DNA of 64,000 bases from Verrucomicrobiota bacterium (GTDB lineage Bacteria; Verrucomicrobiota; Verrucomicrobiia; Limisphaerales; Palsa-1400), in the NCBI GenBank assembly GCA_049510745.1, contig JBEKYR010000023.1, forward strand, positions 1 to 64,000, read 5' to 3'. The position numbers were made by a program, and so were the translations under genes. The notes beneath the pieces were generated by a model. It did not search any database. It saw only the letters and a program-made list of their open reading frames with translations, and was not told the origin of the DNA. Positions 1 through 64,000 of this stretch are shown here, piece by piece (position 1 is the stretch's first letter; the number at the start of each line of letters is the position of its first letter).

Positions 1-296
1 CGAAGCATCATTTGCCTTCGGCGCGCGGCGACGACGTTGTTCACCGTCTGAGCGGAGGGGCAAACCGGGGCGCCCTTGCTCAGCCGATGAACAACGTCGG
101 GGAAGCTATACGAGGATTTGGGGTCATCGCCGGCCTGTGTCGCGCGAAGAAAAAAAGTGGTTGGTTTCACTCAGTTTTACTCAGTTTTGGTGGGTCCAAG
201 GCCGGCTCCTGGGCGGCTTGGAGGAGGAGTTTTGTTGGAGGCACCCCGGCCGGTTGCCGATTTCCCGCTCCGCATATTGGCGCTTTAGCGTCATGC

Positions 297-356
297 TGTT
301 ATCCAATAACACATATTACGGGATGACGTCAAGCGATTATATGTTATTAAATAACA
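297..356. promoter_or_regulatory. Pair of 15-bp palindromic operator-like sites around a putative minus-strand sigma70 promoter
   Basis: TGTTATCCAATAACA (297-311) and TGTTATTAAATAACA (342-356) in an AT-rich patch; TTGACG on the minus strand between them. Confidence 0.5.
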
Positions 357-408
357 ATTTTCAAAATGGACCCCGAAAGGGCTGAAGAAGGGGACGGAAA
401 GGACGGGG

Positions 409-429
409 GATTACGATTACGATTACGAT
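409..429. repeat. (GATTAC)3 tandem hexamer downstream of the DGQHR gene
   Basis: gattacgattacgattacgat; reverse complement of the taatcgtaatcgtaatc tract at 1742-1758. Confidence 0.85.
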
Positions 430-515
430 GAGGAAAAGGACGGATGGGACGGACGGTTGACCTTCCGGCCGGCAGAGCGCCCCAGGTTCCAAACCGCATC
501 CTCAATTATTTCAAA

Positions 516-1652
516 TCAGGACACTCCCTTGGCCGAGGACCGCGGCGCGATGCCGGCCAGGCGGCAAAGCTCGCGGTGAATCCGCGCCACGCGCTCGACC
601 TGGCCCTTGGCCGGGAATCGTTCGTAGAATCCTTCGTTGCGGAAGTTGCGCGCCTGCTCGTTCCACGGCGAAAGCCGCCCGCGCCAACGCTCGACCCGGC
701 CTTCCTCAGGCTCAGTGTCGGCCGCGGAAAGGTCCGCGCAGACCCGCACCATCGCCTTGAGCGTGACCGGCTTGGTCACCATGAAGGCGGGGTCACCCCA
801 GGCCGCGCCCCAGGCGGCCGCCGCCGCTTTGAAGAAATCCCGCGCGACCGCGTAGTAACGGGCGGCCAGGCGTTTGTCCGCCCCTTCTTTCTCGATCCGG
901 CTCCAGGCCTGGCGGGTCCAGCGATGAATCTCGTTGAACAGTTCGGCCTGCAAAATCCACTTCTCCTGTTTGCTCCGCCCGCCCAGGCGGTTGATGCGGT
1001 AGCGCAAGGGGCTGTCGGACTGGCTGTAAAGCATCTCGGAAATGTGCGCCGCAAAACGGCGGTCCGGCTCGGCCCACGAAACCCGCTCGTAGAGATCGAC
1101 CAGGTGGCTCTTGTTGATGCGGGTGGTCGTCGAGTTGATGATGACGAACATCTCGGTGGCGAAGTCCTCGCTCCGGCCGTCAAAAATGACGCACGGCACG
1201 GCGATGTTGCCGGCGTCGTCGGGATGGGTGCGCATGAAGAACTGCAACGCGGCCAGGCGGTGCTGGCCGTCGATGATGAGGAATTTTTCCTCCGGCTCCT
1301 GCAAGCGGCCCACGCCCGAGCCGTCCGTCCAAGGCTCGAACCGGAGCTTTTGCGGGGTGAAGAGCAGGACGGTGCCGGGAATGGGCGGCTGGCTGATGGC
1401 GGTTTCGTAGAAGTTGCGGATGGCGCGCACCTTGGCCCGGCCCAACTCGCGTTGGAAGGCCTTGTCGCTGCGCTCGATCCGGGCGATGAACTGGGCGACG
1501 TCGTCCTGTTCCTCGAGCTGTTCGGGTTGGATTTGCCCGCCCTCCTCGTCGTAATAGCGGCTGATGAAGCGGACGGAGTCGAGCAATTTTTGCGACGGGT
1601 AGGCGGCGAAATAAAAAAGAGCGTCCTTTTGGCGAATTTGTGTTGCGATCAT
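516..1652 (-). CDS. DGQHR/DndB-like domain protein (ParB/Srx superfamily)
   Basis: IIDGQHRLAAL motif and EMFVIINST; start set at MIATQIRQ because the longer ORF runs through repeat-derived sequence. Confidence 0.85.
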   Translation of the reverse strand: MIATQIRQKDALFYFAAYPSQKLLDSVRFISRYYDEEGGQIQPEQLEEQDDVAQFIARIERSDKAFQRELGRAKVRAIRNFYETAISQPPIPGTVLLFTPQKLRFEPWTDGSGVGRLQEPEEKFLIIDGQHRLAALQFFMRTHPDDAGNIAVPCVIFDGRSEDFATEMFVIINSTTTRINKSHLVDLYERVSWAEPDRRFAAHISEMLYSQSDSPLRYRINRLGGRSKQEKWILQAELFNEIHRWTRQAWSRIEKEGADKRLAARYYAVARDFFKAAAAAWGAAWGDPAFMVTKPVTLKAMVRVCADLSAADTEPEEGRVERWRGRLSPWNEQARNFRNEGFYERFPAKGQVERVARIHRELCRLAGIAPRSSAKGVS

Positions 1653-1739
1653 AAGAATGAGATGCGCTCGCAGCGCGTAACCGGAGCTTAAGGATTCAAT
1701 TCCATGATTGCAAGCCCTGGAATTGAAAACGTTTTCTTT

Positions 1740-1817
1740 CTTAATCGTAATCGTAATCTTGCTCTTAATCCGAATGCAGGAGGGCGAAGAGATTAAGATT
1801 AGGAGCAAGATTAAGAG
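1740..1817. repeat. Intergenic inverted repeat made of hexamer tracts
   Basis: Left arm cttaatcgtaatcgtaatcttgctcttaatc, right arm gattaagattaggagcaagattaagag. Confidence 0.8.
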
Positions 1818-1875
1818 GGGAACCCAAGAATCTGTAATGCACCCGGAAGTCCGCATGGATGCGGCTAAGGGGCTG

Positions 1876-2643
1876 TTACTTGGCGATTCCCCTCTCGCTC
1901 GCGCGCACAAATTCCACCAGGCGCCGGACCTCGGCCAGGGGCGGCAATTCGCTTTCGATCTTTGCGAGGGCGTTCGCCTGGGTCAACCCGCCGCGAAAGA
2001 GGATTCGATGGGCCTGCTTGAGGGCGGCTTGCGCTTCCGCCGAAACGCCGTTGCGCTCCAGCCCCACTTTGTTGAGCGCGCGCGTGCGGGCCGGGTTGCC
2101 GTCGGCCATCATGTAGGGCGGCACGTCCTGCACCACTTTCGAGCAGCCGCCGATGAGCGACATCGTCCCGACCCGGCAAAATTGATGCACCGCCGCCAGC
2201 CCGCCGATGACCGCCCGGTCCTCCACCACGATGTGCCCGGCCAGCGTCGCCACGTTGGACATGATGATGTAATCGCCCAGGGTGACATTATGCGCGATGT
2301 GGCAATAGGCCAGGAGGTGGTTGTGCGATCCGACCGTCGTGACCTCCCCCTCGCCCGTGGCGCTGTGGATGGTGACGTATTCGCGGAATGTATTGTGGCT
2401 GCCGATGAGCGTCCGCGTGACGCCCCCCTTCCATTTCAAATCCTGCGTTTTCAACCCGATGCAGGCGAAGGGAAAAATCTCGTTGTCATCGCCCAGGGTG
2501 GTGTGGCCGTCGATGACCACGTGCGAATGCAGCCGGCACTCCTTGCCCAGCGTGACATTCTCCCCGATCACGCAATACGGCCCGATCACACAACCGGCGC
2601 CAATTTGCGCTTTGGGATGAACCACCGCCGTCGGAGCAATCAT
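1876..2643 (-). CDS. lpxA: UDP-N-acetylglucosamine O-acyltransferase
   Basis: Hexapeptide repeats, TQDLKWKG, FREYVTIH, HIAHN, VHQFCRVG; follows fabZ. Confidence 0.97.
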   Translation of the reverse strand: MIAPTAVVHPKAQIGAGCVIGPYCVIGENVTLGKECRLHSHVVIDGHTTLGDDNEIFPFACIGLKTQDLKWKGGVTRTLIGSHNTFREYVTIHSATGEGEVTTVGSHNHLLAYCHIAHNVTLGDYIIMSNVATLAGHIVVEDRAVIGGLAAVHQFCRVGTMSLIGGCSKVVQDVPPYMMADGNPARTRALNKVGLERNGVSAEAQAALKQAHRILFRGGLTQANALAKIESELPPLAEVRRLVEFVRASERGIAK

Positions 2644-2666
2644 AAAAACCGTAACAACATTGAACT

Positions 2667-4016
2667 TTAAACTCGATCGAAGAGCATAAACGTCACTTCC
2701 GCCTCGCTCACCGTCTCGCCGTTGACCAGACAGGTGCCCTTGGCCTTGCCGACTTTGCCCCGCGACTTGGTCAATTCCACGTCGATGATCATCGTGTCCC
2801 CCGGCCGCACCGGCTTGCGCCAGCGCACGCTCTCGGCCGACATGAAATAGGCCAGCTTGCCGAAGTTGTCCGCCTGCCGCAGCATCATCAAGCCCGCCAC
2901 CTGCGCAATGGCCTCCAATTGCAGCACCCCCGGCATGATCGGGTGATTGGGAAAATGCCCCTGAAAATAAGGCTCGTTCGCCGTCACATTCTTGAGGCCG
3001 ACGATTCTGGCCCCGTCGATCTTGATGATTTTATCGACCATTAAAAACGGGTAGCGATGCGGCAAAATCTTCATCAACCGCGCCGTGTCCAGTTCATCCC
3101 CGTCGCGCAACGGCGCCGCTTCCCCCTCCGGCTTGGCGGCGGGCGGCGGCGGCGGCGGGGCGAAACTGCGCGCCGCGTCGAGCGGCTGGCGCATCTGCTG
3201 CGTGATCTGGCGCGCCACCTCGCAATTGGCCGCGTGACTGGGCTTGACCGCGATGACGTGCGCCGCAATCGGGCAGCCCACCAGCGCCAAATCGCCGATG
3301 ATGTCCAAAATCTTGTGCCGGACGAACTCCTCCGGATAGCGCAGCGGCTCCGTCGTCAGAATGGCGTCGTCGCGGATCACGACGGCGTTTTCCAGGCTGC
3401 CGCCCTTGATCAGGCCGCTCTTGATGAGATACTCGATCTCCTCGAAAAAACAAAACGTGCGGGCGTCGGCCAGCTCCCGTTCCCACGTCTCCGGCGTCAC
3501 CTCGACGCTGAAGAACTGGGTGAAGCGCCCCTTGGCATCGGCGCTCGTGCAAGTGATTTTGAAGCCGTCGTGCGGAAACACCGAAATGCTCGTCTCGTCC
3601 TTCTCGAAGAGGATGGGCGTTTGAACGCGGAAAACCTCGCGCGGCTCATCCTGGGGCGCCACGCCCGCCGCGTGAATCATCTTGACATACTCGCGCGCGC
3701 TGCCGTCGGCAATCGGCGGCTCATTGGCGTCCAGTTCCACGACGGCGTTGTCGATGCCGCGGCCGGCCAGCGCGGCCAGGACATGCTCGACGGTGTGGAT
3801 TTTGGCGTTGCCCTTGGCCAGGGAAGTGGAGCGGTTGGTGGCGCTGAGGAAATCGACGCTGGCCTCGATCTCCGGTTTGCCTTCGAGATCGGCGCGGCGG
3901 AAGCGGAGGCCGGAATTGGGGGGCGCCGGGAGGAAAGTCATATTGACGCGGGCGCCGGAATGGAGGCCGGCGCCCGAGAAACTCGCAGGCTGCCGCAGAG
4001 TTTGTTGGTACAGCAC
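2667..4016 (-). CDS. lpxC-fabZ: Bifunctional LpxC deacetylase / FabZ dehydratase fusion
   Basis: GLHSG, TVEHVLAAL and RHKILDIIGDL (LpxC); LPHRYPFLMVD and GHFPNHPIMPGVL (FabZ); GTG start approximate. Confidence 0.96.
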   Translation of the reverse strand: MLYQQTLRQPASFSGAGLHSGARVNMTFLPAPPNSGLRFRRADLEGKPEIEASVDFLSATNRSTSLAKGNAKIHTVEHVLAALAGRGIDNAVVELDANEPPIADGSAREYVKMIHAAGVAPQDEPREVFRVQTPILFEKDETSISVFPHDGFKITCTSADAKGRFTQFFSVEVTPETWERELADARTFCFFEEIEYLIKSGLIKGGSLENAVVIRDDAILTTEPLRYPEEFVRHKILDIIGDLALVGCPIAAHVIAVKPSHAANCEVARQITQQMRQPLDAARSFAPPPPPPAAKPEGEAAPLRDGDELDTARLMKILPHRYPFLMVDKIIKIDGARIVGLKNVTANEPYFQGHFPNHPIMPGVLQLEAIAQVAGLMMLRQADNFGKLAYFMSAESVRWRKPVRPGDTMIIDVELTKSRGKVGKAKGTCLVNGETVSEAEVTFMLFDRV

Positions 4017-4134
4017 GGTCGGAATTAAACCCCCCGCCCCCGCCGTTGGCAAGATTTAGCGCAGGGCGTCCCCTGAGCTGGACAAAAATTTTGTGGCAGG
4101 AAAAGAAAAGGGGGCTACTATCGGGCTGGCCATT

Positions 4135-7100
4135 ATGCCGGAACGGGACAATCGCACGAACGAAGTAACCTTTTGCAGCCGCGTCTCAAAATGGGCGGAT
4201 GCAATCTTTCAGAGCACGCCGGCGTTGCCATTCAGCCGCACAGAGATTGAAGAATCCGAAAAAACCAGACGGAAGCGTTCTGATCTGCGCGTTTACGGAA
4301 AAACCAATGAAGTAATTCTAGCCGGGGAAGTCAAGCTGCCGGGAACGCCCGAAGGCCGCAACGCCTACAATTCGGACTTGGTTGAGGACTCCTACAATAA
4401 AGCGTCACAGCTCGGAGCGGAATTCTTTTTCACCTGGAATGTCAACAAGTTCGTTCTTTTCGATGCCAAGCAATGGCGGAAGCCGATCATGGAGCGAAGG
4501 GTCAGGGATTATGACCTTGGCCTCAATCTTGACAATCCCGACGACGTTTCCCGCGCGGAGGTGGAAAAGAGGATTCAGGAGTTTCTTGGCGAGGTTTTTA
4601 CCGACTTGCAGGCCATCCTTGAAGGCAAAAAGCCGGATTGGGGCATGGCGCCCGACGAGTTTTTCATTCGCGCTTTTGAAAGCCATATTTCCTGGCCGGT
4701 CAAACTCACGGCCGAATTTCTGTGGGACAAATCAGCCGACGGAAGAAAGTTCGACGCATTTTTGCAGGAATGGATGAGGGACGATCAGGGCTGGGCGGTC
4801 ATGCACAACGACCCCAAAGAGTGGCGAATGCTGATTGACCGCGCCGCGCGCACGCTCTGTTATGTTTTTGCCAACCGCCTGCTCTTTTACGAATCCGTCC
4901 GCACAAAGTTTGGCGAATTGAGGGAGCCGCACGTTCCCACAAAGGCCGGTTCCGCCGACGAACTCTATCTGCATTTTCAGAAGATGTTTCAAAAAGCCGT
5001 TGACGCCACGGGCGACTACGAAACGCTGTTTTATCCGGCGGAAAAGGATTGGGCGGGGCCGCTGATATTCGGCCATGAACATTCGATAGACGCGTGGCGG
5101 TCCGTACTCGAAAACCTTCGTCCGTTTAACTTCCGAGAAATCCGCACGGACATTTTGGGTGGCATTTTTAAGCGGCTGATTGAACCGGAGGAACGGCACA
5201 AATTCGGCCAGCATTACACCAACGAAGACCTGGTGGATGTGATCAATGCCTTTTGCATTCGCAAGGCGGAAGACACGGTTCTTGACCCGGCCTGCGGCTC
5301 CGGCAGCTTTCTTGTGCGCGCTTATCATCGCAAGGCCTGGCTCGACAGCGATAAACGCCTGACACATCCGGGCGTTTCTCATCAGGACCGGCTTGCCCAA
5401 ATCTACGGAGCGGACATTTCCCTTTTTGCGGCTCATTTGTCCACGCTCAATCTGGCCGCGCGAGAGATTAACGACGAGGAAAACTATCCGCGCATCGCCC
5501 GCCGGAATTTCTTTGAAGTCCGCGCCAAACAGCCGTTTTGCCAATTGCCGCAAGGTTTGCGCGGCGAGAAGAAAACCGTCCCGATTCTTCTCCCGCCGCT
5601 CAACGCCGTTGTCGGCAATCCGCCTTACGTGCGACAGGAATTGATCCCCCGGCGCAACGACAAACCCAAACCAAAGGTGATGCAAGCCAAAGAGGACTTG
5701 CTCGAATTGTGCGGCGAACTTTGGCCGGGCTTGGAACTCAGCGGGCGAAGCGATCTCCACTGCTACTTCTGGCCGGCCGCCACGCATCTTTTAACCAAAG
5801 ACGGCTGGTTTGGCTTTCTCGTTTCATCTAGTTGGCTTGATGTCGAATACGGCTTCGCCTTGCAGGCGTGGATTCTCACCCATTTCAAGATACACGCGAT
5901 TTTGGAAAGCAACGCCGAGCCGTGGTTTGAAGATGCCCGCGTCAAGACTTGCGCGGTGGTTCTGCAAAAGTGCGACGATCCCGCCGAGCGCAACGCCCAA
6001 CGGGTAAAGTTCGTTCGCCTGGACGTTCCCCTTGCCGAAATTCTGGGTGAGCGCAAAGACGAGAACTCCCGGCAGGAAGCGGCGGAAAAATTCCGCGAAA
6101 TAATTCTGCGCTGCAAAGAGAACAAAGCGCGCGACGGTTTCCGAATCGTTGTAAGAGGGCAAAAGGACCTCTGGGACGACGGTTTGCGGGCGGGCCGATT
6201 GTTTCAATTGCAGAAACAACGCGATTTGGCGGAAGGCATCAGCAGCGTCAATCTGGCGGGAAGCGATGACGAGGCCGGCGACGACAACGGCGTGTATGAT
6301 GAAAACGGCAACGGCATCCTGCACGATGAAGGCGGCATCGGCTACGGCGTGAAATACGGCGGCGGCAAATGGGGCAAGTATATCCGCGCGCCAAATCTTT
6401 ATTTTCAAATCATGGAGCGTTGCGCCAGCCGCTTCGTGCCGCTGGGCGAAATCGCCACGATTCGTTTTGGCGTCAAGAGCGGATGCGATGCCTTTTTCAT
6501 GCCGTGTGATGTTTCGCAAAGGTTTTTGGAGGATTATTCAAAACTGGAGTGGAACGATGCGCCGTTGCATACGCATTGTAAACGGGCGGAAGTCGAATCT
6601 GGAGAAGTGAAATTAATGGAAGCGGGTGACGGCACAGTACATCCGGTGGAAGCTGAATATTTCAAACCGGAACTGCACAGCATGATGACAATTCACCGAC
6701 CCATAGTGGAAGCTGGCGATGTGGAATCTCGCGTCTTGATGGTGAGCAAGGCAAAAGAGGAACTCAAGGGCAGCTATGTTTTGAAGTATTTGCGTTATGG
6801 TGAAACCAACAGCGTCACAACCAACAAAAAAACCAGTGCTTTAACAGTCTCAAAACGAGCAACCTGCGCTAACCGCAACCCATGGTATGATTTGACCTAT
6901 ACCAAGCCGGGCCAATTGATTTGGGCCAAGGGCCAGCAATACCGTCACGTTGTCGTTTTCAACAAAAGCAAGCTAGCGGCTAATTGCCGTCTTTACGATG
7001 TTAGTCTTGTCGATGGGTTGGAGGATTTCGCCGAAATTGTCGCAGCGATTGCGAATTCCACACTGGTTGCCTATTTCAAAACGTTTTACGGGCGCTACAC

Positions 7101-8010
7101 TGGCACGGAAGGGAGTTTTGAAATGATGGTGATTGATTTGAATCTGCTGGAAATCCCCGACCCGCGCCACGTCACCAAAGCTGTCGCCAGGAAATTGCAG
7201 GACGCTTTCGATCACCTTTCGCAGCGCGACACGCAACCGATGGTCGAGGGAGCGTTCATGGAATGTCGTTCGTCCGCGCGCATCAAAAAGCTGGCGGAAA
7301 GGCCGGTTGATTTGCCCTGTGAATTGAAGATGCCTGACCGTCGCGCGCTTGACTTGGCGGTGTTTGAATTGCTCGGCGTGAACGAGGCAGTGGAACGTGA
7401 GAAGCTTTGCGACGAGTTATATTACGAAACGGCAAAGCATTTTCGGCAAATCCGAATCGTCGAAGTTCAAAAGCAGGAGCAACGCGGCAAAAGCGACGGC
7501 AGGGAATTCCGCACTGATGAGTTGGCCGCCGATTTGTGGGACAGTCTGCCGGATGAAGACAAGAAACCGCTCCTGGAATGGATTACCCTCCAAGTTAGCG
7601 ATGGGTTGCCGGTGAACATTCCCGAAGGCCACGCCAGCCTGCCCGACGCGAATGATTTCTTGGACGCGAACACGGTTTTCTTCCGTCAGTCTCAGGGAGG
7701 CAAGACCGTTGGGCAACCCGTTCCCTTGCCCAGCCGCGCGCACGCGGAAACGGTGTATTTGCTGACGCAGCACGGTATTCATGGAGCGTTGCCGCTGCCG
7801 AAAACAGAAAAGGCTGCCAAGGAATTGCAAGCGCAGATCACAAAGCGGCTTGCCGCGCTCGCCGCGACTGCGAAGGAACTTTCTGGCAGCCGCACGAGTG
7901 ACGAAAGGACAGGAATGGAACTCGCCCGCCTTCTCCAGTTTTGGATGGTGCATGGCAAGCCTCACAAAGGAGAGAAACAACATCATCCGGCCGGGCGGGT
8001 TGAGGATTGA
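4135..8010 (+). CDS. Fused type IIG-like restriction-modification enzyme (N6-adenine MTase with N-terminal PD-(D/E)xK nuclease and TRD)
   Basis: GQHYT, LDPACGSGSFL (motif I), VVGNPPY (motif IV), N-terminal RSDL...AGEVKLP; about 1290 aa. Confidence 0.88.
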   Translation: MPERDNRTNEVTFCSRVSKWADAIFQSTPALPFSRTEIEESEKTRRKRSDLRVYGKTNEVILAGEVKLPGTPEGRNAYNSDLVEDSYNKASQLGAEFFFTWNVNKFVLFDAKQWRKPIMERRVRDYDLGLNLDNPDDVSRAEVEKRIQEFLGEVFTDLQAILEGKKPDWGMAPDEFFIRAFESHISWPVKLTAEFLWDKSADGRKFDAFLQEWMRDDQGWAVMHNDPKEWRMLIDRAARTLCYVFANRLLFYESVRTKFGELREPHVPTKAGSADELYLHFQKMFQKAVDATGDYETLFYPAEKDWAGPLIFGHEHSIDAWRSVLENLRPFNFREIRTDILGGIFKRLIEPEERHKFGQHYTNEDLVDVINAFCIRKAEDTVLDPACGSGSFLVRAYHRKAWLDSDKRLTHPGVSHQDRLAQIYGADISLFAAHLSTLNLAAREINDEENYPRIARRNFFEVRAKQPFCQLPQGLRGEKKTVPILLPPLNAVVGNPPYVRQELIPRRNDKPKPKVMQAKEDLLELCGELWPGLELSGRSDLHCYFWPAATHLLTKDGWFGFLVSSSWLDVEYGFALQAWILTHFKIHAILESNAEPWFEDARVKTCAVVLQKCDDPAERNAQRVKFVRLDVPLAEILGERKDENSRQEAAEKFREIILRCKENKARDGFRIVVRGQKDLWDDGLRAGRLFQLQKQRDLAEGISSVNLAGSDDEAGDDNGVYDENGNGILHDEGGIGYGVKYGGGKWGKYIRAPNLYFQIMERCASRFVPLGEIATIRFGVKSGCDAFFMPCDVSQRFLEDYSKLEWNDAPLHTHCKRAEVESGEVKLMEAGDGTVHPVEAEYFKPELHSMMTIHRPIVEAGDVESRVLMVSKAKEELKGSYVLKYLRYGETNSVTTNKKTSALTVSKRATCANRNPWYDLTYTKPGQLIWAKGQQYRHVVVFNKSKLAANCRLYDVSLVDGLEDFAEIVAAIANSTLVAYFKTFYGRYTGTEGSFEMMVIDLNLLEIPDPRHVTKAVARKLQDAFDHLSQRDTQPMVEGAFMECRSSARIKKLAERPVDLPCELKMPDRRALDLAVFELLGVNEAVEREKLCDELYYETAKHFRQIRIVEVQKQEQRGKSDGREFRTDELAADLWDSLPDEDKKPLLEWITLQVSDGLPVNIPEGHASLPDANDFLDANTVFFRQSQGGKTVGQPVPLPSRAHAETVYLLTQHGIHGALPLPKTEKAAKELQAQITKRLAALAATAKELSGSRTSDERTGMELARLLQFWMVHGKPHKGEKQHHPAGRVED

Positions 8011-8045
8011 GGCTCATGGCAGAGCACCGTGAATTGGGTTCACAT

Positions 8046-8780
8046 CTAGACCAGGCCGAAGCGGCGGTGGCGCTGGGTGTATTCTTCCAGGGCTTCGAAA
8101 AACTGGGGTTTGCGGAAATCGGGCCAGAGGGTCGGGGTCACGACCAGCTCGGCGTAGGAGATTTGCCAGAGCAGGAAATTGCTGATGCGCATCTCTCCGC
8201 TGGTGCGGATGAGTAGGTCGGGGTCGGGATACGGGCTGGTGTAGAGATGCTGGGAGACGAGTTGTTCGTTGATTTCGGCCGGCTCCAATTGGCCGTCCTT
8301 GACTTTTTGCGCGATGGCGCGGGCGGCTTCGATGATCTCGGTGCGGCCCCCGTAACTGAGGGCCAGAATCAGGGTCAGGCCGCTGTTGCGGGCCAGCGCG
8401 GCTTTGCTTTTGCGGAGTTGTTCCTGGACGAATTCGGGCAGGCGGTAAATCTGGCCGATGGCTTCGAGGCGGACGTTGTTGCGGTTCAACTCGGCGATTT
8501 CAGATTTGAGGAAGCGCGCCAGGTATTGCATGAGCGTCTCGACTTCCTCCTTGGGGCGGTTCCAGTTTTCGACGGAGAAGGCGTAAAGTGTCAAGTACTT
8601 GACGCCGACTTCGCCGGCGGCGCGCACGACGGCGCGGACGGATTCGACGCCGTTGCGGTGGCCCTCGACGCGGGGCAAATGGCGCTGCTTGGCCCAGCGT
8701 CCGTTGCCGTCCATGATGATGGCCACGTGGGTGGGGACGGTGGCTTTGGCTTGGGGACTTAATGTGCCGCGGGGGTTCAC
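8046..8780 (-). CDS. uppS: Undecaprenyl diphosphate synthase
   Basis: HVAIIMDGNGRWA, FSVENWNRP, IRTSGEMRISNFLLWQ. Confidence 0.97.
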   Translation of the reverse strand: MNPRGTLSPQAKATVPTHVAIIMDGNGRWAKQRHLPRVEGHRNGVESVRAVVRAAGEVGVKYLTLYAFSVENWNRPKEEVETLMQYLARFLKSEIAELNRNNVRLEAIGQIYRLPEFVQEQLRKSKAALARNSGLTLILALSYGGRTEIIEAARAIAQKVKDGQLEPAEINEQLVSQHLYTSPYPDPDLLIRTSGEMRISNFLLWQISYAELVVTPTLWPDFRKPQFFEALEEYTQRHRRFGLV

Positions 8781-8828
8781 AGGTCAAAGGGGGCCGGCCA
8801 GGCGCGGCCGGGCCGGGGGGCGGGCGCG

Positions 8829-9101
8829 TTATTCGTTTTTCTCCTTTTTGGGACGCCGTTCCAAACCGACGGAGTGGGCGATGTCATCGAATTCTTCGCG
8901 GCTGATCTCCTCCAGGCGCTTGCCCTTGGCGTTGAGTTTCTCGTTGATCTTGAGGGCTTTCTCGGTCATGGCATCGTGGGTTTCGCGGGTGCCGCCGACG
9001 AGGGCGAAATTGGGGCCGGTGGTCAGCCGTTTATGGCCATCGGAATCCAGGCCGACTCCCAGCATCAGGGCTTTTCTTTTCTTTTTCGGCTCGCCTGCCA
9101 T
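8829..9101 (-). CDS. Small conserved hypothetical protein
   Basis: MAGEPKKKRKALMLGVGLDSDGHKRLTTG; host-like codon usage, co-oriented with uppS. Confidence 0.75.
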   Translation of the reverse strand: MAGEPKKKRKALMLGVGLDSDGHKRLTTGPNFALVGGTRETHDAMTEKALKINEKLNAKGKRLEEISREEFDDIAHSVGLERRPKKEKNE

Positions 9102-9176
9102 GCGATGACGGTAGGCGTTCCGGGAGCGGTTTCCAAGCTGAAAAAGCAACGCGGACCCCGCACCCAAACCCAGGAA

Positions 9177-9308
9177 GAATGACGAATGTCCAAGCTCGAA
9201 TGACGAAATAATGACGAATGACGAATGACGAAACTCATGCCCGACCACCTTTTCGTCATTGGGTCATTTGAACATTCCTTAGTCATTAGTGCTTCGTCAT
9301 TAGTCATT
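9177..9308. repeat. Intergenic palindromic element of GAATGAC / GTCATT heptamer arms
   Basis: Left arm (gaatgac)n, right arm (gtcatt)n; 25 bp at 9185-9209 identical to 36604-36628. Confidence 0.9.
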
Positions 9309-9372
9309 TTCCCCGCTGGATCGACGCTTGCCATCCAGCGGCGCCGATGAGTGTCAAAAAATCGATGTGCGC

Positions 9373-10302
9373 CTATTGGGTGATGGCGGTGCGGATCATG
9401 GGGGCGGAGGCGGCGTTGGTGATGGAGGGGGAAAGATGGTGCGAGATGACGTGGTCCAGGTACGTGGCCAACGAGGTGATCTGGGCCTCGCTCAACGGGC
9501 CGCCCTGGGCCATCGCGAAACCGGGCATCATGGTGTGAGGTTTGCCATAGGTGATGGTGCTCTTCCAGAAGTCGAAGTCGGTCGGCTGCTTGAGGGCGTG
9601 GAGGTCCGGGACGGCGCTGTCCCGATGGGAGGACTCGTGGCAGATGCCGCAGTCGGCGGCGTAGAGGTTCTGGCCGAAGGCGTTCTGACCCTTCGCGGCG
9701 TGGCAGGCGGCGCAATCGCCCTTGAAGATGGCTTGGGGATCGGCCTGGGCCTTGGCCATCGCCGCTTTGCGCTCGGACTCGGAGGGCGAGCCGCCCAACG
9801 CCGGCGGAGGCGGGATTTTGACCGTGAGGCTGACGACGCGCGCGCCGACGGAGGTATAAAAGGTGAGAGTCTTGGTCATCGACCCCATTTTGCCCGCCAG
9901 CCTGACCTGGGCGTGAACCTGTCCGCTGGCGCCGGGGGCGAGATGCCACGGGGAGGCCGGAAGGCTGGCGGTGGTGCAGCCGCAGGAGGCCTGGACGCGG
10001 TCAATAATAATTTCATTGGTCCAGACGTTGGTCAGGTTGAAGGTGAAGGGGGCAGTTGCTTCGCCGGGCGCGGCGTCGTATTTCTTGGATTCCGCGTCAA
10101 AAACCAGGGCGGGCACATTGGGCACGGTTGAACTGGGCCACGCGACGGGCTGGGGCGGCGGAGCCAGCGGCTTGGGGATGGGCCGGGCGGACGCCGGGGC
10201 CGGAGCCGGCGACGGTGTCTGGCTGCGGGCAGGCAGGGGCAAGACCGCCAGACACATCAGTGTCCAGAGCCGCCAAAAGGTGAATCGCTTTGACATTTGC
10301 AT
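9373..10302 (-). CDS. Exported DUF1573-like Ig domain plus di-heme cytochrome c protein
   Basis: Signal peptide, QASCGCTTA (DUF1573-like), CAACH and CGICH heme motifs, MMPGF; start approximate. Confidence 0.8.
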   Translation of the reverse strand: MQMSKRFTFWRLWTLMCLAVLPLPARSQTPSPAPAPASARPIPKPLAPPPQPVAWPSSTVPNVPALVFDAESKKYDAAPGEATAPFTFNLTNVWTNEIIIDRVQASCGCTTASLPASPWHLAPGASGQVHAQVRLAGKMGSMTKTLTFYTSVGARVVSLTVKIPPPPALGGSPSESERKAAMAKAQADPQAIFKGDCAACHAAKGQNAFGQNLYAADCGICHESSHRDSAVPDLHALKQPTDFDFWKSTITYGKPHTMMPGFAMAQGGPLSEAQITSLATYLDHVISHHLSPSITNAASAPMIRTAITQ

Positions 10303-10354
10303 TGTCCCATAGAATAGCAGGCGCAACGGACTATTCAAACGATTCTTTCCCGCC

Positions 10355-11617
10355 TCAGGCCAGATACGGGATGGTCAGCGGGCCTTGGGGCAGGACGGCG
10401 GCGCGGGCGTGCGGCCCCAATGCGGCCAATCGCTGCCGCACCGCCGCCCCGATGTCCCGGCAGGGCCGCAAAAAGGCCCGGCGCACGATGTCGTCGGGCA
10501 GCGAGCTGTGGAGCAAGACCTCGGCCTGGCGCTGGATGAGCGCCTGGATTTGCGCCTGCCATTGTTCGGGCCGGACAAATCCCGGCGTGCTCAACAGGCT
10601 CAGGATTTCTTCCGGACTGTTCGCGCTGAGCAATAATTTGTCCAGCGGACTGCCGGGCGGGATGCCTTCGCGGCATTCGCAGGCCAGGATGAGCAAGCCG
10701 CCTTTCTCCAGAATGCGCGCGCCGGCGCTCATGCCTTTGACGCCCTGGTAAAGGTTCAAATCCAGCGGGTAGCCGCTGTTGGTGGTGACGACGATCTGGA
10801 AGGGCGCCTTGACTTTTTGCATGGCCGATTGGCGCACGAATTCGCACCCGGCCCGGTGCGCCTCGATCAGGTCGCCGGCAAAAACGCCGGTGATGTCGCG
10901 CTGGTCGTTGAGGCTGACGTTGAGGAGAAAGGCCGGCCCGACGCGCAGCGCCACGTCGCGCAATTCCTCCCAGAGCGGGTTGCCGGCGGTGACGCCGAAG
11001 GTGGAATTGGGATCGCCAATGTTCTTGTAACCATGATTGCTCATGATGCTGCGCAACCCGCCGCAGCCGGGAATGATGCCCTTTATGCCGCCGCTGAACC
11101 CGGCAAAAAAATGCGGCTCGATAAAGCCCGTGATGATGCGCACATCGGCCCCGGCGAGGTGGCGGTTGATGAGGGCGGGCGCGCCGTCGCGCATCGTGCC
11201 GAAGGCCGCGAGCGCGGCGGGGTCCTCGGCCTCGTGATTGAGCACGCGGTAGTTGCGGGCGACTTCCGGGGTGAGCAACTTCTCCAATTCGGCGGCAGTA
11301 TTGGGGCGATGGGTGCCGAGTTGGTTGAGGAGAGTGATGCGCTCGCGCGGCACGCCGGCCAAATAATCCAGCAGCCACGGGATGAGGCGGTGATTGGGCG
11401 TGGCGCGGGTCAGGTCGGTGAAGGCGATGCAAATACGGTCATTGGGCTTGATCCATTGGCGCAACGGGCGGGCGCCGGTGGGATGATCGAGGGCGGCGAG
11501 GACGGCGGCGCGTTCATCGGGCAAGCCGGGCCGGTGGGCGGGTTCGATGACGGTGGTGCGTTCCTCCGGCAGATCGACCGCCAGATGGCCCTGGCCGTAA
11601 GCTAGGTTAATTCTCAT
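10355..11617 (-). CDS. larA: Nickel-pincer-dependent lactate racemase family protein
   Basis: DLTRATP, GTHR, IEPHFFAGFSGGIK, GYPLDLNLYQGVKG. Confidence 0.9.
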   Translation of the reverse strand: MRINLAYGQGHLAVDLPEERTTVIEPAHRPGLPDERAAVLAALDHPTGARPLRQWIKPNDRICIAFTDLTRATPNHRLIPWLLDYLAGVPRERITLLNQLGTHRPNTAAELEKLLTPEVARNYRVLNHEAEDPAALAAFGTMRDGAPALINRHLAGADVRIITGFIEPHFFAGFSGGIKGIIPGCGGLRSIMSNHGYKNIGDPNSTFGVTAGNPLWEELRDVALRVGPAFLLNVSLNDQRDITGVFAGDLIEAHRAGCEFVRQSAMQKVKAPFQIVVTTNSGYPLDLNLYQGVKGMSAGARILEKGGLLILACECREGIPPGSPLDKLLLSANSPEEILSLLSTPGFVRPEQWQAQIQALIQRQAEVLLHSSLPDDIVRRAFLRPCRDIGAAVRQRLAALGPHARAAVLPQGPLTIPYLA

Positions 11618-11651
11618 CGCGCGGAATCAGTGTAACAGGCTTGAGCGGGAC

Positions 11652-11682
11652 AAGGAAGAAGGAAGAAGGTTGAAGGATGAAG
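11652..11682. repeat. GAAGGAT-type heptamer tract
   Basis: aaggaagaaggaagaaggttgaaggatgaag; same unit as 59256-59287. Confidence 0.7.
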
Positions 11683-11784
11683 TCCGCTTGGCGGGGCTTG
11701 ACTCGCTTTGCCGAAGTCGGATGCGTTGTTCTGTTTCTGCCTGAGGAACTGTTGAACTGCACCGGATTGTCGGCTGGCACCCTG

Positions 11785-11813
11785 TTGACTCAGACACTTT
11801 ATTTGCGTAGATT
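11785..11813 (+). promoter_or_regulatory. sigma70 promoter for a probably leaderless TA operon
   Basis: TTGACT-17 nt-TAGATT; ATG 6 nt after the -10. Confidence 0.6.
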
Positions 11814-11819
11814 GCCGGC

Positions 11820-12023
11820 ATGACCGCCGTCGAAGAACGCCGTTTGAAAGGACTCCTTAAAACCGCCGTGACCGAAGTTTTGGCAGAACGCCAGGATCTG
11901 CTGCGCGACGCCCTCCGCGAGAGCCTGGAGGACATGGCCATCATGCGAGCCATTCAACTCGGTGAAAAATCTCCGATGATCAGTCGCAAGAAAGTCTTCC
12001 GGCGCCTCGAACGCGCGGCGTGA
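11820..12023 (+). CDS. Putative antitoxin
   Basis: 67 aa, EDMAIMRAIQLGEKS-type C-terminus; GTGA overlap with the toxin gene. Confidence 0.8.
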   Translation: MTAVEERRLKGLLKTAVTEVLAERQDLLRDALRESLEDMAIMRAIQLGEKSPMISRKKVFRRLERAA

Positions 12024-12286
12024 ATACCTTCTTTCGCGAGTCCTTCGACAAGGATTTGTCGGCGGTCACCGATGCCGGGCTGCTGCGACGAATCCAGAAA
12101 ATAATCGAACAAGTCGAAGCCGCTCGAACTCTCCATGAGATTCCCAACCTGAAGCGTCTTGAGGCAAAGGGGAAATATTTCCGCATTCGGCTCGGTGATT
12201 ATCGCGTCGGTTTTGTTTTCGAGCAGGGAGCGGTCACGTTCGTGCGTTGCCTGCATCGCCGGGAGATTTACCGCTATTTTCCCTGA
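12020..12286 (+). CDS. relE: RelE/ParE family toxin
   Basis: YFRIRLGDYRVG and HRREIYRYFP. Confidence 0.9.
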   Translation: MNTFFRESFDKDLSAVTDAGLLRRIQKIIEQVEAARTLHEIPNLKRLEAKGKYFRIRLGDYRVGFVFEQGAVTFVRCLHRREIYRYFP

Positions 12287-12369
12287 ATCTGAATTTGGAA
12301 GGCTGGCACTTGCAAGGAAAGTCAATGGGGTTGGCAAAAGATGCGGGCAAAAAGATGGAGAAAGAAAGA

Positions 12370-13947
12370 CTACCTGGATTCTATCAAATCGACCTCAAGG
12401 CGGAAGATTCTCTCGCGGCCTTCGCTCGTGCTACGCGAAAAGAGGCCGTGCAGGTGAGTCGGCGTGTCAAATACAAGATTGCAGTCTGAACGCCACTTCC
12501 CATTGATGACTTTTTCCACACCGTCCACCACAAGGACCGCCCCCTTCTGGTTGGACGCCTGAAGGGCGTAATGACGACTGTCCGGGCTGAAGAAGACCCG
12601 GCAGCGGATTTCCTTCTCTCCCTTCGTCGGCTCGATCGTTGCGTAGGGACCGATCCTTTTTCCATCCACAATTGCGCATTGGTTGGTATCCGTTTCAGTC
12701 ACGATGCCCCAGCGGCGGAGGTCGGCGCTAAAGGCGATGTTGTCCAGGGCATCCGCCTGAATCACCCGGTACTTGCCATCGACGACGACGAAAAATCGAG
12801 TGCGCTCGTCATCGTCATCGTCTGAATCCGGCAGTTTCAGTGGGATTTTTTCCCTGAGCCAGGCAAGCAGGCGACTTTTTTTCCTCTTCTCCCCGGTCAG
12901 AAAGCCCATGTGTTTGCCATCGGCGCTGAACTGAAAGCTCTCGGGGGCGATTTCCTGATACTGACGGTTCTCTTTGTCGTTAATGGAGAGAATCGTGTAG
13001 GTTCGGTCTTCCGTGCTTGCTTGAATATGGCGGCGGAGACAAACGATTCGCTCGCTGTTGGGAGAGAACGTGAGGAGCGTCACCTCGCCCTCGACAGGCT
13101 CACCGGCCACGCCGTCCACGACAACCCGCGTCAGAAAATGGAGTGGATCGTTGCGATCATCATCCTGCACGCAGGCAACGCGCCGGCCATTGGGACTAAA
13201 AACCAAACCATGTACCTCACCGTGGGCCAGGATTTTTCCGTCCAGCACGATAACTGACTCTCCGCCTCGTTTGGCCTCGTAGGCAAAGTGCTTGCTGTCG
13301 CCGGAGAAGACCATGGGTGGCAGGTCAACACCGTCTGGAGAATTCCGCTCCAGGTTGATTGCGTCCCACGCTGGACCTTCGGCCCCGTCAAACACGACAT
13401 GCGAATATGTGCCACGGCGACCGGCATAGGCCAGATGTTTGGAATCCGGGCTGAACTTCAGCGATCCATTTTCAATTCTTTCGTAGGATTGTTCGGCTTC
13501 ACGGCCATCGACCACCACCTTTTGGATGTCCCCCTCCGTGACAACGTAAGCGAGGCGACGGCTGTCGGGACTGAACTCGAAGGGGCAGTCCTTCCCGCCT
13601 TTATAGGCGATTGCGTCAAAAAACTTCCCTTCGTGACCATTGACCACGGTGAACGATTTTCCGTTTCGCACAGCGGAAAAAACCGTCTGTTTACTGTCGG
13701 GAGAAAAGCCCACCCACCCGACATCGTCGTATTCCCTCGCTGGTTCAGCGTCAACACACACGGCAACGTTGGTTTGCTGATGGTTGAGAGCAGCAACATG
13801 CCGGAAATCATCGCTCGGATAAACGGTTCCTCTGTATATCTCGGCCAGCGGCACCTCGGTTGTGAGCAACTGCAAATGGGGAGGCTTGGCCTGGAGCGAG
13901 CACGAAATCAGAAGCAGAAACGCAGGACAGATCAGCCGGGCGCTCAT
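12370..13947 (-). CDS. Exported TolB/WD40-like beta-propeller protein
   Basis: Signal peptide and repeated FSPDS(K/R)xxAY...VVxDG blades. Confidence 0.8.
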   Translation of the reverse strand: MSARLICPAFLLLISCSLQAKPPHLQLLTTEVPLAEIYRGTVYPSDDFRHVAALNHQQTNVAVCVDAEPAREYDDVGWVGFSPDSKQTVFSAVRNGKSFTVVNGHEGKFFDAIAYKGGKDCPFEFSPDSRRLAYVVTEGDIQKVVVDGREAEQSYERIENGSLKFSPDSKHLAYAGRRGTYSHVVFDGAEGPAWDAINLERNSPDGVDLPPMVFSGDSKHFAYEAKRGGESVIVLDGKILAHGEVHGLVFSPNGRRVACVQDDDRNDPLHFLTRVVVDGVAGEPVEGEVTLLTFSPNSERIVCLRRHIQASTEDRTYTILSINDKENRQYQEIAPESFQFSADGKHMGFLTGEKRKKSRLLAWLREKIPLKLPDSDDDDDERTRFFVVVDGKYRVIQADALDNIAFSADLRRWGIVTETDTNQCAIVDGKRIGPYATIEPTKGEKEIRCRVFFSPDSRHYALQASNQKGAVLVVDGVEKVINGKWRSDCNLVFDTPTHLHGLFSRSTSEGRERIFRLEVDLIESR

Positions 13948-13979
13948 GCGGGCACCTTATTCCCGGGGCGGCGAGAGCG

Positions 13980-14897
13980 TCAAGCCTCCGCCAACGCGCG
14001 GTTCATGCGTTGAATGGCTTCGTCGATCTCCGCGCGGCTCTTGAAGCCGATCACTATGGCGTCGAGTTCCGGCAGCGACATGGCGAAACGGATGGACTTC
14101 TCCCGGTCGGCGGCCTCGACGAACTCGCCGTTGCCGATGATCTTCATGCCGATGATGCCGCGGCCTTTGGCCCGCATCGCTTTGATCTGTTTCAACACCG
14201 GGGCAATATTGTTTCCGTCACCCTCCGCCGACCACATGGATTCCTCCTCGTTGTCCGTGTGCCGGCCCTGGGGATTGACGCGCACCAGATGGACTTCGAC
14301 CCACGGCGTGGCCGTCGCCCCGCGCAAGGCGGGCAGGCTGTGGCAGGAGACGCCCTTGCTGCGAATCCATCCCTTGGCCTTCGCCTCGTTGAAGCCGTCC
14401 ATGATGCGTTTCCATTGGTCGGTCCAGTCGTTCTTGACCATGCAATGGATCAACATGCTATCGACAAAATCGGTGTCGAACACTTTGCGGTGATGATCGA
14501 TGGCGCCGAGCACGTCCTTGGGCTGGCCGCCAATCTTGGATTGGATGAAGAGCTTCTCGCGCGGCAAGCCCTTGATCGCGCCGCCGAGCCAGTCGAAAGT
14601 TGTGTAAGCCTGCGCGCAATCGAAATAGGTGATGCCCTGGTCATAAGCATATTTGACCAGGCTGTTGAACCCTTCGCGCCCCAGGTCGCGTTGCAGGCGC
14701 CCGCTGTCGGTGCCCGTGCCCATGCCGAGGCGGCTGAGCTTGATTCCGGTGCTGCCCAGCGTCATCTGGTCCACGGCGGTGCGTTTGGCTGGGGCGGCCC
14801 ACCCCGGCGTGAGCGCGCCGGGACTCACGAGCAGCGCGCCGGTGACGGTGGCGGAAGTTTGCAGGAATTGGCGGCGATTGAAACGTCTGGATTTCAT
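13980..14897 (-). CDS. Tat-signal aldo/keto reductase
   Basis: NRRQFL twin-arginine motif, LG.TG..LSRLGMGT, GITYFDCA..Y, GVSCH. Confidence 0.88.
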   Translation of the reverse strand: MKSRRFNRRQFLQTSATVTGALLVSPGALTPGWAAPAKRTAVDQMTLGSTGIKLSRLGMGTGTDSGRLQRDLGREGFNSLVKYAYDQGITYFDCAQAYTTFDWLGGAIKGLPREKLFIQSKIGGQPKDVLGAIDHHRKVFDTDFVDSMLIHCMVKNDWTDQWKRIMDGFNEAKAKGWIRSKGVSCHSLPALRGATATPWVEVHLVRVNPQGRHTDNEEESMWSAEGDGNNIAPVLKQIKAMRAKGRGIIGMKIIGNGEFVEAADREKSIRFAMSLPELDAIVIGFKSRAEIDEAIQRMNRALAEA

Positions 14898-15165
14898 AAA
14901 ATTGTCCCGAACGTCTTTTCTACTATCACGGATAAGAGGACATTTCAACCTGAATCTTGGTTTTTGGGCAATGCCTCAATGATGGCGGGAAATGCGAAAT
15001 TGAGCATACCCGCATTGAAAGCCGCAATGCGGGTATGCTGGAGTCGATTCTCTCTATTTGTCAAGGAAAATGTGCGGACGGCGAAATGAGAATTTTTTCA
15101 GGCTCCGTTTTTTCCCGCCACTGAGGCATTACGTTCTTGGGCAAGCGGCAGCCTCATTTGCGCGG

Positions 15166-15193
15166 TTGACACCATCGGGCGAGCCGGTATCTT
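15166..15193 (+). promoter_or_regulatory. sigma70 promoter of the rpmH operon
   Basis: TTGACA-16 nt-TATCTT upstream of rpmH. Confidence 0.55.
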
Positions 15194-15273
15194 CTCACAC
15201 TCCGAATCGCGGATTCGCCGCGGAAGGAGTTGTTGCACCCTGAGAAACATGGCAACGGCAATGAATCAATGAC

Positions 15274-15411
15274 ATGAAACGCCAGTATCAACCGTCAAAA
15301 ATCCGGCGCAAACGGCAGCACGGCTTTTTAAACCGCAATGCGTCCAAAAGCGGGCGCGCCATTCTGCGCAATCGCCGCCGTGTCGGGCGCCAACGTCTGA
15401 CCCCGGTTTGA
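15274..15411 (+). CDS. rpmH: 50S ribosomal protein L34
   Basis: Manual translation [45 protein letters not shown] (not in the ORF track); precedes rnpA. Confidence 0.96.
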
Positions 15412-15416
15412 CCCCC

Positions 15417-15794
15417 ATGGCCGGCACGCCTTCGGTCAGGTTCGAGCTTCCCCGCTCGCGCCGCATCAAGGAATCAGGGGATTTTGCGCGGGCCAGGGCG
15501 GAGGGGCGGCGTCTGGTTTGCGGATGCCTCATCGCCAACCTGCGGCCGCGCGCGCCCGGCGCGTCCAGCCGCCTGGGGGTGGTCACGAGCAAGAAAATCG
15601 GCGGGGCCGTCCTGCGCAGCCGCGCCCGGCGGTTGCTGCGCGAGAGTTTCCGGCTGCACCAGCACGAGTTTGGGCAGCCGGTCGATGTGGTGCTGGTCGC
15701 CCGCCCGTCGATCACGGGCAAGAAGCTGGCGGAGGTGGAGCGCGATTTTTTGCGGGCGATGAGCCAGGCGCGGACCGGGGCGGGGGAACGATGA
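15417..15794 (+). CDS. rnpA: Ribonuclease P protein component
   Basis: RLGVVTSKKIGGAVLRSRARRLLRE (RNR-like motif); synteny. Confidence 0.95.
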   Translation: MAGTPSVRFELPRSRRIKESGDFARARAEGRRLVCGCLIANLRPRAPGASSRLGVVTSKKIGGAVLRSRARRLLRESFRLHQHEFGQPVDVVLVARPSITGKKLAEVERDFLRAMSQARTGAGER

Positions 15795-16093
15795 ACATTC
15801 CGCAACACGTTTTGATTTTCGGCCTTCGCCTCTATCAGGCGGTGATTTCGCCGGTGCTGGCGGCGGCGATGGGGCCGCCAGGGCGGTGCCGTTTCACGCC
15901 GAGTTGTTCGCAATACGCCCGCCAAGCCATTGCCCGGCACGGCGCGGTCGTTGGGGGCGGACTGGCCGTCCGGCGCCTGTGCCGGTGCCATCCTTGGGGC
16001 CAATGGGGCGACGATCCACCGCCCGCCGGGCCGATAAAAGTGAAACTGGACCTGGCAAAACTGCGGAAGCGGAAAATCTGTCATGGATCGTAA
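15791..16093 (+). CDS. yidD: Membrane protein insertion efficiency factor
   Basis: YQAVISP, CRFTPSCSQYA, RRLCRCHPWG. Confidence 0.95.
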   Translation: MNIPQHVLIFGLRLYQAVISPVLAAAMGPPGRCRFTPSCSQYARQAIARHGAVVGGGLAVRRLCRCHPWGQWGDDPPPAGPIKVKLDLAKLRKRKICHGS

Positions 16094-17834
16094 GTCCATC
16101 ATCATCCTTGCCGTGGCCGTCGCGATGCTGCTGGTGTTGTCGCCGGTGGTGGACCATTTCTTTCCTCCCAAGCCGGTGCCGATCACGGTCCAGCCGATCA
16201 GGACCAATCAGCCCGCGGAGACAGCCATGCCCGCCGCCCAAGCGCCGGCGCCGGCCGCCGCGCCCGCGGCCCGGAAGGGGCCGCCGGCGGGGCCGGAGGA
16301 AACGTTGACCGTTTCCAACGCGGATTTGATCTGGCATTTCACCTCGCGCGGGGGTGGATTGAAAACGGTGGATTTGACAAAATACCCGGCGGCGGTCAGC
16401 CCTCCGTCCGCGCGGACGGCGAAAACGAGCGCGGCCACCTTGAATCAGAACGCGCCGGCGCCGGTGCTCAGCGTGGCGGGCGAGGGACTGGAGACGGACG
16501 ACGATTTCATATTGACTCTGAGCGGCGCCACGGTGCGGGCGGAGAGGACGTTGAGCAACGGGCTGCGGGTGGTGAAGGAATTCGAGATCGGAAGCAATTA
16601 TCTTTTCAAGGCGCGGCTGTCGTTCGAGAACACCGGCGCGCAGCCGCTGGCGGCGCCGGCCCGCGAGGTGGTCATCGGCACTTCCACGGCGATCGGTCCG
16701 CTGGATGACCCGACGGCGATGGGGACCTTTTGGTACAACGGCGTCAAAACCCAAAACATCAAGGAAGGTTGGTTCGCCAACCGGACGCTGGGCTGCATAC
16801 CGGGGACGCCGCGGGCGGAGTACGTGGAGGGAACCAACAACGTGCAATGGGCGGCCGTTCACAACCAGTTTTTCGCCCTGGCCGCCATACCGTCGAATCC
16901 GGCGCCGCGCATTGTCATCCGCAAAACCTGGGTGGCGGCGCCCGAGTTGAACGGGCTGTCCAACGCGATGAGCGCCACCCTGACCAACGGCTATCAGGCG
17001 GCGCTGGTGTATCCGGCGGCGGCGCTGGCGGCGCACCAGACGTTGACGGAGGCGTTTACGTTTTACGCCGGGCCCAAGGAGTACAACCGCCTGGCGCAGA
17101 TCGGGCAAAAGATGGGCAACAACCTGGACTTGATCATGGATTTCACCGGGCCGTTTGGGTTCTTCTCCAAACTGCTGCTGCTCTGGATGAACGGCCTCCA
17201 CGCCATGGGTTTGAGTTATGGCCTGACGATCATCGCCATCACTGTCATCATCAAACTGGTGTTCTGGCCGCTGACCAACGCCAGCACCAAATCGCAAAAA
17301 CGGATGCAGGCCCTCCAGCCGCAACTCAAGGCCATCGCGGACAAATACAAGGACGACCCGGTCAAAAAGAACGAAAAGACGATGGCGTTCTGGAAGGAGC
17401 ACAAGATCAACCCGATGGGCAGTTGCCTGCCGACCCTGCTGCAAATCCCGGTGTTCTTTGGGTTTTACTGGATGCTGCGCAACGCCATTGAACTGCGCGG
17501 CGTCTCGTTCCTGTGGGCCTACGACCTCTCCCAACCCGACACGGTGGCGCACCTGGCCGGTTTCCCCGTCAACCCGCTGCCCTTGATCATGGGCGCGACC
17601 CAACTCTGGCTGGCGCAATTGATGCCCGCCTCGCCGGGCATGGACCCCGCTCAGCAAAAGATCATGAAATTCATGCCGCTGATGTTCATCGCGCTTTTGT
17701 ACCGGATGTCGGCGGGACTGACGCTTTATTGGACGGTGCAGAATCTGTTGAGCATTCTGCAGACCAAAATCACCAAGACCAACGAACCGCCGGCCACCGC
17801 GCCCGCGCCCGGAGCGGTGAAGAAAATGAAGTAG
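16083..17834 (+). CDS. yidC: Membrane protein insertase YidC
   Basis: FYAGPKEY, KRMQALQPQL, INPMGSCLPTLLQIPVFF, GLTLYWTVQN. Confidence 0.97.
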   Translation: MDRKSIIILAVAVAMLLVLSPVVDHFFPPKPVPITVQPIRTNQPAETAMPAAQAPAPAAAPAARKGPPAGPEETLTVSNADLIWHFTSRGGGLKTVDLTKYPAAVSPPSARTAKTSAATLNQNAPAPVLSVAGEGLETDDDFILTLSGATVRAERTLSNGLRVVKEFEIGSNYLFKARLSFENTGAQPLAAPAREVVIGTSTAIGPLDDPTAMGTFWYNGVKTQNIKEGWFANRTLGCIPGTPRAEYVEGTNNVQWAAVHNQFFALAAIPSNPAPRIVIRKTWVAAPELNGLSNAMSATLTNGYQAALVYPAAALAAHQTLTEAFTFYAGPKEYNRLAQIGQKMGNNLDLIMDFTGPFGFFSKLLLLWMNGLHAMGLSYGLTIIAITVIIKLVFWPLTNASTKSQKRMQALQPQLKAIADKYKDDPVKKNEKTMAFWKEHKINPMGSCLPTLLQIPVFFGFYWMLRNAIELRGVSFLWAYDLSQPDTVAHLAGFPVNPLPLIMGATQLWLAQLMPASPGMDPAQQKIMKFMPLMFIALLYRMSAGLTLYWTVQNLLSILQTKITKTNEPPATAPAPGAVKKMK

Positions 17835-17886
17835 CGGCCCGTCCGCCGCCGCGGTAATATGGGCGGGCAACAAGCACACATTTTGC

Positions 17887-18342
17887 ATGAATACGCCAGC
17901 ACAACCCAAAGCCATACTTGAAGAACTCCTGAAACTGCTGGGGTTTGAAGCCACCGTGGAAGAGCACCCGCTGGACGACGGCCTGCTTCTGGATGTCAAG
18001 ACCGACGACTCCGGCCGCCTCATTGGCCGGCAGGGGCAAACCCTGTCCGACTTGCAATACTTGACCAACCGGATGCTCTTTCAGCAGGACCCAAACACGC
18101 CCAAGGTGATGATCGACGTGGGGGGCTATCGCGCCAAAGCGCGCGAGGCGCTGGTGCAGAAAGCCCAGGCCGCCGCGGAAAAGGTCCGGCGCTGGGGCGA
18201 CATCGTCGAACTGGAACCGATGAGCGCGTTTGACCGGCGGATCATCTACAATTCATTGAGAGACGATCCGGGCATCGAGGCGGCCAGCGTGGAAGTGGAA
18301 GGCACGACCAAGAAGGCGATTTTGCTGCGGCCCAAGCACTGA
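17887..18342 (+). CDS. jag: Jag/KhpB RNA-binding protein (KH + R3H-like)
   Basis: LIGRQGQTLSDLQYL and LEPMSAFDRRII; follows yidC. Confidence 0.9.
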   Translation: MNTPAQPKAILEELLKLLGFEATVEEHPLDDGLLLDVKTDDSGRLIGRQGQTLSDLQYLTNRMLFQQDPNTPKVMIDVGGYRAKAREALVQKAQAAAEKVRRWGDIVELEPMSAFDRRIIYNSLRDDPGIEAASVEVEGTTKKAILLRPKH

Positions 18343-18540
18343 GGAGCCCCCGTCTCACCAGGAGATCGAGCAGGCGAGGCCGAAAGATTGGGCTGTGGAG
18401 TGCCCCTTGTTCCGGCCAAGACGCCCCGAGAGGATTTGATGCCGGCGGAGATTTGCAAGGGCTGCAAGACAATGGCTTGCATTCTGGCAGGGAGCCGCTA
18501 GATTGACGCAGTTGAGCGCGAAATGAACAGCATTTAAGCG

Positions 18541-19272
18541 ATGGCCTGGCGAACTCTCAGTCTTCATTTCAGGCAAACGTACAATGGTGGCTGGCGCTAT
18601 TTGGATCGGTGCGGGGAATTTATGCTTGCCGCGACCGAGAAGTTGGACTTCATGCCGAGCGAGGCAAAACCTACCGGCGCAAGACTGGACATCCCAGAGA
18701 ACGGCATTTCGGCAACGGTGGACACCTCAGAATTGGTTGTCGCACAGGAACTGCCGGAAAGTTCCGGGAAACCGTTTCTGGAAATCTGTACGGGACTCGC
18801 TTCTCTGGCAAATCGGTGCTTTACGCCGACGGGCATCGTCAAGAACGGATTGGCCTCAAAATCAATCTGGCCGATGTCTGAGGTTGAGGCCGTGCTTGCA
18901 AGCACCTTGAAGCTTGGCGACACGATCCACACTGATTTGGCCAAAGTGGTCGGAATGGTGCCTGCCTATAAGAGCATTGATTGTAATTTTTCTTCAGGGA
19001 ATTTGGAACTCCATGTTGTGGTGCAAGCTGTCACTTTTGAGAAGGTGTCTTTCAACCGACATACTGCGGGCTTTCGAGCTTCCGCGTCACAAAAAAGGCG
19101 AGTGGAAAGGCTCAATAAGGCGGCGGACCGTTTTGACGATCTCCTCCATCATGCGCTGATGTTGGAAGTCGATTTGATTGAACTTGACCCACCGAAGACT
19201 TCACTACAGGATCACTTCCGTGAATTGAACCGTTACACTGACGCCCTGCGAACGAGATTTGCGTTGCCATGA
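18541..19272 (+). CDS. Hypothetical protein (first gene of a lower-GC accessory cassette)
   Basis: 243-aa ORF with non-host codon usage; ATGA overlap with the next ORF. Confidence 0.75.
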   Translation: MAWRTLSLHFRQTYNGGWRYLDRCGEFMLAATEKLDFMPSEAKPTGARLDIPENGISATVDTSELVVAQELPESSGKPFLEICTGLASLANRCFTPTGIVKNGLASKSIWPMSEVEAVLASTLKLGDTIHTDLAKVVGMVPAYKSIDCNFSSGNLELHVVVQAVTFEKVSFNRHTAGFRASASQKRRVERLNKAADRFDDLLHHALMLEVDLIELDPPKTSLQDHFRELNRYTDALRTRFALP

Positions 19273-19781
19273 GAACAGCCGACGAACATAAACTTTCTGG
19301 AGAGCGCTCGGATTCGGAGTCATCGGGCGCTGGATTGGACCGAGCCTTTAGCCGCGTCATTCTTTCTTACAGTCAATCAGCGCCACGATCTGATTCGTTC
19401 AAATTCCGACCCGCCGGGTCTTCGCTGTCAAGTAAGGTTACTGACAAGAAACAACGAGTGAATCCCAAGCGCCGACTGAGGGGATTTCTGGTCGAAATGC
19501 AAACAGATAATGCGCGCGTTGCGTTTGTCGATAATGGGCAGACCATCCTTTACGATCTCCCTGCCGAACACTTGCGGAAGGCCGGCATCACGGCTCAAAA
19601 TCAGCCGTTCCAGATGGACGAAATCGAAAATATGGACGAAGATGGCGCGTGGTGTGTCGGGTATCGGTTTTTGGCGTTGGCCAAAGCTTCGGACGCCGAA
19701 ATCGAAGTTTTAAAATTTGACGGGGAGCGCAAACGCAAGCGTGACATCATTTTCCAAGAGTTCAGCAAGGCTAAAGCTTGA
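19269..19781 (+). CDS. Hypothetical protein (second cassette gene)
   Basis: 170-aa ORF overlapping both neighbours. Confidence 0.7.
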   Translation: MRTADEHKLSGERSDSESSGAGLDRAFSRVILSYSQSAPRSDSFKFRPAGSSLSSKVTDKKQRVNPKRRLRGFLVEMQTDNARVAFVDNGQTILYDLPAEHLRKAGITAQNQPFQMDEIENMDEDGAWCVGYRFLALAKASDAEIEVLKFDGERKRKRDIIFQEFSKAKA

Positions 19782-20796
19782 CTTTTACGAGTCCGGGGTA
19801 GGCGACACGATTGTTGTGACCTTTCCCTCAGGAGGACTGGGCCTGATTGACGCTCACCCATCGCAATATTCGCACCGTCCAAACATTCGTGACATCGTTC
19901 AGGGCAAAATTCTCCATTTTGTTTGTTTGACACATCCACATGCTGATCATGGCGTTGATTTAGTGCCTGTGATTCAGGAGCACCCGAATATCGCGGAATT
20001 TTGGCACACAATCTTTGAAGTGCCTGCCTTTATCTATGGTGCGGAACAGGCGGTGAATTTTCCAAGCCCAGTCAGAGAATTTGCCGCTCAGATGAATCAA
20101 GACTGGGGTGAATTCTTTTTCGATTTGCTTTACGCTGTTATTGATCGAAGAATTTCCCGCCATCTCCTGCGTAGCGATCAGCAACCCAGATTGATCGATG
20201 GAGTCGAAGTCCATTGCATCGGGCCGGACGAATCCGTTCAAAACAGCTACTTTAATGCTTACGTCAAGAAACTTAATGATCCCAGTGTCAAGCTGCCTGA
20301 TCCGAACTCTCTCTCTGCGATTCTCGCGCTGAAATTCGGGCAGGCGGTGGTGTTGCTCGGAGCGGATGCTCTCAAAGCAAATTGGGTAAATGCCGCCAAT
20401 CATTACCGGAAGCGAAGACTGGCCAAAGCATGTGTGCTCAAAGTGCCGCACCACGGAGCCAGAAACTCATTTGATCTTCAGAAGCACGCTGCCACGTATC
20501 TCGATCTTTGCTCGCGCAACCCGGACGCAAAGGCCGTTCTGTTCGCGGGCGATGCGAAGCATCCCGATTCATCCGTTTACGAAAAACTTCGGAATAGGAC
20601 GGAAGTCTTCTGTCTGTCCAACGGGTTGAAAGGAAAACAGGCTAATGCGAACCCCCTTCGCATAAATATTCCAGGCGCACGCGCGGTCAGTGCCGCGCCG
20701 GTTTGCAATCCTGTGGTTAGTTTTGAAATAGACGAAAATGCGATTGTAGCGACGCGCGCAGGCCAAAGCTGCGAAGCGTGTGCGGTGGCAGTTTAG
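19741..20796 (+). CDS. MBL-fold (ComEC/Rec2-like) metallo-hydrolase or nuclease
   Basis: GVGDT, LID, LTHPHADH, NSLS, LGADA and KVPHHG motifs; start uncertain (GTG 19741 or TTG 19717). Confidence 0.85.
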   Translation: MTSFSKSSARLKLDFYESGVGDTIVVTFPSGGLGLIDAHPSQYSHRPNIRDIVQGKILHFVCLTHPHADHGVDLVPVIQEHPNIAEFWHTIFEVPAFIYGAEQAVNFPSPVREFAAQMNQDWGEFFFDLLYAVIDRRISRHLLRSDQQPRLIDGVEVHCIGPDESVQNSYFNAYVKKLNDPSVKLPDPNSLSAILALKFGQAVVLLGADALKANWVNAANHYRKRRLAKACVLKVPHHGARNSFDLQKHAATYLDLCSRNPDAKAVLFAGDAKHPDSSVYEKLRNRTEVFCLSNGLKGKQANANPLRINIPGARAVSAAPVCNPVVSFEIDENAIVATRAGQSCEACAVAV

Positions 20797-20988
20797 GCAA
20801 GCAGCGAGGACCGGCCACCGCTTTCCTCTTCTCTCGAAATCCAAGCGAAGTGGGGGCGGGGGCCAAAAAAGCGCAACGTTTGACCGTCTCGTGCAACGGC
20901 GCAGCACTTTGTCGCTTGGACGATACAATTTTTCGAATTTTCCCTTGCGCAATCGGCCCGGCGGCTCGAAGATGGCCGCTCATTGGAT

Positions 20989-21064
20989 GGGGCGTTAGCT
21001 CAGTTGGTAGAGCGTCTGAATGGCATTCAGAAGGTGAGGGGTTCGAGACCCCTACGCTCCACCA
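20989..21064 (+). tRNA. tRNA-Ala (GGC)
   Basis: 76-nt cloverleaf GGGGCGT...ACGCTCC-ACCA, G3:U70 pair, anticodon arm TCTGA-ATGGCAT-TCAGA, TTCGA T-loop. Confidence 0.97.
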
Positions 21065-21086
21065 TCCAATTCTCCTCGCTCCAATT

Positions 21087-23534
21087 ATGAAGTATGGACA
21101 TTTCGACGACGCCAAACGGGAATACGTCATCACCCGACCCGACACCCCGCTGCCCTGGATCAATTATCTGGGCTGCGAAGCGTATTTCGGACTGATCTCC
21201 AACACCGCCGGCGGCTATTCCTTCTATCGGGACGCCCGCCTGCGGCGCCTGACGCGCTATCGCTACAACAACGCCCCCTTTGACTTCGGCGGGCGCTACC
21301 TCTATCTCCGCGACAATGAAACGGGCGAATTCTGGTCGCCCTCGTGGCAGCCCACCCGCACCCGGCTCGACCGGTACGAATGCCGCCACGGCATGGGCTA
21401 TACGATCATCGAGTCCAGTCGCCGCAAGATCGAGGCGCAAACCTGCTACTTCGTGCCGCTGGGCGAAACGTTGGAAATCTGGAAATCCTCCGTGACCAAC
21501 CGCCGCAAGCGTCCGGCGAAGCTTTCCCTTTTTTCCAGCATCGAATTCTGCCTGTGGGACGCGCAGGACGACGCGACCAATTTCCAGCGCAACTTCAGCA
21601 CCGGCCAGGTCGAGATTGTGGACGGGGTCATCTATCACAAGACCGAGTATCGCGAGCGGCGCAATCATTTCGCCTTCTTTGCCTGCTCGGAGAAACTGGC
21701 CGGGTTCGACACCCAACGGGACACGTTCCTGGGCGCTTACCGCAGTTGGGACAACCCGGCGGCGGTGGAGCGGGGCAAATCGTTCAATTCCGTCGCGCAC
21801 GGCTGGTCGCCGCACGGGTCCCACCACGTCAAAGTGAATTTGAAGCCCGGCGAAACGAAGGAAATCATTTTCGTCCTCGGCTACCACGAGAATCCTGTGG
21901 ACCAAAAATTCGACCCGCCGGCTTCCCAGACGATCAACAAGCGGAGCGTCAAACCGATCATCGCCAAATATCTGGACGGCAAAAACATCAGGGCGGCCTT
22001 CGACGGACTGCGCCGGTATTGGGACGGGTTGCTGGGGGTTTATCAGGTGGATTCGCCCGACCTCCACGCCAATCGGATGGTCAACATCTGGAATGCCTGC
22101 CAGTGCATGGCCACCTTCAACATGTCGCGCTCGGCGTCGTTCTACGAATCGGGCATTGGACGGGGGCTGGGCTTCCGCGATTCGAACCAGGACCTGCTCG
22201 GATTTGTCCAGATGGTGCCGGCCCGCGCGCGCGAACGCATCCTGGACATCGCCGCGACCCAACTGGCCAGCGGCGGCGCGTTTCATCAGTATCAACCGCT
22301 GACCAAGCGCGGGAACAACGACATCGGCAGCGGGTTCAACGACGATCCGCACTGGCTCACGCTGGGCGTGGCCGCGTACCTCAAGGAAACCGGCGACTGG
22401 AGCATCCTCGACGAGCCGGCGCCGTTCGAGAACGAAGACGGCTCGGAGCAGCCGCTCTACGAACACCTGCGCCGCAGTTTCAATTACACCCTCGAACGGC
22501 TGGGCCCGCACGGCCTGCCGCTCATTGGCCGCGCCGACTGGAACGATTGCCTGAACCTCAATTGCTTCTCCGACACGCCGGGCCAATCCTTCCAGACCAC
22601 CACCAACAAGGAGGGCAAAATTGCCGAGTCGGTTTTCATCGCCGGCCTGTTTGTGCTGGCGGGCAAGGAACTGGCCGCGATGGCGCGCAAACGCCAATTG
22701 AACGACGAGGCCGAACGCTATCTGGCTGAAGCCGCCAAGATGGAGAAGGTCATCTGCCAGCATGGCTGGGACGGAAAATGGTTCGTGCGCGCCTACGATG
22801 ATTTTGGCAGGCCCGTCGGCTCGAAGGTCTGCAAGGAAGGGAAGATTTTCATCGAATCACAAGGCATCTGCATCATGGCCGGCATCGGCCTGCAGGACGG
22901 CAAGGCCAGGCTTGCGCTCGAATCGGTGAACAAGCATCTGGCCACCCCGCACGGCCTGGTCCTTTTGCACCCTGCCTTCACCAGGTATTACATCGAGTTG
23001 GGCGAAATCTCCTCGTACCCGCCGGGTTACAAGGAAAACGCCGGCATTTTCTGCCACAACAACCCGTGGATCATCATTGCCGAGACCATGGTGGGCAACG
23101 GGAACCGCGCCTTCGATTACTACACTCGCATCAATCCGTCCGCGCGCGAGAAGATCGGCCAGTTGCACCGCTGCGAGCCTTATGTCTTCGCGCAAATGAT
23201 TGCGGGCAAGGACGCGCCCACCCACGGCGAAGCCAAGAACTCCTGGCTCACCGGCACGGCCGCGTGGACCTATTTCACCGCCACGCAATGGATTTTTGGC
23301 GTTCGCAGCGACTATGACGGTTTGCTGATTGATCCCTGCATTCCGGCAAACTGGAAAGGATTCAAAGTCCGCCGCGTTTTTCGGGGTGAAACATTTCACA
23401 TCGAAGTGCGCAATCCGCAAGGCGTCATGAAGGGCGTGCGCCGCGTTGTGATGGACGGCGTCGAAATCCCGGATCAGTTGCTCCGTCCGACGGGTGACGG
23501 CGGGGAGCATGACATCCTGGTGGAAATGGGCTGA
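21087..23534 (+). CDS. GH94 glycoside phosphorylase (cellobiose/chitobiose phosphorylase)
   Basis: MKYGHFDD..REYVI, PWINYLG, GFRDSNQD, RADWNDCLNL, KENAGIFCH, SWLTGTAAW. Confidence 0.93.
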   Translation: MKYGHFDDAKREYVITRPDTPLPWINYLGCEAYFGLISNTAGGYSFYRDARLRRLTRYRYNNAPFDFGGRYLYLRDNETGEFWSPSWQPTRTRLDRYECRHGMGYTIIESSRRKIEAQTCYFVPLGETLEIWKSSVTNRRKRPAKLSLFSSIEFCLWDAQDDATNFQRNFSTGQVEIVDGVIYHKTEYRERRNHFAFFACSEKLAGFDTQRDTFLGAYRSWDNPAAVERGKSFNSVAHGWSPHGSHHVKVNLKPGETKEIIFVLGYHENPVDQKFDPPASQTINKRSVKPIIAKYLDGKNIRAAFDGLRRYWDGLLGVYQVDSPDLHANRMVNIWNACQCMATFNMSRSASFYESGIGRGLGFRDSNQDLLGFVQMVPARARERILDIAATQLASGGAFHQYQPLTKRGNNDIGSGFNDDPHWLTLGVAAYLKETGDWSILDEPAPFENEDGSEQPLYEHLRRSFNYTLERLGPHGLPLIGRADWNDCLNLNCFSDTPGQSFQTTTNKEGKIAESVFIAGLFVLAGKELAAMARKRQLNDEAERYLAEAAKMEKVICQHGWDGKWFVRAYDDFGRPVGSKVCKEGKIFIESQGICIMAGIGLQDGKARLALESVNKHLATPHGLVLLHPAFTRYYIELGEISSYPPGYKENAGIFCHNNPWIIIAETMVGNGNRAFDYYTRINPSAREKIGQLHRCEPYVFAQMIAGKDAPTHGEAKNSWLTGTAAWTYFTATQWIFGVRSDYDGLLIDPCIPANWKGFKVRRVFRGETFHIEVRNPQGVMKGVRRVVMDGVEIPDQLLRPTGDGGEHDILVEMG

Positions 23535-23540
23535 GCCGCG

Positions 23541-24158
23541 TTATTTCCAGGCAAGAATTTCCGGCTGCTTGCGAGGCACGGGCGGTGTCTCGCCTGCGGG
23601 CACGCCCACAATGATCGGCGCGATGGCCGTCATTTCAGCGGGGATTTTTAATTCAGCCTTCCACTCCGGCGTGTTCAGCGCCGAAACCGCAAAGCCGATG
23701 ACGCACGTGCCAAGCCCTTTTGCGCGGGCGGCAAGCATCAGGTTTTCCGCCGCCAGCCAGCAGTCCGCCACGACCCACGGCCCTTGGAATTTGCCGTAGA
23801 TGACGATCAGCGTGGCGGCGTTGTAAAACACATGGAAATCCGGTTTGTTCACCAGATCAAGCGCGCGTTTTGCATGGTGGGAATCGGAAGCTTGCGCCTC
23901 GTTGCGCACCCGTTCTTTGGCGCTGTCCGACAACCGGTTCAGCAGGGTCCGATCCTGAATGACGGCAAATGACCACGGCTCCTCGTGCATGGCGGTGGGG
24001 GCGTGGACGGCGGCATCGAGCAAAGTGCGGATGACAGCTTGGTCGATTGTCAGCGGCGCATAGTCGCGCACGGAGCGTCGATGATAGATGGCCTCCATCG
24101 CGCTCATGGAAACTTCCGGTTGGGCGGTCTTGGGCGGTTTCGCCATAGGTTTCTCCAT
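23541..24158 (-). CDS. Nitroreductase family protein
   Basis: RRSVRDY, APTAMHEEPWSF, AAENLMLAARAKGLGTC; start approximate. Confidence 0.9.
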   Translation of the reverse strand: MEKPMAKPPKTAQPEVSMSAMEAIYHRRSVRDYAPLTIDQAVIRTLLDAAVHAPTAMHEEPWSFAVIQDRTLLNRLSDSAKERVRNEAQASDSHHAKRALDLVNKPDFHVFYNAATLIVIYGKFQGPWVVADCWLAAENLMLAARAKGLGTCVIGFAVSALNTPEWKAELKIPAEMTAIAPIIVGVPAGETPPVPRKQPEILAWK

Positions 24159-24607
24159 TGGGGGGACTCTGCCGGGTTTTGTCAATCGTTTTGCGCGGCG
24201 GTCGGCGGCGCGCGCCTCTCAGTTTTTGGCAGGGATCGGACATGGTCGCAGGAGGTGCAAAAACCGGGATACGCCCGTCGGCCTCTCCATTCCACATTTT
24301 TCTCGACAGAGGGGGAATTCAAACTTAGACTCCCCGCATTCCGGCTCCAATGCGGGGAGTCTCAATTTTAAATTCGCCTTAATTCATGGCGATGCCCTCA
24401 CTCTGTTCACCAAATGGCGCCTGTCGCCGCGCCCTGATTTGCGCCGGGGCGATGTCGGCGGGAGGGACCGAGCCCGCCTGCGCGCTGCGGCGGCGTCCCG
24501 GCCTGGGGATTGTCCAAAAACTTCCGTCGCCAATGGCGACTGAGTTTGCTGAGATGCGCCCGGCGGCGCCAATTGACAGGCGGCGCCGACGGGGGCAGAT
24601 TGACGCG

Positions 24608-24835
24608 GTGACGCTCAAGACCCTAAAGGAACGGTGCGACGCGGCGCCGTTCAAGCCCTTTGAAATTCATCTGGCGGACGGGCGCGCGCTGCCGGTTGCC
24701 ACGCCGGACCATCTGTTCTTCATGCCGAATAATCGTGAGTTTTTCGTGGTCCTGCCCGATGACGGATTCCGGTTTGTTGACTTGAACCAGGTGGTCGGCG
24801 TTGGGCGCGGCCCGGCCCGGGCCAAGGCGCATTAA
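24608..24835 (+). CDS. Small conserved hypothetical protein
   Basis: PFKPFEIHLADGRAL..PDH; preceded by TTGACA-17-CAGATT with GTG 6 nt later. Confidence 0.7.
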   Translation: MTLKTLKERCDAAPFKPFEIHLADGRALPVATPDHLFFMPNNREFFVVLPDDGFRFVDLNQVVGVGRGPARAKAH

Positions 24836-24839
24836 CCGC

Positions 24840-25787
24840 ATGGACAGCGGCCCGTCGCTTTTTTCCACAGTGCGGACGTGGGCCGGGTTCATCAAGTTTT
24901 CCCATACGGTCTTTGCCTTGCCCTTCGCGCTGGCGTCGATGGCAGTGGCGGCGCGCGATCAACACGGCTGGCCCGGCTGGCGGATTTTCCTGCTCATCCT
25001 CGCCGCCATGGTCTGCGCCCGGACTTGCGCGATGGCGTTCAATCGCATCGCCGACCGCCAGTTTGACCGCGACAATCCCCGCACCGCGTCGCGCCATTTG
25101 CCGGAGGGCCGGATTTCGCTGGCGGGCGCCTGGACGTTGTGCCTGGCGGGCGGGGCGGGCTTGATCGCTGTGAGTTACTTCATCAATCCCCTTTGTTTTC
25201 GGCTGTCGCCGGTCGCGCTTTTTGTCGTCTGCTTTTATTCGCTGACAAAACGGTTTACGGATTTCACGCATGTCTTCCTCGGATTGGCCCTGGCCCTGGC
25301 GCCGGTCGGCGCGTGGCTGGCGGTCAAGGGGGATTTTCGCCTGTTCCCGGCGGAACACGGTTGGGGGAACGTTTTCCAATACAGCGCCGTCCTGCCGTCG
25401 CTGCTGGCGGCGGCGGTGGTGTTCTGGCTCATTGGTTTTGACATCATTTACGCGTTGCAGGATTACGAGTTTGACCGGCGGCGCGGATTGCATTCGCTGG
25501 TGGTGCGGTGGGGGGTGGGCAACGCCCTCTCGGCGTCGTTCATCGCGCACTTGCTGATGTGGGGAATCCTGGCGGCGTTCGGGCTTTTGGCGGGATTCCG
25601 TTTTGCCTACTACGTGGGCCTGCTGTTCATTTTGGGATGCCTGGTCCTGGAACATTGGCTGGCGCGGCGCCGCAGTTTGAGTTGGATCAACCACGCCTTT
25701 TTTCGCCTCAATGCCGTCATCAGCGTGGTGTTTCTGGTTGTGACTCTGACCGAAATTGTGTTTCCATTCATGCGGTTTATCAGGTGA
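24840..25787 (+). CDS. mqnP: UbiA-like polyprenyltransferase (MqnP-like)
   Basis: KFSHTVFALPFA, MAFNRIADRQFDRDNPRT, GFDIIYALQD; clustered with mqnE/mqnA. Confidence 0.85.
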   Translation: MDSGPSLFSTVRTWAGFIKFSHTVFALPFALASMAVAARDQHGWPGWRIFLLILAAMVCARTCAMAFNRIADRQFDRDNPRTASRHLPEGRISLAGAWTLCLAGGAGLIAVSYFINPLCFRLSPVALFVVCFYSLTKRFTDFTHVFLGLALALAPVGAWLAVKGDFRLFPAEHGWGNVFQYSAVLPSLLAAAVVFWLIGFDIIYALQDYEFDRRRGLHSLVVRWGVGNALSASFIAHLLMWGILAAFGLLAGFRFAYYVGLLFILGCLVLEHWLARRRSLSWINHAFFRLNAVISVVFLVVTLTEIVFPFMRFIR

Positions 25788-26950
25788 ACGCTCTTCTGGC
25801 GCATAGCGAATTGAACGATCTTTACGAAAAGGTCGCGGCGGGCCAACGCATCAACGAGCCGGACGCGCTGCGGCTCTTCGAGAGCAAGGACCTCAACGCC
25901 CTGGGGGCCATCGCCCGGCTGGTGTGCGAGCGCAAAAATGGCCGGCACGCCAGCTACATCCTCAACCGCTACATCAATTACTCCAATTACTGCATCTTGA
26001 GCTGCCAGTTCTGCGCGTTCGCCCGCAAGAAGCGCGACGCCGACGGCATGCAGTTGACCGTCGAGGAAATCGTGCAGAAAGCGCGCGAGGCGCTGGCGGC
26101 GGGCGTGACGGAGTTGCACATCGTCGGCGGATTGCATCCCTCGTTGCCGTTCAGTTACTACACGGAGATGCTGCGGGCATTGAGGGCTCTGGATGCGCGC
26201 CTGCAATTGAAGTGCTTCACGGCCATCGAAATTTTGCATCTGGCGTGGCTGGCGAAAAAACCGGTGCGCGAAACCCTGCTGGCGCTACGGGAAGCGGGCC
26301 TGGACTCGTTGACCGGCGGCGGCGCGGAAATTTTCCGCAAGGAAATCCGCTCCCAAATCGCCCGAGGCAAAGAGTCGGCCGAGGAATACCTGGACGTTCA
26401 CCGCCTCTGGCATCAATTGGGCGGCCGCAGCACCTGCACGATGCTCTACGGCCACGTCGAATCGCAGGCCGACCGGGTCGATCATCTCCGGCTCCTGCGC
26501 GGGTTGCAGGATGAAACGCGCGGGTTCACCGGGTTTGTGCCGCTGCCCTACCAGCCGGAGAACAACGGGATTCCGGTGAAGGTTGCGCCGACGGGTTTCG
26601 ACTCGTTGCGCACCATCGCGGTCAGCCGCATTTACCTGGACAACTTCGACCATATCACGGCCTACTGGGTGGGATTGAGTTTGAAACTGGCGCAAGTGGC
26701 GTTGAGCTACGGCGCGGATGATTTGCACGGGACCATTCTGGAGGAGCACATCTTTCACATGGCGGGCGCCCAAACGCCGCAACGCCACTCCGAATCCGAA
26801 ATGATCAAGGCCATCCGCGAGGCGGGCCGCATTCCCGTGCAGCGCGACACGTTTTATCGACCGGTGAAAATCTGGGACGGCCAGGCCCCGCCGGCGCCGG
26901 AGCCTTCGAGCGTGTCCAAAATCCTGGAGCGCAACCTGGCCTCCGCTTGA
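25784..26950 (+). CDS. mqnE: Aminodeoxyfutalosine synthase (radical SAM)
   Basis: CILSCQFC, GGGAEIF, HITAYW...AQVALSYGADDLHGT. Confidence 0.85.
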   Translation: MNALLAHSELNDLYEKVAAGQRINEPDALRLFESKDLNALGAIARLVCERKNGRHASYILNRYINYSNYCILSCQFCAFARKKRDADGMQLTVEEIVQKAREALAAGVTELHIVGGLHPSLPFSYYTEMLRALRALDARLQLKCFTAIEILHLAWLAKKPVRETLLALREAGLDSLTGGGAEIFRKEIRSQIARGKESAEEYLDVHRLWHQLGGRSTCTMLYGHVESQADRVDHLRLLRGLQDETRGFTGFVPLPYQPENNGIPVKVAPTGFDSLRTIAVSRIYLDNFDHITAYWVGLSLKLAQVALSYGADDLHGTILEEHIFHMAGAQTPQRHSESEMIKAIREAGRIPVQRDTFYRPVKIWDGQAPPAPEPSSVSKILERNLASA

Positions 26951-26956
26951 GTTCCA

Positions 26957-27841
26957 ATGTCTCTTCCCGAAGAAATGCCCAAACTGCGCCTGGCCCCGCC
27001 GGAAACGCCGGAGGAATTGGCCCGCCGCTTCGCCCGCGAAACCCGCCCGGCCCTGCTGCAACGGGAATCCCAACTGGAAAACTCGCTGGGCCAATTCAGA
27101 GTCGGCTCCGTGCCCTACCTCAACGCCGCGCCGCTCACCCGCGGGCTGGAGGACCAAATTCTTTTTGCCCCGCCCTCGGAACTGGCCCGGCGGTTGCAGT
27201 GCGACGAATTGGACGCCGCCCTGGTCAGCGTCACGGAAGTTTTGCTGCGCGACCGCTACGACGTTTTGGACGGCGTGGCCGTGGCCTCGCTGGGCGAGGT
27301 CAAAAGCGTTTTCCTGGCCCACCGGCAGCCGTTGGAGGAGGTGCGGGAAATTTATTGCGACACCGCCTCGCTCGCCAGCCTGAACCTGCTGAAGGTCCTA
27401 TTGGCGGAACAGGGCCTCAAACCGGCGCTGCTGCCGTTGTCCGGCTACGACGCGGCCCCCGCGCTGGAGAACGTTCTGCTCATCGGCGATCAGGCGCTGC
27501 GCTTCGTCCGCGCCGCGCCGCCGCACGAGATTTGGGATTTGGGCGCGGCCTGGTTCGAGTTGACACGGCTCCCGTTTGTTTACGCGGTCTGGGCGTTGCG
27601 CCGCATCGACAACGAGCCGCTGCGCCGCCGCCTGCGCGAGGCGAAAAACTTCGGGCTGGACACACTGGACGACATCATCGCCAGCCGGCCGGAATTTGAC
27701 TATGCCTTCCGCAAGGACTATCTGGGCTGGCACATTCATTATCATCTGGGCGCGGAGGAACGGCGCGGCATCGCCCGCTTCATCGAATTGCTGCGCCGGC
27801 ACGGCCTGGGGCCGGCGCATGAGCCGCGGTTTGTTTCCTAA
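26957..27841 (+). CDS. mqnA: Chorismate dehydratase
   Basis: VGSVPYLNAAPL, LLIGDQAL, DLGAAWFELTRLPFVYAVW. Confidence 0.9.
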   Translation: MSLPEEMPKLRLAPPETPEELARRFARETRPALLQRESQLENSLGQFRVGSVPYLNAAPLTRGLEDQILFAPPSELARRLQCDELDAALVSVTEVLLRDRYDVLDGVAVASLGEVKSVFLAHRQPLEEVREIYCDTASLASLNLLKVLLAEQGLKPALLPLSGYDAAPALENVLLIGDQALRFVRAAPPHEIWDLGAAWFELTRLPFVYAVWALRRIDNEPLRRRLREAKNFGLDTLDDIIASRPEFDYAFRKDYLGWHIHYHLGAEERRGIARFIELLRRHGLGPAHEPRFVS

Positions 27842-27842
27842 A

Positions 27843-28778
27843 ATGGAAACCGTCACGCTTGCCCGCAACGCCATGGCGACGCGCTTTGAATTGGTGTTGC
27901 ATGGCGAAAACGCCGGCCGGCTTCGCGCCGCCGGAGAGGAAGCGCTGGCCGAAGTGGACCGGCTGGAGGCGCGCTTGAGCCTCTACCGGCCTTCGAGCGA
28001 AATCGCCCGCGTCAACGCCCAAGCCGCGCGGCAGCCGGTGCGGGTCAGCCCGCCGGTCTTTCGCCTGCTGCAACACGCCCAACAACTCCATCGCGAAACC
28101 GGCGGGGCGTTTGACATCGCCCTCGCGCCATTGGTGCGCTGCTGGGGATTCATGGACGGCGCGGGCCGCGTGCCCGGCCCCGCCGAGATCGCCCAAGCCC
28201 GCCAGCGCACCGGCTTCCGTCATATTAGTCTTGACGAAGCGGATTTTTCCGTGCGCTTCGACCGGGAGGGCGTGATGATTGACCTCGGCGCGATTGGCAA
28301 AGGCTGCGCCATCGACCGCGCCGCGGACATTTTGCGGGAGGCCGGCCTGACCAGCGCGCTGCTGCACGGCGGGACGAGCACTGTCTATGGCCTCGGCTGC
28401 CCGCCCGACAGCGAAGGCTGGAAGGTGGCCATCGCCCAAGCGCCGGACGGGCCGAAGCTCCAGGCCGCCGTCGTGCTGCGCGACAACGCCTTGTCCGTCT
28501 CGGCGGTCTGGGCAAGATGCTTCGAAGCCGGCGGCAGGAAATACGGGCATGTCATCGATCCCCGCACGGGCCATCCTGTCAACAATTCCGTCCTCGCCGC
28601 CGTCGGACTCCCCTCGGCCACGGAAACCGACGCCCTTTCGACGGCGCTGCTGGTGGCGGGATTGGACGGCCACGAAGCCATCGCCAGACTGCGCCCGGAC
28701 ATGCGCACTTTGGTCATGGCCGGGGCGGAGCAAAACTTCCGCACGGAAAGCAAGGGGATCACGCTGTCCGGCGGGTGA
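27843..28778 (+). CDS. apbE: FAD:protein FMN transferase
   Basis: AMATRF, DLGAIGKG, YGHVIDPRTG, DALSTAL. Confidence 0.92.
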   Translation: METVTLARNAMATRFELVLHGENAGRLRAAGEEALAEVDRLEARLSLYRPSSEIARVNAQAARQPVRVSPPVFRLLQHAQQLHRETGGAFDIALAPLVRCWGFMDGAGRVPGPAEIAQARQRTGFRHISLDEADFSVRFDREGVMIDLGAIGKGCAIDRAADILREAGLTSALLHGGTSTVYGLGCPPDSEGWKVAIAQAPDGPKLQAAVVLRDNALSVSAVWARCFEAGGRKYGHVIDPRTGHPVNNSVLAAVGLPSATETDALSTALLVAGLDGHEAIARLRPDMRTLVMAGAEQNFRTESKGITLSGG

Positions 28779-28813
28779 ACTGCCGCGCTTTACTGCTGCC
28801 GGAGGCGGAAGAA
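28699..28813 (+). repeat. 115-bp direct repeat, copy 1
   Basis: 8 mismatches versus 29648-29762 by manual alignment. Confidence 0.92.
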
Positions 28814-28937
28814 ACAGTTTCCATCAGGCCGCTTGCCCACGCCAAGAGCGCCCCCTTCTCAAACAACTTCCGGTCTGAATGACGCTGCGCCGCCGCTTGC
28901 AATCCTGCTCGATTCAGGGCAATGTTTAACCGGTTGA

Positions 28938-29243
28938 ATGAAAGAGAATGGCAAAGCCCAGCGCGTCGAATTAGGCCGGTACATCGTGGCCGACCCGAAG
29001 ATTTGCCACGGCCAACCGACGTACAAAGGGACGCGTATCATGGCTTGGATTGTCTTGGAACAAATTGAGCGGGGGATGACATGGGATGAAATCGCGGGTG
29101 AATGGGATGGACAAGTTTCCCGTCCCGCCATTGCCGAGACGATGGCGCTTTCTCACTTGATCAGAAAGGGCGAACCGTTCCAAGGCTTCCATGCTGGTAA
29201 TCGACGAAAACCTTCCCGCCAGTCAACGCCAATTGCTGCGTAA
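28938..29243 (+). CDS. DUF433 family antitoxin
   Basis: IVADPKICHGQPTYKGTRI. Confidence 0.88.
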   Translation: MKENGKAQRVELGRYIVADPKICHGQPTYKGTRIMAWIVLEQIERGMTWDEIAGEWDGQVSRPAIAETMALSHLIRKGEPFQGFHAGNRRKPSRQSTPIAA

Positions 29244-29580
29244 ATGGCGCCTTCATTTTCGCGCCGTCGGCATTGACATTGCCGCGCCGGGGACGCAGGA
29301 CGAGAATCTGATTCCCGTTTTGCGCAAATTGGCGGAGCCAATGTTCTTCACGCTGGACCAACATTTCTTCCGCGCGGATTGGGTGCATGCTTCCTACGGA
29401 CTGGCTTGGCTGGACGTTGCCGATAATGAAGCGGCTGAATTTATCCGGCGTTTTCTGCGGCATCCTGCATTTGACACGCAATTCAATCGATTGGGCGTCG
29501 TGGCGCGGGTCGGCGCCGCTGGCGTGCGCTTCTGGCGCAAAGGCCAACCCCATTTGCAAAGAGTGGAGTGGTCCATTTGA
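29191..29580 (+). CDS. PIN-like (DUF5615/VapC45-type) toxin
   Basis: MLVIDENLP...DENL...FFTLDQHF; paired with DUF433. Confidence 0.8.
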   Translation: MLVIDENLPASQRQLLRKWRLHFRAVGIDIAAPGTQDENLIPVLRKLAEPMFFTLDQHFFRADWVHASYGLAWLDVADNEAAEFIRRFLRHPAFDTQFNRLGVVARVGAAGVRFWRKGQPHLQRVEWSI

Positions 29581-29647
29581 GCAGGGTCTGGAACTCGCCC
29601 CGCCCGCCGGAACGCGAGCGAACGAAGCCCAGGCCGCGAAGCCGAAC

Positions 29648-29762
29648 ACATGCGCACTTTGGTCATGGCCGGGGCGGAGCAAAACTTCCGCGCGGAAAGC
29701 AAGGGGATCACGCTGTCCGGCTGCTGAAATGCCGTGCCCTACTGCTGCTGGAGGCGGAAGAA
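29648..29762 (+). repeat. 115-bp direct repeat, copy 2 (duplicated apbE 3' end)
   Basis: Near-identical to 28699-28813. Confidence 0.92.
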
Positions 29763-31268
29763 GGCGGTCTGGCTGGCCGGTGTGTTGGTGAAGAGATAAT
29801 TGGTCCCGTCGGTGATAATCCCGCTGGTGAGATTGCTCCAGCTTCCAGAGGAAAGGTCGGGCGCGGTCTGCAATGCGTAATTTGCGGCCCAGGCCGGCCA
29901 CGAGATCACCACTTGATTGACTGCCTGGGCGATTCCCAAGGACGGCACAGGCAAAGTCAGGGCAAAAATGGTGCCCGTTCCCCCACTACCGCCTCCCGCC
30001 GCCGCTCCATAGAGTGTGTTCCCCGATAAAACCAATCCGCCCGGTCCGGCTCCATCGCTGTTGGTGTAGGTGCCCCAGGCCAACGCTGTGAAACTATACA
30101 GAAGCGTAAACGCTGAACCATCGGTGTTCATCCTGAACAGCGTGCCAAAGCCACCACTACCACCGCCATTCGCCGCCCCGTACAATGTGTTGCCCGATAA
30201 AATCAATCCACGCGGGCCGGCTCCGTCAATGTTGAGCGAATACTGATGATAATAACCGGAAGCGGCGGAGAAACTATGAAGGATTGTAAAACCCGAACCG
30301 TCTGTGTTGATGCTGAACACCGTGCCGTTGCCCGCGCCGCCACCGTCCTCCGCCGTTCCGTACAATGTATTGCCAGATAAAACCAAAGCGGAACTAGGAT
30401 CACTTCCGTCGATGCCGTTCGTGAAACTATAAAGGTTCGTAAAATCCGAGCCGTTGGTGTTGACCCTGAAGACCGTGCCATAAAAGTCCGAGTTGCCGGC
30501 ACCGGGCGTTGTCCCAAATAGCGTGTCCCCTGATAGAAGCAGACCGCCCGACGGAAGAACTATGACATCTCCGGTATTGTCGCCAGTGAAACTGTTCATG
30601 CTCGTAAAATCCGAGCCGTCGGTGTTGACCCTGAACACTGTGCCAGCGCCCCCACTGCCGCCATTCCCGGTCGTCCCATACAGCGTGTTGCCCAATAAAA
30701 TCAAACCGGCCGACGGCAAAGCTCCGTCGCTATTGGTCGATCCTTCAAAAGCAAGATAGAGCGCGGTGAAACTGTACAGATTCGTAAAATCCGAACCATC
30801 GGTGTTGACCCTGAAGACCGTGCCGTCGCCGTTGCTGCCGCCTCCCGTCGCCGTACCATACAGTGTGTTGCCTGATACAATTACACCGCCTTGCGGATCG
30901 AATCCATCGCTGTTGGTATAAGGCTCAGGCCAAGAAATAGATGAAAACGAGGATAACGTGAAAGTATGCAGGTTCGTAAAACTCGAACCATCGATGTTGA
31001 CCCTGAAGACCGTGCCTTCGCCGTTACTGCCGCCCATCCCCGTCGTTCCATACAGTGTGTTGTCAGATAAAACCACTCCCACCGGATCGACTCCATCGCT
31101 GTTAATATAGGTGGGAGAACGAGAGCTTATCGCCGTGAAATTATACAGCACGGTGAACGAGTTGGATTGGGCATAAAGGGGGCGCACGGCGCTCCAGCAA
31201 AACAGCGCCACAACGACCAGCATGGCCATTCTGTATTTCACAACGTCAGGCCGATTCCGCATTTTCAT
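29739..31268 (-). CDS. Secreted GloVer-type tandem-repeat protein
   Basis: Signal peptide, about 7 repeats of LYGTxxxGGxxGxGTVFRVNTDGSxFTxLxSF, C-terminal AFFRLQQQ. Confidence 0.88.
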   Translation of the reverse strand: MKMRNRPDVVKYRMAMLVVVALFCWSAVRPLYAQSNSFTVLYNFTAISSRSPTYINSDGVDPVGVVLSDNTLYGTTGMGGSNGEGTVFRVNIDGSSFTNLHTFTLSSFSSISWPEPYTNSDGFDPQGGVIVSGNTLYGTATGGGSNGDGTVFRVNTDGSDFTNLYSFTALYLAFEGSTNSDGALPSAGLILLGNTLYGTTGNGGSGGAGTVFRVNTDGSDFTSMNSFTGDNTGDVIVLPSGGLLLSGDTLFGTTPGAGNSDFYGTVFRVNTNGSDFTNLYSFTNGIDGSDPSSALVLSGNTLYGTAEDGGGAGNGTVFSINTDGSGFTILHSFSAASGYYHQYSLNIDGAGPRGLILSGNTLYGAANGGGSGGFGTLFRMNTDGSAFTLLYSFTALAWGTYTNSDGAGPGGLVLSGNTLYGAAAGGGSGGTGTIFALTLPVPSLGIAQAVNQVVISWPAWAANYALQTAPDLSSGSWSNLTSGIITDGTNYLFTNTPASQTAFFRLQQQ

Positions 31269-31271
31269 TGT

Positions 31272-33776
31272 TCAACCGGGCTTCGCCCGTGTCAAGGATT
31301 CCATCGGCCCGCGGGTGACGCCGAGTTGGCGGTGCAGCTTTAGCTCCCGCCAGAGTTGCGCGCCGGTCAGTTCGCCTTTGAGCAGGGACTGGTACTGGGC
31401 GATGGTGCGCGCGGTTTCCGCGGCGCTTTCGTTGACAAACTCGATCCGGAAATGGCGCGCGCCCAGGGCGATCAGGCGCGCCGCGTACTCGGCCCCGGTT
31501 TGCGCGCGGGCGTTGAAGACGGTGTTGCGGCAGCCGGCGTCGGCTTTCAACGGATGGTCCTGCCCGACCCGGTCGCGGATTTGCACATTATGCTTGTCAC
31601 AGGGGCGTCCGCAATTGGTGTAATCGGTCCCCTGGGTCAGGAAGGCGCAAAAGAGGCAGTGCTCCATGTGAAACATCGGGATATGCTGGTGGAGGGTGAT
31701 CTCGAACCAGGCCGGCGGGGCCGATTGCAGCAGGCTCTCCAGTTGCGCGATGTTCAAATCGTAGGAGGCGGTCAGCCGCTCCAGGCCGGCGTGGTTCTTG
31801 AAATAATCGGCCGCCAGCCCGTTGGCCACGTTGAGCGAATAATCCCCGATGCGCCGGCAGCCGGCGAAAAATTCGAGGTGATCGTAGTTGCGCACGAGGT
31901 AGCCGTCGGCCTCGCAGGAGCGCACCTGCTTAAGCACCCATTCCTCGCCCGCTTTGAATATGCGCGGGGGGGCGACGAAAATCTCCGGACGCGCGCCGGC
32001 GGCGCGAACACGGGCCACGGCTTCGCGATATTTTTTCGGGTCCTCGAACTCGCAATAAATCGCGGCCAAATCGAACGGCAGGGCCGCCTCCAATTGCTCC
32101 AGGTTGCGGGCCAGGACGATCAGGCGCGGCGGGCCGGGAGCGGCTGCAGGCGGCGCGGGTTGCGGGGGCGGCGCGGGGCCGAGCGTCCAGCGCGGCGGCC
32201 GGGCGCGCAATTCTTCGATTTGACTGACCAGGCCGCGGCGCAGGCGGTTGAGTTCGCTCATCGGCAGGATGACGGCGCCTTCCAATTTGTTTTCCAGGCG
32301 GCCCAGGGCAAATACCGTTCCGCCCAGGCGTCCGAGTTGTTCCCGCAGCCGGTCCGTGGTCAGCGGCTGATTGTGCGCGGGGGCCAGGGGCATGGACGAC
32401 TCGATTTGCGCGACGTGCCCCAGTTCGTCGCGTCCGATGACTGTCAACGGCGCGCCCTCGTGGCCGTGGACTTCCAGGTCGAGGGGCCGGCGGAAGTGCG
32501 GCGCCGGGCCGGAAAAACTCCGGCGCAAGGCGCGGTCCAGTTCCGGATCGCTCGTCTTCCAGACTTTGTCGCCGGGATGAATGCGCTCGAAATGGATTTC
32601 CCCGAAAAGCCGGATTTCCGTTTCCTCGCCGCCGGACAACTTTGACACCCGTCCGCCCTCCTCGTCCTCGTCCGGTCGTCCGGCGTCGAAGACGATGCCG
32701 TCGCCGGGTTTGAGCGGGGCCTGCAAACGGAGGAAGACGGCGCCGCCGGCGACGCGGCGGACTTCCCCCAGATAGACCCCGCGTTTTTTGCCGAAGCGGG
32801 CGTGGACCAGGCGCTGGTTGTCGGTGCCGCCGAACCAGCCGGTATGAAGGCCGCGCGAAAAAGCCATTTCCAGCCGGTAGCGGGTTTCGGTGGGCGGCGG
32901 GGCGGCGGCGCCGTCCAAGGCGCGGCGATAGACCTGTGTGATATTGGCGACGTATTCGGGCGATTTGAGGCGGCCCTCGATTTTGAGGGAGGCGACGCCG
33001 GCGCGGAGGAGATCGGGCAGCACCTCCAAACCGGCCAAATCGCGCGGGCTTAAGAGATAGCGGCGGTCGCCGAGCGGGACGGGCTGGCCGTCGCAAATCA
33101 ACTCGTAAGGCAGGCGGCAGGCCTGGGCGCATTCGCCGCGATTGGCGGAACGGCCGCCGAGCGCCTCGCTTGTCAAGCATTGGCCGGAATACGCGACGCA
33201 CAGGGCGCCGTGAATAAACACCTCCAACGGCAGCGAGCCGCCGGGCGCGCCCGCCCGCGTGATTTTCTCGATTTCCTTGATGGAACATTCGCGCGCCAGC
33301 ACGACCAGGCCGCAGCCCAATTGGCGCGCGAACTCCACGCCCGCCGCGCTGGTGATGGTCATTTGCGTCGAGGCGTGGATGGGAAAATCCGGCGACAATT
33401 GGCGGATCAGCCGGCAAATGCCGACATCCTGCACGATGGCGGCGTCCACCCCGCCGGCGATCAACGAGCGGAGATACCGCTCGGCCTCCGCCATTTCGTC
33501 GGCGAAGACCATGGTGTTGAAGGTCACATAACCCTTGACCCCGCGGCGATGCAGAAACTCCATGAGCCGGGGCAAATCGGCCTCGGTAAAATTGTTGGCC
33601 CTCATGCGGGCGTTGAAGCGGTCCAGTCCGAAGTAAATGGCGTCGGCGCCGTTTTCGACGGCGGCCCTGGCGCATTCCCAATCGCCGGCCGGGGCGAGCA
33701 ATTCGGGAAGGCGCGGCGGAGGGGGGAGTTCCTCCGGGATCGCGCGCGGCGGTTGGACTGTTGCGCTGACGGCCAT
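31272..33776 (-). CDS. Peptidase U32 family protein with DUF3656 (RlhA-like RNA hydroxylase)
   Basis: ELLAPAG, HASTQM, GALCVAYSGQC, SANRGECAQACR, KIEGRLK. Confidence 0.9.
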   Translation of the reverse strand: MAVSATVQPPRAIPEELPPPPRLPELLAPAGDWECARAAVENGADAIYFGLDRFNARMRANNFTEADLPRLMEFLHRRGVKGYVTFNTMVFADEMAEAERYLRSLIAGGVDAAIVQDVGICRLIRQLSPDFPIHASTQMTITSAAGVEFARQLGCGLVVLARECSIKEIEKITRAGAPGGSLPLEVFIHGALCVAYSGQCLTSEALGGRSANRGECAQACRLPYELICDGQPVPLGDRRYLLSPRDLAGLEVLPDLLRAGVASLKIEGRLKSPEYVANITQVYRRALDGAAAPPPTETRYRLEMAFSRGLHTGWFGGTDNQRLVHARFGKKRGVYLGEVRRVAGGAVFLRLQAPLKPGDGIVFDAGRPDEDEEGGRVSKLSGGEETEIRLFGEIHFERIHPGDKVWKTSDPELDRALRRSFSGPAPHFRRPLDLEVHGHEGAPLTVIGRDELGHVAQIESSMPLAPAHNQPLTTDRLREQLGRLGGTVFALGRLENKLEGAVILPMSELNRLRRGLVSQIEELRARPPRWTLGPAPPPQPAPPAAAPGPPRLIVLARNLEQLEAALPFDLAAIYCEFEDPKKYREAVARVRAAGARPEIFVAPPRIFKAGEEWVLKQVRSCEADGYLVRNYDHLEFFAGCRRIGDYSLNVANGLAADYFKNHAGLERLTASYDLNIAQLESLLQSAPPAWFEITLHQHIPMFHMEHCLFCAFLTQGTDYTNCGRPCDKHNVQIRDRVGQDHPLKADAGCRNTVFNARAQTGAEYAARLIALGARHFRIEFVNESAAETARTIAQYQSLLKGELTGAQLWRELKLHRQLGVTRGPMESLTRAKPG

Positions 33777-33824
33777 TGCGCCCCCAGTCTAGCCCGGAAG
33801 CGATGGGCGGGCGAGACATTCCTC

Positions 33825-34535
33825 CTAAGATGCCCCCAGCGAACTCAAGATGGCGCGGGCGGCTTGGAGCGGGTTTTGCGCCGCGTAGATCGGGCGGCCT
33901 ATCACCAGCCAATTGGCCCCGGCCGCCATCGCTTCGCGCGGGGTCAGCGTCCGCTTCTGGTCGTCGGCCTCTTCCGCGCCGGTGCGAATGCCGGGAGTGA
34001 CCAGTTGCATCTCGGACGGGATCATTTCGCGCAAATCGGCGATTTCCAGCGGCGAACAGACCAGTCCGCGCAATCCGGCCTCCGCCGCCAATCGCGCCAG
34101 CCGCTCGACTTGATGCCCCACGTTGGGCGGCATTCCAATCTCGCTCAATTCGTGGTTGTCCATGCTGGTGAGGATGGTCACCCCCAGCACCAACGGCGCC
34201 GGACGGCCCAGGGTCTGGGCGGTTTCCACCGCGGCCCGTTCCGCCGCGCGCAGCATGGCCGGCCCGCCGCCGGCGTGGACGGTCAGCATTTGCACGTCCA
34301 ATCGCACCGCGGCCGCCACGGCCTTGGCCACAGTATTGGGGATGTCGTGGAACTTCAAATCCAGGAAGACGGCGGCGCCGGTGGCGCGGATTTTCTTGAC
34401 GATGTCCGGGCCGGCCGCCGTGAACAGTTCGCTGCCGATTTTGAACGCGCCCACCGCGGGCGCGATTTCCCGCGCCAGGGAAAGCGCCGCTTTGGCCGTG
34501 GGCACGTCCAGGGCGGCGATGATGGGATTGCGCAT
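33825..34535 (-). CDS. pyrF: Orotidine 5'-phosphate decarboxylase
   Basis: FLDLKFHDIPNTV, VTPGIR, DDQKR, VIGRPI. Confidence 0.97.
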   Translation of the reverse strand: MRNPIIAALDVPTAKAALSLAREIAPAVGAFKIGSELFTAAGPDIVKKIRATGAAVFLDLKFHDIPNTVAKAVAAAVRLDVQMLTVHAGGGPAMLRAAERAAVETAQTLGRPAPLVLGVTILTSMDNHELSEIGMPPNVGHQVERLARLAAEAGLRGLVCSPLEIADLREMIPSEMQLVTPGIRTGAEEADDQKRTLTPREAMAAGANWLVIGRPIYAAQNPLQAARAILSSLGAS

Positions 34536-34553
34536 AGGGCGGCGCGGGCGCGA

Positions 34554-35003
34554 TCAGTATTTTTTGGAAAACTTCTTGTGCGACTCGACTGTCGGCTGGG
34601 CCGTGGGCGGCTGGCCCGGCTTGTCCGCCGGAGAGGGTTCGGTGACGGGAGTTTCCTGCTCATCGGTCGGCGGCCCGGCAGGCGCGCCGCTTTGGGGCGC
34701 GGCCAGGGGATGCTCGACCGCCTCGACAAAGGCTAGGCGCAAATTGGTCAGGCTCTGGTTCAAGAGCGCGGCTTCCTGTTTGTCCAGGTTGCCTTTGGTT
34801 TTGACTTCGAGCATTTCCAGTTGGTCGATGAAGTATCGGGCGTGATCGAGGTCCTGGATGGTTTGGCCCGTTTGCGGATGGGGCGCCTTGCCGAGAAGGA
34901 TCAGAGCCATGTTGGCGTTTTGAAGGACCAAGCTGGCAAACATGGCCGACCTCAACTGGCTGGTGTCGGCGCCGGTTCCGGCCTCAGAATCTGGATTGCT
35001 CAT
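34554..35003 (-). CDS. DUF1844-like protein
   Basis: ARYFIDQLEMLEVKTKGNL. Confidence 0.85.
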   Translation of the reverse strand: MSNPDSEAGTGADTSQLRSAMFASLVLQNANMALILLGKAPHPQTGQTIQDLDHARYFIDQLEMLEVKTKGNLDKQEAALLNQSLTNLRLAFVEAVEHPLAAPQSGAPAGPPTDEQETPVTEPSPADKPGQPPTAQPTVESHKKFSKKY

Positions 35004-35644
35004 TTGAACTTATTCTTCCGTTGCTGGCTGATTTCCGCCATCAAAAAATGGATCAGGTGCTTGAGCCGCGCTTCGACTTCGATGGTTTCCAGGATGGTTT
35101 GCCGCTCCGCCGCCCCGCGCAACAACGACCACGAAACCAGGTCCGCCACGCGGTCCGGATCGTGCAGCCTTTCCAGGCACGCGACGATTTCCCTGACCGA
35201 GACCGTTTTGGCGACGCTCTGCAGCGCCGGCAATTCCTGCTGGATCCGTTCGGTGACCAAATCGCGCACCTTGGCCAGCAACGCGTCAATCGTCACGCTG
35301 TCCCGGTTGGGCGTTTCCAGGGCGCGGATGCGGCAGACCCGGAAAGGCCGGCTCCGCACGGTCTGGGTCAACGCCACCCGCGTGACGCCCTGCAAAATCA
35401 AATGCGACGTGCCGTCGGCGTTGGCCACGCAGACGCGCACCAGCCCCAGCCCGGCCACGCTGAAGGGCATTTCGCGCGAACGGCCCGGCTTGCGCATGGC
35501 GACAATGAACATGCGGTTGGAATGGAGCACTTCCTCCAGCATTTCCCGGTAGCGCGCCTCAAAAATGTGCAGCGGCAGCAGGGCCTGCGGAAACAGGGTG
35601 ACGTTCGGCAACGTCATCACCGGCGCCTGGTCTGGAATTTCCAT
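35000..35644 (-). CDS. LON peptidase substrate-binding domain protein
   Basis: LFPQALLPLHIFEARYREM. Confidence 0.88.
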   Translation of the reverse strand: MEIPDQAPVMTLPNVTLFPQALLPLHIFEARYREMLEEVLHSNRMFIVAMRKPGRSREMPFSVAGLGLVRVCVANADGTSHLILQGVTRVALTQTVRSRPFRVCRIRALETPNRDSVTIDALLAKVRDLVTERIQQELPALQSVAKTVSVREIVACLERLHDPDRVADLVSWSLLRGAAERQTILETIEVEARLKHLIHFLMAEISQQRKNKFK

Positions 35645-35731
35645 GCGCACAATCTAAACACGGTTGCCCCGGACATCAAGGCTGAGATGAGGGCTTGCCA
35701 AAACCCCTCTCTTGGCGTCATGCTCCCGGTT

Positions 35732-36517
35732 GTGAAAGACAAGGCGCCCATTATTGTTCTCATTACCGTCGCCCTGGGCCTGGCTGTGGGTTTGATTGTT
35801 GTCAATTACAAGGCCAGCCAGGAAAAGCAACAGGCCGACGCCAACATCAAGGTCCTCTCCAACACCGTGGTCAGCACCCGAGCCAGCCTGGCCGAATCCC
35901 AAGCCGTCAACCAGACCCTGGAAACCAATCTGGCCGCGACCAAGGCCGAGGATTCCAACAAGCTGGCCCTGAGCGAGGCCAATGTTCGCGCCGTCGAGGC
36001 CGAGTTGGGAAAAGCCAAGGCTGAAGCCAAAGCCCAAGCCGAGGCCGACGCCACCACCCTGGCGCAACGGGACAAGAAGATCGCCGAACTCCAGGACCAG
36101 AACGTGGACCTGGACAAACAATCCGCCGAGCTGCGCGGCACCATCACCAGCCTCGACAGCCAAATCGCCGCGACCCAGAAGAAACTGGCTGAAGCGCAAG
36201 GCGACCGCACCCTGCTCCTGGCCGAACTCAAGCGCTTGCAGGCCCGCCAGGCCGAGTTGGAGAAGAAATTCCACGATCTGACCGCCCTGCGGCTGCAAAT
36301 CCGCAAGTTGAAACAGGAGGCCGACATGGCCCGGCAGTTGGACTGGATGCGCCGCGGCATTTATCAGAGCCTCGAGGAAAAGGGCGGCGAACATCTCATC
36401 AAGCATCCCACCAACGCCCCGGCTCCCGACACCAACGCCACCCTCAACGTCGAGTTGAGGCAAAACGGCGCGGTGAAAATCCAGACTTCCCCTCCCACCA
36501 ATTCGCCCGCAAAATGA
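35732..36517 (+). CDS. Membrane-anchored coiled-coil protein
   Basis: N-terminal TM helix followed by a long heptad region; start GTG 35732 or ATG 35720. Confidence 0.8.
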   Translation: MKDKAPIIVLITVALGLAVGLIVVNYKASQEKQQADANIKVLSNTVVSTRASLAESQAVNQTLETNLAATKAEDSNKLALSEANVRAVEAELGKAKAEAKAQAEADATTLAQRDKKIAELQDQNVDLDKQSAELRGTITSLDSQIAATQKKLAEAQGDRTLLLAELKRLQARQAELEKKFHDLTALRLQIRKLKQEADMARQLDWMRRGIYQSLEEKGGEHLIKHPTNAPAPDTNATLNVELRQNGAVKIQTSPPTNSPAK

Positions 36518-36640
36518 GGGTTTCCGAGAGCCGGTTCAGCGCTTAATGTTAGGGCAGTGGAAAGCCGGTTGGGCGGCTGGCGGACCGAATCCGGAATATG
36601 TCTAATGTCCAAGCTCGAATGACGAAATGACAAGTTTTGC

Positions 36641-37699
36641 ATGACCTCGGGGAAATTAATCGACTCCCACGGGCGCGTTTTGCGCGACTTGCGCGTGAGC
36701 GTCACCGACCGCTGCAACTTCCGCTGTCTCTACTGCCTGCCCGAAACCGAGGAGGCCGCCAACTTTTATCAAAACCGCTTCGGCCAGCCGCTCGCCCCCG
36801 CCACCCGCATCACCCGCCAGTGGCAGCCCCACGCCGGCATCTTGACCTTCGAGGAGATTTTCCGCGTCGTCTCCCTTGCCGCCGGCCTGGGCATCGACAA
36901 AGTGCGCTTGACAGGCGGCGAGCCGCTCCTGCGCCAGCAGCTCGAAAAGCTCGTCGCCCGGCTCGCCCGAATCCCCGGCCTGCGCGATCTGGCCCTGACC
37001 AGCAACGGCTTCCTTTTCCCCCGCAAGGCCGCCGCCCTGCGCGACGCCGGCCTGCGCCGCGTCAGCTTCAGCCTCGACTCCCTCGATCCGGCCAATTTCA
37101 AAAAAATCACCGGGCGCAACGGGCTGGAGTCCGTTCTGCAAAGCATCGACCTGGCCCGGGAAGTCGGCCTGCATCCGGTCAAAGTCAACGCCGTCCTCAT
37201 CCGCGGCCTCAACGACCACGAAATCGAGGGCCTGGCCGAATTTGCCATCAAGAAGAATCTTTCCTTCCGCTTCATCGAGTTCATGCCCTTGGATTCCGGG
37301 CGCGCCTGGCAGAAGGAACTGGTCGTGCCGGGCCGCGAAATCCTCCAGCGCCTGCGGCGGCGGTTCCCCCTCCAGCCGGTCGCTTCCGACAACCCCGCCG
37401 AAACCGCCAAACGCTGGGCCTTGCCTGGCAGCGGCGCGGAAATCGGCATAATCGCCCCGGTCAGCGAGCCTTTTTGCGGCCATTGCAACCGCCTCCGCCT
37501 GACTGCCGACGGGAAAATCCGCACCTGCCTCTTCAGCGTCGTCGAGCACGACCTGCGCGGGTTGCTGCGCTCCGGCGCGTCCGACCAGGCCATCGCCGAT
37601 TTTCTGCGCGCCGTCGTCTGGCAAAAGGAAGCCCGCCACCACATCGGCGAGGCCGAATTCGTGCAACCGGAGCGGACGATGAGCTGCATCGGGGGTTGA
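36641..37699 (+). CDS. moaA: GTP 3',8-cyclase
   Basis: LRVSVTDRCNFRCLYC, RLTGGEP, FCGHCNRLRLTADG, C-terminal IGG. Confidence 0.97.
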   Translation: MTSGKLIDSHGRVLRDLRVSVTDRCNFRCLYCLPETEEAANFYQNRFGQPLAPATRITRQWQPHAGILTFEEIFRVVSLAAGLGIDKVRLTGGEPLLRQQLEKLVARLARIPGLRDLALTSNGFLFPRKAAALRDAGLRRVSFSLDSLDPANFKKITGRNGLESVLQSIDLAREVGLHPVKVNAVLIRGLNDHEIEGLAEFAIKKNLSFRFIEFMPLDSGRAWQKELVVPGREILQRLRRRFPLQPVASDNPAETAKRWALPGSGAEIGIIAPVSEPFCGHCNRLRLTADGKIRTCLFSVVEHDLRGLLRSGASDQAIADFLRAVVWQKEARHHIGEAEFVQPERTMSCIGG

Positions 37700-37762
37700 A
37701 CCCTGGACGACCTGCCGCATTTTTTCCCTTTTCCCGCGCACTGTTTCTTATACAGTGGGGCC

Positions 37763-38830
37763 GTGATTGATGCGGATGGCAAACTGTCGGCGTTTCTGCC
37801 GAAGCTCCGGGCGGCGGACTGGGTGGCGATGGATACCGAAGCCGACAGCTTGCACGCTTACCCGGAAAAACTTTGTCTGCTGCAGATCAGCCTGGCAAAT
37901 GCGGACACGTTGATTGATCCCTTGACGGGGATCGACCTGCAACCGCTCTGGCCGGTGCTCAAGGAGCAGCCGTTGATCCTGCACGGGGCCGATTACGATC
38001 TGCGCTTGTTGCGCAAAAAACACGGCTTTGTGCCCAATCGCGTTTTCGACACCATGCTGGCCAGCCGCCTGCTCGGCGAGCGCGAATTCGGGCTGTTCAA
38101 TCTGGTGCAGAAGTTCCTCAATGTGACCCTGGAGAAAGGATCGCAAAAGGCCGACTGGGCCAGGCGCCCGCTGACCCCGCGCATGGAAGCCTACGCGCGC
38201 AATGACACCCGCTACCTCAAGCCGCTTTCGGACATCTTGCGCGAGCAATTGCGCCAGAAGCAGCGCCTGGCCTGGCTGGAGCAATCCTGCGACCGCTTGA
38301 TTGCCGACTGCGCGCTCCCCACCCAGCCGGAGCCGGACTTGGTCTGGCGGGTCAAGGGGTGCCATTCCCTGCCGCGCAACGCCCTGGCCGTCTTGCGCGA
38401 GATCTGGCACTGGCGCGAGCACGAAGCCATCGGCGGCAACCGGCCGCCCTACTTCGTCCTCAGCCACGAGGCGCTGGTCGATATCGCCGTCGCCGCGACC
38501 GACCATAGCCCGATTGACAGCCTGCTGCCGCGCCACTTCTCCGCCCGGCGCAAGGACGGGTTGCTGGAGGCCATCGAAAAGGGATTGGCGTTGAAACCGG
38601 AGGAGCAGCCGCAGCCGCTGCGCTCCGCTTCACGGCGGCAGACGGAGGCCGAGCGGCGGCGGTTCCTGGAGTTGGAACGAAAGCGCAACGACCGCGCGGC
38701 CAAGCTGGACCTGGACCCCACCTTGATCGCCAGCCGCGCCACCTTGACCGCCCTGGCGCACGATTGGAACGCGCATCAAGAAGAATTAATGGACTGGCAG
38801 CGGGAACTTCTCACCGGAGACCATCACTGA
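37763..38830 (+). CDS. rnd: Ribonuclease D (3'-5' exonuclease + HRDC)
   Basis: AMDTEADS, HGADYDL, DWARRPL, YARND. Confidence 0.9.
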   Translation: MIDADGKLSAFLPKLRAADWVAMDTEADSLHAYPEKLCLLQISLANADTLIDPLTGIDLQPLWPVLKEQPLILHGADYDLRLLRKKHGFVPNRVFDTMLASRLLGEREFGLFNLVQKFLNVTLEKGSQKADWARRPLTPRMEAYARNDTRYLKPLSDILREQLRQKQRLAWLEQSCDRLIADCALPTQPEPDLVWRVKGCHSLPRNALAVLREIWHWREHEAIGGNRPPYFVLSHEALVDIAVAATDHSPIDSLLPRHFSARRKDGLLEAIEKGLALKPEEQPQPLRSASRRQTEAERRRFLELERKRNDRAAKLDLDPTLIASRATLTALAHDWNAHQEELMDWQRELLTGDHH

Positions 38831-39703
38831 ATGAAAATCAATGTCACCGCCTTCGCGGCGCCTCCGCGCAAAAAGGTCAGGCTTAAAGATTGGCCGACCA
38901 GGATCAAACCCTTCTATGACTCGGAGGAGGATTACCGCAAGGCCCTCGCCCAGCATGTCAAACAACTCAGTGCCATGCAGGACCTCCTTTACGCCCACGG
39001 CGGCTACGCCTTGCTCCTGATTTTCCAGGCGATGGATGCCGCCGGCAAGGACAGCGCCATCAAACATGTCATGTCGGGCGTCAATCCCCAGGGCTGCCAG
39101 GTTTTCAGTTTCAAGCAACCGAGCGCGCGGGAACTGGCCCATGACTTTCTCTGGCGCACCACCTGCTGCCTGCCCGAGCGGGGGCGCATCGGCATCTTCA
39201 ACCGCTCCTATTACGAACCCGTTTTGGTCGTGCGGGTCCACCCCGAAATCCTCCAGGCCGAGGGGTTGCCGGAGGAATTGCTGGCCGACAAGAACCTCTG
39301 GAAACACCGCTTCCAATCCATCGTCGATTTTGAAAAACACCTCCATCGCAACGGCACGCGCGTCCTCAAGTTTTTCCTCCACATCTCCAAGAACGAGCAG
39401 AAACGGCGCTTTCTCAAGCGGATCGACGAGCCGGAAAAAAACTGGAAGTTCAGCATGGACGACATGCGGGAGCGCAAGCTGTGGAAACATTACATGAAGG
39501 CCTACGAAGCCTGCCTGGGCGCCACCAGCACCGGGGAGGCTCCGTGGTTCATCATTCCCAGCGATGACAAACCCAATGCCCGCCTTATCATCTCGCAAGT
39601 CGTCGTCGATGCCATCAAGAGCTTTAAATTGGGTTCGCTGCAACCGGCCAAGGAGCGGCGCAAAGAGTTGCTGGAAATCCGCAAGGCGCTCATCGCGGAA
39701 TAG
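38831..39703 (+). CDS. ppk2: Polyphosphate kinase 2 family protein
   Basis: [25 protein letters not shown]. Confidence 0.93.
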
Positions 39704-39724
39704 CCGGCCTCACGCGGCCGAAAG

Positions 39725-42274
39725 TCACGGCATCAGCGCCACGTCTTTCCGCGGGAGCCAGCCGATTCGCTTGGCGGCGTCGCTGACTTGCAGCCAGTCG
39801 CCGTCCCGCGACAACACCATCAGTTCCGCGCCGTCATGCGCGGTGAACGCGCTTTGCGATTCGTCCATCGGGCCGCGCCGCGCGACCGCCTCGGACACCA
39901 GCACAATGGACGATTTCTCCAGCAACCGCTGATCGACCGACATTGCCAGGCAGGCCAGCAGCCAGACCGAGGCGGCGGCCAGGAACACGGTCCAGCCGCC
40001 CGCCGATTTGCCGAAAACGGGCGAAATCCGGCGCGCTGTCAAGACTAGGAAAAACAGGGCCACGCTGGCCGAGGCGGCCGCGGTCCATTCGTTGAGCGTG
40101 AACCGTCCCACCCAGCGCGTCCAGCGGTTGCCCGGCAGGGCGGCGGCACTGGTCCCGGCCTGGTTGCGGGCGATTTCCAGGTTGGCCCGGATGTCCGGGT
40201 CGCGCGGCGCCAATTCCTCCGCGCGGCGGTAGGCGTAAATGGCGCGGCCGATCCGGCCGGCTTTGAACCACGCGTTGCCCGCGTTAAAATAGATCGCCGG
40301 CGAGACGTGGCCGCCACGCAAAAGGCCGTCGTAGCCCGCCGTCGCCTGGCTGTATTTGCCTTCCTCATAGAGTTTGTTGGCCTGGGCGAAGGTTTCGGAA
40401 ACACTTTCGCCCCGCGCTCCGGCCGCGGCGCCCAGCAGCAGCAGGAGGCAGCCGGCGCTTTGCAACAATTTCCCGGCCGCGCCGGCGCCCGCGCCCGCGT
40501 CCGGCATTTTCCGCAGGCCCGCCAGCGCCGTTTTGACTTTTGGAATCAACGAGGCCAGTTCCTGGGCGGTGTGTTCGGGCGTGTAGCGGAATTGATCGCA
40601 GGCGTGAAACAAGTCCCGCAAGAGCGGCGCGACCGGCGCGTCAAGCCCCTTGCATTCTTCCAGCACCGCTTCCGTGATGGCGGGCGCGGGAAGGTCCAGC
40701 CGTTCGCCCAATTGCTCGCGCAGCAGCCCCAGGACAGTCGAGTAGAATTTTTCGGCGTCGTTGGCCGCCGCCAGGCGGGGCAAACCGGCCAGGCCCACGC
40801 TGACCAGGCGCGCCACGTCGCGGCGCCGGCGCAGCCGCGGGTTGTTGGCCAGCTTGTCCTTCTGCCGCCGCCAGGCCAGCGCGCCCAGCCACGCCAGCGG
40901 CGCCACCGCCTGCAACGTCAAGAACAACGGCTGAAAAAGCAGCGGCGGCCCGGGCGCCCGCGCCGCGCCCGGCTCCGGTTTGATGTGGACGATCTCCTGG
41001 TTCTGCGCCGCCGCGTCCGGTTGCGGCGCGCCGGAGGCGATCACCGTCGGCTGCGGCGTCGCCGCCGTCGGGCGGACGGTCAGCGCAATGCCCGGATGGC
41101 TCAGCGTGCGAAACGCGCCCGCAGCCGGGTCAAAGAAACTGAATGTAAACGGCGGGATCTCCTTGATCTCGGCGTTGAGGGGCGAAATGACCTGCTCGAA
41201 GTATTTCGAGCCGTCGATTTGCAGCGGGTCCGAGCTTTCAAATTTGCTCGTCGGCGGGTAGGTCTTGAACTCGCGCCAGCCCTGCTCGTTGGCGGGCAGC
41301 GTCACGCTCCCGAAGGAACCGCTCCCGGCAATGCGGATTTTCAACGTGATCGGGTCGCCCACTCCCACCGTCGTCGGCCCGGCCTCGCATTGCGCCAGGG
41401 TAAAACTGCCGATGGCGCCGTTGAAATCCGGCGGCGCGCCCGTGGTCGGAACGGGCAGGACGCGGATTTCCGGGGCGTCGCTGCTCACGTTGAGGCGTTG
41501 GGCTTGCATGAAACGGCCGAACAAGTCGCGCCCGCCGAAGCCCATGTCCAACCCCCAGGTGGCGGGACCGAGAGTCAGGTTGCCGGTTTTGGTCGCGGAG
41601 GCGGCCACGCGAAAAATCAGCAGGTGATACATGCCGTTTCCGACCCGGACCCTCGTCTGTTGCGGGTCCCTGGGGAGGGCGCCAACAATAAAACCATTTG
41701 CATTCAATTGCGGCAGTTGAAAGTTGCCCCCGCCGTCCTGAAAGTAGCACTGCACCTCGACCGGGATGGATTGTCCGAGGTAAATGGTGTTGGTCGCCGG
41801 CAGGAGGCGGACAAACGCCGCTTCATTCCCCGTCGCGGGTTGCGGCGCGCTTGCCTTGAGGACCTTGAGCTTTAAAGGGCGGCTGGCCAGCCGGGCGCCC
41901 TTGAGGTTGATGGTCAGGGCGGGAATGGTGAAATCGCCCGCGCGGGTGGGGCGCAATTCCAGCGTATAGGTGGTCGTTTGCGTGAAGCCGCGGCCATCGA
42001 ACATGGCTTGGGTGGAGGTGCCCGTGCCGCCGAATTCGAGGCCCGAAATGGGCGGCAAGCTGGGCTGGCCGTCGGGCGAGCAATCTTGGAAGTTCATCGA
42101 CAACGTGGCCGTTTCGCCGAAACGGATGGTGTCCCGGTCCAGGGACGTTTCAAATTTCGGGGCCGCCCACGCCGGCAGCGCCGGCAAGAGCAGACAGGCC
42201 AGCGCCAGCCCTGCCCGCGCCAGGCGGCGGGCGGGACGTTTCGCGGTCGGTTTCCATGCCAAAAGACTCACCAT
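39725..42274 (-). CDS. batD: BatD-BatE fusion (BatD domains + TPR + SH3-like)
   Basis: PPDFNGAIGSF and VGDPITLKI (BatD); FAQANKLYEEGKY...NAGNAWFK...APRDPDIRANL (TPR); IGWLP C-terminus. Confidence 0.82.
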   Translation of the reverse strand: MVSLLAWKPTAKRPARRLARAGLALACLLLPALPAWAAPKFETSLDRDTIRFGETATLSMNFQDCSPDGQPSLPPISGLEFGGTGTSTQAMFDGRGFTQTTTYTLELRPTRAGDFTIPALTINLKGARLASRPLKLKVLKASAPQPATGNEAAFVRLLPATNTIYLGQSIPVEVQCYFQDGGGNFQLPQLNANGFIVGALPRDPQQTRVRVGNGMYHLLIFRVAASATKTGNLTLGPATWGLDMGFGGRDLFGRFMQAQRLNVSSDAPEIRVLPVPTTGAPPDFNGAIGSFTLAQCEAGPTTVGVGDPITLKIRIAGSGSFGSVTLPANEQGWREFKTYPPTSKFESSDPLQIDGSKYFEQVISPLNAEIKEIPPFTFSFFDPAAGAFRTLSHPGIALTVRPTAATPQPTVIASGAPQPDAAAQNQEIVHIKPEPGAARAPGPPLLFQPLFLTLQAVAPLAWLGALAWRRQKDKLANNPRLRRRRDVARLVSVGLAGLPRLAAANDAEKFYSTVLGLLREQLGERLDLPAPAITEAVLEECKGLDAPVAPLLRDLFHACDQFRYTPEHTAQELASLIPKVKTALAGLRKMPDAGAGAGAAGKLLQSAGCLLLLLGAAAGARGESVSETFAQANKLYEEGKYSQATAGYDGLLRGGHVSPAIYFNAGNAWFKAGRIGRAIYAYRRAEELAPRDPDIRANLEIARNQAGTSAAALPGNRWTRWVGRFTLNEWTAAASASVALFFLVLTARRISPVFGKSAGGWTVFLAAASVWLLACLAMSVDQRLLEKSSIVLVSEAVARRGPMDESQSAFTAHDGAELMVLSRDGDWLQVSDAAKRIGWLPRKDVALMP

Positions 42275-42343
42275 AAGCAAGACAACAGATTTTCGCGCCT
42301 GTTCATTGTGCGGGCAAGCGTGAATGCAGGGTGGGCCTTCTGA

Positions 42344-42733
42344 TCAAGCAACGCCGGATTTCCAGATCGGCACCACCCGCTTCATTTCCGAAATGATGAA
42401 CTGGCAGGCTGCAAAGGCCTCCTCGCGGTGCGGCGCCACCACTTCAATCCAGAGCGACGCCTCGCCCACCGCCACCCGCCCGACCCGATGCACCAGCCGG
42501 ACCGACTCGACCGGCCACTGTTTGGCGACTTGATCGAATACCAGGTGGAATTGATGGAGGGCCATTTTGTGAAAGGCCTCGTAATCAATGGCGGAAATCT
42601 TCCGTCCTTGCTCCGCCTCGCGAACCACTCCCAGGAAATAGACGGCCGCGCCCATTCCCGCCGACATCTCGCGCCCTTGCAACAAAGCCTGCTCGTCAAT
42701 TCTGTCCTCGGAAATGGTCAGTTGCCGCCGCAT
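42344..42733 (-). CDS. moaE: Molybdopterin synthase catalytic subunit
   Basis: FLGVVRE, HRVG, PHREEAF, VPIWK. Confidence 0.93.
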   Translation of the reverse strand: MRRQLTISEDRIDEQALLQGREMSAGMGAAVYFLGVVREAEQGRKISAIDYEAFHKMALHQFHLVFDQVAKQWPVESVRLVHRVGRVAVGEASLWIEVVAPHREEAFAACQFIISEMKRVVPIWKSGVA

Positions 42734-42754
42734 TTTCTAGTATTGGAAAGAATA

Positions 42755-43003
42755 CTAACCGCCTTGCACGGGGGGAAACAGGGAGATTTCGTCGCCGTCC
42801 TGGAGGACATGATCCCCCCCTTGATAATCCACGCCGACGGCGACCAGGAGCGAATCGCGCATCGCCGCCAGCTTTGGGAAACGGAGAAAAATCTTTGGCA
42901 GAACGTCGTCCACGCGGGTACCGGGCGCGACCGACTCCGTCACCTCGGCCGTCCCGGCCAGGTCTTTGCAATAGGCATAAAAATGGACGCGCACTCGCAC
43001 CAT
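42755..43003 (-). CDS. moaD: Molybdopterin synthase sulfur carrier
   Basis: DGDEISLFPPVQGG C-terminus. Confidence 0.93.
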   Translation of the reverse strand: MVRVRVHFYAYCKDLAGTAEVTESVAPGTRVDDVLPKIFLRFPKLAAMRDSLLVAVGVDYQGGDHVLQDGDEISLFPPVQGG

Positions 43004-43039
43004 AGCGCCACGATAAAGGAGACCGGCCCCAAAACGAAC

Positions 43040-43264
43040 TCAAAAGCGGCGGCGCGCCAGCATCCAATGGTGCGGCCGTTTGCAGATCCCGTTGCAGAAG
43101 GCCAGGAAGACCTTGGCCGCGTTCATGACATTGTCGGGGATTTGCTCCGGCGGAATCTGGCTGGCAATGTGCATGATCAGCGGCGTGTCATTGCTTTTGC
43201 GGCCAAAATCTTGGGCCAGCGCGCCCACCCACACGAACGCCAGGAATTGTTCTCTCTTTGACAT
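43040..43264 (-). CDS. Small hypothetical protein
   Basis: 74-aa ORF MSKREQFLAFVW... in an otherwise empty gap. Confidence 0.45.
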   Translation of the reverse strand: MSKREQFLAFVWVGALAQDFGRKSNDTPLIMHIASQIPPEQIPDNVMNAAKVFLAFCNGICKRPHHWMLARRRF

Positions 43265-43510
43265 AAGTCCCTTTCCATCATTTTTACGGCCATGTTCGCC
43301 CGCCACGTTGGTCATCCCCTGTCCATGTGAATAACTTTCCATGGCCCGTTGGTTGCGTTCTTTGGCCCGAATTGCTCCGTCAAACTCATCCCATCCCTGC
43401 GAAACCCTTCCCTTGAGGTTCCCTTGCAGTCGCCACCGAGTAAACACGGTTTTGGCCGCATACGCAAGGAGAAAGAATGCGAAAACCCCATGAGGGATGG
43501 GGGACAGCCC

Positions 43511-44770
43511 TTAGAGGCGCAGGAAAATCTTCCGGCGATAAAGAAAATGCACGAACCAAAAGGCCAGCGCCAACCCTACCGCCGCAAGCACCAGGTCGCC
43601 GCTGCCCCAGGCATGGTTGTTCAAATAATCCCGAATGTCCCCGCCCGCCAGCCGCCGGCCCAAGGCGCGAAAGCCCCCCAGCATGTTCGCCGTCAGGTAA
43701 ACGGTGATCGAATTCATCCCCATCCAGACAAACGGCTGGCACCACCGCCGGTAGCCGGCCATATCGACGATCCAGTAAAACAACCCCAGCAGCAGCGCGC
43801 TGTAGCCGCCGGCCACCAGGACGTAGGAGGAGGTCCATATTTTCTTAATGACGGGAAACTGCGCGCTCCAGGCCCAGCCCAGCGCCGCCAGCGCCAGCCC
43901 GCCCGCCAGGAGGCAGATCACCTTTTGCGGGTCGTTGCGCCCGGGGTCGAGCAAGAGCAGCCCCGCAAACACCCCCAGCAAACACGTCACCACCGCCGGC
44001 ATCGTGCTCAGAATGCCCTCCGGGTCGAAATACGTGTCGTACTTGCGCCCGGGCAGATATTGGAAATCCAGGTGGTCGGAGAGGTTCAAGCCGTGTCCGT
44101 AATGGCCGGTGACGTGCTCGGTCGTGCCGTAAAAAAGGGCCTTGGGATCGAACGGCGCGCCGCGTTGGCGGGCCAGTTCCTGGAGCGCCCGCTTTTCCAA
44201 CTGAATGTTTCGGATCGGCACAAAGGTCAGCAGCGCCCAATAGGCCGCCAGCAACGTCACGCTGAGCGCGATCATGGCGCGCAGATTGCAGAAACAAAAA
44301 ATCAGCCCCGCCAGCAGGTAGCACAGCGCGATCCGGTTCAGCACCCCCATCAAGCGCATGTCCGGCCACGGGTTGGAAAAGCCGCCCGAATAAAACAAGC
44401 CGGCCAGAAAAAGAAGAATTCCCCGCCGCAACACGCGCCGGACGGCCGCGGCGCGGCCTTCCTGCCGGATGATCTTGCCCAGGGAAAACACCATTGAAAC
44501 ACCGGCCATGAACACAAACAGCGGAAAGATCAGGTCGTAAAAATGGAACCCTTCCCACTCGGCGTGCTCCAGCTCGTAGGCCAGAAAACCGGTCACTGAC
44601 AGGCCGGTGGAGTTGTCGGCGCCGTTCAGCGCCATGCGGTGGAGCGCCGCCACCAGCGAATCCGCCCCGATGATCCAGAACATGTCAAAACCTCGCAACG
44701 CGTCCAGGGACATCAACCGTTGCGGAGCCGGCGGGGCAGGCGGCAGGGCGGGGACGGTGGCTTCGCTCAT
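43511..44770 (-). CDS. HGSNAT-like (DUF5009) membrane acyltransferase
   Basis: RLMSLDALRGFDM, DLIFPLFVF, DPEGILST, IKKIWTSSY. Confidence 0.9.
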   Translation of the reverse strand: MSEATVPALPPAPPAPQRLMSLDALRGFDMFWIIGADSLVAALHRMALNGADNSTGLSVTGFLAYELEHAEWEGFHFYDLIFPLFVFMAGVSMVFSLGKIIRQEGRAAAVRRVLRRGILLFLAGLFYSGGFSNPWPDMRLMGVLNRIALCYLLAGLIFCFCNLRAMIALSVTLLAAYWALLTFVPIRNIQLEKRALQELARQRGAPFDPKALFYGTTEHVTGHYGHGLNLSDHLDFQYLPGRKYDTYFDPEGILSTMPAVVTCLLGVFAGLLLLDPGRNDPQKVICLLAGGLALAALGWAWSAQFPVIKKIWTSSYVLVAGGYSALLLGLFYWIVDMAGYRRWCQPFVWMGMNSITVYLTANMLGGFRALGRRLAGGDIRDYLNNHAWGSGDLVLAAVGLALAFWFVHFLYRRKIFLRL

Positions 44771-44860
44771 CCCGCCATAGTCTTTGGCGCCGGCGGCCGA
44801 TTCAATCCAAAAGTATTCGGGCTGGCAATCGCCGGCGGCGCCCGTTAAACTGCGGGCGGA

Positions 44861-45580
44861 ATGGCCAAGTTAGTCTTCGACATTGAAACAGCGGCCTTGC
44901 CGCTGGAACAGTTTGACGCCGTCCAGCAGGAATACCTCTTTCGCGAGGCGGAAAACTTGCCCGATCCGGCCGCGCGGCTGGCCCGGCGCCAGGAAATCCA
45001 CCGCCAATTCAGCCTCTGGCCTCTGACCGGCCAGGTCGTCTGCATCGCCATGCTCAACGCCGATAGTGGCCGGGGCAAAGTCCTCTTCCTGGCCGAGGAC
45101 GCGGAACCGGAGCGCGACTGGCCCGCGGCGGTGGAATTTCTCCCCTGCGCCGATGAAGGCGAACTGCTGGTCGAGTTTTGGGAAGTGGCCCTGCATTACG
45201 ACTCCATCGTCACTTTCAACGGCCGCGCCTTCGACGTGCCCTTTCTCTATTTGCGCTCCGCCATTCTCCAAGTCGCCGTTTCGCGCAAGGATTGGCTCGG
45301 TTACCGCTTCCAAATCGAGCCGCATTGCGATTTGCTCGAACAATTGACCTTCTACGGCATCAGCGGACGCGATGGCGCGGCGCGCCGCTTTAACCTGGAT
45401 TTTTACTGCAAAGCCTTCGGCATCCCCTCCCCCAAGAGCCAGGGCATCACCGGCATGGATGTCACCCGCCTGGCGAGCGAAGGCCGGGGGCGCGAGATCG
45501 CCACCTATTGTTTGGGCGACGTGCAGGCCACCGTCGAGCTTTATCGGATTTGGAAAGAACGGCTCGCTTCCATCAAATGA
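44861..45580 (+). CDS. PolB-like 3'-5' exonuclease (RNase H-like)
   Basis: FDIET, FNGRAFDVPFL, YCLGDV. Confidence 0.88.
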   Translation: MAKLVFDIETAALPLEQFDAVQQEYLFREAENLPDPAARLARRQEIHRQFSLWPLTGQVVCIAMLNADSGRGKVLFLAEDAEPERDWPAAVEFLPCADEGELLVEFWEVALHYDSIVTFNGRAFDVPFLYLRSAILQVAVSRKDWLGYRFQIEPHCDLLEQLTFYGISGRDGAARRFNLDFYCKAFGIPSPKSQGITGMDVTRLASEGRGREIATYCLGDVQATVELYRIWKERLASIK

Positions 45581-45589
45581 CTCCCGCCT

Positions 45590-46285
45590 ATGGCGCTGTA
45601 TAACAAAGGATACGGGCCGGTCGGACGGCTGGCCAAACCGCCCGTCGATCTGCTGCTCTGCTTTGCCGTCAAGGAGGAGATGAAGTTCTTCCGCGACCCC
45701 TCCCGCGAGGCCGCCGGCATCCAGGTCTGGGTCACAGGCATCGGACGCAGAAACGCCGCCGACAATATCCGCGAAGCCCTGGCCAAGGCCCGCCCCGAGC
45801 GGGTCATCACCGCCGGGTTCGCCGGCGGCCTCAACCCCGCCCTCAAACTGGCCACCGTCGTCTATGAAGAGGATTTCGACGCCGGTTTCGGCCGCGATCT
45901 GGAGGAACTGGGCGCCGTCCCGGCACGCTTTTACTGCCACCGCCGCGTCGCCATCACCGCCGCCGAAAAACGCGCCCTCTGGCTGGACACCGGGGCCGAT
46001 GCTGTCGAAATGGAATCCTCCGTCATCCGCACCATCTGCCGCGAATTCAAGGTCCCCAGCACCACCATCCGCGTCATCTCCGACGACGCCGCCCAGGACC
46101 TGCCGCTGGATTTCAACGCCCTCATGACCTCCGAGGACCGCATCAATTATCTCAAGCTCCTCTGGGCCGTGTTCAGCCGCCCCAGCCGCATCTCCAAACT
46201 CGTCCAATTCCAGCATCAGACCCTTGACGCCGCGCGCAGGCTCGGCGCCGTCCTGGAAGATTTACTCCGGGCGGAGCGATGTTGA
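45590..46285 (+). CDS. Nucleoside phosphorylase family protein (HpnG-like)
   Basis: TGIG, AGFAGGL, AVEMES, RVISD; next to hpnK. Confidence 0.8.
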   Translation: MALYNKGYGPVGRLAKPPVDLLLCFAVKEEMKFFRDPSREAAGIQVWVTGIGRRNAADNIREALAKARPERVITAGFAGGLNPALKLATVVYEEDFDAGFGRDLEELGAVPARFYCHRRVAITAAEKRALWLDTGADAVEMESSVIRTICREFKVPSTTIRVISDDAAQDLPLDFNALMTSEDRINYLKLLWAVFSRPSRISKLVQFQHQTLDAARRLGAVLEDLLRAERC

Positions 46286-46696
46286 ACTGGCCGCCGGCGC
46301 CGCCGCCCGCTGTTCCTTGGCGTGCTCGCTGTAACTGATCAAGAGCGCCCCCAGCGCGATCAGCACCACCCCCGTCCAGCGCCCCGCCGATACCTTCTCC
46401 CGCAGAATAAACTCCGCCGCCAAAGTCGTGACGATAAAACCCAGCGAGGTCAGCGGCCAAATAAAACTCACGTCCCGCACCTTGAGCATGTAGAGCAGCG
46501 CCCCAAAAAAGACCGCCTCCAGACCCACCCCAAGCAGGATTTTCCCGTTGGTCGCCCCGCTCCTGAGCACGCGCGCGATTTCGCTCACCGTGATCTCCCG
46601 CGCCCCCTGGATTTCCTTCAGCCCCCCGCCGAGAAAGGCGACGCCAACCGATTCGATGATGGCGGCGATGACAAGTATAAGAAATATTTTGGCCAT
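46262..46696 (-). CDS. EamA/SMR-like small membrane transporter
   Basis: DVSFIWPLTSL, LREKVSAGRWTG. Confidence 0.85.
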   Translation of the reverse strand: MAKIFLILVIAAIIESVGVAFLGGGLKEIQGAREITVSEIARVLRSGATNGKILLGVGLEAVFFGALLYMLKVRDVSFIWPLTSLGFIVTTLAAEFILREKVSAGRWTGVVLIALGALLISYSEHAKEQRAAAPAASSTSLRPE

Positions 46697-46698
46697 GA

Positions 46699-47532
46699 TT
46701 ACAAATCCTGGTAGCGGATCAACTGGATGCCCAACTCTTGCGCCAGATTCCGGATGGCCGGATTGGTCAGGGCATCAAACTCGTTTCTAAATTGGTCGAG
46801 CGACGGATGCGAGTAAAGCTCCAAATTTCCCCCCGGCAGGCGCCGCAGCAATTTCTCCACATACGCCCCGTCCACCCGCCCGTTTTGCAACAGCCCGAAG
46901 ACCGCCTCCGTGTGCCGGACCCCTTTCCGCGCCAGCCGCGGCCGCGCCCAACCCGACAGCAGCCCGAAAACCAGCGCGTGGCTCACCCGGTAGCCCCATT
47001 GACCCGAAGCCAGCCGCGCGTTCAGGAAAAACCGGTCGCGCGTCAAGCGCATCGCCCCGATCCCCCACCTCTCCGCGTTTTCGAGCAGGATTTGCAGCAC
47101 AACCGGATGCAAATGCATGTTCAGATGCCCGTTGACGTGGTCCAACTTCAGTCCGGCGGCCCGGAATTTCGCGAACTGCTCCTCCATCTCCGCCCGCAAC
47201 TCCTGCCGGCACTGCGAGCGGAAAAAATACCGCCAGCCCGCGCCGACGGGATGCTCCGAAAAGCGCCCTTGCGGCCCGGCCAGATTTGGAATTTGCTCCG
47301 GCGGCAACGCCGCCCTTCCGCACACCAGCGCCAAATGCAATCCCACCCCCAGTCTCGGATTTTCCCGCGCCAGCCGGACCGCCTCGCCGGCGGCCGTCTC
47401 ATTGACCATCAAACTGGCGCTGGTCAAAATCCCCTCCCGATGCGCGCGAACCACCGCCTCGTTAATGGATGGCGACCGCCCAAAATCATCGGCGTTGACA
47501 ATCAATCGGCGTGGCGCGGCCTTTTCGCTCAT
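46699..47532 (-). CDS. hpnK: Hopanoid-associated YdjC/ChbG family deacetylase
   Basis: LIVNADDFG, GILTSASLMV, DHVNGHLNMHLHP, ELYSHP. Confidence 0.9.
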   Translation of the reverse strand: MSEKAAPRRLIVNADDFGRSPSINEAVVRAHREGILTSASLMVNETAAGEAVRLARENPRLGVGLHLALVCGRAALPPEQIPNLAGPQGRFSEHPVGAGWRYFFRSQCRQELRAEMEEQFAKFRAAGLKLDHVNGHLNMHLHPVVLQILLENAERWGIGAMRLTRDRFFLNARLASGQWGYRVSHALVFGLLSGWARPRLARKGVRHTEAVFGLLQNGRVDGAYVEKLLRRLPGGNLELYSHPSLDQFRNEFDALTNPAIRNLAQELGIQLIRYQDL

Positions 47533-47606
47533 GCGGCGCCGCAAACTCTTGACCTTCCGCCGCAACCGGTCAAGCCGCGACTGTTCACCGGAATCTCCCC
47601 TCCATT

Positions 47607-48356
47607 CTACCGCCCGCCCCGGTTGTTGGCCACTTGCTGGCGAAGCTCTTCGACTTGTCGCTCCAGATCGCTCACGTCTCGCTTTTGCGCCGCCGAGGCG
47701 TGAATGTCCGCGGCCAACCCAATGAACTCGTTCATCAAATCGCGCAATTCCTGCGCGTTGTCTTGTCCGCCCTGGAAATGGCGGCGGCCGGCGTCCAGGG
47801 CGGCCCGTGCGCTGTCAATGTCGATGCCCATCTCGGTTCCCGGCGCATTGGCCCAAGCAGGTTGCGCGTCCGTGTCGCGGACCTGCTCTCGCTGTTGCGG
47901 CGCGGCGGTGCCGGTCTCGCTGGTTCGGCGAAACTTCTGGCGCCGAACATTCTCCAGTGCCGCCGATTTTTCCCTTTCAACATTGATATTGCCCGGGAGT
48001 TTCTTCAACTCCGCCTCCGGCGCATGGGCCGCCGCCTTCAAGCTCTCCATCGTTTCCCTCATCGCCTCCTGGAATTTCGAGAGAACGAGGATGACGCCGC
48101 CAAGGGTCGCGGTGACGCCATCGGCAAAAAACCGGGCCATTTGTCCCACGCCAGGGCTGGCCCCTCCGCGAGCCTGAACGGCGGCGTGGGCTTCGTGGGC
48201 GCCCTCGCCGCCCTGCTTGGCTTCTTCTCTGGCGCTGGCCGTGGTGGCATCGCCCGGGGCGTTGGTTTTGCCGATGTCTTTTCCCGGTTGCCCGGCCAAC
48301 TGTGGCGCGCCCTGCAACTGCATCGGCGTGGTTATCTTGACTTCAAAATCTGGCAT
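47607..48356 (-). CDS. Short tape-measure-like protein (possibly degenerate)
   Basis: Ala/Gln-rich helical 249-aa protein with a central hydrophobic stretch; last gene of the operon. Confidence 0.45.
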   Translation of the reverse strand: MPDFEVKITTPMQLQGAPQLAGQPGKDIGKTNAPGDATTASAREEAKQGGEGAHEAHAAVQARGGASPGVGQMARFFADGVTATLGGVILVLSKFQEAMRETMESLKAAAHAPEAELKKLPGNINVEREKSAALENVRRQKFRRTSETGTAAPQQREQVRDTDAQPAWANAPGTEMGIDIDSARAALDAGRRHFQGGQDNAQELRDLMNEFIGLAADIHASAAQKRDVSDLERQVEELRQQVANNRGGR

Positions 48357-48361
48357 AAGAA

Positions 48362-48400
48362 GAAATAGTTGAGGATTGAATCAGTGAATGGGTGAATGGG
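48362..48400. repeat. AATCAGTGAA element E1 (half element)
   Basis: aaatagttgaggattgaatcagtgaatgggtgaatg. Confidence 0.75.
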
Positions 48401-48599
48401 CGCGCTCGGCCTGCCAGCAGGGGCGGAATTGGAGTTGAACTCTCCCGTCGTATTCGCGCCGGAGGGCGGCGTGGGCTTCTTCGGTGAATTCGAGCCAGCC
48501 GCCGCCGGCCCAGCGCCCGCGGGCCAGGCAGGCTTCCACGTAGCCGGGCTTTCGCTCGGATTCGATCTGCAATAGGTGCTCGATGTGGGTGCGTCTCAC
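48381..48599 (-). CDS. Small phage hypothetical protein
   Basis: GTG overlaps the upstream TGA; ERKPGYVEACLARG...AHAALRREY. Confidence 0.6.
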   Translation of the reverse strand: MRRTHIEHLLQIESERKPGYVEACLARGRWAGGGWLEFTEEAHAALRREYDGRVQLQFRPCWQAERAHSPIH

Positions 48600-49393
48600 G
48601 GGGGATCGGAGTAGTTGTTCGTCGAGCCGCTGACGGCGCATTGGACGGTGTCGTCCCAGTCGCTGTCGAAGATGACGGTGACGCCGGTTCCGCAAATGGT
48701 GCTGGCCATCGTGGTGGCGAAGTCGTCGAGCAAGGCGGAGATGTCTGAGCCGTCGCCGGCGTTGCGCATGGGGACCCAGAGGCCGCGCAGGATGCCGGCT
48801 TTGCAGATGCCGCCGCAGGGTTGGATGATTTCGCCGTCCATTGGCTGATGGATGATTTGCTGGAGGCACGGACCGGAGGCGCTGCCTATGCAATGGAGGG
48901 GGAACGTGCCCCAGCAGCCTTCCATTGCGACGATCCAGTTGGCGTTGCGAGGCTCGCAGTTGCCGGCCTGCGGGCAGGGATCGCCGCCGTAGCAGGGGCC
49001 GTCCGGGTCGCCGCTCCAGTCGCCGTAGGCGTGGATTTTGACGGCGACGACGTTGCAGGGACCGGTGATGAGCCAATCGACGATGCCCATTGTGCCGTCC
49101 GGGGAAAACCAGGAATTGTTGCAGGAGTAATAGCCGAGGCCGGCGAAGGGGGCGCTGACGCTCGTGGGGGAGCCGGAAGTGTCGGTGAAGGTGGCGGTGA
49201 TGGTGTCGCCCCAGGGGATGGTGGACATGTCGAAGGCGTTGCCCCATGCGATTTCTTTGGCGTAGGTGTCAGACGGATTGTTCAGGCCAGTTCCGTAGGG
49301 GACAATAGAGAGGGTCCGGGTCTGGAAAAGATTGGGGGCGCCGGGGAAGCCGGGGTAAACGTAGCGGTTAAAGATGTTCTGAATAGTTGGCAC
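48596..49393 (-). CDS. Cys-rich putative tail/virion protein
   Basis: 265-aa ORF in the operon with many Cys and Gly. Confidence 0.65.
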   Translation of the reverse strand: MPTIQNIFNRYVYPGFPGAPNLFQTRTLSIVPYGTGLNNPSDTYAKEIAWGNAFDMSTIPWGDTITATFTDTSGSPTSVSAPFAGLGYYSCNNSWFSPDGTMGIVDWLITGPCNVVAVKIHAYGDWSGDPDGPCYGGDPCPQAGNCEPRNANWIVAMEGCWGTFPLHCIGSASGPCLQQIIHQPMDGEIIQPCGGICKAGILRGLWVPMRNAGDGSDISALLDDFATTMASTICGTGVTVIFDSDWDDTVQCAVSGSTNNYSDPP

Positions 49394-49402
49394 GATCAGG
49401 GC

Positions 49403-49545
49403 AAAATAGTTGAGGTTTGAACCGGAAGTAAATTAGTGAAGTTTGAATGAGTGAATGCCATGAATGCTGAATTCAACAATTCACTGATTCTCACTTCACT
49501 GATTGTTTTCAGTTCACTGATTCTCACTTCACTGATTGTCTTCAT
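49403..49545. repeat. AATCAGTGAA/TTCACTGATT palindromic element E2
   Basis: Inverted arms; 49418-49543 differs from 57295-57420 at 8 of 126 positions (manual). Confidence 0.92.
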
Positions 49546-49997
49546 GCGATGCTTGTCGTGTAGAATTCCGAGCAGACGATGAGGCGATAGCCGGGGGTCA
49601 GGACGCCGTCCACGATCTGGCAGGAATCGATTTCGCGCAGGGTGATTTTGTGGGTTTTGCCGTTCAACATGCCGATGGAAATGGTGATGCTGCCTTTGAG
49701 TGTGCCGCCGGCGCCATCCTGGAGGTGGATGGTGGCGCCGGCGGGAGCGCCTTTGACTTCGGGATCGGAAGAATCGTTGCCGTAAAAGGGCTGGCCGCTG
49801 GGGCGCAGATCGAGCGTGATGCCGGGGAAGGCGGCGTTGGTGGCGGTGTAGGCGCTGGAGTAGGTGAGCGAGTCGCCGAGGTTGGTGTGGAAGATTTCGA
49901 CGGCGGGAACGCGGGCGCCGGCGCTGGGGCCGCGCTGGGCGACGTTGGCGGGGGTGTCAACTGCGATGTTTTGGCCGGGGCCGGTGTTGGGTGACAT
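49542..49997 (-). CDS. Putative tail protein
   Basis: MSPNTG... with C-terminal ITLREIDSC...LIVCSEFY. Confidence 0.6.
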   Translation of the reverse strand: MSPNTGPGQNIAVDTPANVAQRGPSAGARVPAVEIFHTNLGDSLTYSSAYTATNAAFPGITLDLRPSGQPFYGNDSSDPEVKGAPAGATIHLQDGAGGTLKGSITISIGMLNGKTHKITLREIDSCQIVDGVLTPGYRLIVCSEFYTTSIA

Positions 49998-50000
49998 AAG

Positions 50001-50092
50001 ACAATCAGTGAAGTTTGAATCAGTGAATGGATGAATTGGGGAGGGGGCTTCTGACTGCCCCATTCATCAATTCACTGATTCTTCTATTCATA
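50001..50092. repeat. Palindromic element E3
   Basis: aatcagtgaa x2 ... ttcactgatt. Confidence 0.9.
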
Positions 50093-50095
50093 ATT

Positions 50096-51133
50096 TCAGA
50101 TCAGATAGTACCATCTGGGGCCGCGGTTGGCGCGGAGTTGCTCGGCCAAATCCGGCGCGCCCAGGTGCGGGGGCGGCCCGAAGTTCAACGTCGTGCGCCC
50201 GGCGAGCAGGTCGTAGGTGACGTTTTGAATGCACGCGGCCATTGTGGTCCATTCCGCATTGGCGCTGTTGATGATGTTGAGGTTGTTTCCCAACGGGCAG
50301 AGGTCGGTGACTTCGGCTTCTTGCAAGCTGACGCTGCCCTCGTATTGCGGGGCTTTCTCGATATTGTAGATGAAGCCGGCCAGGCCGTAGGGGACCACTT
50401 CGGCGGCGGCGGCTTGGGCGTAGGTGCCGGCGGCAAGCTGGCAAAGAGTACAGCGGGCGTGTTTTTCGTGGAAGGCGACGCTGCCTTTGGTGAGGGCGCC
50501 GGCGGGAGTTTGAGCGTTTTCGGTGTAGGCGAAAGAACCGATGATGGTGGCTTGTTTGGCGAGTGGGTTGCCGCTGGTGATCGTGTTGGCCAGCCAGGTC
50601 GGGATGTGGGGATCGAGGAGGAAATAGCCGTATTGGCCGGCGCTGCTGCCAATCTCCGAAGTGATGTCCGCGCCCGTGTCGTCAAGGACTTTGAAGCTGG
50701 AGCCGGTGTAGGTGGCCAGGCTCGACACGTTTTGGAATTCGGGCCAGAGCGCCTGGCACATGGCGAGCGTCGCGCCGGAGAGCGTGCCGGTGGACAGGCC
50801 GATGGCCTGCGAGGTGACGTTGACGGCGAGCGTATTGACGCCCTCGAAGTCGAGGGTGGCCATTTTCGCGCCGAAAGTGCGGCCGTTGGTCTGGAGCGTG
50901 GTTTGAGTGCCGCTGTCAAGATAAGTGCTGGGCGCGGAGATGAAAGTGGCAATGTTGCAGAGCGCGCCGGTGGCGCCGACGCCTTCCCGCGTGACGCCGG
51001 CGATGGTGGTGGCCACGTCGTTGATGACCTGGACGTAAAGGTTGTTGTTGTATTTCGACGTGACCCGGTATTTGAGGTGGACGCCCGGGGGAATGAGGTC
51101 GTCGCGGCGCTTGATTTTTAAGTCAAAAATCAT
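50096..51133 (-). CDS. Putative tail hub/baseplate protein, C-terminal part
   Basis: YEGSVSL...IQNVTYDLLAGRTTLNFGPPPHL; start at MIFDLK after the repeat. Confidence 0.65.
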   Translation of the reverse strand: MIFDLKIKRRDDLIPPGVHLKYRVTSKYNNNLYVQVINDVATTIAGVTREGVGATGALCNIATFISAPSTYLDSGTQTTLQTNGRTFGAKMATLDFEGVNTLAVNVTSQAIGLSTGTLSGATLAMCQALWPEFQNVSSLATYTGSSFKVLDDTGADITSEIGSSAGQYGYFLLDPHIPTWLANTITSGNPLAKQATIIGSFAYTENAQTPAGALTKGSVAFHEKHARCTLCQLAAGTYAQAAAAEVVPYGLAGFIYNIEKAPQYEGSVSLQEAEVTDLCPLGNNLNIINSANAEWTTMAACIQNVTYDLLAGRTTLNFGPPPHLGAPDLAEQLRANRGPRWYYLI

Positions 51134-51136
51134 AAG

Positions 51137-51279
51137 GCAATCAGTGAAGTCTGAATCAGTGAACTGGAAACAATCAGTGAAGTCTGAATGAGTGAATTGA
51201 TGAAGGGGGCAGTCAGCGCGCTGCGCGCGATCCGGCATTCATGGCATTCACTGATTCTGACTTCATTAATTGGGTTCAT
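51137..51279. repeat. Palindromic element E4
   Basis: aatcagtgaa x3 ... ttcactgatt; long arm is the reverse complement of the E9 long arm. Confidence 0.92.
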
Positions 51280-51284
51280 GCGGA

Positions 51285-52193
51285 TCAGGTGGCGCTCACG
51301 TTCACGCTGGGCAGTTGGTCGCGCGTGGTCACTTTGAACGTCGGGGGCGTTGTGGTGTAGTCGAACCAGGCGACGGTGCTTCCCACGTAGCCGAGCCATT
51401 TGAACATGTAGCGCAGGGCTTCGGCGCACGTAACATCATTGACGGCGTCGAGCGGGGCGCGCAACAGCGTGCGGGCGTCGGCTGTGCCGCTGGATTGGCC
51501 GCTGGCGGCGTAGCCGGCGATGTAATCCGGGATCAGGCAGTTGGGGCCGGGCGCGAGGAGGAGATCGTAGTTGACGCCATCGACGGCGTTGGTCAGGCCG
51601 TCGAATTGAAGTTGCGGGCTGCCATAGGCGGCGGTGGTTTGGGCGATGACATAGGCGACGATTTCCTTCACTTGCTGCGAAATGGTCATCAGCGTGGTGG
51701 CGGCCACGCCGGGGCAGACGGCCCCCGGCGTCGTGTTGGCATAGACGCTCAGGCCCAGGATGACGGCGCTGCGCCAATCGGCCACAAGCTGGCTGCCGTT
51801 CCACGTCCACCAGAGCTTTTGGAAGACGAGGCGCTCGAAGAAAAATTCCCACGGTCCGGCGAATTTGTAATCGAATTTTTCAAGTTGGGCGCTGCCGCTG
51901 CGGAGGTTGGCGACGCGGTAGCCGACGAAGAAGATCGTGCCGCCGGAGAAGGAGGTGAAGCCGCTGCCGGGCAAACCGCCAGGCAATGAGACGCCCCCGG
52001 CGGCCGTGCGGTTGCGGCGGATGGTGATTTTCGTGCCATAGGGGAAAGGGTCGGCGGCGTCGGCCGGGGTAATGAGGGAAAAGGCGAGATTGTCGCCGGC
52101 CTGGTTGTTGGCCTGGCGGCGGGCGGACTCAATGCGGGCGTCTGCGAAGGTCATTTCGGATCCGCCAGCAGCTTGGATGGTCCAATAGGTCAT
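51285..52193 (-). CDS. Putative tail hub/baseplate protein, N-terminal part
   Basis: IFFVGY, YKFAGPWEFFFERLVFQ, WFDYTTTPPTF; operon position. Confidence 0.65.
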   Translation of the reverse strand: MTYWTIQAAGGSEMTFADARIESARRQANNQAGDNLAFSLITPADAADPFPYGTKITIRRNRTAAGGVSLPGGLPGSGFTSFSGGTIFFVGYRVANLRSGSAQLEKFDYKFAGPWEFFFERLVFQKLWWTWNGSQLVADWRSAVILGLSVYANTTPGAVCPGVAATTLMTISQQVKEIVAYVIAQTTAAYGSPQLQFDGLTNAVDGVNYDLLLAPGPNCLIPDYIAGYAASGQSSGTADARTLLRAPLDAVNDVTCAEALRYMFKWLGYVGSTVAWFDYTTTPPTFKVTTRDQLPSVNVSAT

Positions 52194-52195
52194 GG

Positions 52196-52290
52196 AAAAA
52201 TAGTTGAAGTCTGAATCAGTGAATCAGTGAATTCTGAATTCATGGCATTCACTGATTCACTGATTGTGACTTCGCTAAATGGGGTTCATG
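52196..52290. repeat. Palindromic element E5
   Basis: tgaatcagtgaatcagtgaa ... ttcactgattcactgatt. Confidence 0.9.
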
Positions 52291-52292
52291 GT

Positions 52293-54776
52293 TCAATAAA
52301 TGGTTCCGGTGAAATAGTGGCCGAAGCTGCCGCTGCCGCTCATGGTGACTTGCAGATCAATCCAGGCGTTCGTCAACCATAAGAGTGCCGCGCCGTTGGT
52401 GACTCCTGATTGTCCGGCATAGGCGGCCAGCGCGCTGTTCGCCATCGCACCGGTGCCGTTGCCGTTTGTTCGCAAGGTGAAAACAAGATTGCTTCCCGCT
52501 AAAAGACTCGTGCCTTCCGCCAAATTGAACGTCGAAACACAAAAAATCCCGGGAAGAAACACCGACACGTTCGTTTCAGCCGCCTGGCCGTTCGCAACAG
52601 GGCCAGTCGGCGGATACCAGCGCGTCGTTGAGGTCTGAGTTTGCCCAAAGACACCAAAATGAAGGATCGTCGAGAAGCTGGTGTTGGTCAGGCCGTTGAT
52701 GACGTTGGTCCAGCCGTTCGGGCCGCCGATGTTGGTGGCGGTGGCGCTGAGATCAACATGGGTGGCGTTTGTCAAGACGATGTTGGTGCCGTTGTTGGCC
52801 GTGTTGGTGCTGCCGGTGGCGCCAACAGTCCAGGTCAGGCCGCCGTTGGTCACCGTGATGAAACCGAGGCTGGCCGTGCCCCCGTTGGTATCGACTATAT
52901 TCAGGTTGTTGGTCGGAAACTGAACCGAAGCGGCGGGGATCGTGCCGCTCAGGTTGGCGGCGTTGAGACTGGTCAGGCCGGAGCCGGAGCCGTTGAAGCT
53001 AACGGCGCTCAGATCGCCGATACCGTCCGATGAAATCTTGTAAAGGCTCCCGCTCCAATCGGCCTGAAAGCCGCCGTCCATTTGCATCGGAGCGCCGGTG
53101 TGCAGGCTCGCACCGCCGCCGTTGTTGTCAAGAGTAACCGTGGTGCCGGCGGATTTGAGGACCAGGGCGCTGTTCTGCTCGTAGCCGTTGGAGATGACGA
53201 TGTTGGTGAAGCTGTTTGGCCCGGTAAAAGCGTTCGTTCCCGCCAGACTGGCAAAGCCGTTGGTTTGCAGCGCGTAATTTGTGCCGCGAATTTCCGTCAG
53301 CAAATTCGTGCCGTCCGTCACGATCCGCAGGTTGCATCCGGCCGGGAGCGAAAAGTTGGTCGTGCCGTTCATCCCCTGGAAGACCGCGTGATCCGCCGTG
53401 CAAATCTGCACGCTATGAGGCCCGTTGGTATCGACCCGGAATATGTTCCAATCCAGCGTGCAGTAGGCCGGGCCTTTGCTCGCGCCGTCCCGCACGAATG
53501 TCCAGGCCGGCTTGGTCTGCGTCGTCTCCCCGAAATGCCCCAGCGCCGGCAGCGTGATCTGGATGTTGTTGGCGATGGCATCGGCGAAAATGTAGCGGTC
53601 CGCTATATCGGCGGTGTAATTGGCCGCGATGTTGGTGAAGCCCCACCACTGTTTGGCTGCCTGGATGCTGCCCATCGGGCCGGCGACGACGGAATACCAG
53701 TTGCTCGTGCCCCAGACCACGAATTGATCGTTGGAAAAATTGATCCCGGCCGGGGAGTAAATATCCATCGTTTCCTGACTGCTGGTTTGCGGCGGAGCCG
53801 TGATTTGCACAAAGCCGTTTGTCATAACCAGAAGCTGGCCGGCTCCGTTTAAATAGACCGGCAGATAAAAGATCGCGCCGTTGGTAAAGTAGGCCGTTCC
53901 TTGCACATCGACATTGCCATTGTTGTCCAGCGTGATTCCGGCGTTGAACGAGTTTGCATTCACGTCGGAGGAGTATTGGTTTAGCAGCGTCACCGGCGCG
54001 TCGTTCGTCAGCGTCAAGCCGACCGCCCCGCCGCTGAGGGTGACACCGGCCGCCATGATATTCGTGGTGTTGACGGTGCCATTGACCGTTAGATTGCTGC
54101 CAACGGTAATGGTGCCGTTGGAATTGATGTCCAGGGCGAGAAAGGTGTTGGTGGAGTAGATGCGCCAATCGCGGCTGGAAACCGTTTCGTTCCAATCGAC
54201 GCCGAAGGGGAACTCAAAGTTGCGGATGACGAACTTCTGGCCGGGCATTTTGTAATCGTAGGCCAGATAAGCGTTGCCGGCGTTGGTGAAGGCAATGAGG
54301 ACGCAGTTGGTCCAATAATCATTGCCGGTATTGTGGCCCGTGGTCCCCGTGATATTGAGGCCGTCCAGGAAGGTCAGCGGGTTCAGGTCATTATTGGTGA
54401 CGACGCTGTTGGTCAGGCTGATCTGGCCGAGGGAATTGGTCGCAACGAAATTGGGATCGTAACTGGCCGGCCCGCCGCCTCCCCCGCCGCCGCCGGATGC
54501 GGCCACAGCCTGGTTCAGAAGATTGCTGTTGGCGGCGAAAAAGTTTGTCTCATTGGGCGGCAGCGTGTTGTTCGTATTGACCACGAACACTTTGTTGGTG
54601 CTGACACTGGCGCCGGGAGACGGCAGGGCAATCAGTGAAGTTAGAATTAGTGAAGTCAGAATCAGTGAATTAGTGAATAGGGACAATGCGAAACTCATCA
54701 ATTCACTGATTCTCACTTCATTGATTGTTTCTCGTTCACTGTTTCTCAATTCGCTGATTTTTTTCATAATTTTCAT
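52293..54776 (-). CDS. Large Thr/Asn/Gly-rich fibre- or adhesin-like protein with a repeat-encoded signal peptide
   Basis: 827 aa, FTGPNSFTN and FNGSGSGLTSLNAANLSGT fibre-like motifs; N-terminus overlaps element E6. Confidence 0.75.
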   Translation of the reverse strand: MKIMKKISELRNSERETINEVRISELMSFALSLFTNSLILTSLILTSLIALPSPGASVSTNKVFVVNTNNTLPPNETNFFAANSNLLNQAVAASGGGGGGGGPASYDPNFVATNSLGQISLTNSVVTNNDLNPLTFLDGLNITGTTGHNTGNDYWTNCVLIAFTNAGNAYLAYDYKMPGQKFVIRNFEFPFGVDWNETVSSRDWRIYSTNTFLALDINSNGTITVGSNLTVNGTVNTTNIMAAGVTLSGGAVGLTLTNDAPVTLLNQYSSDVNANSFNAGITLDNNGNVDVQGTAYFTNGAIFYLPVYLNGAGQLLVMTNGFVQITAPPQTSSQETMDIYSPAGINFSNDQFVVWGTSNWYSVVAGPMGSIQAAKQWWGFTNIAANYTADIADRYIFADAIANNIQITLPALGHFGETTQTKPAWTFVRDGASKGPAYCTLDWNIFRVDTNGPHSVQICTADHAVFQGMNGTTNFSLPAGCNLRIVTDGTNLLTEIRGTNYALQTNGFASLAGTNAFTGPNSFTNIVISNGYEQNSALVLKSAGTTVTLDNNGGGASLHTGAPMQMDGGFQADWSGSLYKISSDGIGDLSAVSFNGSGSGLTSLNAANLSGTIPAASVQFPTNNLNIVDTNGGTASLGFITVTNGGLTWTVGATGSTNTANNGTNIVLTNATHVDLSATATNIGGPNGWTNVINGLTNTSFSTILHFGVFGQTQTSTTRWYPPTGPVANGQAAETNVSVFLPGIFCVSTFNLAEGTSLLAGSNLVFTLRTNGNGTGAMANSALAAYAGQSGVTNGAALLWLTNAWIDLQVTMSGSGSFGHYFTGTIY
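54630..54759. repeat. Palindromic element E6 (in frame in the CDS N-terminus)
   Basis: Encodes ISELRNSERETINEVRISELMSFALSLFTNSLILTSLILTSLI. Confidence 0.9.
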
Positions 54777-54777
54777 C

Positions 54778-55422
54778 TTAGTAGCCTTGGTCAGACAGTT
54801 GCGCCGTAAGCACCCCGCCGTCGTTCAGTACGGCCAGCGTGTGATAAAGGCCCGTCGTTGTGTCCAGCAATTGCGGCACGATCTGCCCGGCGACGCTGTA
54901 AAGGCGGAACCCCGCCAAAGGCGGCGCGCTGGCCGTGCTGATCGGGCCGTCTTTGACCATGATCGGACCGTTCAAAAGCGTGATCGTCTTGGGCGTGCCA
55001 TCCGTGGTCTGCGCGGTGATGCGCAGCCAATACCCGATGGTCGCCTGGCCACTGAGGCTGACGCCCGTCTGGCTGTTGGGGAAGACAAACGCCGCGTGAT
55101 AGAAGGGCGCGCTATTGTTGGTCCACTCGCTTTGCGTGAGCGAAAGATTCATGTTCGCCGCCAGGACCGTGCCACTCATCATCGGCGCATTGCTGTCGTT
55201 TTCCGCCGCAAACAGTTGGCAGGTGACGGACGCGATCCCGCCCGCCCCGGCCGAAGCCAGGCCGGTGAGCAGGCTGCCGCCCTGCCCGATGCCGATGTCG
55301 ATTTCAACGTCGTCTCCGCGAAAGAAATAGGGCGCGGCGCTGCGATTGAGATCGAGCAAGTTTTGCGGCGCCGCCAAGTCGCAGAACAAGCGGATGGGCA
55401 GGGGGGTAAGGGGAGTGCTCAT
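54778..55422 (-). CDS. Putative baseplate upper/fibre-attachment (BppU-like) protein
   Basis: FFRGDDVEIDIGI...YWLRITA...ITLLNG; start at MSTPL. Confidence 0.55.
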   Translation of the reverse strand: MSTPLTPLPIRLFCDLAAPQNLLDLNRSAAPYFFRGDDVEIDIGIGQGGSLLTGLASAGAGGIASVTCQLFAAENDSNAPMMSGTVLAANMNLSLTQSEWTNNSAPFYHAAFVFPNSQTGVSLSGQATIGYWLRITAQTTDGTPKTITLLNGPIMVKDGPISTASAPPLAGFRLYSVAGQIVPQLLDTTTGLYHTLAVLNDGGVLTAQLSDQGY

Positions 55423-55429
55423 AGCAACA

Positions 55430-55565
55430 TAATCAGTGAAGGTTGAATTAGTGAACCGGCAATAATCAGTGAAGTGAGAATCAGTGAATTGATGAATGGG
55501 GCAGTCAGTTTCCATTCGGCATTCACTGATTCCCTGATTCTTCTATTCATTGATTGGGTTCTCAT
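55430..55565. repeat. Palindromic element E7
   Basis: aatcagtgaa x3 ... ttcactgatt. Confidence 0.9.
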
Positions 55566-56026
55566 GGGCTGTTTTGCCACGGCCCGTTGCCGCAGATGGC
55601 GTAGGTGACATTGCAACTCAGCCCCTGGTGCTGGGCGCACTCGACGCTTTCGACCACCGCATTGGGCAGGTAGCGGACGATCACCCCGGTCGTCGTCTGG
55701 TTTTCCAGCTTGACCCCGCCCTGGGCCGGGACGTTGTCCGGGTGCCCGGCGATAAAGGCCAGGCAATCTTCAACCGCGCTGAAAGAGCGTTGCACGGTGA
55801 ATGAAAACCGGTTCTCCAGATTGTAGCGCGGCACGGCCAGCGCATAGGCGGCGCGGAAAAGATGGGTCTTTTGCACCAGCCGCTTTTGCCGGTTGACAAA
55901 CCCCTCCTTGTTTTGCCCGCCCGACCCGGACGCCAATTGCGGATTGGGCAAAACGACCCGCACCGAATCATCCGCCAGGATGAACGGCGTCGCGCCGGCG
56001 CCCGATGGGGTGAGGGTGATCTTCAC
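55562..56026 (-). CDS. Putative distal-tail-like protein
   Basis: 154-aa beta-rich ORF after the tail tube gene. Confidence 0.5.
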   Translation of the reverse strand: MKITLTPSGAGATPFILADDSVRVVLPNPQLASGSGGQNKEGFVNRQKRLVQKTHLFRAAYALAVPRYNLENRFSFTVQRSFSAVEDCLAFIAGHPDNVPAQGGVKLENQTTTGVIVRYLPNAVVESVECAQHQGLSCNVTYAICGNGPWQNSP

Positions 56027-56031
56027 AAGCT

Positions 56032-56137
56032 AATAGTTGAATGAGTGAATCAGAGAATCAGTGAATGCCGAATTCATCAATTCACTGATTCAAACTTCAC
56101 TGATTATTTCCGGTTCACTGATTCTGACTTCGTTAAT
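56032..56137. repeat. Palindromic element E8 (overlaps the 3' end of the 68-aa ORF)
   Basis: aatcagtgaa ... ttcactgatt x3. Confidence 0.9.
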
Positions 56138-56310
56138 TGGCTTTCCACGTAGGTCTTGTGCAGTTCCACCTGATGGATGGCCGTGGCCAGCGCCCCCTTG
56201 GCCACGCTCAGCCAGCTTGGGTTATGTCCGTCTTTTTCGGACTGCGCCTTCAGGGCGGCGACTTCGTCGTGGATCAATTTGATCCCGCTGATGATTTCGC
56301 ATGTTGTCAT
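56104..56310 (-). CDS. Small hypothetical protein
   Basis: 68-aa ORF in the operon; C-terminus is repeat-derived. Confidence 0.55.
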   Translation of the reverse strand: MTTCEIISGIKLIHDEVAALKAQSEKDGHNPSWLSVAKGALATAIHQVELHKTYVESQLTKSESVNRK

Positions 56311-56343
56311 ATGCTTTCTGCTTTCTGCTTTCAGTTTTTGTTT

Positions 56344-57276
56344 TTACGCCAGAGCCAGCGCGGGGGTGGCCGGCGCCCCGCCGGCGGCGATGGGCAGCGT
56401 GCTGACCCAGCCCAGTTCCCCCAGCCGCAACGGTTTCCCGCCGAAGACATACCCCGCCGTCTTGAGCGCCGCGTTGCCGATCGTCACCGTCATATTGCTG
56501 CTGCCGGTGATGACCAGGTTGGCGGAATTCGTTGACAACCGGTAGCCCCCGGCCGCGCCGGTTCCCTGCGCGTAAAGCGCGGCGTCAATCTGCGCCATCG
56601 TCGGCCCGAGCGGTTTGCACTTGGCCATCGCCCGGTAGCTGACCAGTTTGAAAGCCCGCGTCCGGCCCTGGATCGTGATCGCTTCCAGCTTCAACTCGTG
56701 CGAGAGGGTCCACTTCTCTTGCGCCTGAAAACTACTGAAGCCCGCCACGCTTCCCCAAGCCGCGGTAAACTCCTGCCGTCCCAGCACCGCCGTCCCTGGC
56801 ACAGCCGGGTTGGCATAACTCTGCCCCGTCGCCAGCGTGTAATAGGCGTTGGCGTGGCTCGGGTCCTCGGTATTGGCGATCACTCCCCAAATCTCCATCC
56901 GCCCAAGCACCGGGCCATCGACGCCCAATTCCAAATCGGGCATCTTTCCGATCAGCGCGCTGCTCAACGTCACCACGTCGCCGTTGTTGGAATTCCACGC
57001 GCAGGGAACATCGCTCGAACCGGGATATGTCGTGCCAATCGCCGCCGCCAGGTAAGGAAACAGCGTCGCGATCTGCGCCGTGTCATAAAACAGCGGCCGC
57101 CCGCTCGCCTTGACGATCAGGTCCTTTTCGATCTCGTCCGCCTCCCCATAGAGCGCAGTGGAAATCACATCCGTGACCAGCGCCGTCGCCACCGAAGAGT
57201 CTTCGGCGAACTGGATGTTTTTGGAGTTAAAGGCCGCGTAAGCCGGCCCGCCCGTGAGTGTGGATCGTGTTACCAT
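56344..57276 (-). CDS. Putative major tail tube protein
   Basis: About 310 aa, beta-rich, directly after the neck genes. Confidence 0.6.
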   Translation of the reverse strand: MVTRSTLTGGPAYAAFNSKNIQFAEDSSVATALVTDVISTALYGEADEIEKDLIVKASGRPLFYDTAQIATLFPYLAAAIGTTYPGSSDVPCAWNSNNGDVVTLSSALIGKMPDLELGVDGPVLGRMEIWGVIANTEDPSHANAYYTLATGQSYANPAVPGTAVLGRQEFTAAWGSVAGFSSFQAQEKWTLSHELKLEAITIQGRTRAFKLVSYRAMAKCKPLGPTMAQIDAALYAQGTGAAGGYRLSTNSANLVITGSSNMTVTIGNAALKTAGYVFGGKPLRLGELGWVSTLPIAAGGAPATPALALA

Positions 57277-57287
57277 AAAACAATAAT

Positions 57288-57428
57288 TCAAGTCTGAACC
57301 GGAAGAGAATCAGTGAAGTCTGAATGAGTGAGTGCCATGAATGCTGAATTCAACAATTCACTGATTCTCACTTCACTGATTGTTTCCAGTTCACTGATTC
57401 TCGCTTCACTGATTTTCTTCGGGTTCAT
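57288..57428. repeat. Palindromic element E9
   Basis: Near-identical to E2. Confidence 0.92.
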
Positions 57429-57436
57429 CGGGTTTG

Positions 57437-58156
57437 TTATGTGACTGTGAAAGTATCGACCATGCTGCCCTGCAAGGTCCCATTGTAAGCGGCCACGCGC
57501 ACCACGGTCCCGCCCGCAACGGGAAAGGGAACCGAATAGAGGACGGCATTCGGGTTTCCCGCCCCGGGAAAACTGCCGTCCGTTGTGTAATAAATCGTGC
57601 TGCCGCCGCCGGGTTGTTGATCGGCCAGCGTCACGGTTCCGGCCGCGGCGGATGCCGCGGGCGCCAGGGTCCGCGTCAACGCTGTCAAGACGAACGTCGC
57701 CTGCATCGTCACTTGCATCGCCACAAACGGCGTCTTCCCGCCCGTCTCCATCCGTTCGTAAAACGGCGAGCCGGCGTAGAACCCCTGCAGCGGGCCTCCG
57801 AGGAAAAACAATTGGAACGTCTGCGCCAGGTTGACGGCGATCTGCTCCAGGCTCAACCCCGTGCCCCGCGCCCCGTTGTTGACCGTCTCCTGCGTCTTGA
57901 CGATGAATCTCTGTTCCAGCGTGCAGACCGGCCCGGGTGTGTTTGGCTCGGCGCTCTTGAGGGTGGGGAAAAAAACTTCAATGGTGGCGCCGCCTTTGCC
58001 ATTGCGCCCGGCCAGCCCGGCCAGCGCCTGGTTCACTTCCGTGTCCAGCCGCTTCTCGCGCACTTTGAATATGGCGATGTTTTGAAAATACGGCTCGGAC
58101 AGCAGCTTGTAGTAAACGTCCGGCTGCACGCTTTCGATTTGCGCCGCTAAACTCAT
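57437..58156 (-). CDS. Putative neck/tail-terminator protein with a C-terminal FN3-associated (chitobiase C-terminal-like) Ig domain
   Basis: TIYYTTDGSFP...LYSVPF...VRVAAY motif. Confidence 0.65.
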   Translation of the reverse strand: MSLAAQIESVQPDVYYKLLSEPYFQNIAIFKVREKRLDTEVNQALAGLAGRNGKGGATIEVFFPTLKSAEPNTPGPVCTLEQRFIVKTQETVNNGARGTGLSLEQIAVNLAQTFQLFFLGGPLQGFYAGSPFYERMETGGKTPFVAMQVTMQATFVLTALTRTLAPAASAAAGTVTLADQQPGGGSTIYYTTDGSFPGAGNPNAVLYSVPFPVAGGTVVRVAAYNGTLQGSMVDTFTVT

Positions 58157-58599
58157 GTTTCCCCCAGCGTGTCAAAGTCGTGGGTCCGCACCTCGTGGCC
58201 CCGCCTCACCGTTTCCACCCGGAAGCTCGGACCGGTCACATTCTGCGCCGCGGCCGGAATCTCCACTTTTTCCTTCCCGTCCCGGATTTTCTCCATCCGC
58301 TTCTGCGCCGTTTCATATTGGGCCTTTCTGAATTCGCTTTGCAGGTCCGTCTTCGGCAGGCTGCAAAACCACCGCCAGCGCACGATCGCTATCGCATCCC
58401 CGCGAATCTGGTCCGGGACCGTGCCCGATGCGCCGATCTGATTTCCTCCCACCAGTATCTGCGCCTGCAATTCGGCCAGGACCGTGGCCAGGATCGCGCT
58501 CAGTATCGTGTCGCTTCCCTCGATGGTGTTCAGGGCGGTGACCTCATCCGGGAGAATCTCGGCGGTCACATCGGTCGTTGCAAGCGTGTTCCAAGGCAT
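58153..58599 (-). CDS. Mu gp36/DUF1320-like head-tail adaptor
   Basis: MPW...TVPDQI...AIVRWR...RKAQYETAQKRMEKIRDG pattern; follows the capsid genes. Confidence 0.65.
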   Translation of the reverse strand: MPWNTLATTDVTAEILPDEVTALNTIEGSDTILSAILATVLAELQAQILVGGNQIGASGTVPDQIRGDAIAIVRWRWFCSLPKTDLQSEFRKAQYETAQKRMEKIRDGKEKVEIPAAAQNVTGPSFRVETVRRGHEVRTHDFDTLGET

Positions 58600-58605
58600 G
58601 GGAAG

Positions 58606-58697
58606 AAATAGTTGAAGTTGGAATGAGTGAATTAGTGAATGGAAAAGTCAGTGGCTTCGCCATTCAACAATTCACTGATTCTTTTATTCATTTGATT
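58606..58697. repeat. Palindromic element E10
   Basis: aaatagttgaag...gagtgaattagtgaa...ttcactgatt. Confidence 0.85.
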
Positions 58698-58755
58698 CTT
58701 TTGTGTTGCGCCGGCGTGCCAGGACTGTGGAACGCGCCGGCGCCGTTTCAGTCGC

Positions 58756-59322
58756 CTACGGCGTGACGGTTTGGAGGAGCGTCACCCAGATGTTTGAGGC
58801 GGCGCCCCCGGTCGTGGCGCTTCCGCCATTGACGATGCTGTAGCCGAGACTTGTCGCCGGCTCCCATTGGCTTGCCAGCAGGTTGGTGCTCGCCGTCTGG
58901 TTGGTCGTGTAGCCAATCGTCCAGACCAACACCGGCGTTTGGGTGAAGTTTGTCCCATACCGCCCGTTGAGGGAACTGGCGTTGCCTCCCCCGGTGTCGT
59001 AGGCCGGATAAACGGTGATGACAAGGTTGCTGGAAGCCGCAAATTTGTTCGTATTGACAATTTGCGCGACCAGCCCGATGGCGTGGGTGCCGCTGAACGG
59101 AATGAACGTGTTGGTGAAGCAATACACGTTGGTGTAGCCGGGCCCCGCCGTCGGCAGCGCCGCGTTGGTCAGGAGAGCCTGGCCGTTGCTCACTACCACG
59201 CTGCTCAGCAGGGTGTATTGCCGCGGCAGGACCTGGGTGGTCGCCTGTCCGAAGAGAAGGCTGAAGGATGAAGGCAGAAGGATGAAGACCGCCAGCATCG
59301 CTGTTTTGATGGAGTTTCTCAT
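58756..59322 (-). CDS. Secreted Thr/Asn-rich protein inside the virion operon
   Basis: Signal peptide MRNSIKTAMLAVFILLPSSFSLLFGQ, partly encoded by a GAAGGAT-type heptamer tract. Confidence 0.75.
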   Translation of the reverse strand: MRNSIKTAMLAVFILLPSSFSLLFGQATTQVLPRQYTLLSSVVVSNGQALLTNAALPTAGPGYTNVYCFTNTFIPFSGTHAIGLVAQIVNTNKFAASSNLVITVYPAYDTGGGNASSLNGRYGTNFTQTPVLVWTIGYTTNQTASTNLLASQWEPATSLGYSIVNGGSATTGGAASNIWVTLLQTVTP

Positions 59323-59379
59323 AGGTGTTTCGATTTATCGTGTTGACTTCTTACTTCTTAATTCTTGCTTCCGCCTTTC

Positions 59380-60438
59380 CTAATTGATTTGGACCTGCTG
59401 AATCCCCGTCGTGTGCTGCACGTGCAGGTATTCGTAGTTCTCCACCGTCAAGGCGATGAGCTTGACTCCAATGTCAGTAATATAGACGGCGTATTCCCCC
59501 CCGCCGTAGGCCGCGTTGGAGACGTGCCGCACCACGTTGCTCGCGTCCATCGGGCCGTCCGCCTCGATGGTCGTGAACAGCAGCACGTTGCTGCCGATGA
59601 TCTCCTGCTTGGTCGTCCCGGCCGATTGCTGATACCGCTCCGCATTGAACAGGCAGCGGTCCACGCCGATGGCCGTGGCCACCTGCTCCTCGGTGAATTG
59701 GCCCGCCCGCGCCAGCGCGCCGGCGTTCAATTGCGACTCATACGCGTTCTGCCGCTTGAGCGCCGCCTGGTCGCCATAGACCGCCACCAACGGGTAAAAT
59801 CCCGTCGTGTTGGCCAGGTTGATGATGTCCTGTTTCAATTCCAGGTCCGGATTGCTCCCCGCGTCCCACGTCGTGCTCGAGACAATCGCGCTGGCCTCGA
59901 TCAGCGAAACCGCTTCCAGCACCGTCGCCCGCATCATCAGGTCGATCAGCCATTTGGTATGCACTTGCTGCCACTCGGGCTTGTCTTTGAGCTGGTCCCG
60001 GTCAAGAAGAACCGTCAGTCCCCGGTTGGGCACTTGCAGGTCCACCTTGCTCGCCGCCCTCTGCCGCACCCGCATGAAGTCGGCCAGGACGCCGCGCTTG
60101 ACCCTCGTGGCATCCACCGTCTGCCACGGTTCGTTCTCGTCATAGATCGTCAGCCGGATGATCCGGCTGTTGCTCGGCCGCGGCGGCGCCAGCAGGTCGC
60201 GCAACTGCCGCAGCCGGTTGCCCACCATGCCGTCGTAGCTGATGGCAAAAGTGGTCAATTCCTCGATGTATTCCGACTGCCGCAAAAGCGAGTCGTTCGC
60301 CAGGCAGACCTGGCCGTGATGCGCCCCGAGGTTGTTGGAGGCGATGGCGTTGGGGGCAAAATCGTTGCCCAGGGCAACGCCCAGGTTTTCAAGGGCGGCC
60401 TGCCGGGCCGCGTTGGAAAGGGCAATGGGATCTTTCAT
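59380..60438 (-). CDS. Putative major capsid protein
   Basis: 352 aa after the protease and decoration genes; EELTTFAI...NRGLTVLLD...SNPDLEL. Confidence 0.75.
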   Translation of the reverse strand: MKDPIALSNAARQAALENLGVALGNDFAPNAIASNNLGAHHGQVCLANDSLLRQSEYIEELTTFAISYDGMVGNRLRQLRDLLAPPRPSNSRIIRLTIYDENEPWQTVDATRVKRGVLADFMRVRQRAASKVDLQVPNRGLTVLLDRDQLKDKPEWQQVHTKWLIDLMMRATVLEAVSLIEASAIVSSTTWDAGSNPDLELKQDIINLANTTGFYPLVAVYGDQAALKRQNAYESQLNAGALARAGQFTEEQVATAIGVDRCLFNAERYQQSAGTTKQEIIGSNVLLFTTIEADGPMDASNVVRHVSNAAYGGGEYAVYITDIGVKLIALTVENYEYLHVQHTTGIQQVQIN

Positions 60439-60470
60439 AATTTCAAATTTCTCTTCTGGAAGTTTATTGT

Positions 60471-60989
60471 TTACGCCGGTGTGCCGTAGCTCAGCGTGCC
60501 GCCCGTCACCGTTACCGCGTAAGGGGCGACCGCAAGAAACGTGATTTCCTGCCCGGCCGCCGCCACCGTTTTGGTCGCCCGCCCGATCACCCAATAGGTG
60601 CCGTTGGCCGCCGCCGTCACATCCTGCACCTGCCCGCTGGCGGCGGCCCCGACTAGGTGATCGATCGCAATGGCTCCGGCGCTCATGCCCAGTTGGGTCC
60701 CCTTGATCGCGCCGAATCGTTCCACGTCCAGAAAATCGCCGCTCTGATACGGCGCGTCCGGCGACGTCCCCAGCGGAAAGCTCGCCGCGTCCCCCACCGC
60801 TGCGTAGTATTGACCCGATCCCCGCTTGTAGATCAGGTACCGGCCCGCAACGGGAAGCGTTGCCGCGGGATCGATCTGCAGCGTTTCCCGCCCGCTATCG
60901 AACAGTCCCCCCAACTCGTTGGCCAGGGCGGTTGCCCCCGCCGGGACGGGATGGAACAGACGACAAATGTATTGAAGCATTTTTTTCAT
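60471..60989 (-). CDS. Putative head decoration/capsid cement protein
   Basis: AGAIAIDHLV.AAASGQV...WVIGRA...AAAGQEI pattern. Confidence 0.7.
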   Translation of the reverse strand: MKKMLQYICRLFHPVPAGATALANELGGLFDSGRETLQIDPAATLPVAGRYLIYKRGSGQYYAAVGDAASFPLGTSPDAPYQSGDFLDVERFGAIKGTQLGMSAGAIAIDHLVGAAASGQVQDVTAAANGTYWVIGRATKTVAAAGQEITFLAVAPYAVTVTGGTLSYGTPA

Positions 60990-61056
60990 AATTTTCTTTT
61001 CTTTGCGCTCTTCAGGTCCCCCGCGGCTTTGGCGGCGGCCGAGGCGCTTTCTGTGG

Positions 61057-61287
61057 TTAGGTTTTCTTGGTAACTTTGTTTTTGCGGTCGTCGTATTCAC
61101 GCTGCCGCCGCAGTACGGCGGCGGCCTGCTCACGACGCAGTCCCTTGTTCATTTTTTCCGCGATCAGGATTTCGTCCGCGGCCGCTTGCTCTTTGGCCGC
61201 CTCGAATACGGCGAGGCGCGCCTTGAGGGCGGCGTTTTCCGCGGCCAGATCCGGACCGGCGGCGGGGATGGGAGTTTCTTTTGGCAT
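61057..61287 (-). CDS. Small phage head-region protein
   Basis: EKMNKGLRREQAAAV helical ORF in the operon. Confidence 0.6.
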   Translation of the reverse strand: MPKETPIPAAGPDLAAENAALKARLAVFEAAKEQAAADEILIAEKMNKGLRREQAAAVLRRQREYDDRKNKVTKKT

Positions 61288-61317
61288 GATTTTCACTTTG
61301 GGGTTCGTTGTTTGGAG

Positions 61318-62481
61318 TTACAGTTGACTGCGAACTTTGAGCTTTTCGGCCAGACCCGGCTCCTTTTTCATGACCGCGTGATGCGCCTTGATCGGGTCCG
61401 TTTCGCTCGTTTCTTTCATGTGCTTTTCCACCGCCGCGCAGTATTCCTCGCGGGGATCGCCCCCGGCCCCGTGGTTGGCGAGTATCTTCCCGCTCTCCGC
61501 GTTGCCGGCCGTTTTGAACTTCGTGGCCGACCCGAGCAGCGCCGCGGCGTCCCGCTCGAAGTCCGCCGCGTTTGCCAGCCCCTGGATTCTTCCCGCCCGC
61601 TCCGCCACCGTCAGCTTGCCGCGCGCGATGGCCAGGTCCGCCACCGCCGCGGCCCGCCCTTCGCGCTCGGCCGCAACCCGGCATTTGAGGGCGGCGTTCT
61701 CGTTCTCGAGGACCACTCCCTTGGATTTCAATTCGGCGTTCGCCCCGTCGAGGGCGGTATTCTCGTTGCCCAGGGCCGCCACTTCGCCGGCTTTGGCGTC
61801 GTGGAACCTTTGCAGGGCCTCGAGAACCTGCGCTTCGCTCGGCGCTTCGGCCTCGGCCACGGCCACGCCGTTGGCCAGCAGCCAGCCTGTGATCAGTTTC
61901 ATATCTGGTTCTTTCGTTGCTTCTTTTCTCTCGGCGCCCCGGGCGTTCGCCAGGGATTCCACGCCGGAAATGTTCGGATGCGGCGTCAGGCCCGCCGATA
62001 AAAGCTTGAACGGCCGCGCCACCACCGCGTCTCCCCGCCGCCCCACCGGCATCACATACCACAGCGCGCTGGGATACTTGTGCCCCTGCTTCTCCACCGC
62101 GTCCGCCCCGGCTGGTGTCAATACAAAATGCCCCTCCAAACCCCGCCGGCTTTTGCGCACCCGGTCGATCGCCCCGATGATCTCCTTCCGCTCCGCCGTC
62201 CCTCCTGTCCCCGCCTCGTAATCCCGCAAGTCCGGATGCCCCTTATAGACCGGGATGCCGACCAGGGCGCGCCGGAGCCGCCGGAAGAGCGAGTTCTCGC
62301 GGGACAAAAGCTGGTCCGCCGACTCGTTGTCCAGCACCTGGATGAATTTCTCCTCGCGCAGCGCCCCGTTCTTCTTGACCAAACGGGTTTTCGGATGCTC
62401 GCCGAACGGCGCGATCAAGGCCCAGCCCTCCTCGTCCAGCGCCGCGTCGTTGCCTAATATGAGATCGATCTCGGTGTTCAT
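61318..62481 (-). CDS. Mu gpI-like prohead protease/scaffold
   Basis: IAPFGEH, PVYKGHPD, YPSALW, LSAGLTPHPNI, followed by a coiled-coil scaffold region. Confidence 0.8.
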   Translation of the reverse strand: MNTEIDLILGNDAALDEEGWALIAPFGEHPKTRLVKKNGALREEKFIQVLDNESADQLLSRENSLFRRLRRALVGIPVYKGHPDLRDYEAGTGGTAERKEIIGAIDRVRKSRRGLEGHFVLTPAGADAVEKQGHKYPSALWYVMPVGRRGDAVVARPFKLLSAGLTPHPNISGVESLANARGAERKEATKEPDMKLITGWLLANGVAVAEAEAPSEAQVLEALQRFHDAKAGEVAALGNENTALDGANAELKSKGVVLENENAALKCRVAAEREGRAAAVADLAIARGKLTVAERAGRIQGLANAADFERDAAALLGSATKFKTAGNAESGKILANHGAGGDPREEYCAAVEKHMKETSETDPIKAHHAVMKKEPGLAEKLKVRSQL

Positions 62482-62491
62482 GGAAAAAACC

Positions 62492-63991
62492 TCAATTCTC
62501 CCCCTTGCCGGTTGCCGCGGCGGACCAGAAATTCGCCGCATCCACCTGCGCGTCCGGCAGATTCGGACTGGCGCTTTGGGGCATGGAGCGGGGATCGGCG
62601 CCGGAACCTATCGGGGTGGCGTCGGTGGTCACGGCGCGCTGGGCGGCGGGATCGGAAGAAATGGGGGAATCAGTGAGTTTTGAATCAGTGGATTGTTGAG
62701 GTGAAAATGGCGGCTTCGCCGGGTTCTTCCCATTCACTGATTCTCCATTCGCTGATTCACTGATTGCGGTGACGGGGGCTACCAGGCACGGCTCGCCGGC
62801 CTGGGGGGCTGTCCAGCGGAATCGCTTGTAAGCTTCCGCCAGGCTGATGCGCAATCCCATCGGCGCCAGCGTTTGCACGCTTCGCAGGTCCATCTCGGAC
62901 GTGTCGTCCAGCGGCGGCACCACCGCCATCCAGGCGCGCGGCTCACGGTCAAACAAAAATCGGATCACCGGCCGGTCCAGCCGTTCGTTCAGGTACCCCG
63001 TCGCCCAGGCCGCGTCCCGCGCCAGAAAAATTCCCGACTCCTCCTTTTGCACGCTCGCCCCCACTGCCGCCCGGCCCTGGCCCGGCTCCGTTGCCCGGCT
63101 CCCCGTGGCCAGATCGATCCCCCGGTAACACTTGGCGTAAAGCCGGTTCACGTGCTCCACCAGCGGCTCGAACGGCAACGCGCTCTTCGCCGGCGTCTCC
63201 AGGAATTTCAGCGTCACCCCGCGGTTGTGCAGCACCACCCCGTCGTTGGCCATCCGCTCCAACGCCTCCCGCGCCTCCTCCCACGCCGGATCGTTCCTTT
63301 GCGCGTCCGTTATCCCCTCCAGAAATCCGCTCCCGTACCGGCTGCAAAACACCATCCAGTCGCGCAAGGGAAAGTTTTTCAGGACATAGGCCATGCTCAA
63401 CGGCCTCATCCAGCCGCTTCCCACGCACGTGAGCCATTCCCCTTGGAGACAAGGCTGGCCGTAAACGTCAAATATATGTTGAAGATAACCCAGGTAGCCC
63501 CGCCGGCTCTCAAAAAACCACACCGGCGTGTGCCGCAATTCCGCCGTCGCTTCCCGCGCCGCCCCGTTGTCTATCCGCAGCAGAATCTCATGCACGCTGT
63601 AATAATACGAATGGGCGCTGGCCATCTGATGAAGCAATTCGCTCACCCCGCCCGCCACGTCCTGGTCCAGCGCCCGCGTCACCCGCAGGTTCCGGTAAAA
63701 ATAGCTCAGCGCCGCCGCGTGCTCGTCCCCTTCCGCGCTGCCGTCGGATACGATCTTCCAGTCCAGCCCGGCCAGGTCCCCCGCCCGCTTGTCCGCGTTG
63801 ACCGCCAACTCCCCGTCCCGCTCCATCATGATCTCCCATATCTTCCCGATCACCCTCAGCTCCCCGATCCGAAACGCGTTCAGGTTCGCCGCCACCCACT
63901 TCGTGTTCAATTCCGGCATCGGGCTGTAGCGCAGCCGGATCGCCCACTCGATCCGCGCCTGATTAAACTGGGACTGCCCGGTCGGGTTCAT
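62492..63991 (-). CDS. Mu gp29-like portal protein (DUF935-like)
   Basis: MMERDGEL...KR...LDWKI, YSVHEI, DWMVFCSRYG, LNERLDRPVIRFLF. Confidence 0.8.
   Translation of the reverse strand: MNPTGQSQFNQARIEWAIRLRYSPMPELNTKWVAANLNAFRIGELRVIGKIWEIMMERDGELAVNADKRAGDLAGLDWKIVSDGSAEGDEHAAALSYFYRNLRVTRALDQDVAGGVSELLHQMASAHSYYYSVHEILLRIDNGAAREATAELRHTPVWFFESRRGYLGYLQHIFDVYGQPCLQGEWLTCVGSGWMRPLSMAYVLKNFPLRDWMVFCSRYGSGFLEGITDAQRNDPAWEEAREALERMANDGVVLHNRGVTLKFLETPAKSALPFEPLVEHVNRLYAKCYRGIDLATGSRATEPGQGRAAVGASVQKEESGIFLARDAAWATGYLNERLDRPVIRFLFDREPRAWMAVVPPLDDTSEMDLRSVQTLAPMGLRISLAEAYKRFRWTAPQAGEPCLVAPVTAISESANGESVNGKNPAKPPFSPQQSTDSKLTDSPISSDPAAQRAVTTDATPIGSGADPRSMPQSASPNLPDAQVDAANFWSAAATGKGEN
62667..62765. 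repeat. Palindromic element E11 (in frame in the portal C-terminus)
   Basis: Encodes ISESANGESVNG...STDSKLTDS. Confidence 0.85.
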
Positions 63992-64000
63992 TTTTCCCCC

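What the first reader, a model, noticed from the sequence alone, without database searches (positions are those of the whole stretch)
48362..62765. Eleven AATCAGTGAA/TTCACTGATT palindromic elements punctuate the phage-like virion operon
Seen: about 35 exact copies (hand count) of the 10-mer or its reverse complement, grouped into 11 elements. Each has a left arm of AATCAGTGAA units and a right arm of TTCACTGATT units with 8/15/18-nt periodicity, spans about 90-145 bp (E1 is a half copy) and can fold as a long hairpin. Nine lie at gene junctions from the adaptor gene to the last gene, and two are in frame inside genes. I saw no such array in the 47 kb of host sequence. Five end in TCAACTATT on the coding strand 5-13 nt before the next start codon (48356, 49393, 52193, 56026, 58599). 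Sub-blocks occur in both orientations (E4 vs E9, E3 vs E7). Known partial analogues are REP/BIME elements, Rickettsia palindromic elements, T7 RNase III sites and mycobacteriophage stoperators, but none matches this layout as far as I know. Inference: an operon-specific layer of RNA processing, translation control or protein binding that sets virion protein stoichiometry, or a selfish element that tracks this operon.
Basis: partly seen in the sequence, partly recalled or inferred. Interest (0 to 1): 0.9.

Follow-up and report, generated by a model that had tools for sequence, protein, structure and literature searches.

The report
Selfish hairpins colonising tamed phage genes
The eleven palindromes are real, but they are gene-less copies of a small selfish hairpin cassette found across this bacterium's genome, and they have piled up in its host-kept phage-particle genes, where related bacteria carry different repeats, or none, at the same spots.

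Summary
Observation confirmed: 35 exact 10-mers in 11 elements (chance 0.05). They are not operon-specific: the genome holds 133 copies. One locus has the same arms around a four-helix-bundle gene (TIGR02436), the layout of ORF-bearing 23S rRNA intervening sequences, so the eleven are best read as the gene-less form of that cassette. The operon is a single-copy Mu-like head-tail set under purifying selection, found in 11 of 26 family genomes (candidate gene transfer agent). The ten orthologous operons hold no AATCAGTGAA; their junctions carry other lineage-specific 7-mer, 9-mer or REP-like repeats, or nothing. No covariation was found, and the mRNA-sense fold is the weaker in 13 of 14. A conserved stoichiometry code is therefore unlikely. 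What stands is the targeting: 9 of 15 operon junctions versus 3 of 2175 elsewhere, plus in-frame copies in one loop of three dispersed terminase genes, a loop that relatives fill with their own repeats. Best reading: selfish hairpins tolerated by a mostly silent regulon. The scan noted such cassettes, this kind of particle locus and dispersed terminase cassettes before on other DNA; the paper searches found no description of the gene-less arrays or of this link.

The parts
48364..48400 (-). E1, half element (right arm only, ending TCAACTATT 7 nt before the start at 48356)
49405..49538 (-). E2, two-armed gene-less element at a gene junction; near-copy of E9
50002..50092 (-). E3, two-armed element at a junction
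51138..51270 (-). E4, two-armed element at a junction; long arm flipped relative to E2/E9
52199..52275 (-). E5, most regular element (19-bp stack); right arm nearly identical to the right arm of the four-helix-bundle cassette on contig C53
54629..54760 (-). E6, in frame at the N-terminus of the 827-aa ORF; its pyrimidine-rich arm encodes the hydrophobic core of a signal-peptide-like leader
55430..55552 (-). E7, two-armed element at a junction; shares a loop block with the C22 terminase insert
56032..56135 (-). E8, two-armed element; overlaps the last codons and stop of the 68-aa ORF 56104-56310
57285..57416 (-). E9, two-armed element at a junction; near-copy of E2
58607..58700 (-). E10, two-armed element added downstream of the conserved GC hairpin
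58709..58744 (-). GC-rich hairpin after the head genes; a similar hairpin is present at this junction in all 9 relatives whose locus reaches it (the one conserved RNA element seen in the operon)
62661..62766 (-). E11, in frame in the variable C-terminal part of the portal gene
62492..63991 (-). Mu-type portal gene, first gene of the operon; its promoter-like dyad lies just outside the window (contig C23 64087-64101)
61318..62481 (-). Mu-like head maturation protease
59380..60438 (-). probable major capsid protein (84-92% identical in most relatives, 68% in one)
58756..59322 (-). 188-aa gene with a signal-peptide-like leader encoded by a second repeat family (GAAGGAT 7-mer, units at 59263 and 59277)
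58153..58599 (-). Mu gp36-like head-tail adaptor
47607..58156 (-). distal neck/tail-region genes, mostly without family hits, syntenic in relatives; nearly every junction here carries an element

Best explanation
The eleven elements are gene-less derivatives of a small hairpin cassette whose loaded form is a four-helix-bundle (S23p/TIGR02436) gene between inverted arrays of short units, here an 8-nt GAATCAGT subtype. Shown: the loaded cassette exists in this genome with the same arms; the family expanded in this lineage; copies are exchanged between loci in both orientations; they are concentrated in a host-kept Mu-like particle regulon (this operon, three terminase paralogs, copies of its promoter). 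Inferred: they spread as selfish DNA by copying or gene conversion between short homologous arms, with no dedicated transposase identified. Inferred: they accumulate here because the regulon is silent in most cells and its distal genes are needed in low copy, so inserts cost little if they keep the reading frame and leave an unpaired A/U-rich tail before the next start. Any RNase III cutting would be a side effect, not a conserved code.
For: Same arms flank a TIGR02436 gene on contig C53; 5 of 6 PF05635 genes of the genome have their own inverted arms. 133 copies genome-wide. No copy in 12 relative loci; the 19-mer occurs in only 1 of 40 relatives. Orthologous junctions and the same terminase loop hold other repeats; in G009 and G011 these match that genome's own four-helix-bundle cassette arms. 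Terminase paralogs are near saturation at fourfold sites (0.46 for C10 versus the others), yet the C10 insert best matches E8 flipped and a host-gene copy. Enrichment: 9 of 15 versus 3 of 2175 junctions; 24 of 67 clusters near phage-system features versus 0.83 expected; in nine relatives, periodic arrays at 7 of 95 operon junctions versus 2 of 254 control junctions. The four junctions between the first five head genes carry no element here. No covariation. Proteins under purifying selection, pooled dN/dS 0.16-0.25.
Against: No mobilising enzyme was shown. Silence of the regulon is assumed, not measured. Only 4 of 109 loci with the 8-mer tandem in other genomes have a four-helix-bundle gene within the fetched flank. 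A single insertion in the ancestor of the three terminase paralogs is not rejected by the protein tree (AU p 0.36). No presence/absence polymorphism was seen in 4 other samples. Tolerance alone does not explain why the 8-mer and two GAAGGA-type 7-mer families are enriched at phage-system loci while four other 7-mer families are not (0, 0, 0 and 1 clusters). One relative (G009) has invaded head-gene junctions too. The enrichment counts are not independent, and the operon was chosen because it is rich.
Confidence: 0.55

Rival explanations
1. Exapted processing sites. The elements arrived as selfish inserts but are now kept because any long hairpin lets RNase III cut the 16-kb mRNA into units with different stability, lowering tail-gene output relative to head genes; lineages fill the same junctions with whichever hairpin is available.
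For: Stems with stacks of 7-19 bp; an RNase III gene is present; RNase III cuts the Coxiella intervening sequence at its first heptamer repeat (PMC4990558, passages); several relatives have unrelated hairpins at the same distal junctions; the elements lie mostly downstream of the head genes.
Against: G020 and G004 have none at 0 of 8 and 0 of 12 scored junctions; the mRNA-sense fold is less stable than the antisense fold in 13 of 14; no compensatory changes; in-frame copies in portal and terminase genes would be cut destructively.
Confidence: 0.17
2. The particle system itself drives the spread. On induction the regulon's loci are heavily transcribed, cut and recombined, hairpins are copied into them, and the particles carry the edited DNA and promoter-terminase relics into sister cells.
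For: Association in trans with three terminase loci and with 10 promoter-linked clusters; 25 copies of the regulon's promoter motif in this genome versus 1 and 3 exact matches in the two congeners; each lineage tends to use the same repeat in operon and terminase (G000, G017).
Against: No particle, packaged DNA or induction shown. Relic copies were duplicated together with their flanks, so they are not independent events. Near-identical elements also sit beside host genes (C63).
Confidence: 0.15
3. Lock-and-key regulation. The cognate four-helix-bundle protein (a pentameric ring family) binds the 8-nt-periodic arms in RNA and controls translation or processing of the whole regulon.
For: One cognate gene in the genome with the same arms; its closest solved relative 2RLD has five chains; the Xanthomonas homologue is described as a homopentameric toroid (PMC4990558, passage); cognate pairs of cassette arms and phage-locus repeats in G009 and G011; TCAACTATT lies at the sense-strand 3' end in 9 of 9 element-linked cases.
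Against: The repeat type changes even within the genus, and REP-like elements with no such gene occupy the same junctions in G017 and G024; several relatives lack any repeat; no binding data for this family were found in the papers searched.
Confidence: 0.1
4. Debris in a dead prophage.
For: High repeat load; probable capsid-gene frameshifts in G002 and G017; broken terminase paralogs.
Against: All operon genes are open here, inserts keep frame, pooled dN/dS is 0.16-0.25, the set is single-copy in four genera, and a promoter dyad is shared by the operon and the terminase module in six relatives.
Confidence: 0.03

Closest known systems
ORF-bearing 23S rRNA intervening sequences (S23p / PF05635 / TIGR02436; Coxiella burnetii, PMC4990558, passages read)
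   Same: Long terminal stem built from short tandem repeats around a four-helix-bundle ORF; the loaded cassette on contig C53 has this layout and the same arms as the eleven elements.
   Different: These copies lack the ORF, lie in mRNA junctions and coding loops rather than rRNA, use an 8-nt unit mixed with 7-nt and 18-nt blocks, and RNase III cleavage is untested.
REP / REPIN / BIME elements with RAYT transposases (PMC3733652, passages read)
   Same: Dispersed, lineage-specific palindromes at intergenic sites, sometimes in frame in genes, reported as abundant in a verrucomicrobium (Opitutus terrae). GTAG-type repeats occupy the same junctions and the same terminase loop in relative G017.
   Different: No GTAG/CGTC tag, A+T-rich tandem arms instead of a short GC stem, and no two-armed copy seen beside a Y1 transposase gene (single-arm clusters lie a few hundred bases from two of the seven Y1 hits).
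Cyanobacterial STRR heptamer repeats (title of Vioque 1997 seen in a reference list; the rest recalled)
   Same: Short tandem units in inverted arrays that settle where a hairpin is tolerated.
   Different: Different units and phylum; no link to a phage-derived regulon is known to me.
T7 early-region RNase III sites and mycobacteriophage stoperators (recalled)
   Same: A repeated signal at the gene junctions of a phage-type operon.
   Different: Those are conserved features of their phages. These turn over within a genus, are palindromic rather than oriented operators, and occur genome-wide.
Gene transfer agents such as RcGTA (recalled), for the host operon
   Same: Single-copy head-tail cluster under purifying selection, packaging and lysis-type genes at a separate locus, a shared promoter motif, no transposase or integrase seen beside it.
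   Different: Mu-type portal and protease, several terminase paralogs, signal-peptide-like leaders on some genes; particles not shown.

Membership tests
S23p-type intervening sequence (IVS) | Located in 23S or 16S rRNA | tested here: not met
   The elements lie in protein-coding operon junctions and genes; no Rfam match near a gathering score.
S23p-type intervening sequence (IVS) | Terminal inverted repeats forming a long stem | tested here: met
   z -2.7 to -8.3 for E2-E11; E1 is a half copy.
S23p-type intervening sequence (IVS) | Encloses a four-helix-bundle ORF | tested here: not met
   Not met by the eleven; met by the cognate cassette on C53 (TIGR02436, E 9.5e-22; arms).
S23p-type intervening sequence (IVS) | Excised by RNase III | not testable with these tools
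   The enzyme gene is present; no RNA data.
REP/REPIN-RAYT | GTAG or CGTC end tag with a short GC-rich stem | tested here: not met
   Ends are AAT...ATT with A+T-rich tandem arms.
REP/REPIN-RAYT | Cognate copies flank a Y1 transposase gene on both sides | tested here: inconclusive
   7 Y1 hits; single-arm clusters lie near two of them (C3 47618, C8 62320); none was seen bracketed by two arms; the flanks were not examined further.
MITE | Terminal inverted repeats with a target-site duplication and an autonomous transposase partner | tested here: inconclusive
   Imperfect inverted ends present; no consistent duplication by eye at the three terminase inserts; empty sites come only from diverged relatives.
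Conserved phage mRNA processing or operator code | Same motif at the same junctions in orthologous operons | tested here: not met
   0 copies in 12 relative loci; other repeats or none.
Conserved phage mRNA processing or operator code | Compensatory base changes in the stems | tested here: not met
   0 of 20 pairs; own versus foreign arms p 0.82. The test is weak because the core is nearly invariant.
Gene transfer agent (host operon) | Single-copy retention across related genera under purifying selection | tested here: met
   Capsid gene in 11 of 26 family genomes, 4 genera; dN/dS 0.16-0.25. The upstream neighbour differs between genera.
Gene transfer agent (host operon) | No linked transposase, integrase or replication genes | tested here: inconclusive
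   Host-type genes flank the operon on this contig; one weak Mu-transposase C-terminal hit on another contig (E 7e-4); the assembly is 94% complete.
Gene transfer agent (host operon) | Particles that package and transfer host DNA | not testable with these tools
   No particle or RNA data.

The most novel reading that the evidence does not exclude
In this verrucomicrobial family a domesticated Mu-derived particle regulon is the breeding ground and vehicle of small palindromic repeats. Four-helix-bundle-type hairpins, REPs and promoter-small-terminase relics are copied into its loci during induction and spread by the particles. Some copies are then put to work as mRNA cut sites, as targets of the cognate four-helix-bundle ring, or as ready-made signal peptides (purine arm giving the charged part, pyrimidine arm the hydrophobic core).
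Probability: 0.2. Interest if true: 0.85.

Novelty: new variant of a known kind. Interest (0 to 1): 0.58.

Why it matters
How small palindromic repeats without a transposase spread, and what the very common four-helix-bundle genes do, are open questions. This locus gives a compact test set: one cognate gene, 11 target hairpins in one operon, and one terminase loop that five relatives have filled with repeats of their own. It also shows that a candidate gene transfer agent of Verrucomicrobiota is, in this genome, by far the strongest sink for such repeats (no other run of ten junctions has more than 3). If the particle spreads them, it would be a new route for repeat evolution; if not, the case warns against reading junction hairpins in phage-type operons as regulation.

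Tried and rejected
Rfam scan of 46000-64000: only three sub-threshold microRNA matches, taken as chance hairpin hits. Sigma-70 promoter and terminator scan: counts as in shuffles, none in the elements. TCAACTATT as a translation signal: rejected as primary meaning (9 of 27 genomic copies are element-linked, 3 of these have no start behind them); a secondary role in keeping the start region unpaired stays open. Assembly artefact: rejected. Other dense 'repeat' windows (C6, C44, C2, C1) proved to be protein-coding repeats. Strain-level presence/absence: no joint skipping an element in 4 samples of contigs, which cannot show absence of rare variants. No RNA holder listed; this says nothing on expression. 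Mu gp27 family PF11985 found nothing in the genome or the controls; the small-terminase label rests on a weak PHROG hit (E 0.02) and gene position. One reverse transcriptase gene exists; it was not examined and is not linked to the elements. Pattern counts in G009 (3 of 9 in the operon locus), G017 (3 of 15), G001 (3 of 12), G002 (1 of 14) and G006 (0 of 22) used patterns picked from the loci, so I did not count them as tests; one search replaced them. Paper searches that returned nothing: four helix bundle + tandem repeats + Verrucomicrobia, TIGR02436, four helix bundle protein + GxxExxY, 23S rRNA-intervening sequence protein + repeats + flanked. Listings showed no paper on these arrays or on a verrucomicrobial gene transfer agent. 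Most subscription papers are outside the library, and no supplements were read.
Full report
OBSERVATION. The window holds 35 exact matches to AATCAGTGAA, all between 48379 and 62765, against a chance mean of 0.05. They form 11 clusters, 10 of them with purine-rich left arms and pyrimidine-rich right arms. E2-E11 fold with z -2.7 to -8.3; the half copy E1 does not. All genes are on the minus strand. Family hits identify a Mu-type portal, a protease and a gp36-like adaptor, and a language-model search places 59380-60438 among capsid proteins, nearest a named cluster whose commonest phylum is Verrucomicrobiota. Nine elements lie at junctions. E6 and E11 are in frame, and E8 also supplies the end of a small ORF. 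Contigs from independent samples bridge five elements without differences.

NOT OPERON-SPECIFIC. The genome (5.63 Mb, 85 contigs) has 133 exact copies, 98 of them off this contig. A degenerate pattern gives 64 multi-unit clusters; 17 are inverted pairs and 10 of those are in this operon. The genome also holds many other 6- to 10-nt tandem families.

WHAT FAMILY. On contig C53 the same arms bracket a 129-aa ORF that scores as TIGR02436, four helix bundle protein (E 9.5e-22); its closest solved relative is 2RLD, five chains. The right arm of that cassette aligns almost letter for letter with the right arm of E5. Of six PF05635 genes in the genome, five have clear inverted arms, each with its own unit; the sixth shows repeats only downstream. 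This is the layout of ORF-bearing 23S rRNA intervening sequences. In Coxiella the terminal stem contains tandem heptamers and RNase III cuts at the first repeat (PMC4990558; abstract and passages read). Only 4 of the 109 had a four-helix-bundle ORF in the fetched flank (700 nt for 80 loci, about 300 nt for the rest). One of them, a Cyclobacteriaceae locus, has both arms around the gene, and one Verrucomicrobiota locus has a gene-less pair between ordinary genes. So the gene-less state is the common one. The wording 'IVS-like cassette with gene-less leftovers' is reused from earlier scan notes.

THE HOST OPERON. The portal has one locus at 68-83% identity in 10 of 40 relatives, all in the same family, plus two distant hits. 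The capsid gene is in 11 of 26 family genomes from four genera. Gene order is kept, and pooled dN/dS against four relatives is 0.16-0.25. A separate module with a lipase, a weak holin-like hit and a large terminase lies on contig C10. A dyad motif followed by a TGTG box precedes both the portal and this module, here and in six relatives. This fits a domesticated Mu-derived particle, a candidate gene transfer agent. Against: the upstream neighbour differs between genera, two relatives have probable capsid frameshifts, and no particle is shown.

TURNOVER. None of 12 relative loci (ten orthologous operons, two distant ones) contains AATCAGTGAA, and the 19-nt tandem occurs in only 1 of 40 relatives. 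The same junctions instead hold 7-mers (G009, G001, G002, G017), 9-mers (G009, G017, G024), REP-like palindromes (G017, G024, G012), or short spacers (G020, G004). G009 carries a 142-codon in-frame repeat mosaic in its protease. The one hairpin conserved across relatives is the GC-rich stem after the head genes.

TRACKING IN TRANS. The genome has four large-terminase paralogs and a fragment. Three of the four carry the 8-mer element in frame in one loop. Of 13 relative loci fetched, ten gave an intact comparable loop: five have repeats of their own there (G006 6-mers, G011 and G016 inverted 7-mers, G001 9-mers, G017 the same REP as in its operon) and five have short non-repetitive loops; the other three were split, frameshifted or too distant. 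In G009 and G011 the repeats match arms of that genome's own four-helix-bundle cassettes. The G000 paralogs are old (fourfold-site identity 0.46 for C10 against each of the others, 0.69 for C22-C8). The C10 insert best matches E8 in flipped orientation and a copy after a host gene; the C22 insert matches the C8 insert and E7 about equally. This points to copying between loci. The protein tree without the insert does not reject a single origin (AU p 0.36), so repeated conversion of one old insert remains possible.

HOW STRONG IS THE ENRICHMENT. Among co-directional junctions with gaps up to 300 nt between confidently called genes, 10 of 15 in the operon carry a short repeat versus 85 of 2175 elsewhere; for the 8-mer, 9 of 15 versus 3 of 2175; no other run of ten junctions has more than 3 (the junctions around the 68-aa ORF fell outside the rule). 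29 of 64 clusters lie within 600 nt of phage-system features versus 1.3 at random; a version without the BLAST step gave 24 of 67 versus 0.83. Two GAAGGA-type 7-mer families are enriched too (12 of 42, 8 of 30), while four other 7-mer families are not (0 of 38, 0 of 18, 0 of 17, 1 of 35). A family-blind test in nine relatives (G015 left out because its contig ends early) found periodic arrays at 7 of 95 operon junctions versus 2 of 254 junctions in 40 arbitrary 20-kb stretches, and arrays or long stems at 20 of 95 versus 21 of 254; G002, G020 and G004 scored zero. These counts are not independent, operon junctions are A+T-rich, and the gene caller scored only 3 junctions in G009.

IS THE HAIRPIN SELECTED AS RNA. 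A consensus fold of 11 elements has 20 pairs and no compensatory change. Left arms pair no better with their own right arm than with others (p 0.82), and the sense strand folds more stably than the antisense in only 1 of 14. TCAACTATT occurs 27 times; 9 are element ends, all at the sense-strand 3' side; six precede a start, two are mid-terminase and one has no start behind it. It weakens the outer stem, which would free the start region; that reads as accommodation (inference).

MECHANISM. Shown: family identity, lineage-specific expansion, exchange of blocks, concentration in the regulon, frame keeping. Inferred: spread by copying or conversion between short arms, and accumulation where cost is low because the regulon is rarely expressed (0.55). 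Rivals: exapted RNase III sites (0.17), particle-driven spread (0.15), control by the cognate four-helix-bundle ring (0.10), dead-prophage debris (0.03). An earlier scan note reports filled and empty heptamer arrays at most junctions of a non-phage operon (e1-7189455, not checked here), which favours the general-tolerance reading.

NOVELTY. The parts resemble intervening sequences, REPs (PMC3733652, passages read) and STRR repeats (title only; otherwise recalled), but fail the membership tests for IVS and REP. Searches found no paper on gene-less four-helix-bundle arrays, on a verrucomicrobial gene transfer agent, or on repeats concentrating in such a regulon; the library lacks most subscription papers and no supplements were read. 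Verdict: real, a new variant of a known kind, interest 0.58.

Noticed in passing
G000 C23:64087-64101 and 24 other sites: The regulon's promoter motif has 25 copies. About 20 are intergenic relics of roughly 500 bp, most made of the promoter, the end of a small-terminase-like gene and 10-nt AAATCCGG repeats; 14 of 20 point towards the next host gene (trigger-factor-, SecA- and CysS-like by eye). They could be pac-like sites or could put host genes under the particle's activator.
   Followed up: partly
G000 C8:69225, C8:114419, C22:40492, C29:62724, C70:13119: Five small-terminase-like paralogs (weak PHROG hit only) each end in, or are followed by, their own 10-nt tandem repeat, one helical turn per unit; three of these 10-mer families are dispersed in 15-27 clusters.
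   Followed up: partly
window 58756-59322, 52293-54776; G000 C10 gene near 73000-73350: Several genes of this phage-like set have signal-peptide-like N-termini in all relatives read. In a number of lineages the hydrophobic core is encoded by the pyrimidine-rich arm of a repeat (E6 and the GAAGGAT 7-mer here). No signal-peptide predictor was run.
   Followed up: partly
window 297-356; also G000 C22:42854-42913 and C3:209073-209132: A second promoter-like repeat with two TGTTA-N5-TAACA boxes, in three copies; one precedes the C22 terminase paralog and one lies at the start of this window.
   Followed up: no
L012 (G009) 4247-4674: 142-codon in-frame mosaic of 7-mers, 9-mers and a REP-like palindrome inside the head protease gene.
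   Followed up: partly
G000 C10:73436-74287: A class 3 lipase gene sits in the lysis/terminase module here and in most relatives, possibly a lysis helper.
   Followed up: no
L181 (G009 C103): A four-helix-bundle cassette with AAGAATT arms sits directly before what looks like the ATP synthase alpha gene, so housekeeping operons also take these cassettes.
   Followed up: no
G001 C98:25778-36087: In this congener the terminase module lies directly upstream of the portal and the capsid is only 68% identical, which may show the ancestral unsplit arrangement or a separate acquisition.
   Followed up: no
G000 PF13366 hits on C4, C6, C12, C29: Four GxxExxY-type genes plus a fragment; 9-mer repeat families are abundant in the genome, but their flanks were not examined.
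   Followed up: no

What the first reader, a model, noticed from the sequence alone, without database searches (positions are those of the whole stretch)
49396..57428. Intergenic elements are spanned by mini-ORFs abutting the upstream stop and downstream start
Seen (minus strand, manual translation; three absent from the ORF track or present only inside longer calls). 49396-49545 MKTISEVRISELKTISEVRISELLNSAFMAFTHSNFTNLLPVQTSTILP has an ATGA overlap upstream and stops 2 nt before the next GTG. 51130-51279 MNPINEVRISE...FINSLIQTSLIVSSSLIQTSLIAL starts 5 nt after a stop and has an ATGA overlap downstream. 55419-55565 MRTQSMNRRIRES...FINSLILTSLIIAGSLIQPSLIMLL has ATGA overlaps at both ends. 57288-57428 MNPKKISEARISELETISEVRISE...PVQT. 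All four are 46-49 aa. Shorter ones are 52190-52243 (ATGA overlap), 56030-56077, 50020-50091 and 58632-58691. The ATG usually falls in the stop-free ISE frame. Inference: ribosomes relay through the hairpins by termination-reinitiation, melting them and coupling translation along an operon with no obvious Shine-Dalgarno sites. Caveat: 15/18-nt repeat periods make open frames likely by chance.
Basis: partly seen in the sequence, partly recalled or inferred. Interest (0 to 1): 0.82.

Follow-up and report, generated by a model that had tools for sequence, protein, structure and literature searches.

The report
Hairpin inserts bridged by relay mini-genes
Hairpin-forming repeats have invaded a phage-like gene cluster of a peat bacterium, twice cutting one tail gene in pieces, and the inserts that survive often carry a throw-away reading frame that probably hands ribosomes from one gene to the next, much as proposed for mycobacterial MIRU repeats.

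Summary
All eight mini-ORFs exist as described. They lie in copies of an AT-rich inverted repeat inside a Mu-like head-tail cassette of a Verrucomicrobiota genome that rarely uses Shine-Dalgarno sites. Only the four long ones (4 of 9 element-bearing junctions) bridge stop to start; the four short ones do not. Homologous cassettes carry unrelated hairpin repeats at the same junctions, and these keep a bridging frame far above chance: 34 of 104 gaps against 13.2 in shuffles, 11 reversed and 7 after 1-2 nt deletions. Gaps between ATGA ends are in register in 15 of 19. The peptides are unrelated, so translation matters, not product. One site is split in 7 of 35 lineages, 6 of them with a relay. 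Best reading: mobile or expanding hairpin repeats survive at coupled junctions when a junk frame restores coupling. This is MIRU-like in logic, but palindromic and made of many families. There is no expression data, most gaps lack a relay, and a crude host-gene test was negative.

The parts
49396..49545 (-). 49-codon relay ORF through a hairpin element; ATGA overlap with the stop of 49542-49997, ends 2 nt before GTG 49393
   Evidence: the downstream gene 48596-49393 has coding-like GC3 0.84 but no homolog in 21 loci, so its start is not confirmed by homology
49542..49997 (-). C-terminal third piece of the split baseplate-hub gene
   Evidence: continuous with the preceding piece in 27 of 28 parsed clusters; split only in the window
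49998..50095 (-). hairpin element splitting the hub gene; 23-codon ORF 50020-50091 starts 4 nt after the stop but ends 22 nt short; an in-frame ATG at 50063 lies inside the hairpin
50096..51133 (-). middle piece of the split hub gene (345 aa)
51130..51279 (-). 49-codon relay ORF through the element that splits the hub gene; 5 nt after the stop, ATGA overlap downstream
51285..52193 (-). N-terminal piece of the split hub gene (302 aa); the fused form resembles Mu gp44 / gp27 / VgrG-like hubs
   Evidence: fold leads (low-confidence model, pLDDT 52)
52190..52289 (-). element with 8-nt periods and a broken 5' frame; only the last 17 codons (52190-52243) are coupled by ATGA to 52193
52293..54776 (-). 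827-aa fibre-like gene (label inferred) whose N-terminus is an in-frame element copy (about 54631-54765), 1 nt after the upstream stop
55419..55565 (-). 48-codon relay ORF, ATGA at both ends, 5-nt direct repeat ATGAG; several relatives have a plain ATGA overlap here (empty site)
56030..56137 (-). element whose 5' arm forms the end of the 68-aa gene 56104-56310; 15-codon ORF 56030-56077 ends 3 nt before GTG 56026
56344..57276 (-). conserved 310-aa gene, probably the tail tube (label from position only; no Pfam or PHROG match)
   Evidence: 21 of 31 family genomes, own included
57288..57428 (-). 46-codon relay ORF; 8 nt after the stop, ends 11 nt before ATG 57276
58153..58599 (-). Mu gp36-like head-tail adaptor
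   Evidence: PF07030, phrog_195
58600..58700 (-). element before gp36; 19-codon ORF 58632-58691 coupled at neither end
61318..62502 (-). Mu I-like head maturation protease (start not fixed)
   Evidence: PF10123, phrog_328
62492..63991 (-). Mu-like portal; a degenerate element copy lies in frame at about 62669-62764
   Evidence: PF06074, phrog_113
48357..48399 (-). 3' half element ending directly on ATG 48356; no relay

Best explanation
The hairpins are copies of short inverted-repeat elements made of 7-8-nt units. They look like cargo-less forms of the arms that flank four-helix-bundle and GxxExxY genes (shown: the arms; inferred: that these are mobile or expanding elements). They land at start codons, stop/start overlaps and loops of this Mu-like cassette (shown by empty sites in sister lineages). 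The host rarely uses SD sites (shown), so a long hairpin at a coupled junction should cut the supply of ribosomes to the next gene (inferred). Inserts persist preferentially when a junk frame runs from the upstream stop, through the hairpin, to a stop on or beside the next start (shown statistically). Ribosomes then terminate, restart on the mini-ORF, melt the hairpin and restart on the next gene (inferred from established translational coupling). The same route lets an insert cut the hub gene in pieces while all pieces are still made. The peptides are by-products. The relay is one of several ways to survive; others are in-frame translation as part of a protein, or an unstructured A-rich leader.
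For:: strict bridge in 34 of 104 gaps vs 13.2 +/- 2.8 in shuffles (max 23 of 300), 11 reversed, 7 after 1-2 nt deletion; ATG only 22 vs 7.0, 5 and 4.5; without the window and five doubtful rows, 31 of 96 vs 12.4; gaps between ATGA and NTGA in register 15 of 19 (p 6e-5), 13 of the 15 stop-free; in-register gaps open 20 of 24 when the upstream stop offers a start (A/G/T-TGA) vs 0 of 5 when it does not (CTGA), p 0.001; the frame ending on the downstream ATGA is open in 31 of 62 gaps vs 13 and 11 for the other frames (23:5 and 23:3 discordant); 31 of 76 gap families hold a relay; one per family, 22-25 of 36 in register (p <= 6e-4); strong hairpins 21 of 39 vs 6.3 expected, weak 12 of 44 vs 6.5; peptides unrelated; relays scattered among short and empty junctions (quick tree); 6 of 7 hub splits have an ATG relay (1.5 expected) and all 7 have an ATG at the 3' edge; 5-mer SD at 6.9% of 947 genome starts and 15 of 233 cassette starts; frame-keeping periods 21 of 27 vs 12 of 91.
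Against: No expression or ribosome data. 62 to 70 of 104 homologous gaps and 5 of 9 window junctions have no full relay. Predicted accessibility of the downstream start is not clearly lower where a relay exists (0.55 vs 0.60, p 0.12). A crude genome-wide test on host genes showed no excess after ATGA (6 of 50) over CTGA (11 of 77). With GTGA/TTGA alone the register excess is weak (12 of 24, p 0.07). Direct repeats beyond the ATGA itself are short (at most 8 nt), so target duplication is not proven, and no mobilising enzyme was shown. The second hub split (49998-50095) has no clean relay. Lineages are related, so P values are optimistic even after collapsing. Downstream starts were called by homology and a few are doubtful.
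Confidence: 0.7

Rival explanations
1. Chance by-product: repeats with 15/18-nt periods in tightly packed AT-rich gaps give open frames, and downstream genes start on their own.
For: Most gaps lack a relay; host-gene test negative; for gaps that already begin with ATGA the shuffle probability of a loose bridge is 0.3-0.7.
Against: Register test, CTGA control, three-frame comparison and deletion control keep the natural sequence and still show the excess; many relays run through 7-nt-period repeats.
Confidence: 0.1
2. A regulatory device of the cassette: hairpin plus mini-ORF are kept to tune protein ratios, RNA processing or stability.
For: Elements crowd into this cassette (about 11 copies in 16 kb); the hairpins are stable.
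Against: Sequence, length and even presence are not conserved; sister lineages have plain overlaps or short gaps; no terminator call on any element and no Rfam match at gathering score.
Confidence: 0.1
3. Recoding or RNA excision: ribosomes hop the hairpin, or it is cut out of the RNA, restoring the fused hub protein.
For: Removing the insert would give back nearly the fused length (21-23 codons vs 22 between anchor motifs in several splits); the arms pair end to end.
Against: All 7 splits have an ATG at the 3' edge, where fused homologs mostly have no Met, and 6 of 7 have a start-to-stop mini-ORF; no matched take-off and landing codons were seen by eye; at true intergenic sites excision is not needed.
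Confidence: 0.06
4. The cassette is decaying and the inserts are damage, or the peptides themselves work as small proteins.
For: No terminase next to the cassette; the hub is cut twice.
Against: Downstream pieces stay open for 345-562 codons in all 7 splits, with pN below pS in all 21 pairs (the splits are not one clade, so this does not isolate the time after splitting); the cassette is in 21 of 31 family genomes; peptides share no sequence between lineages and match no Pfam or PHROG family.
Confidence: 0.04

Closest known systems
MIRUs, mycobacterial interspersed repetitive units (Supply et al. 1997, not held; seen only as summarised in passages of PMC12548453 section 11 and PMC5056196)
   Same: Dispersed short repeats at start codons whose internal ORF couples to the target gene at -4 spacing, proposed to make insertion harmless.
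   Different: MIRUs are direct tandem repeats without obvious palindromes, one orientation, one family. Here: long inverted repeats of 7-8-mers, dozens of unrelated families, the relay present in only part of the copies, in-frame and gene-splitting insertions too, Verrucomicrobiota.
Short ORFs in integron attC sites and ORF-11 of attI1 (passages of review PMC8876359 sections 3.1-3.2; Jacquier et al. 2009 not seen)
   Same: A hairpin between genes blocks ribosome progress; a short ORF through it restores downstream translation by termination-reinitiation.
   Different: No attC boxes or integrase were looked for or seen; the junctions are in a fixed phage-like operon, not a cassette array.
Heptamer repeats before start codons: TAACTGA of Beggiatoaceae, Cyanobacteria and Bacteroidetes (PMC4679880: abstract, sections 9 and 16); cyanobacterial STRR (recalled)
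   Same: 7-mer units just upstream of start codons in operons with few SD sites; stops in one orientation only.
   Different: That paper treats direct repeats as protein-binding sites and predicts no hairpin; in the sections read it describes no bridging ORFs.
Palindromic elements translated in frame, such as Rickettsia RPE (recalled, no call)
   Same: The same element is in frame in the portal, the fibre-like N-terminus and three terminase genes.
   Different: Here in-frame insertion and relay ORFs are alternative fates of the same repeat.

Membership tests
MIRU | Small ORF coupled to the target start at -4 spacing | tested here: met
   window 51130-51279 and 55419-55565; most strict relays in relatives
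MIRU | Direct tandem repeats without obvious palindromes (PMC5056196) | tested here: not met
   long inverted arms, folding z -2.0 to -7.7
MIRU | Insertion at start codons, with empty sites in relatives | tested here: met
   plain ATGA overlaps at the 55422 junction in six clusters; four copies end 6-7 nt after a shared motif, directly on an ATG
MIRU | Duplication of the DTGA target (recalled from Supply 1997) | tested here: inconclusive
   ATGA or DTGA stands at both ends in 43 gaps, but the matching run is at most 8 nt
MIRU | Mycobacterial host and sequence kinship | tested here: not met
   relatives are Verrucomicrobiota records; no sequence comparison with MIRUs was run
integron attC | R/L boxes, extrahelical bases, integrase nearby | not tested
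   no attC model was run; junctions are conserved operon junctions
REP / RAYT (REPtron) | GTAG or CGTC tetranucleotide foot and a cognate RAYT gene | not tested
   seven Y1_Tnp matches exist in the genome but their ends were not compared with this element
intrinsic terminator | GC-rich stem followed by a U run | tested here: not met
   none of 18 calls falls on an element; 22.4 expected by chance
translational coupling by termination-reinitiation | Downstream translation depends on upstream translation ending at the overlap | not testable with these tools
   only sequence geometry and its conservation were tested
Mu-like head-tail module | Mu portal, I protease, gp36 adaptor, gp44-like hub | tested here: met
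   hub by fold lead only

The most novel reading that the evidence does not exclude
The 7-8-mer inverted repeats that flank four-helix-bundle and GxxExxY genes are the ends of an uncharacterised class of mobile elements. Their empty forms spread through operons of bacteria that lack SD sites by targeting start codons. Relay frames let them do so and even split structural proteins again and again at one linker, giving virion-like particles built from coupled fragments.
Probability: 0.3. Interest if true: 0.78.

Novelty: new variant of a known kind. Interest (0 to 1): 0.58.

Why it matters
The MIRU idea, that a repeat makes its own insertion harmless by carrying a coupling ORF, is given in a 2025 review as 'may have been exploited' and 'likely' (PMC12548453). 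This cassette is a natural experiment: dozens of unrelated hairpins at the same few junctions, with empty sites beside them, and a clear signal of selection on frame rather than peptide. It supports termination-reinitiation without SD sites as a real constraint on operon evolution. It shows a route to repeated gene fission. It also warns annotators that such 15-50-codon ORFs are not small proteins and that a hub gene cut in three need not be a pseudogene.

Tried and rejected
No RNA holder listed (the search was run with kind 'any'); this is no evidence on expression. Laying four DNA runs gave no strain variants inside the elements; differences at 52234-52243 probably come from a paralogous copy elsewhere in the genome (inferred). 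Genome-wide host-gene relay test: no enrichment, 6 of 50 vs 11 of 77, with crude gene calls. Start accessibility vs relay: not significant. Terminator and Rfam scans: nothing on the elements above threshold. Pfam and PHROG on the four long mini-ORFs: none. PHROG and PDB sequence searches with the fused hub alignment: none. The AlphaFold model is poor over residues 117-303 and 617-728, which reach or cover the split sites, so whether the splits fall between domains was not settled. No 16S 3' end was found, so the anti-SD could not be read. A shared ancestral split was considered for pN/pS but the tree does not group the splits. The junction script mis-handled fused genes; this revealed the fusion, and searches replaced it. 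The Fisher table typed had wrong counts and was redone. The careful tree did not finish; the quick tree was used. Paper searches listed no description of these elements, their relay frames or this cassette; subscription journals are mostly not held, and no supplements were read.
Full report
Observation. They lie in copies of an AT-rich element built from an 8-9-nt core and its reverse complement; nine copies folded as RNA give long hairpins, z -2.0 to -7.7. Of nine element-bearing junctions between 48356 and 58756, four have one ATG frame from upstream stop to downstream start, against 0.53 in shuffles. That count uses a 12-nt 3' tolerance chosen after seeing one 11-nt gap; it is three at 6 nt. 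The four short ORFs are coupled at one end or neither. Contigs from other runs agree with the assembly at several elements.

Setting. 47607-63991 (minus strand) is a Mu-like head-tail cassette: portal, I protease and gp36 by Pfam and PHROG; my other labels (capsid, tube, fibre) rest on position only. Host genes lie upstream of the portal; four terminase-like genes lie on other contigs. The 310-aa gene is in 21 of 31 family genomes, own included, and named relatives are mostly Verrucomicrobiota records. SD words are rare: 6.9% of 947 genome starts vs 2.4% in a control window, and 15 of 233 cassette starts.

Comparative set. 126 loci (one weak viral hit, L152, left out) collapsed to 84 clusters at 95% identity and gave 233 junctions with both genes placed by homology. 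I tested the 104 gaps of 45-240 nt; tube-junction gaps over 200 nt were dropped because they hold small genes. Relatives carry unrelated hairpins at these junctions: 76 families by shared 8-mers. Sister lineages often have a plain ATGA overlap or a short gap.

Test of the relay. A strict bridge (start within -4 to +12 nt of the upstream stop, stop overlapping the downstream start) occurs in 34 of 104 gaps. Controls: 13.2 +/- 2.8 in dinucleotide shuffles (maximum 23 of 300), 11 on the reversed gap, 7 after deleting 1-2 nt. With ATG only: 22 vs 7.0, 5 and 4.5. Dropping the window and five doubtful rows gives 31 of 96 vs 12.4. Tests that need no shuffling agree. Gaps between ATGA and NTGA are in register in 15 of 19 (p 6e-5), 13 of them stop-free; for GTGA/TTGA 12 of 24 (p 0.07), 10 open; for CTGA, which offers no common start, 5 of 10, none open. 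After the drops, in-register gaps are open in 20 of 24 vs 0 of 5 (p 0.001). The frame that ends on the downstream ATGA is open in 31 of 62 gaps, the other two in 13 and 11, the antisense frames in 20, 21 and 15. With one gap per family, 22-25 of 36 are in register (p <= 6e-4). The excess is larger for strong hairpins (21 of 39 vs 6.3) than for weak ones (12 of 44 vs 6.5). The peptides share nothing across families. In this genome, spacings of the core are multiples of three in 21 of 27 cases in the cassette but 12 of 91 elsewhere.

51285-52193, 50096-51133 and 49542-49997 are one ORF of about 800 codons in most relatives. The fused form resembles baseplate hubs of the gp44, gp27 and VgrG kind by two fold leads from low-confidence models. 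The first site is split in 7 of 35 parsed clusters; four more were not parsed, two of them full-length. The inserts are different repeats. All seven have an ATG at the 3' edge, and six have an ATG relay (1.5 expected). The splits do not form one clade; one has a fused sister at 100% support (quick tree; the labels of L079 and L080 as fused were not checked). The second site is split only in the window (1 of 28 parsed; three unparsed read through) and has no clean relay. The same element is also translated in frame in the portal tail, the fibre-like N-terminus and a variable loop of three terminases, where relatives carry other repeats.

Origin of the repeats. Most of the six four-helix-bundle (PF05635) genes and four full GxxExxY (PF13366) genes inspected sit between inverted 7-8-mer arms, judged by eye. 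One is enclosed by this very element and ends on the same motif directly before an ATG as three window copies. The cassette hairpins therefore look like cargo-less forms. Mobility and its enzyme are inferred, not shown.

Results against. Most gaps (62 to 70 of 104) and 5 of 9 window junctions have no full relay. Start accessibility does not separate the classes (p 0.12). A crude host-gene test was negative (6 of 50 vs 11 of 77). No RNA run was listed. Related lineages inflate significance.

Mechanism. Best reading (0.7): a selective filter. Hairpins that land at coupled junctions of a low-SD operon survive more often when a junk frame carries ribosomes across by termination-reinitiation. Shown: geometry, enrichment, empty sites, lack of peptide conservation. 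Inferred: translation, restart, mobility.

Comparison. It works like MIRUs as summarised in PMC12548453 and PMC5056196 (passages seen; the 1997 original is not held) and like short ORFs in integron attC sites (passages of PMC8876359). It is not a MIRU: it is palindromic, made of many families and outside mycobacteria. PMC4679880 (abstract, two sections) describes heptamers before start codons but, in what I read, no bridging frames. PMC6728339 (passages) gives the background on ATGA coupling. Eight searches listed no account of this system. Earlier notes of this scan report MIRU-like relays in other genomes; I did not check them and they are not evidence. They suggest the trick is widespread, which lowers the surprise of this single case. 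What this case adds is a many-family statistical test and repeated gene splitting.

Verdict. Observation confirmed; interpretation partly supported; new variant of a known kind; interest 0.58.

Noticed in passing
window 47607-63991 and G000 C8:64658, C10:75701, C22:41611, C70:14161: The head-tail cassette has no terminase or transposase beside it, one Mu portal in the genome, and four terminase-like genes elsewhere; it is in 21 of 31 family genomes. Other clades keep a terminase inside the cassette. It may be a domesticated, GTA-like module.
   Followed up: partly
G000 C23 about 64090-64105 (L001 about 4090-4105), just outside the window: A conserved operator-like palindrome about 90-130 nt upstream of the portal ATG, seen by eye in the 16 portal-bearing clusters printed.
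   Followed up: no
L153, L154, L155, L157-L186: A loop after the TTPNG motif of the terminase takes unrelated repeats, mostly in frame; three own-genome copies carry this element in frame, two other loci are out of frame.
   Followed up: partly
L156:6403-6792 (G000 C53): A four-helix-bundle gene enclosed by the two arms of this element, with a duplicated 5' arm; possible cargo-bearing form.
   Followed up: partly
tube junction in L129, L133, L140, L063, L067, L069, L076: A conserved small gene of about 90 aa, helix-turn-helix-like by eye, sits after the tube gene in one clade.
   Followed up: no
window 58700-58745: A GC-rich hairpin directly after the stop of 58756-59322 is conserved in relatives, unlike the repeats; it may be a real processing or termination signal.
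   Followed up: no
window 52293-54776 and 58756-59322: Both begin with hydrophobic, signal-peptide-like stretches, partly encoded by repeat arms; unusual for virion proteins, and similar starts occur in relatives.
   Followed up: no
window 57437-58156: A head-tail region gene ends in an Fn3-associated / chitobiase C-terminal domain (PF13287, PF13290).
   Followed up: no
L029 (G029), L032 (G025), L038 (G013), L045 (G022): Apparent frameshifts, internal stops or insertions in capsid, protease, tube or hub genes of some relatives; decay or assembly error not resolved.
   Followed up: no
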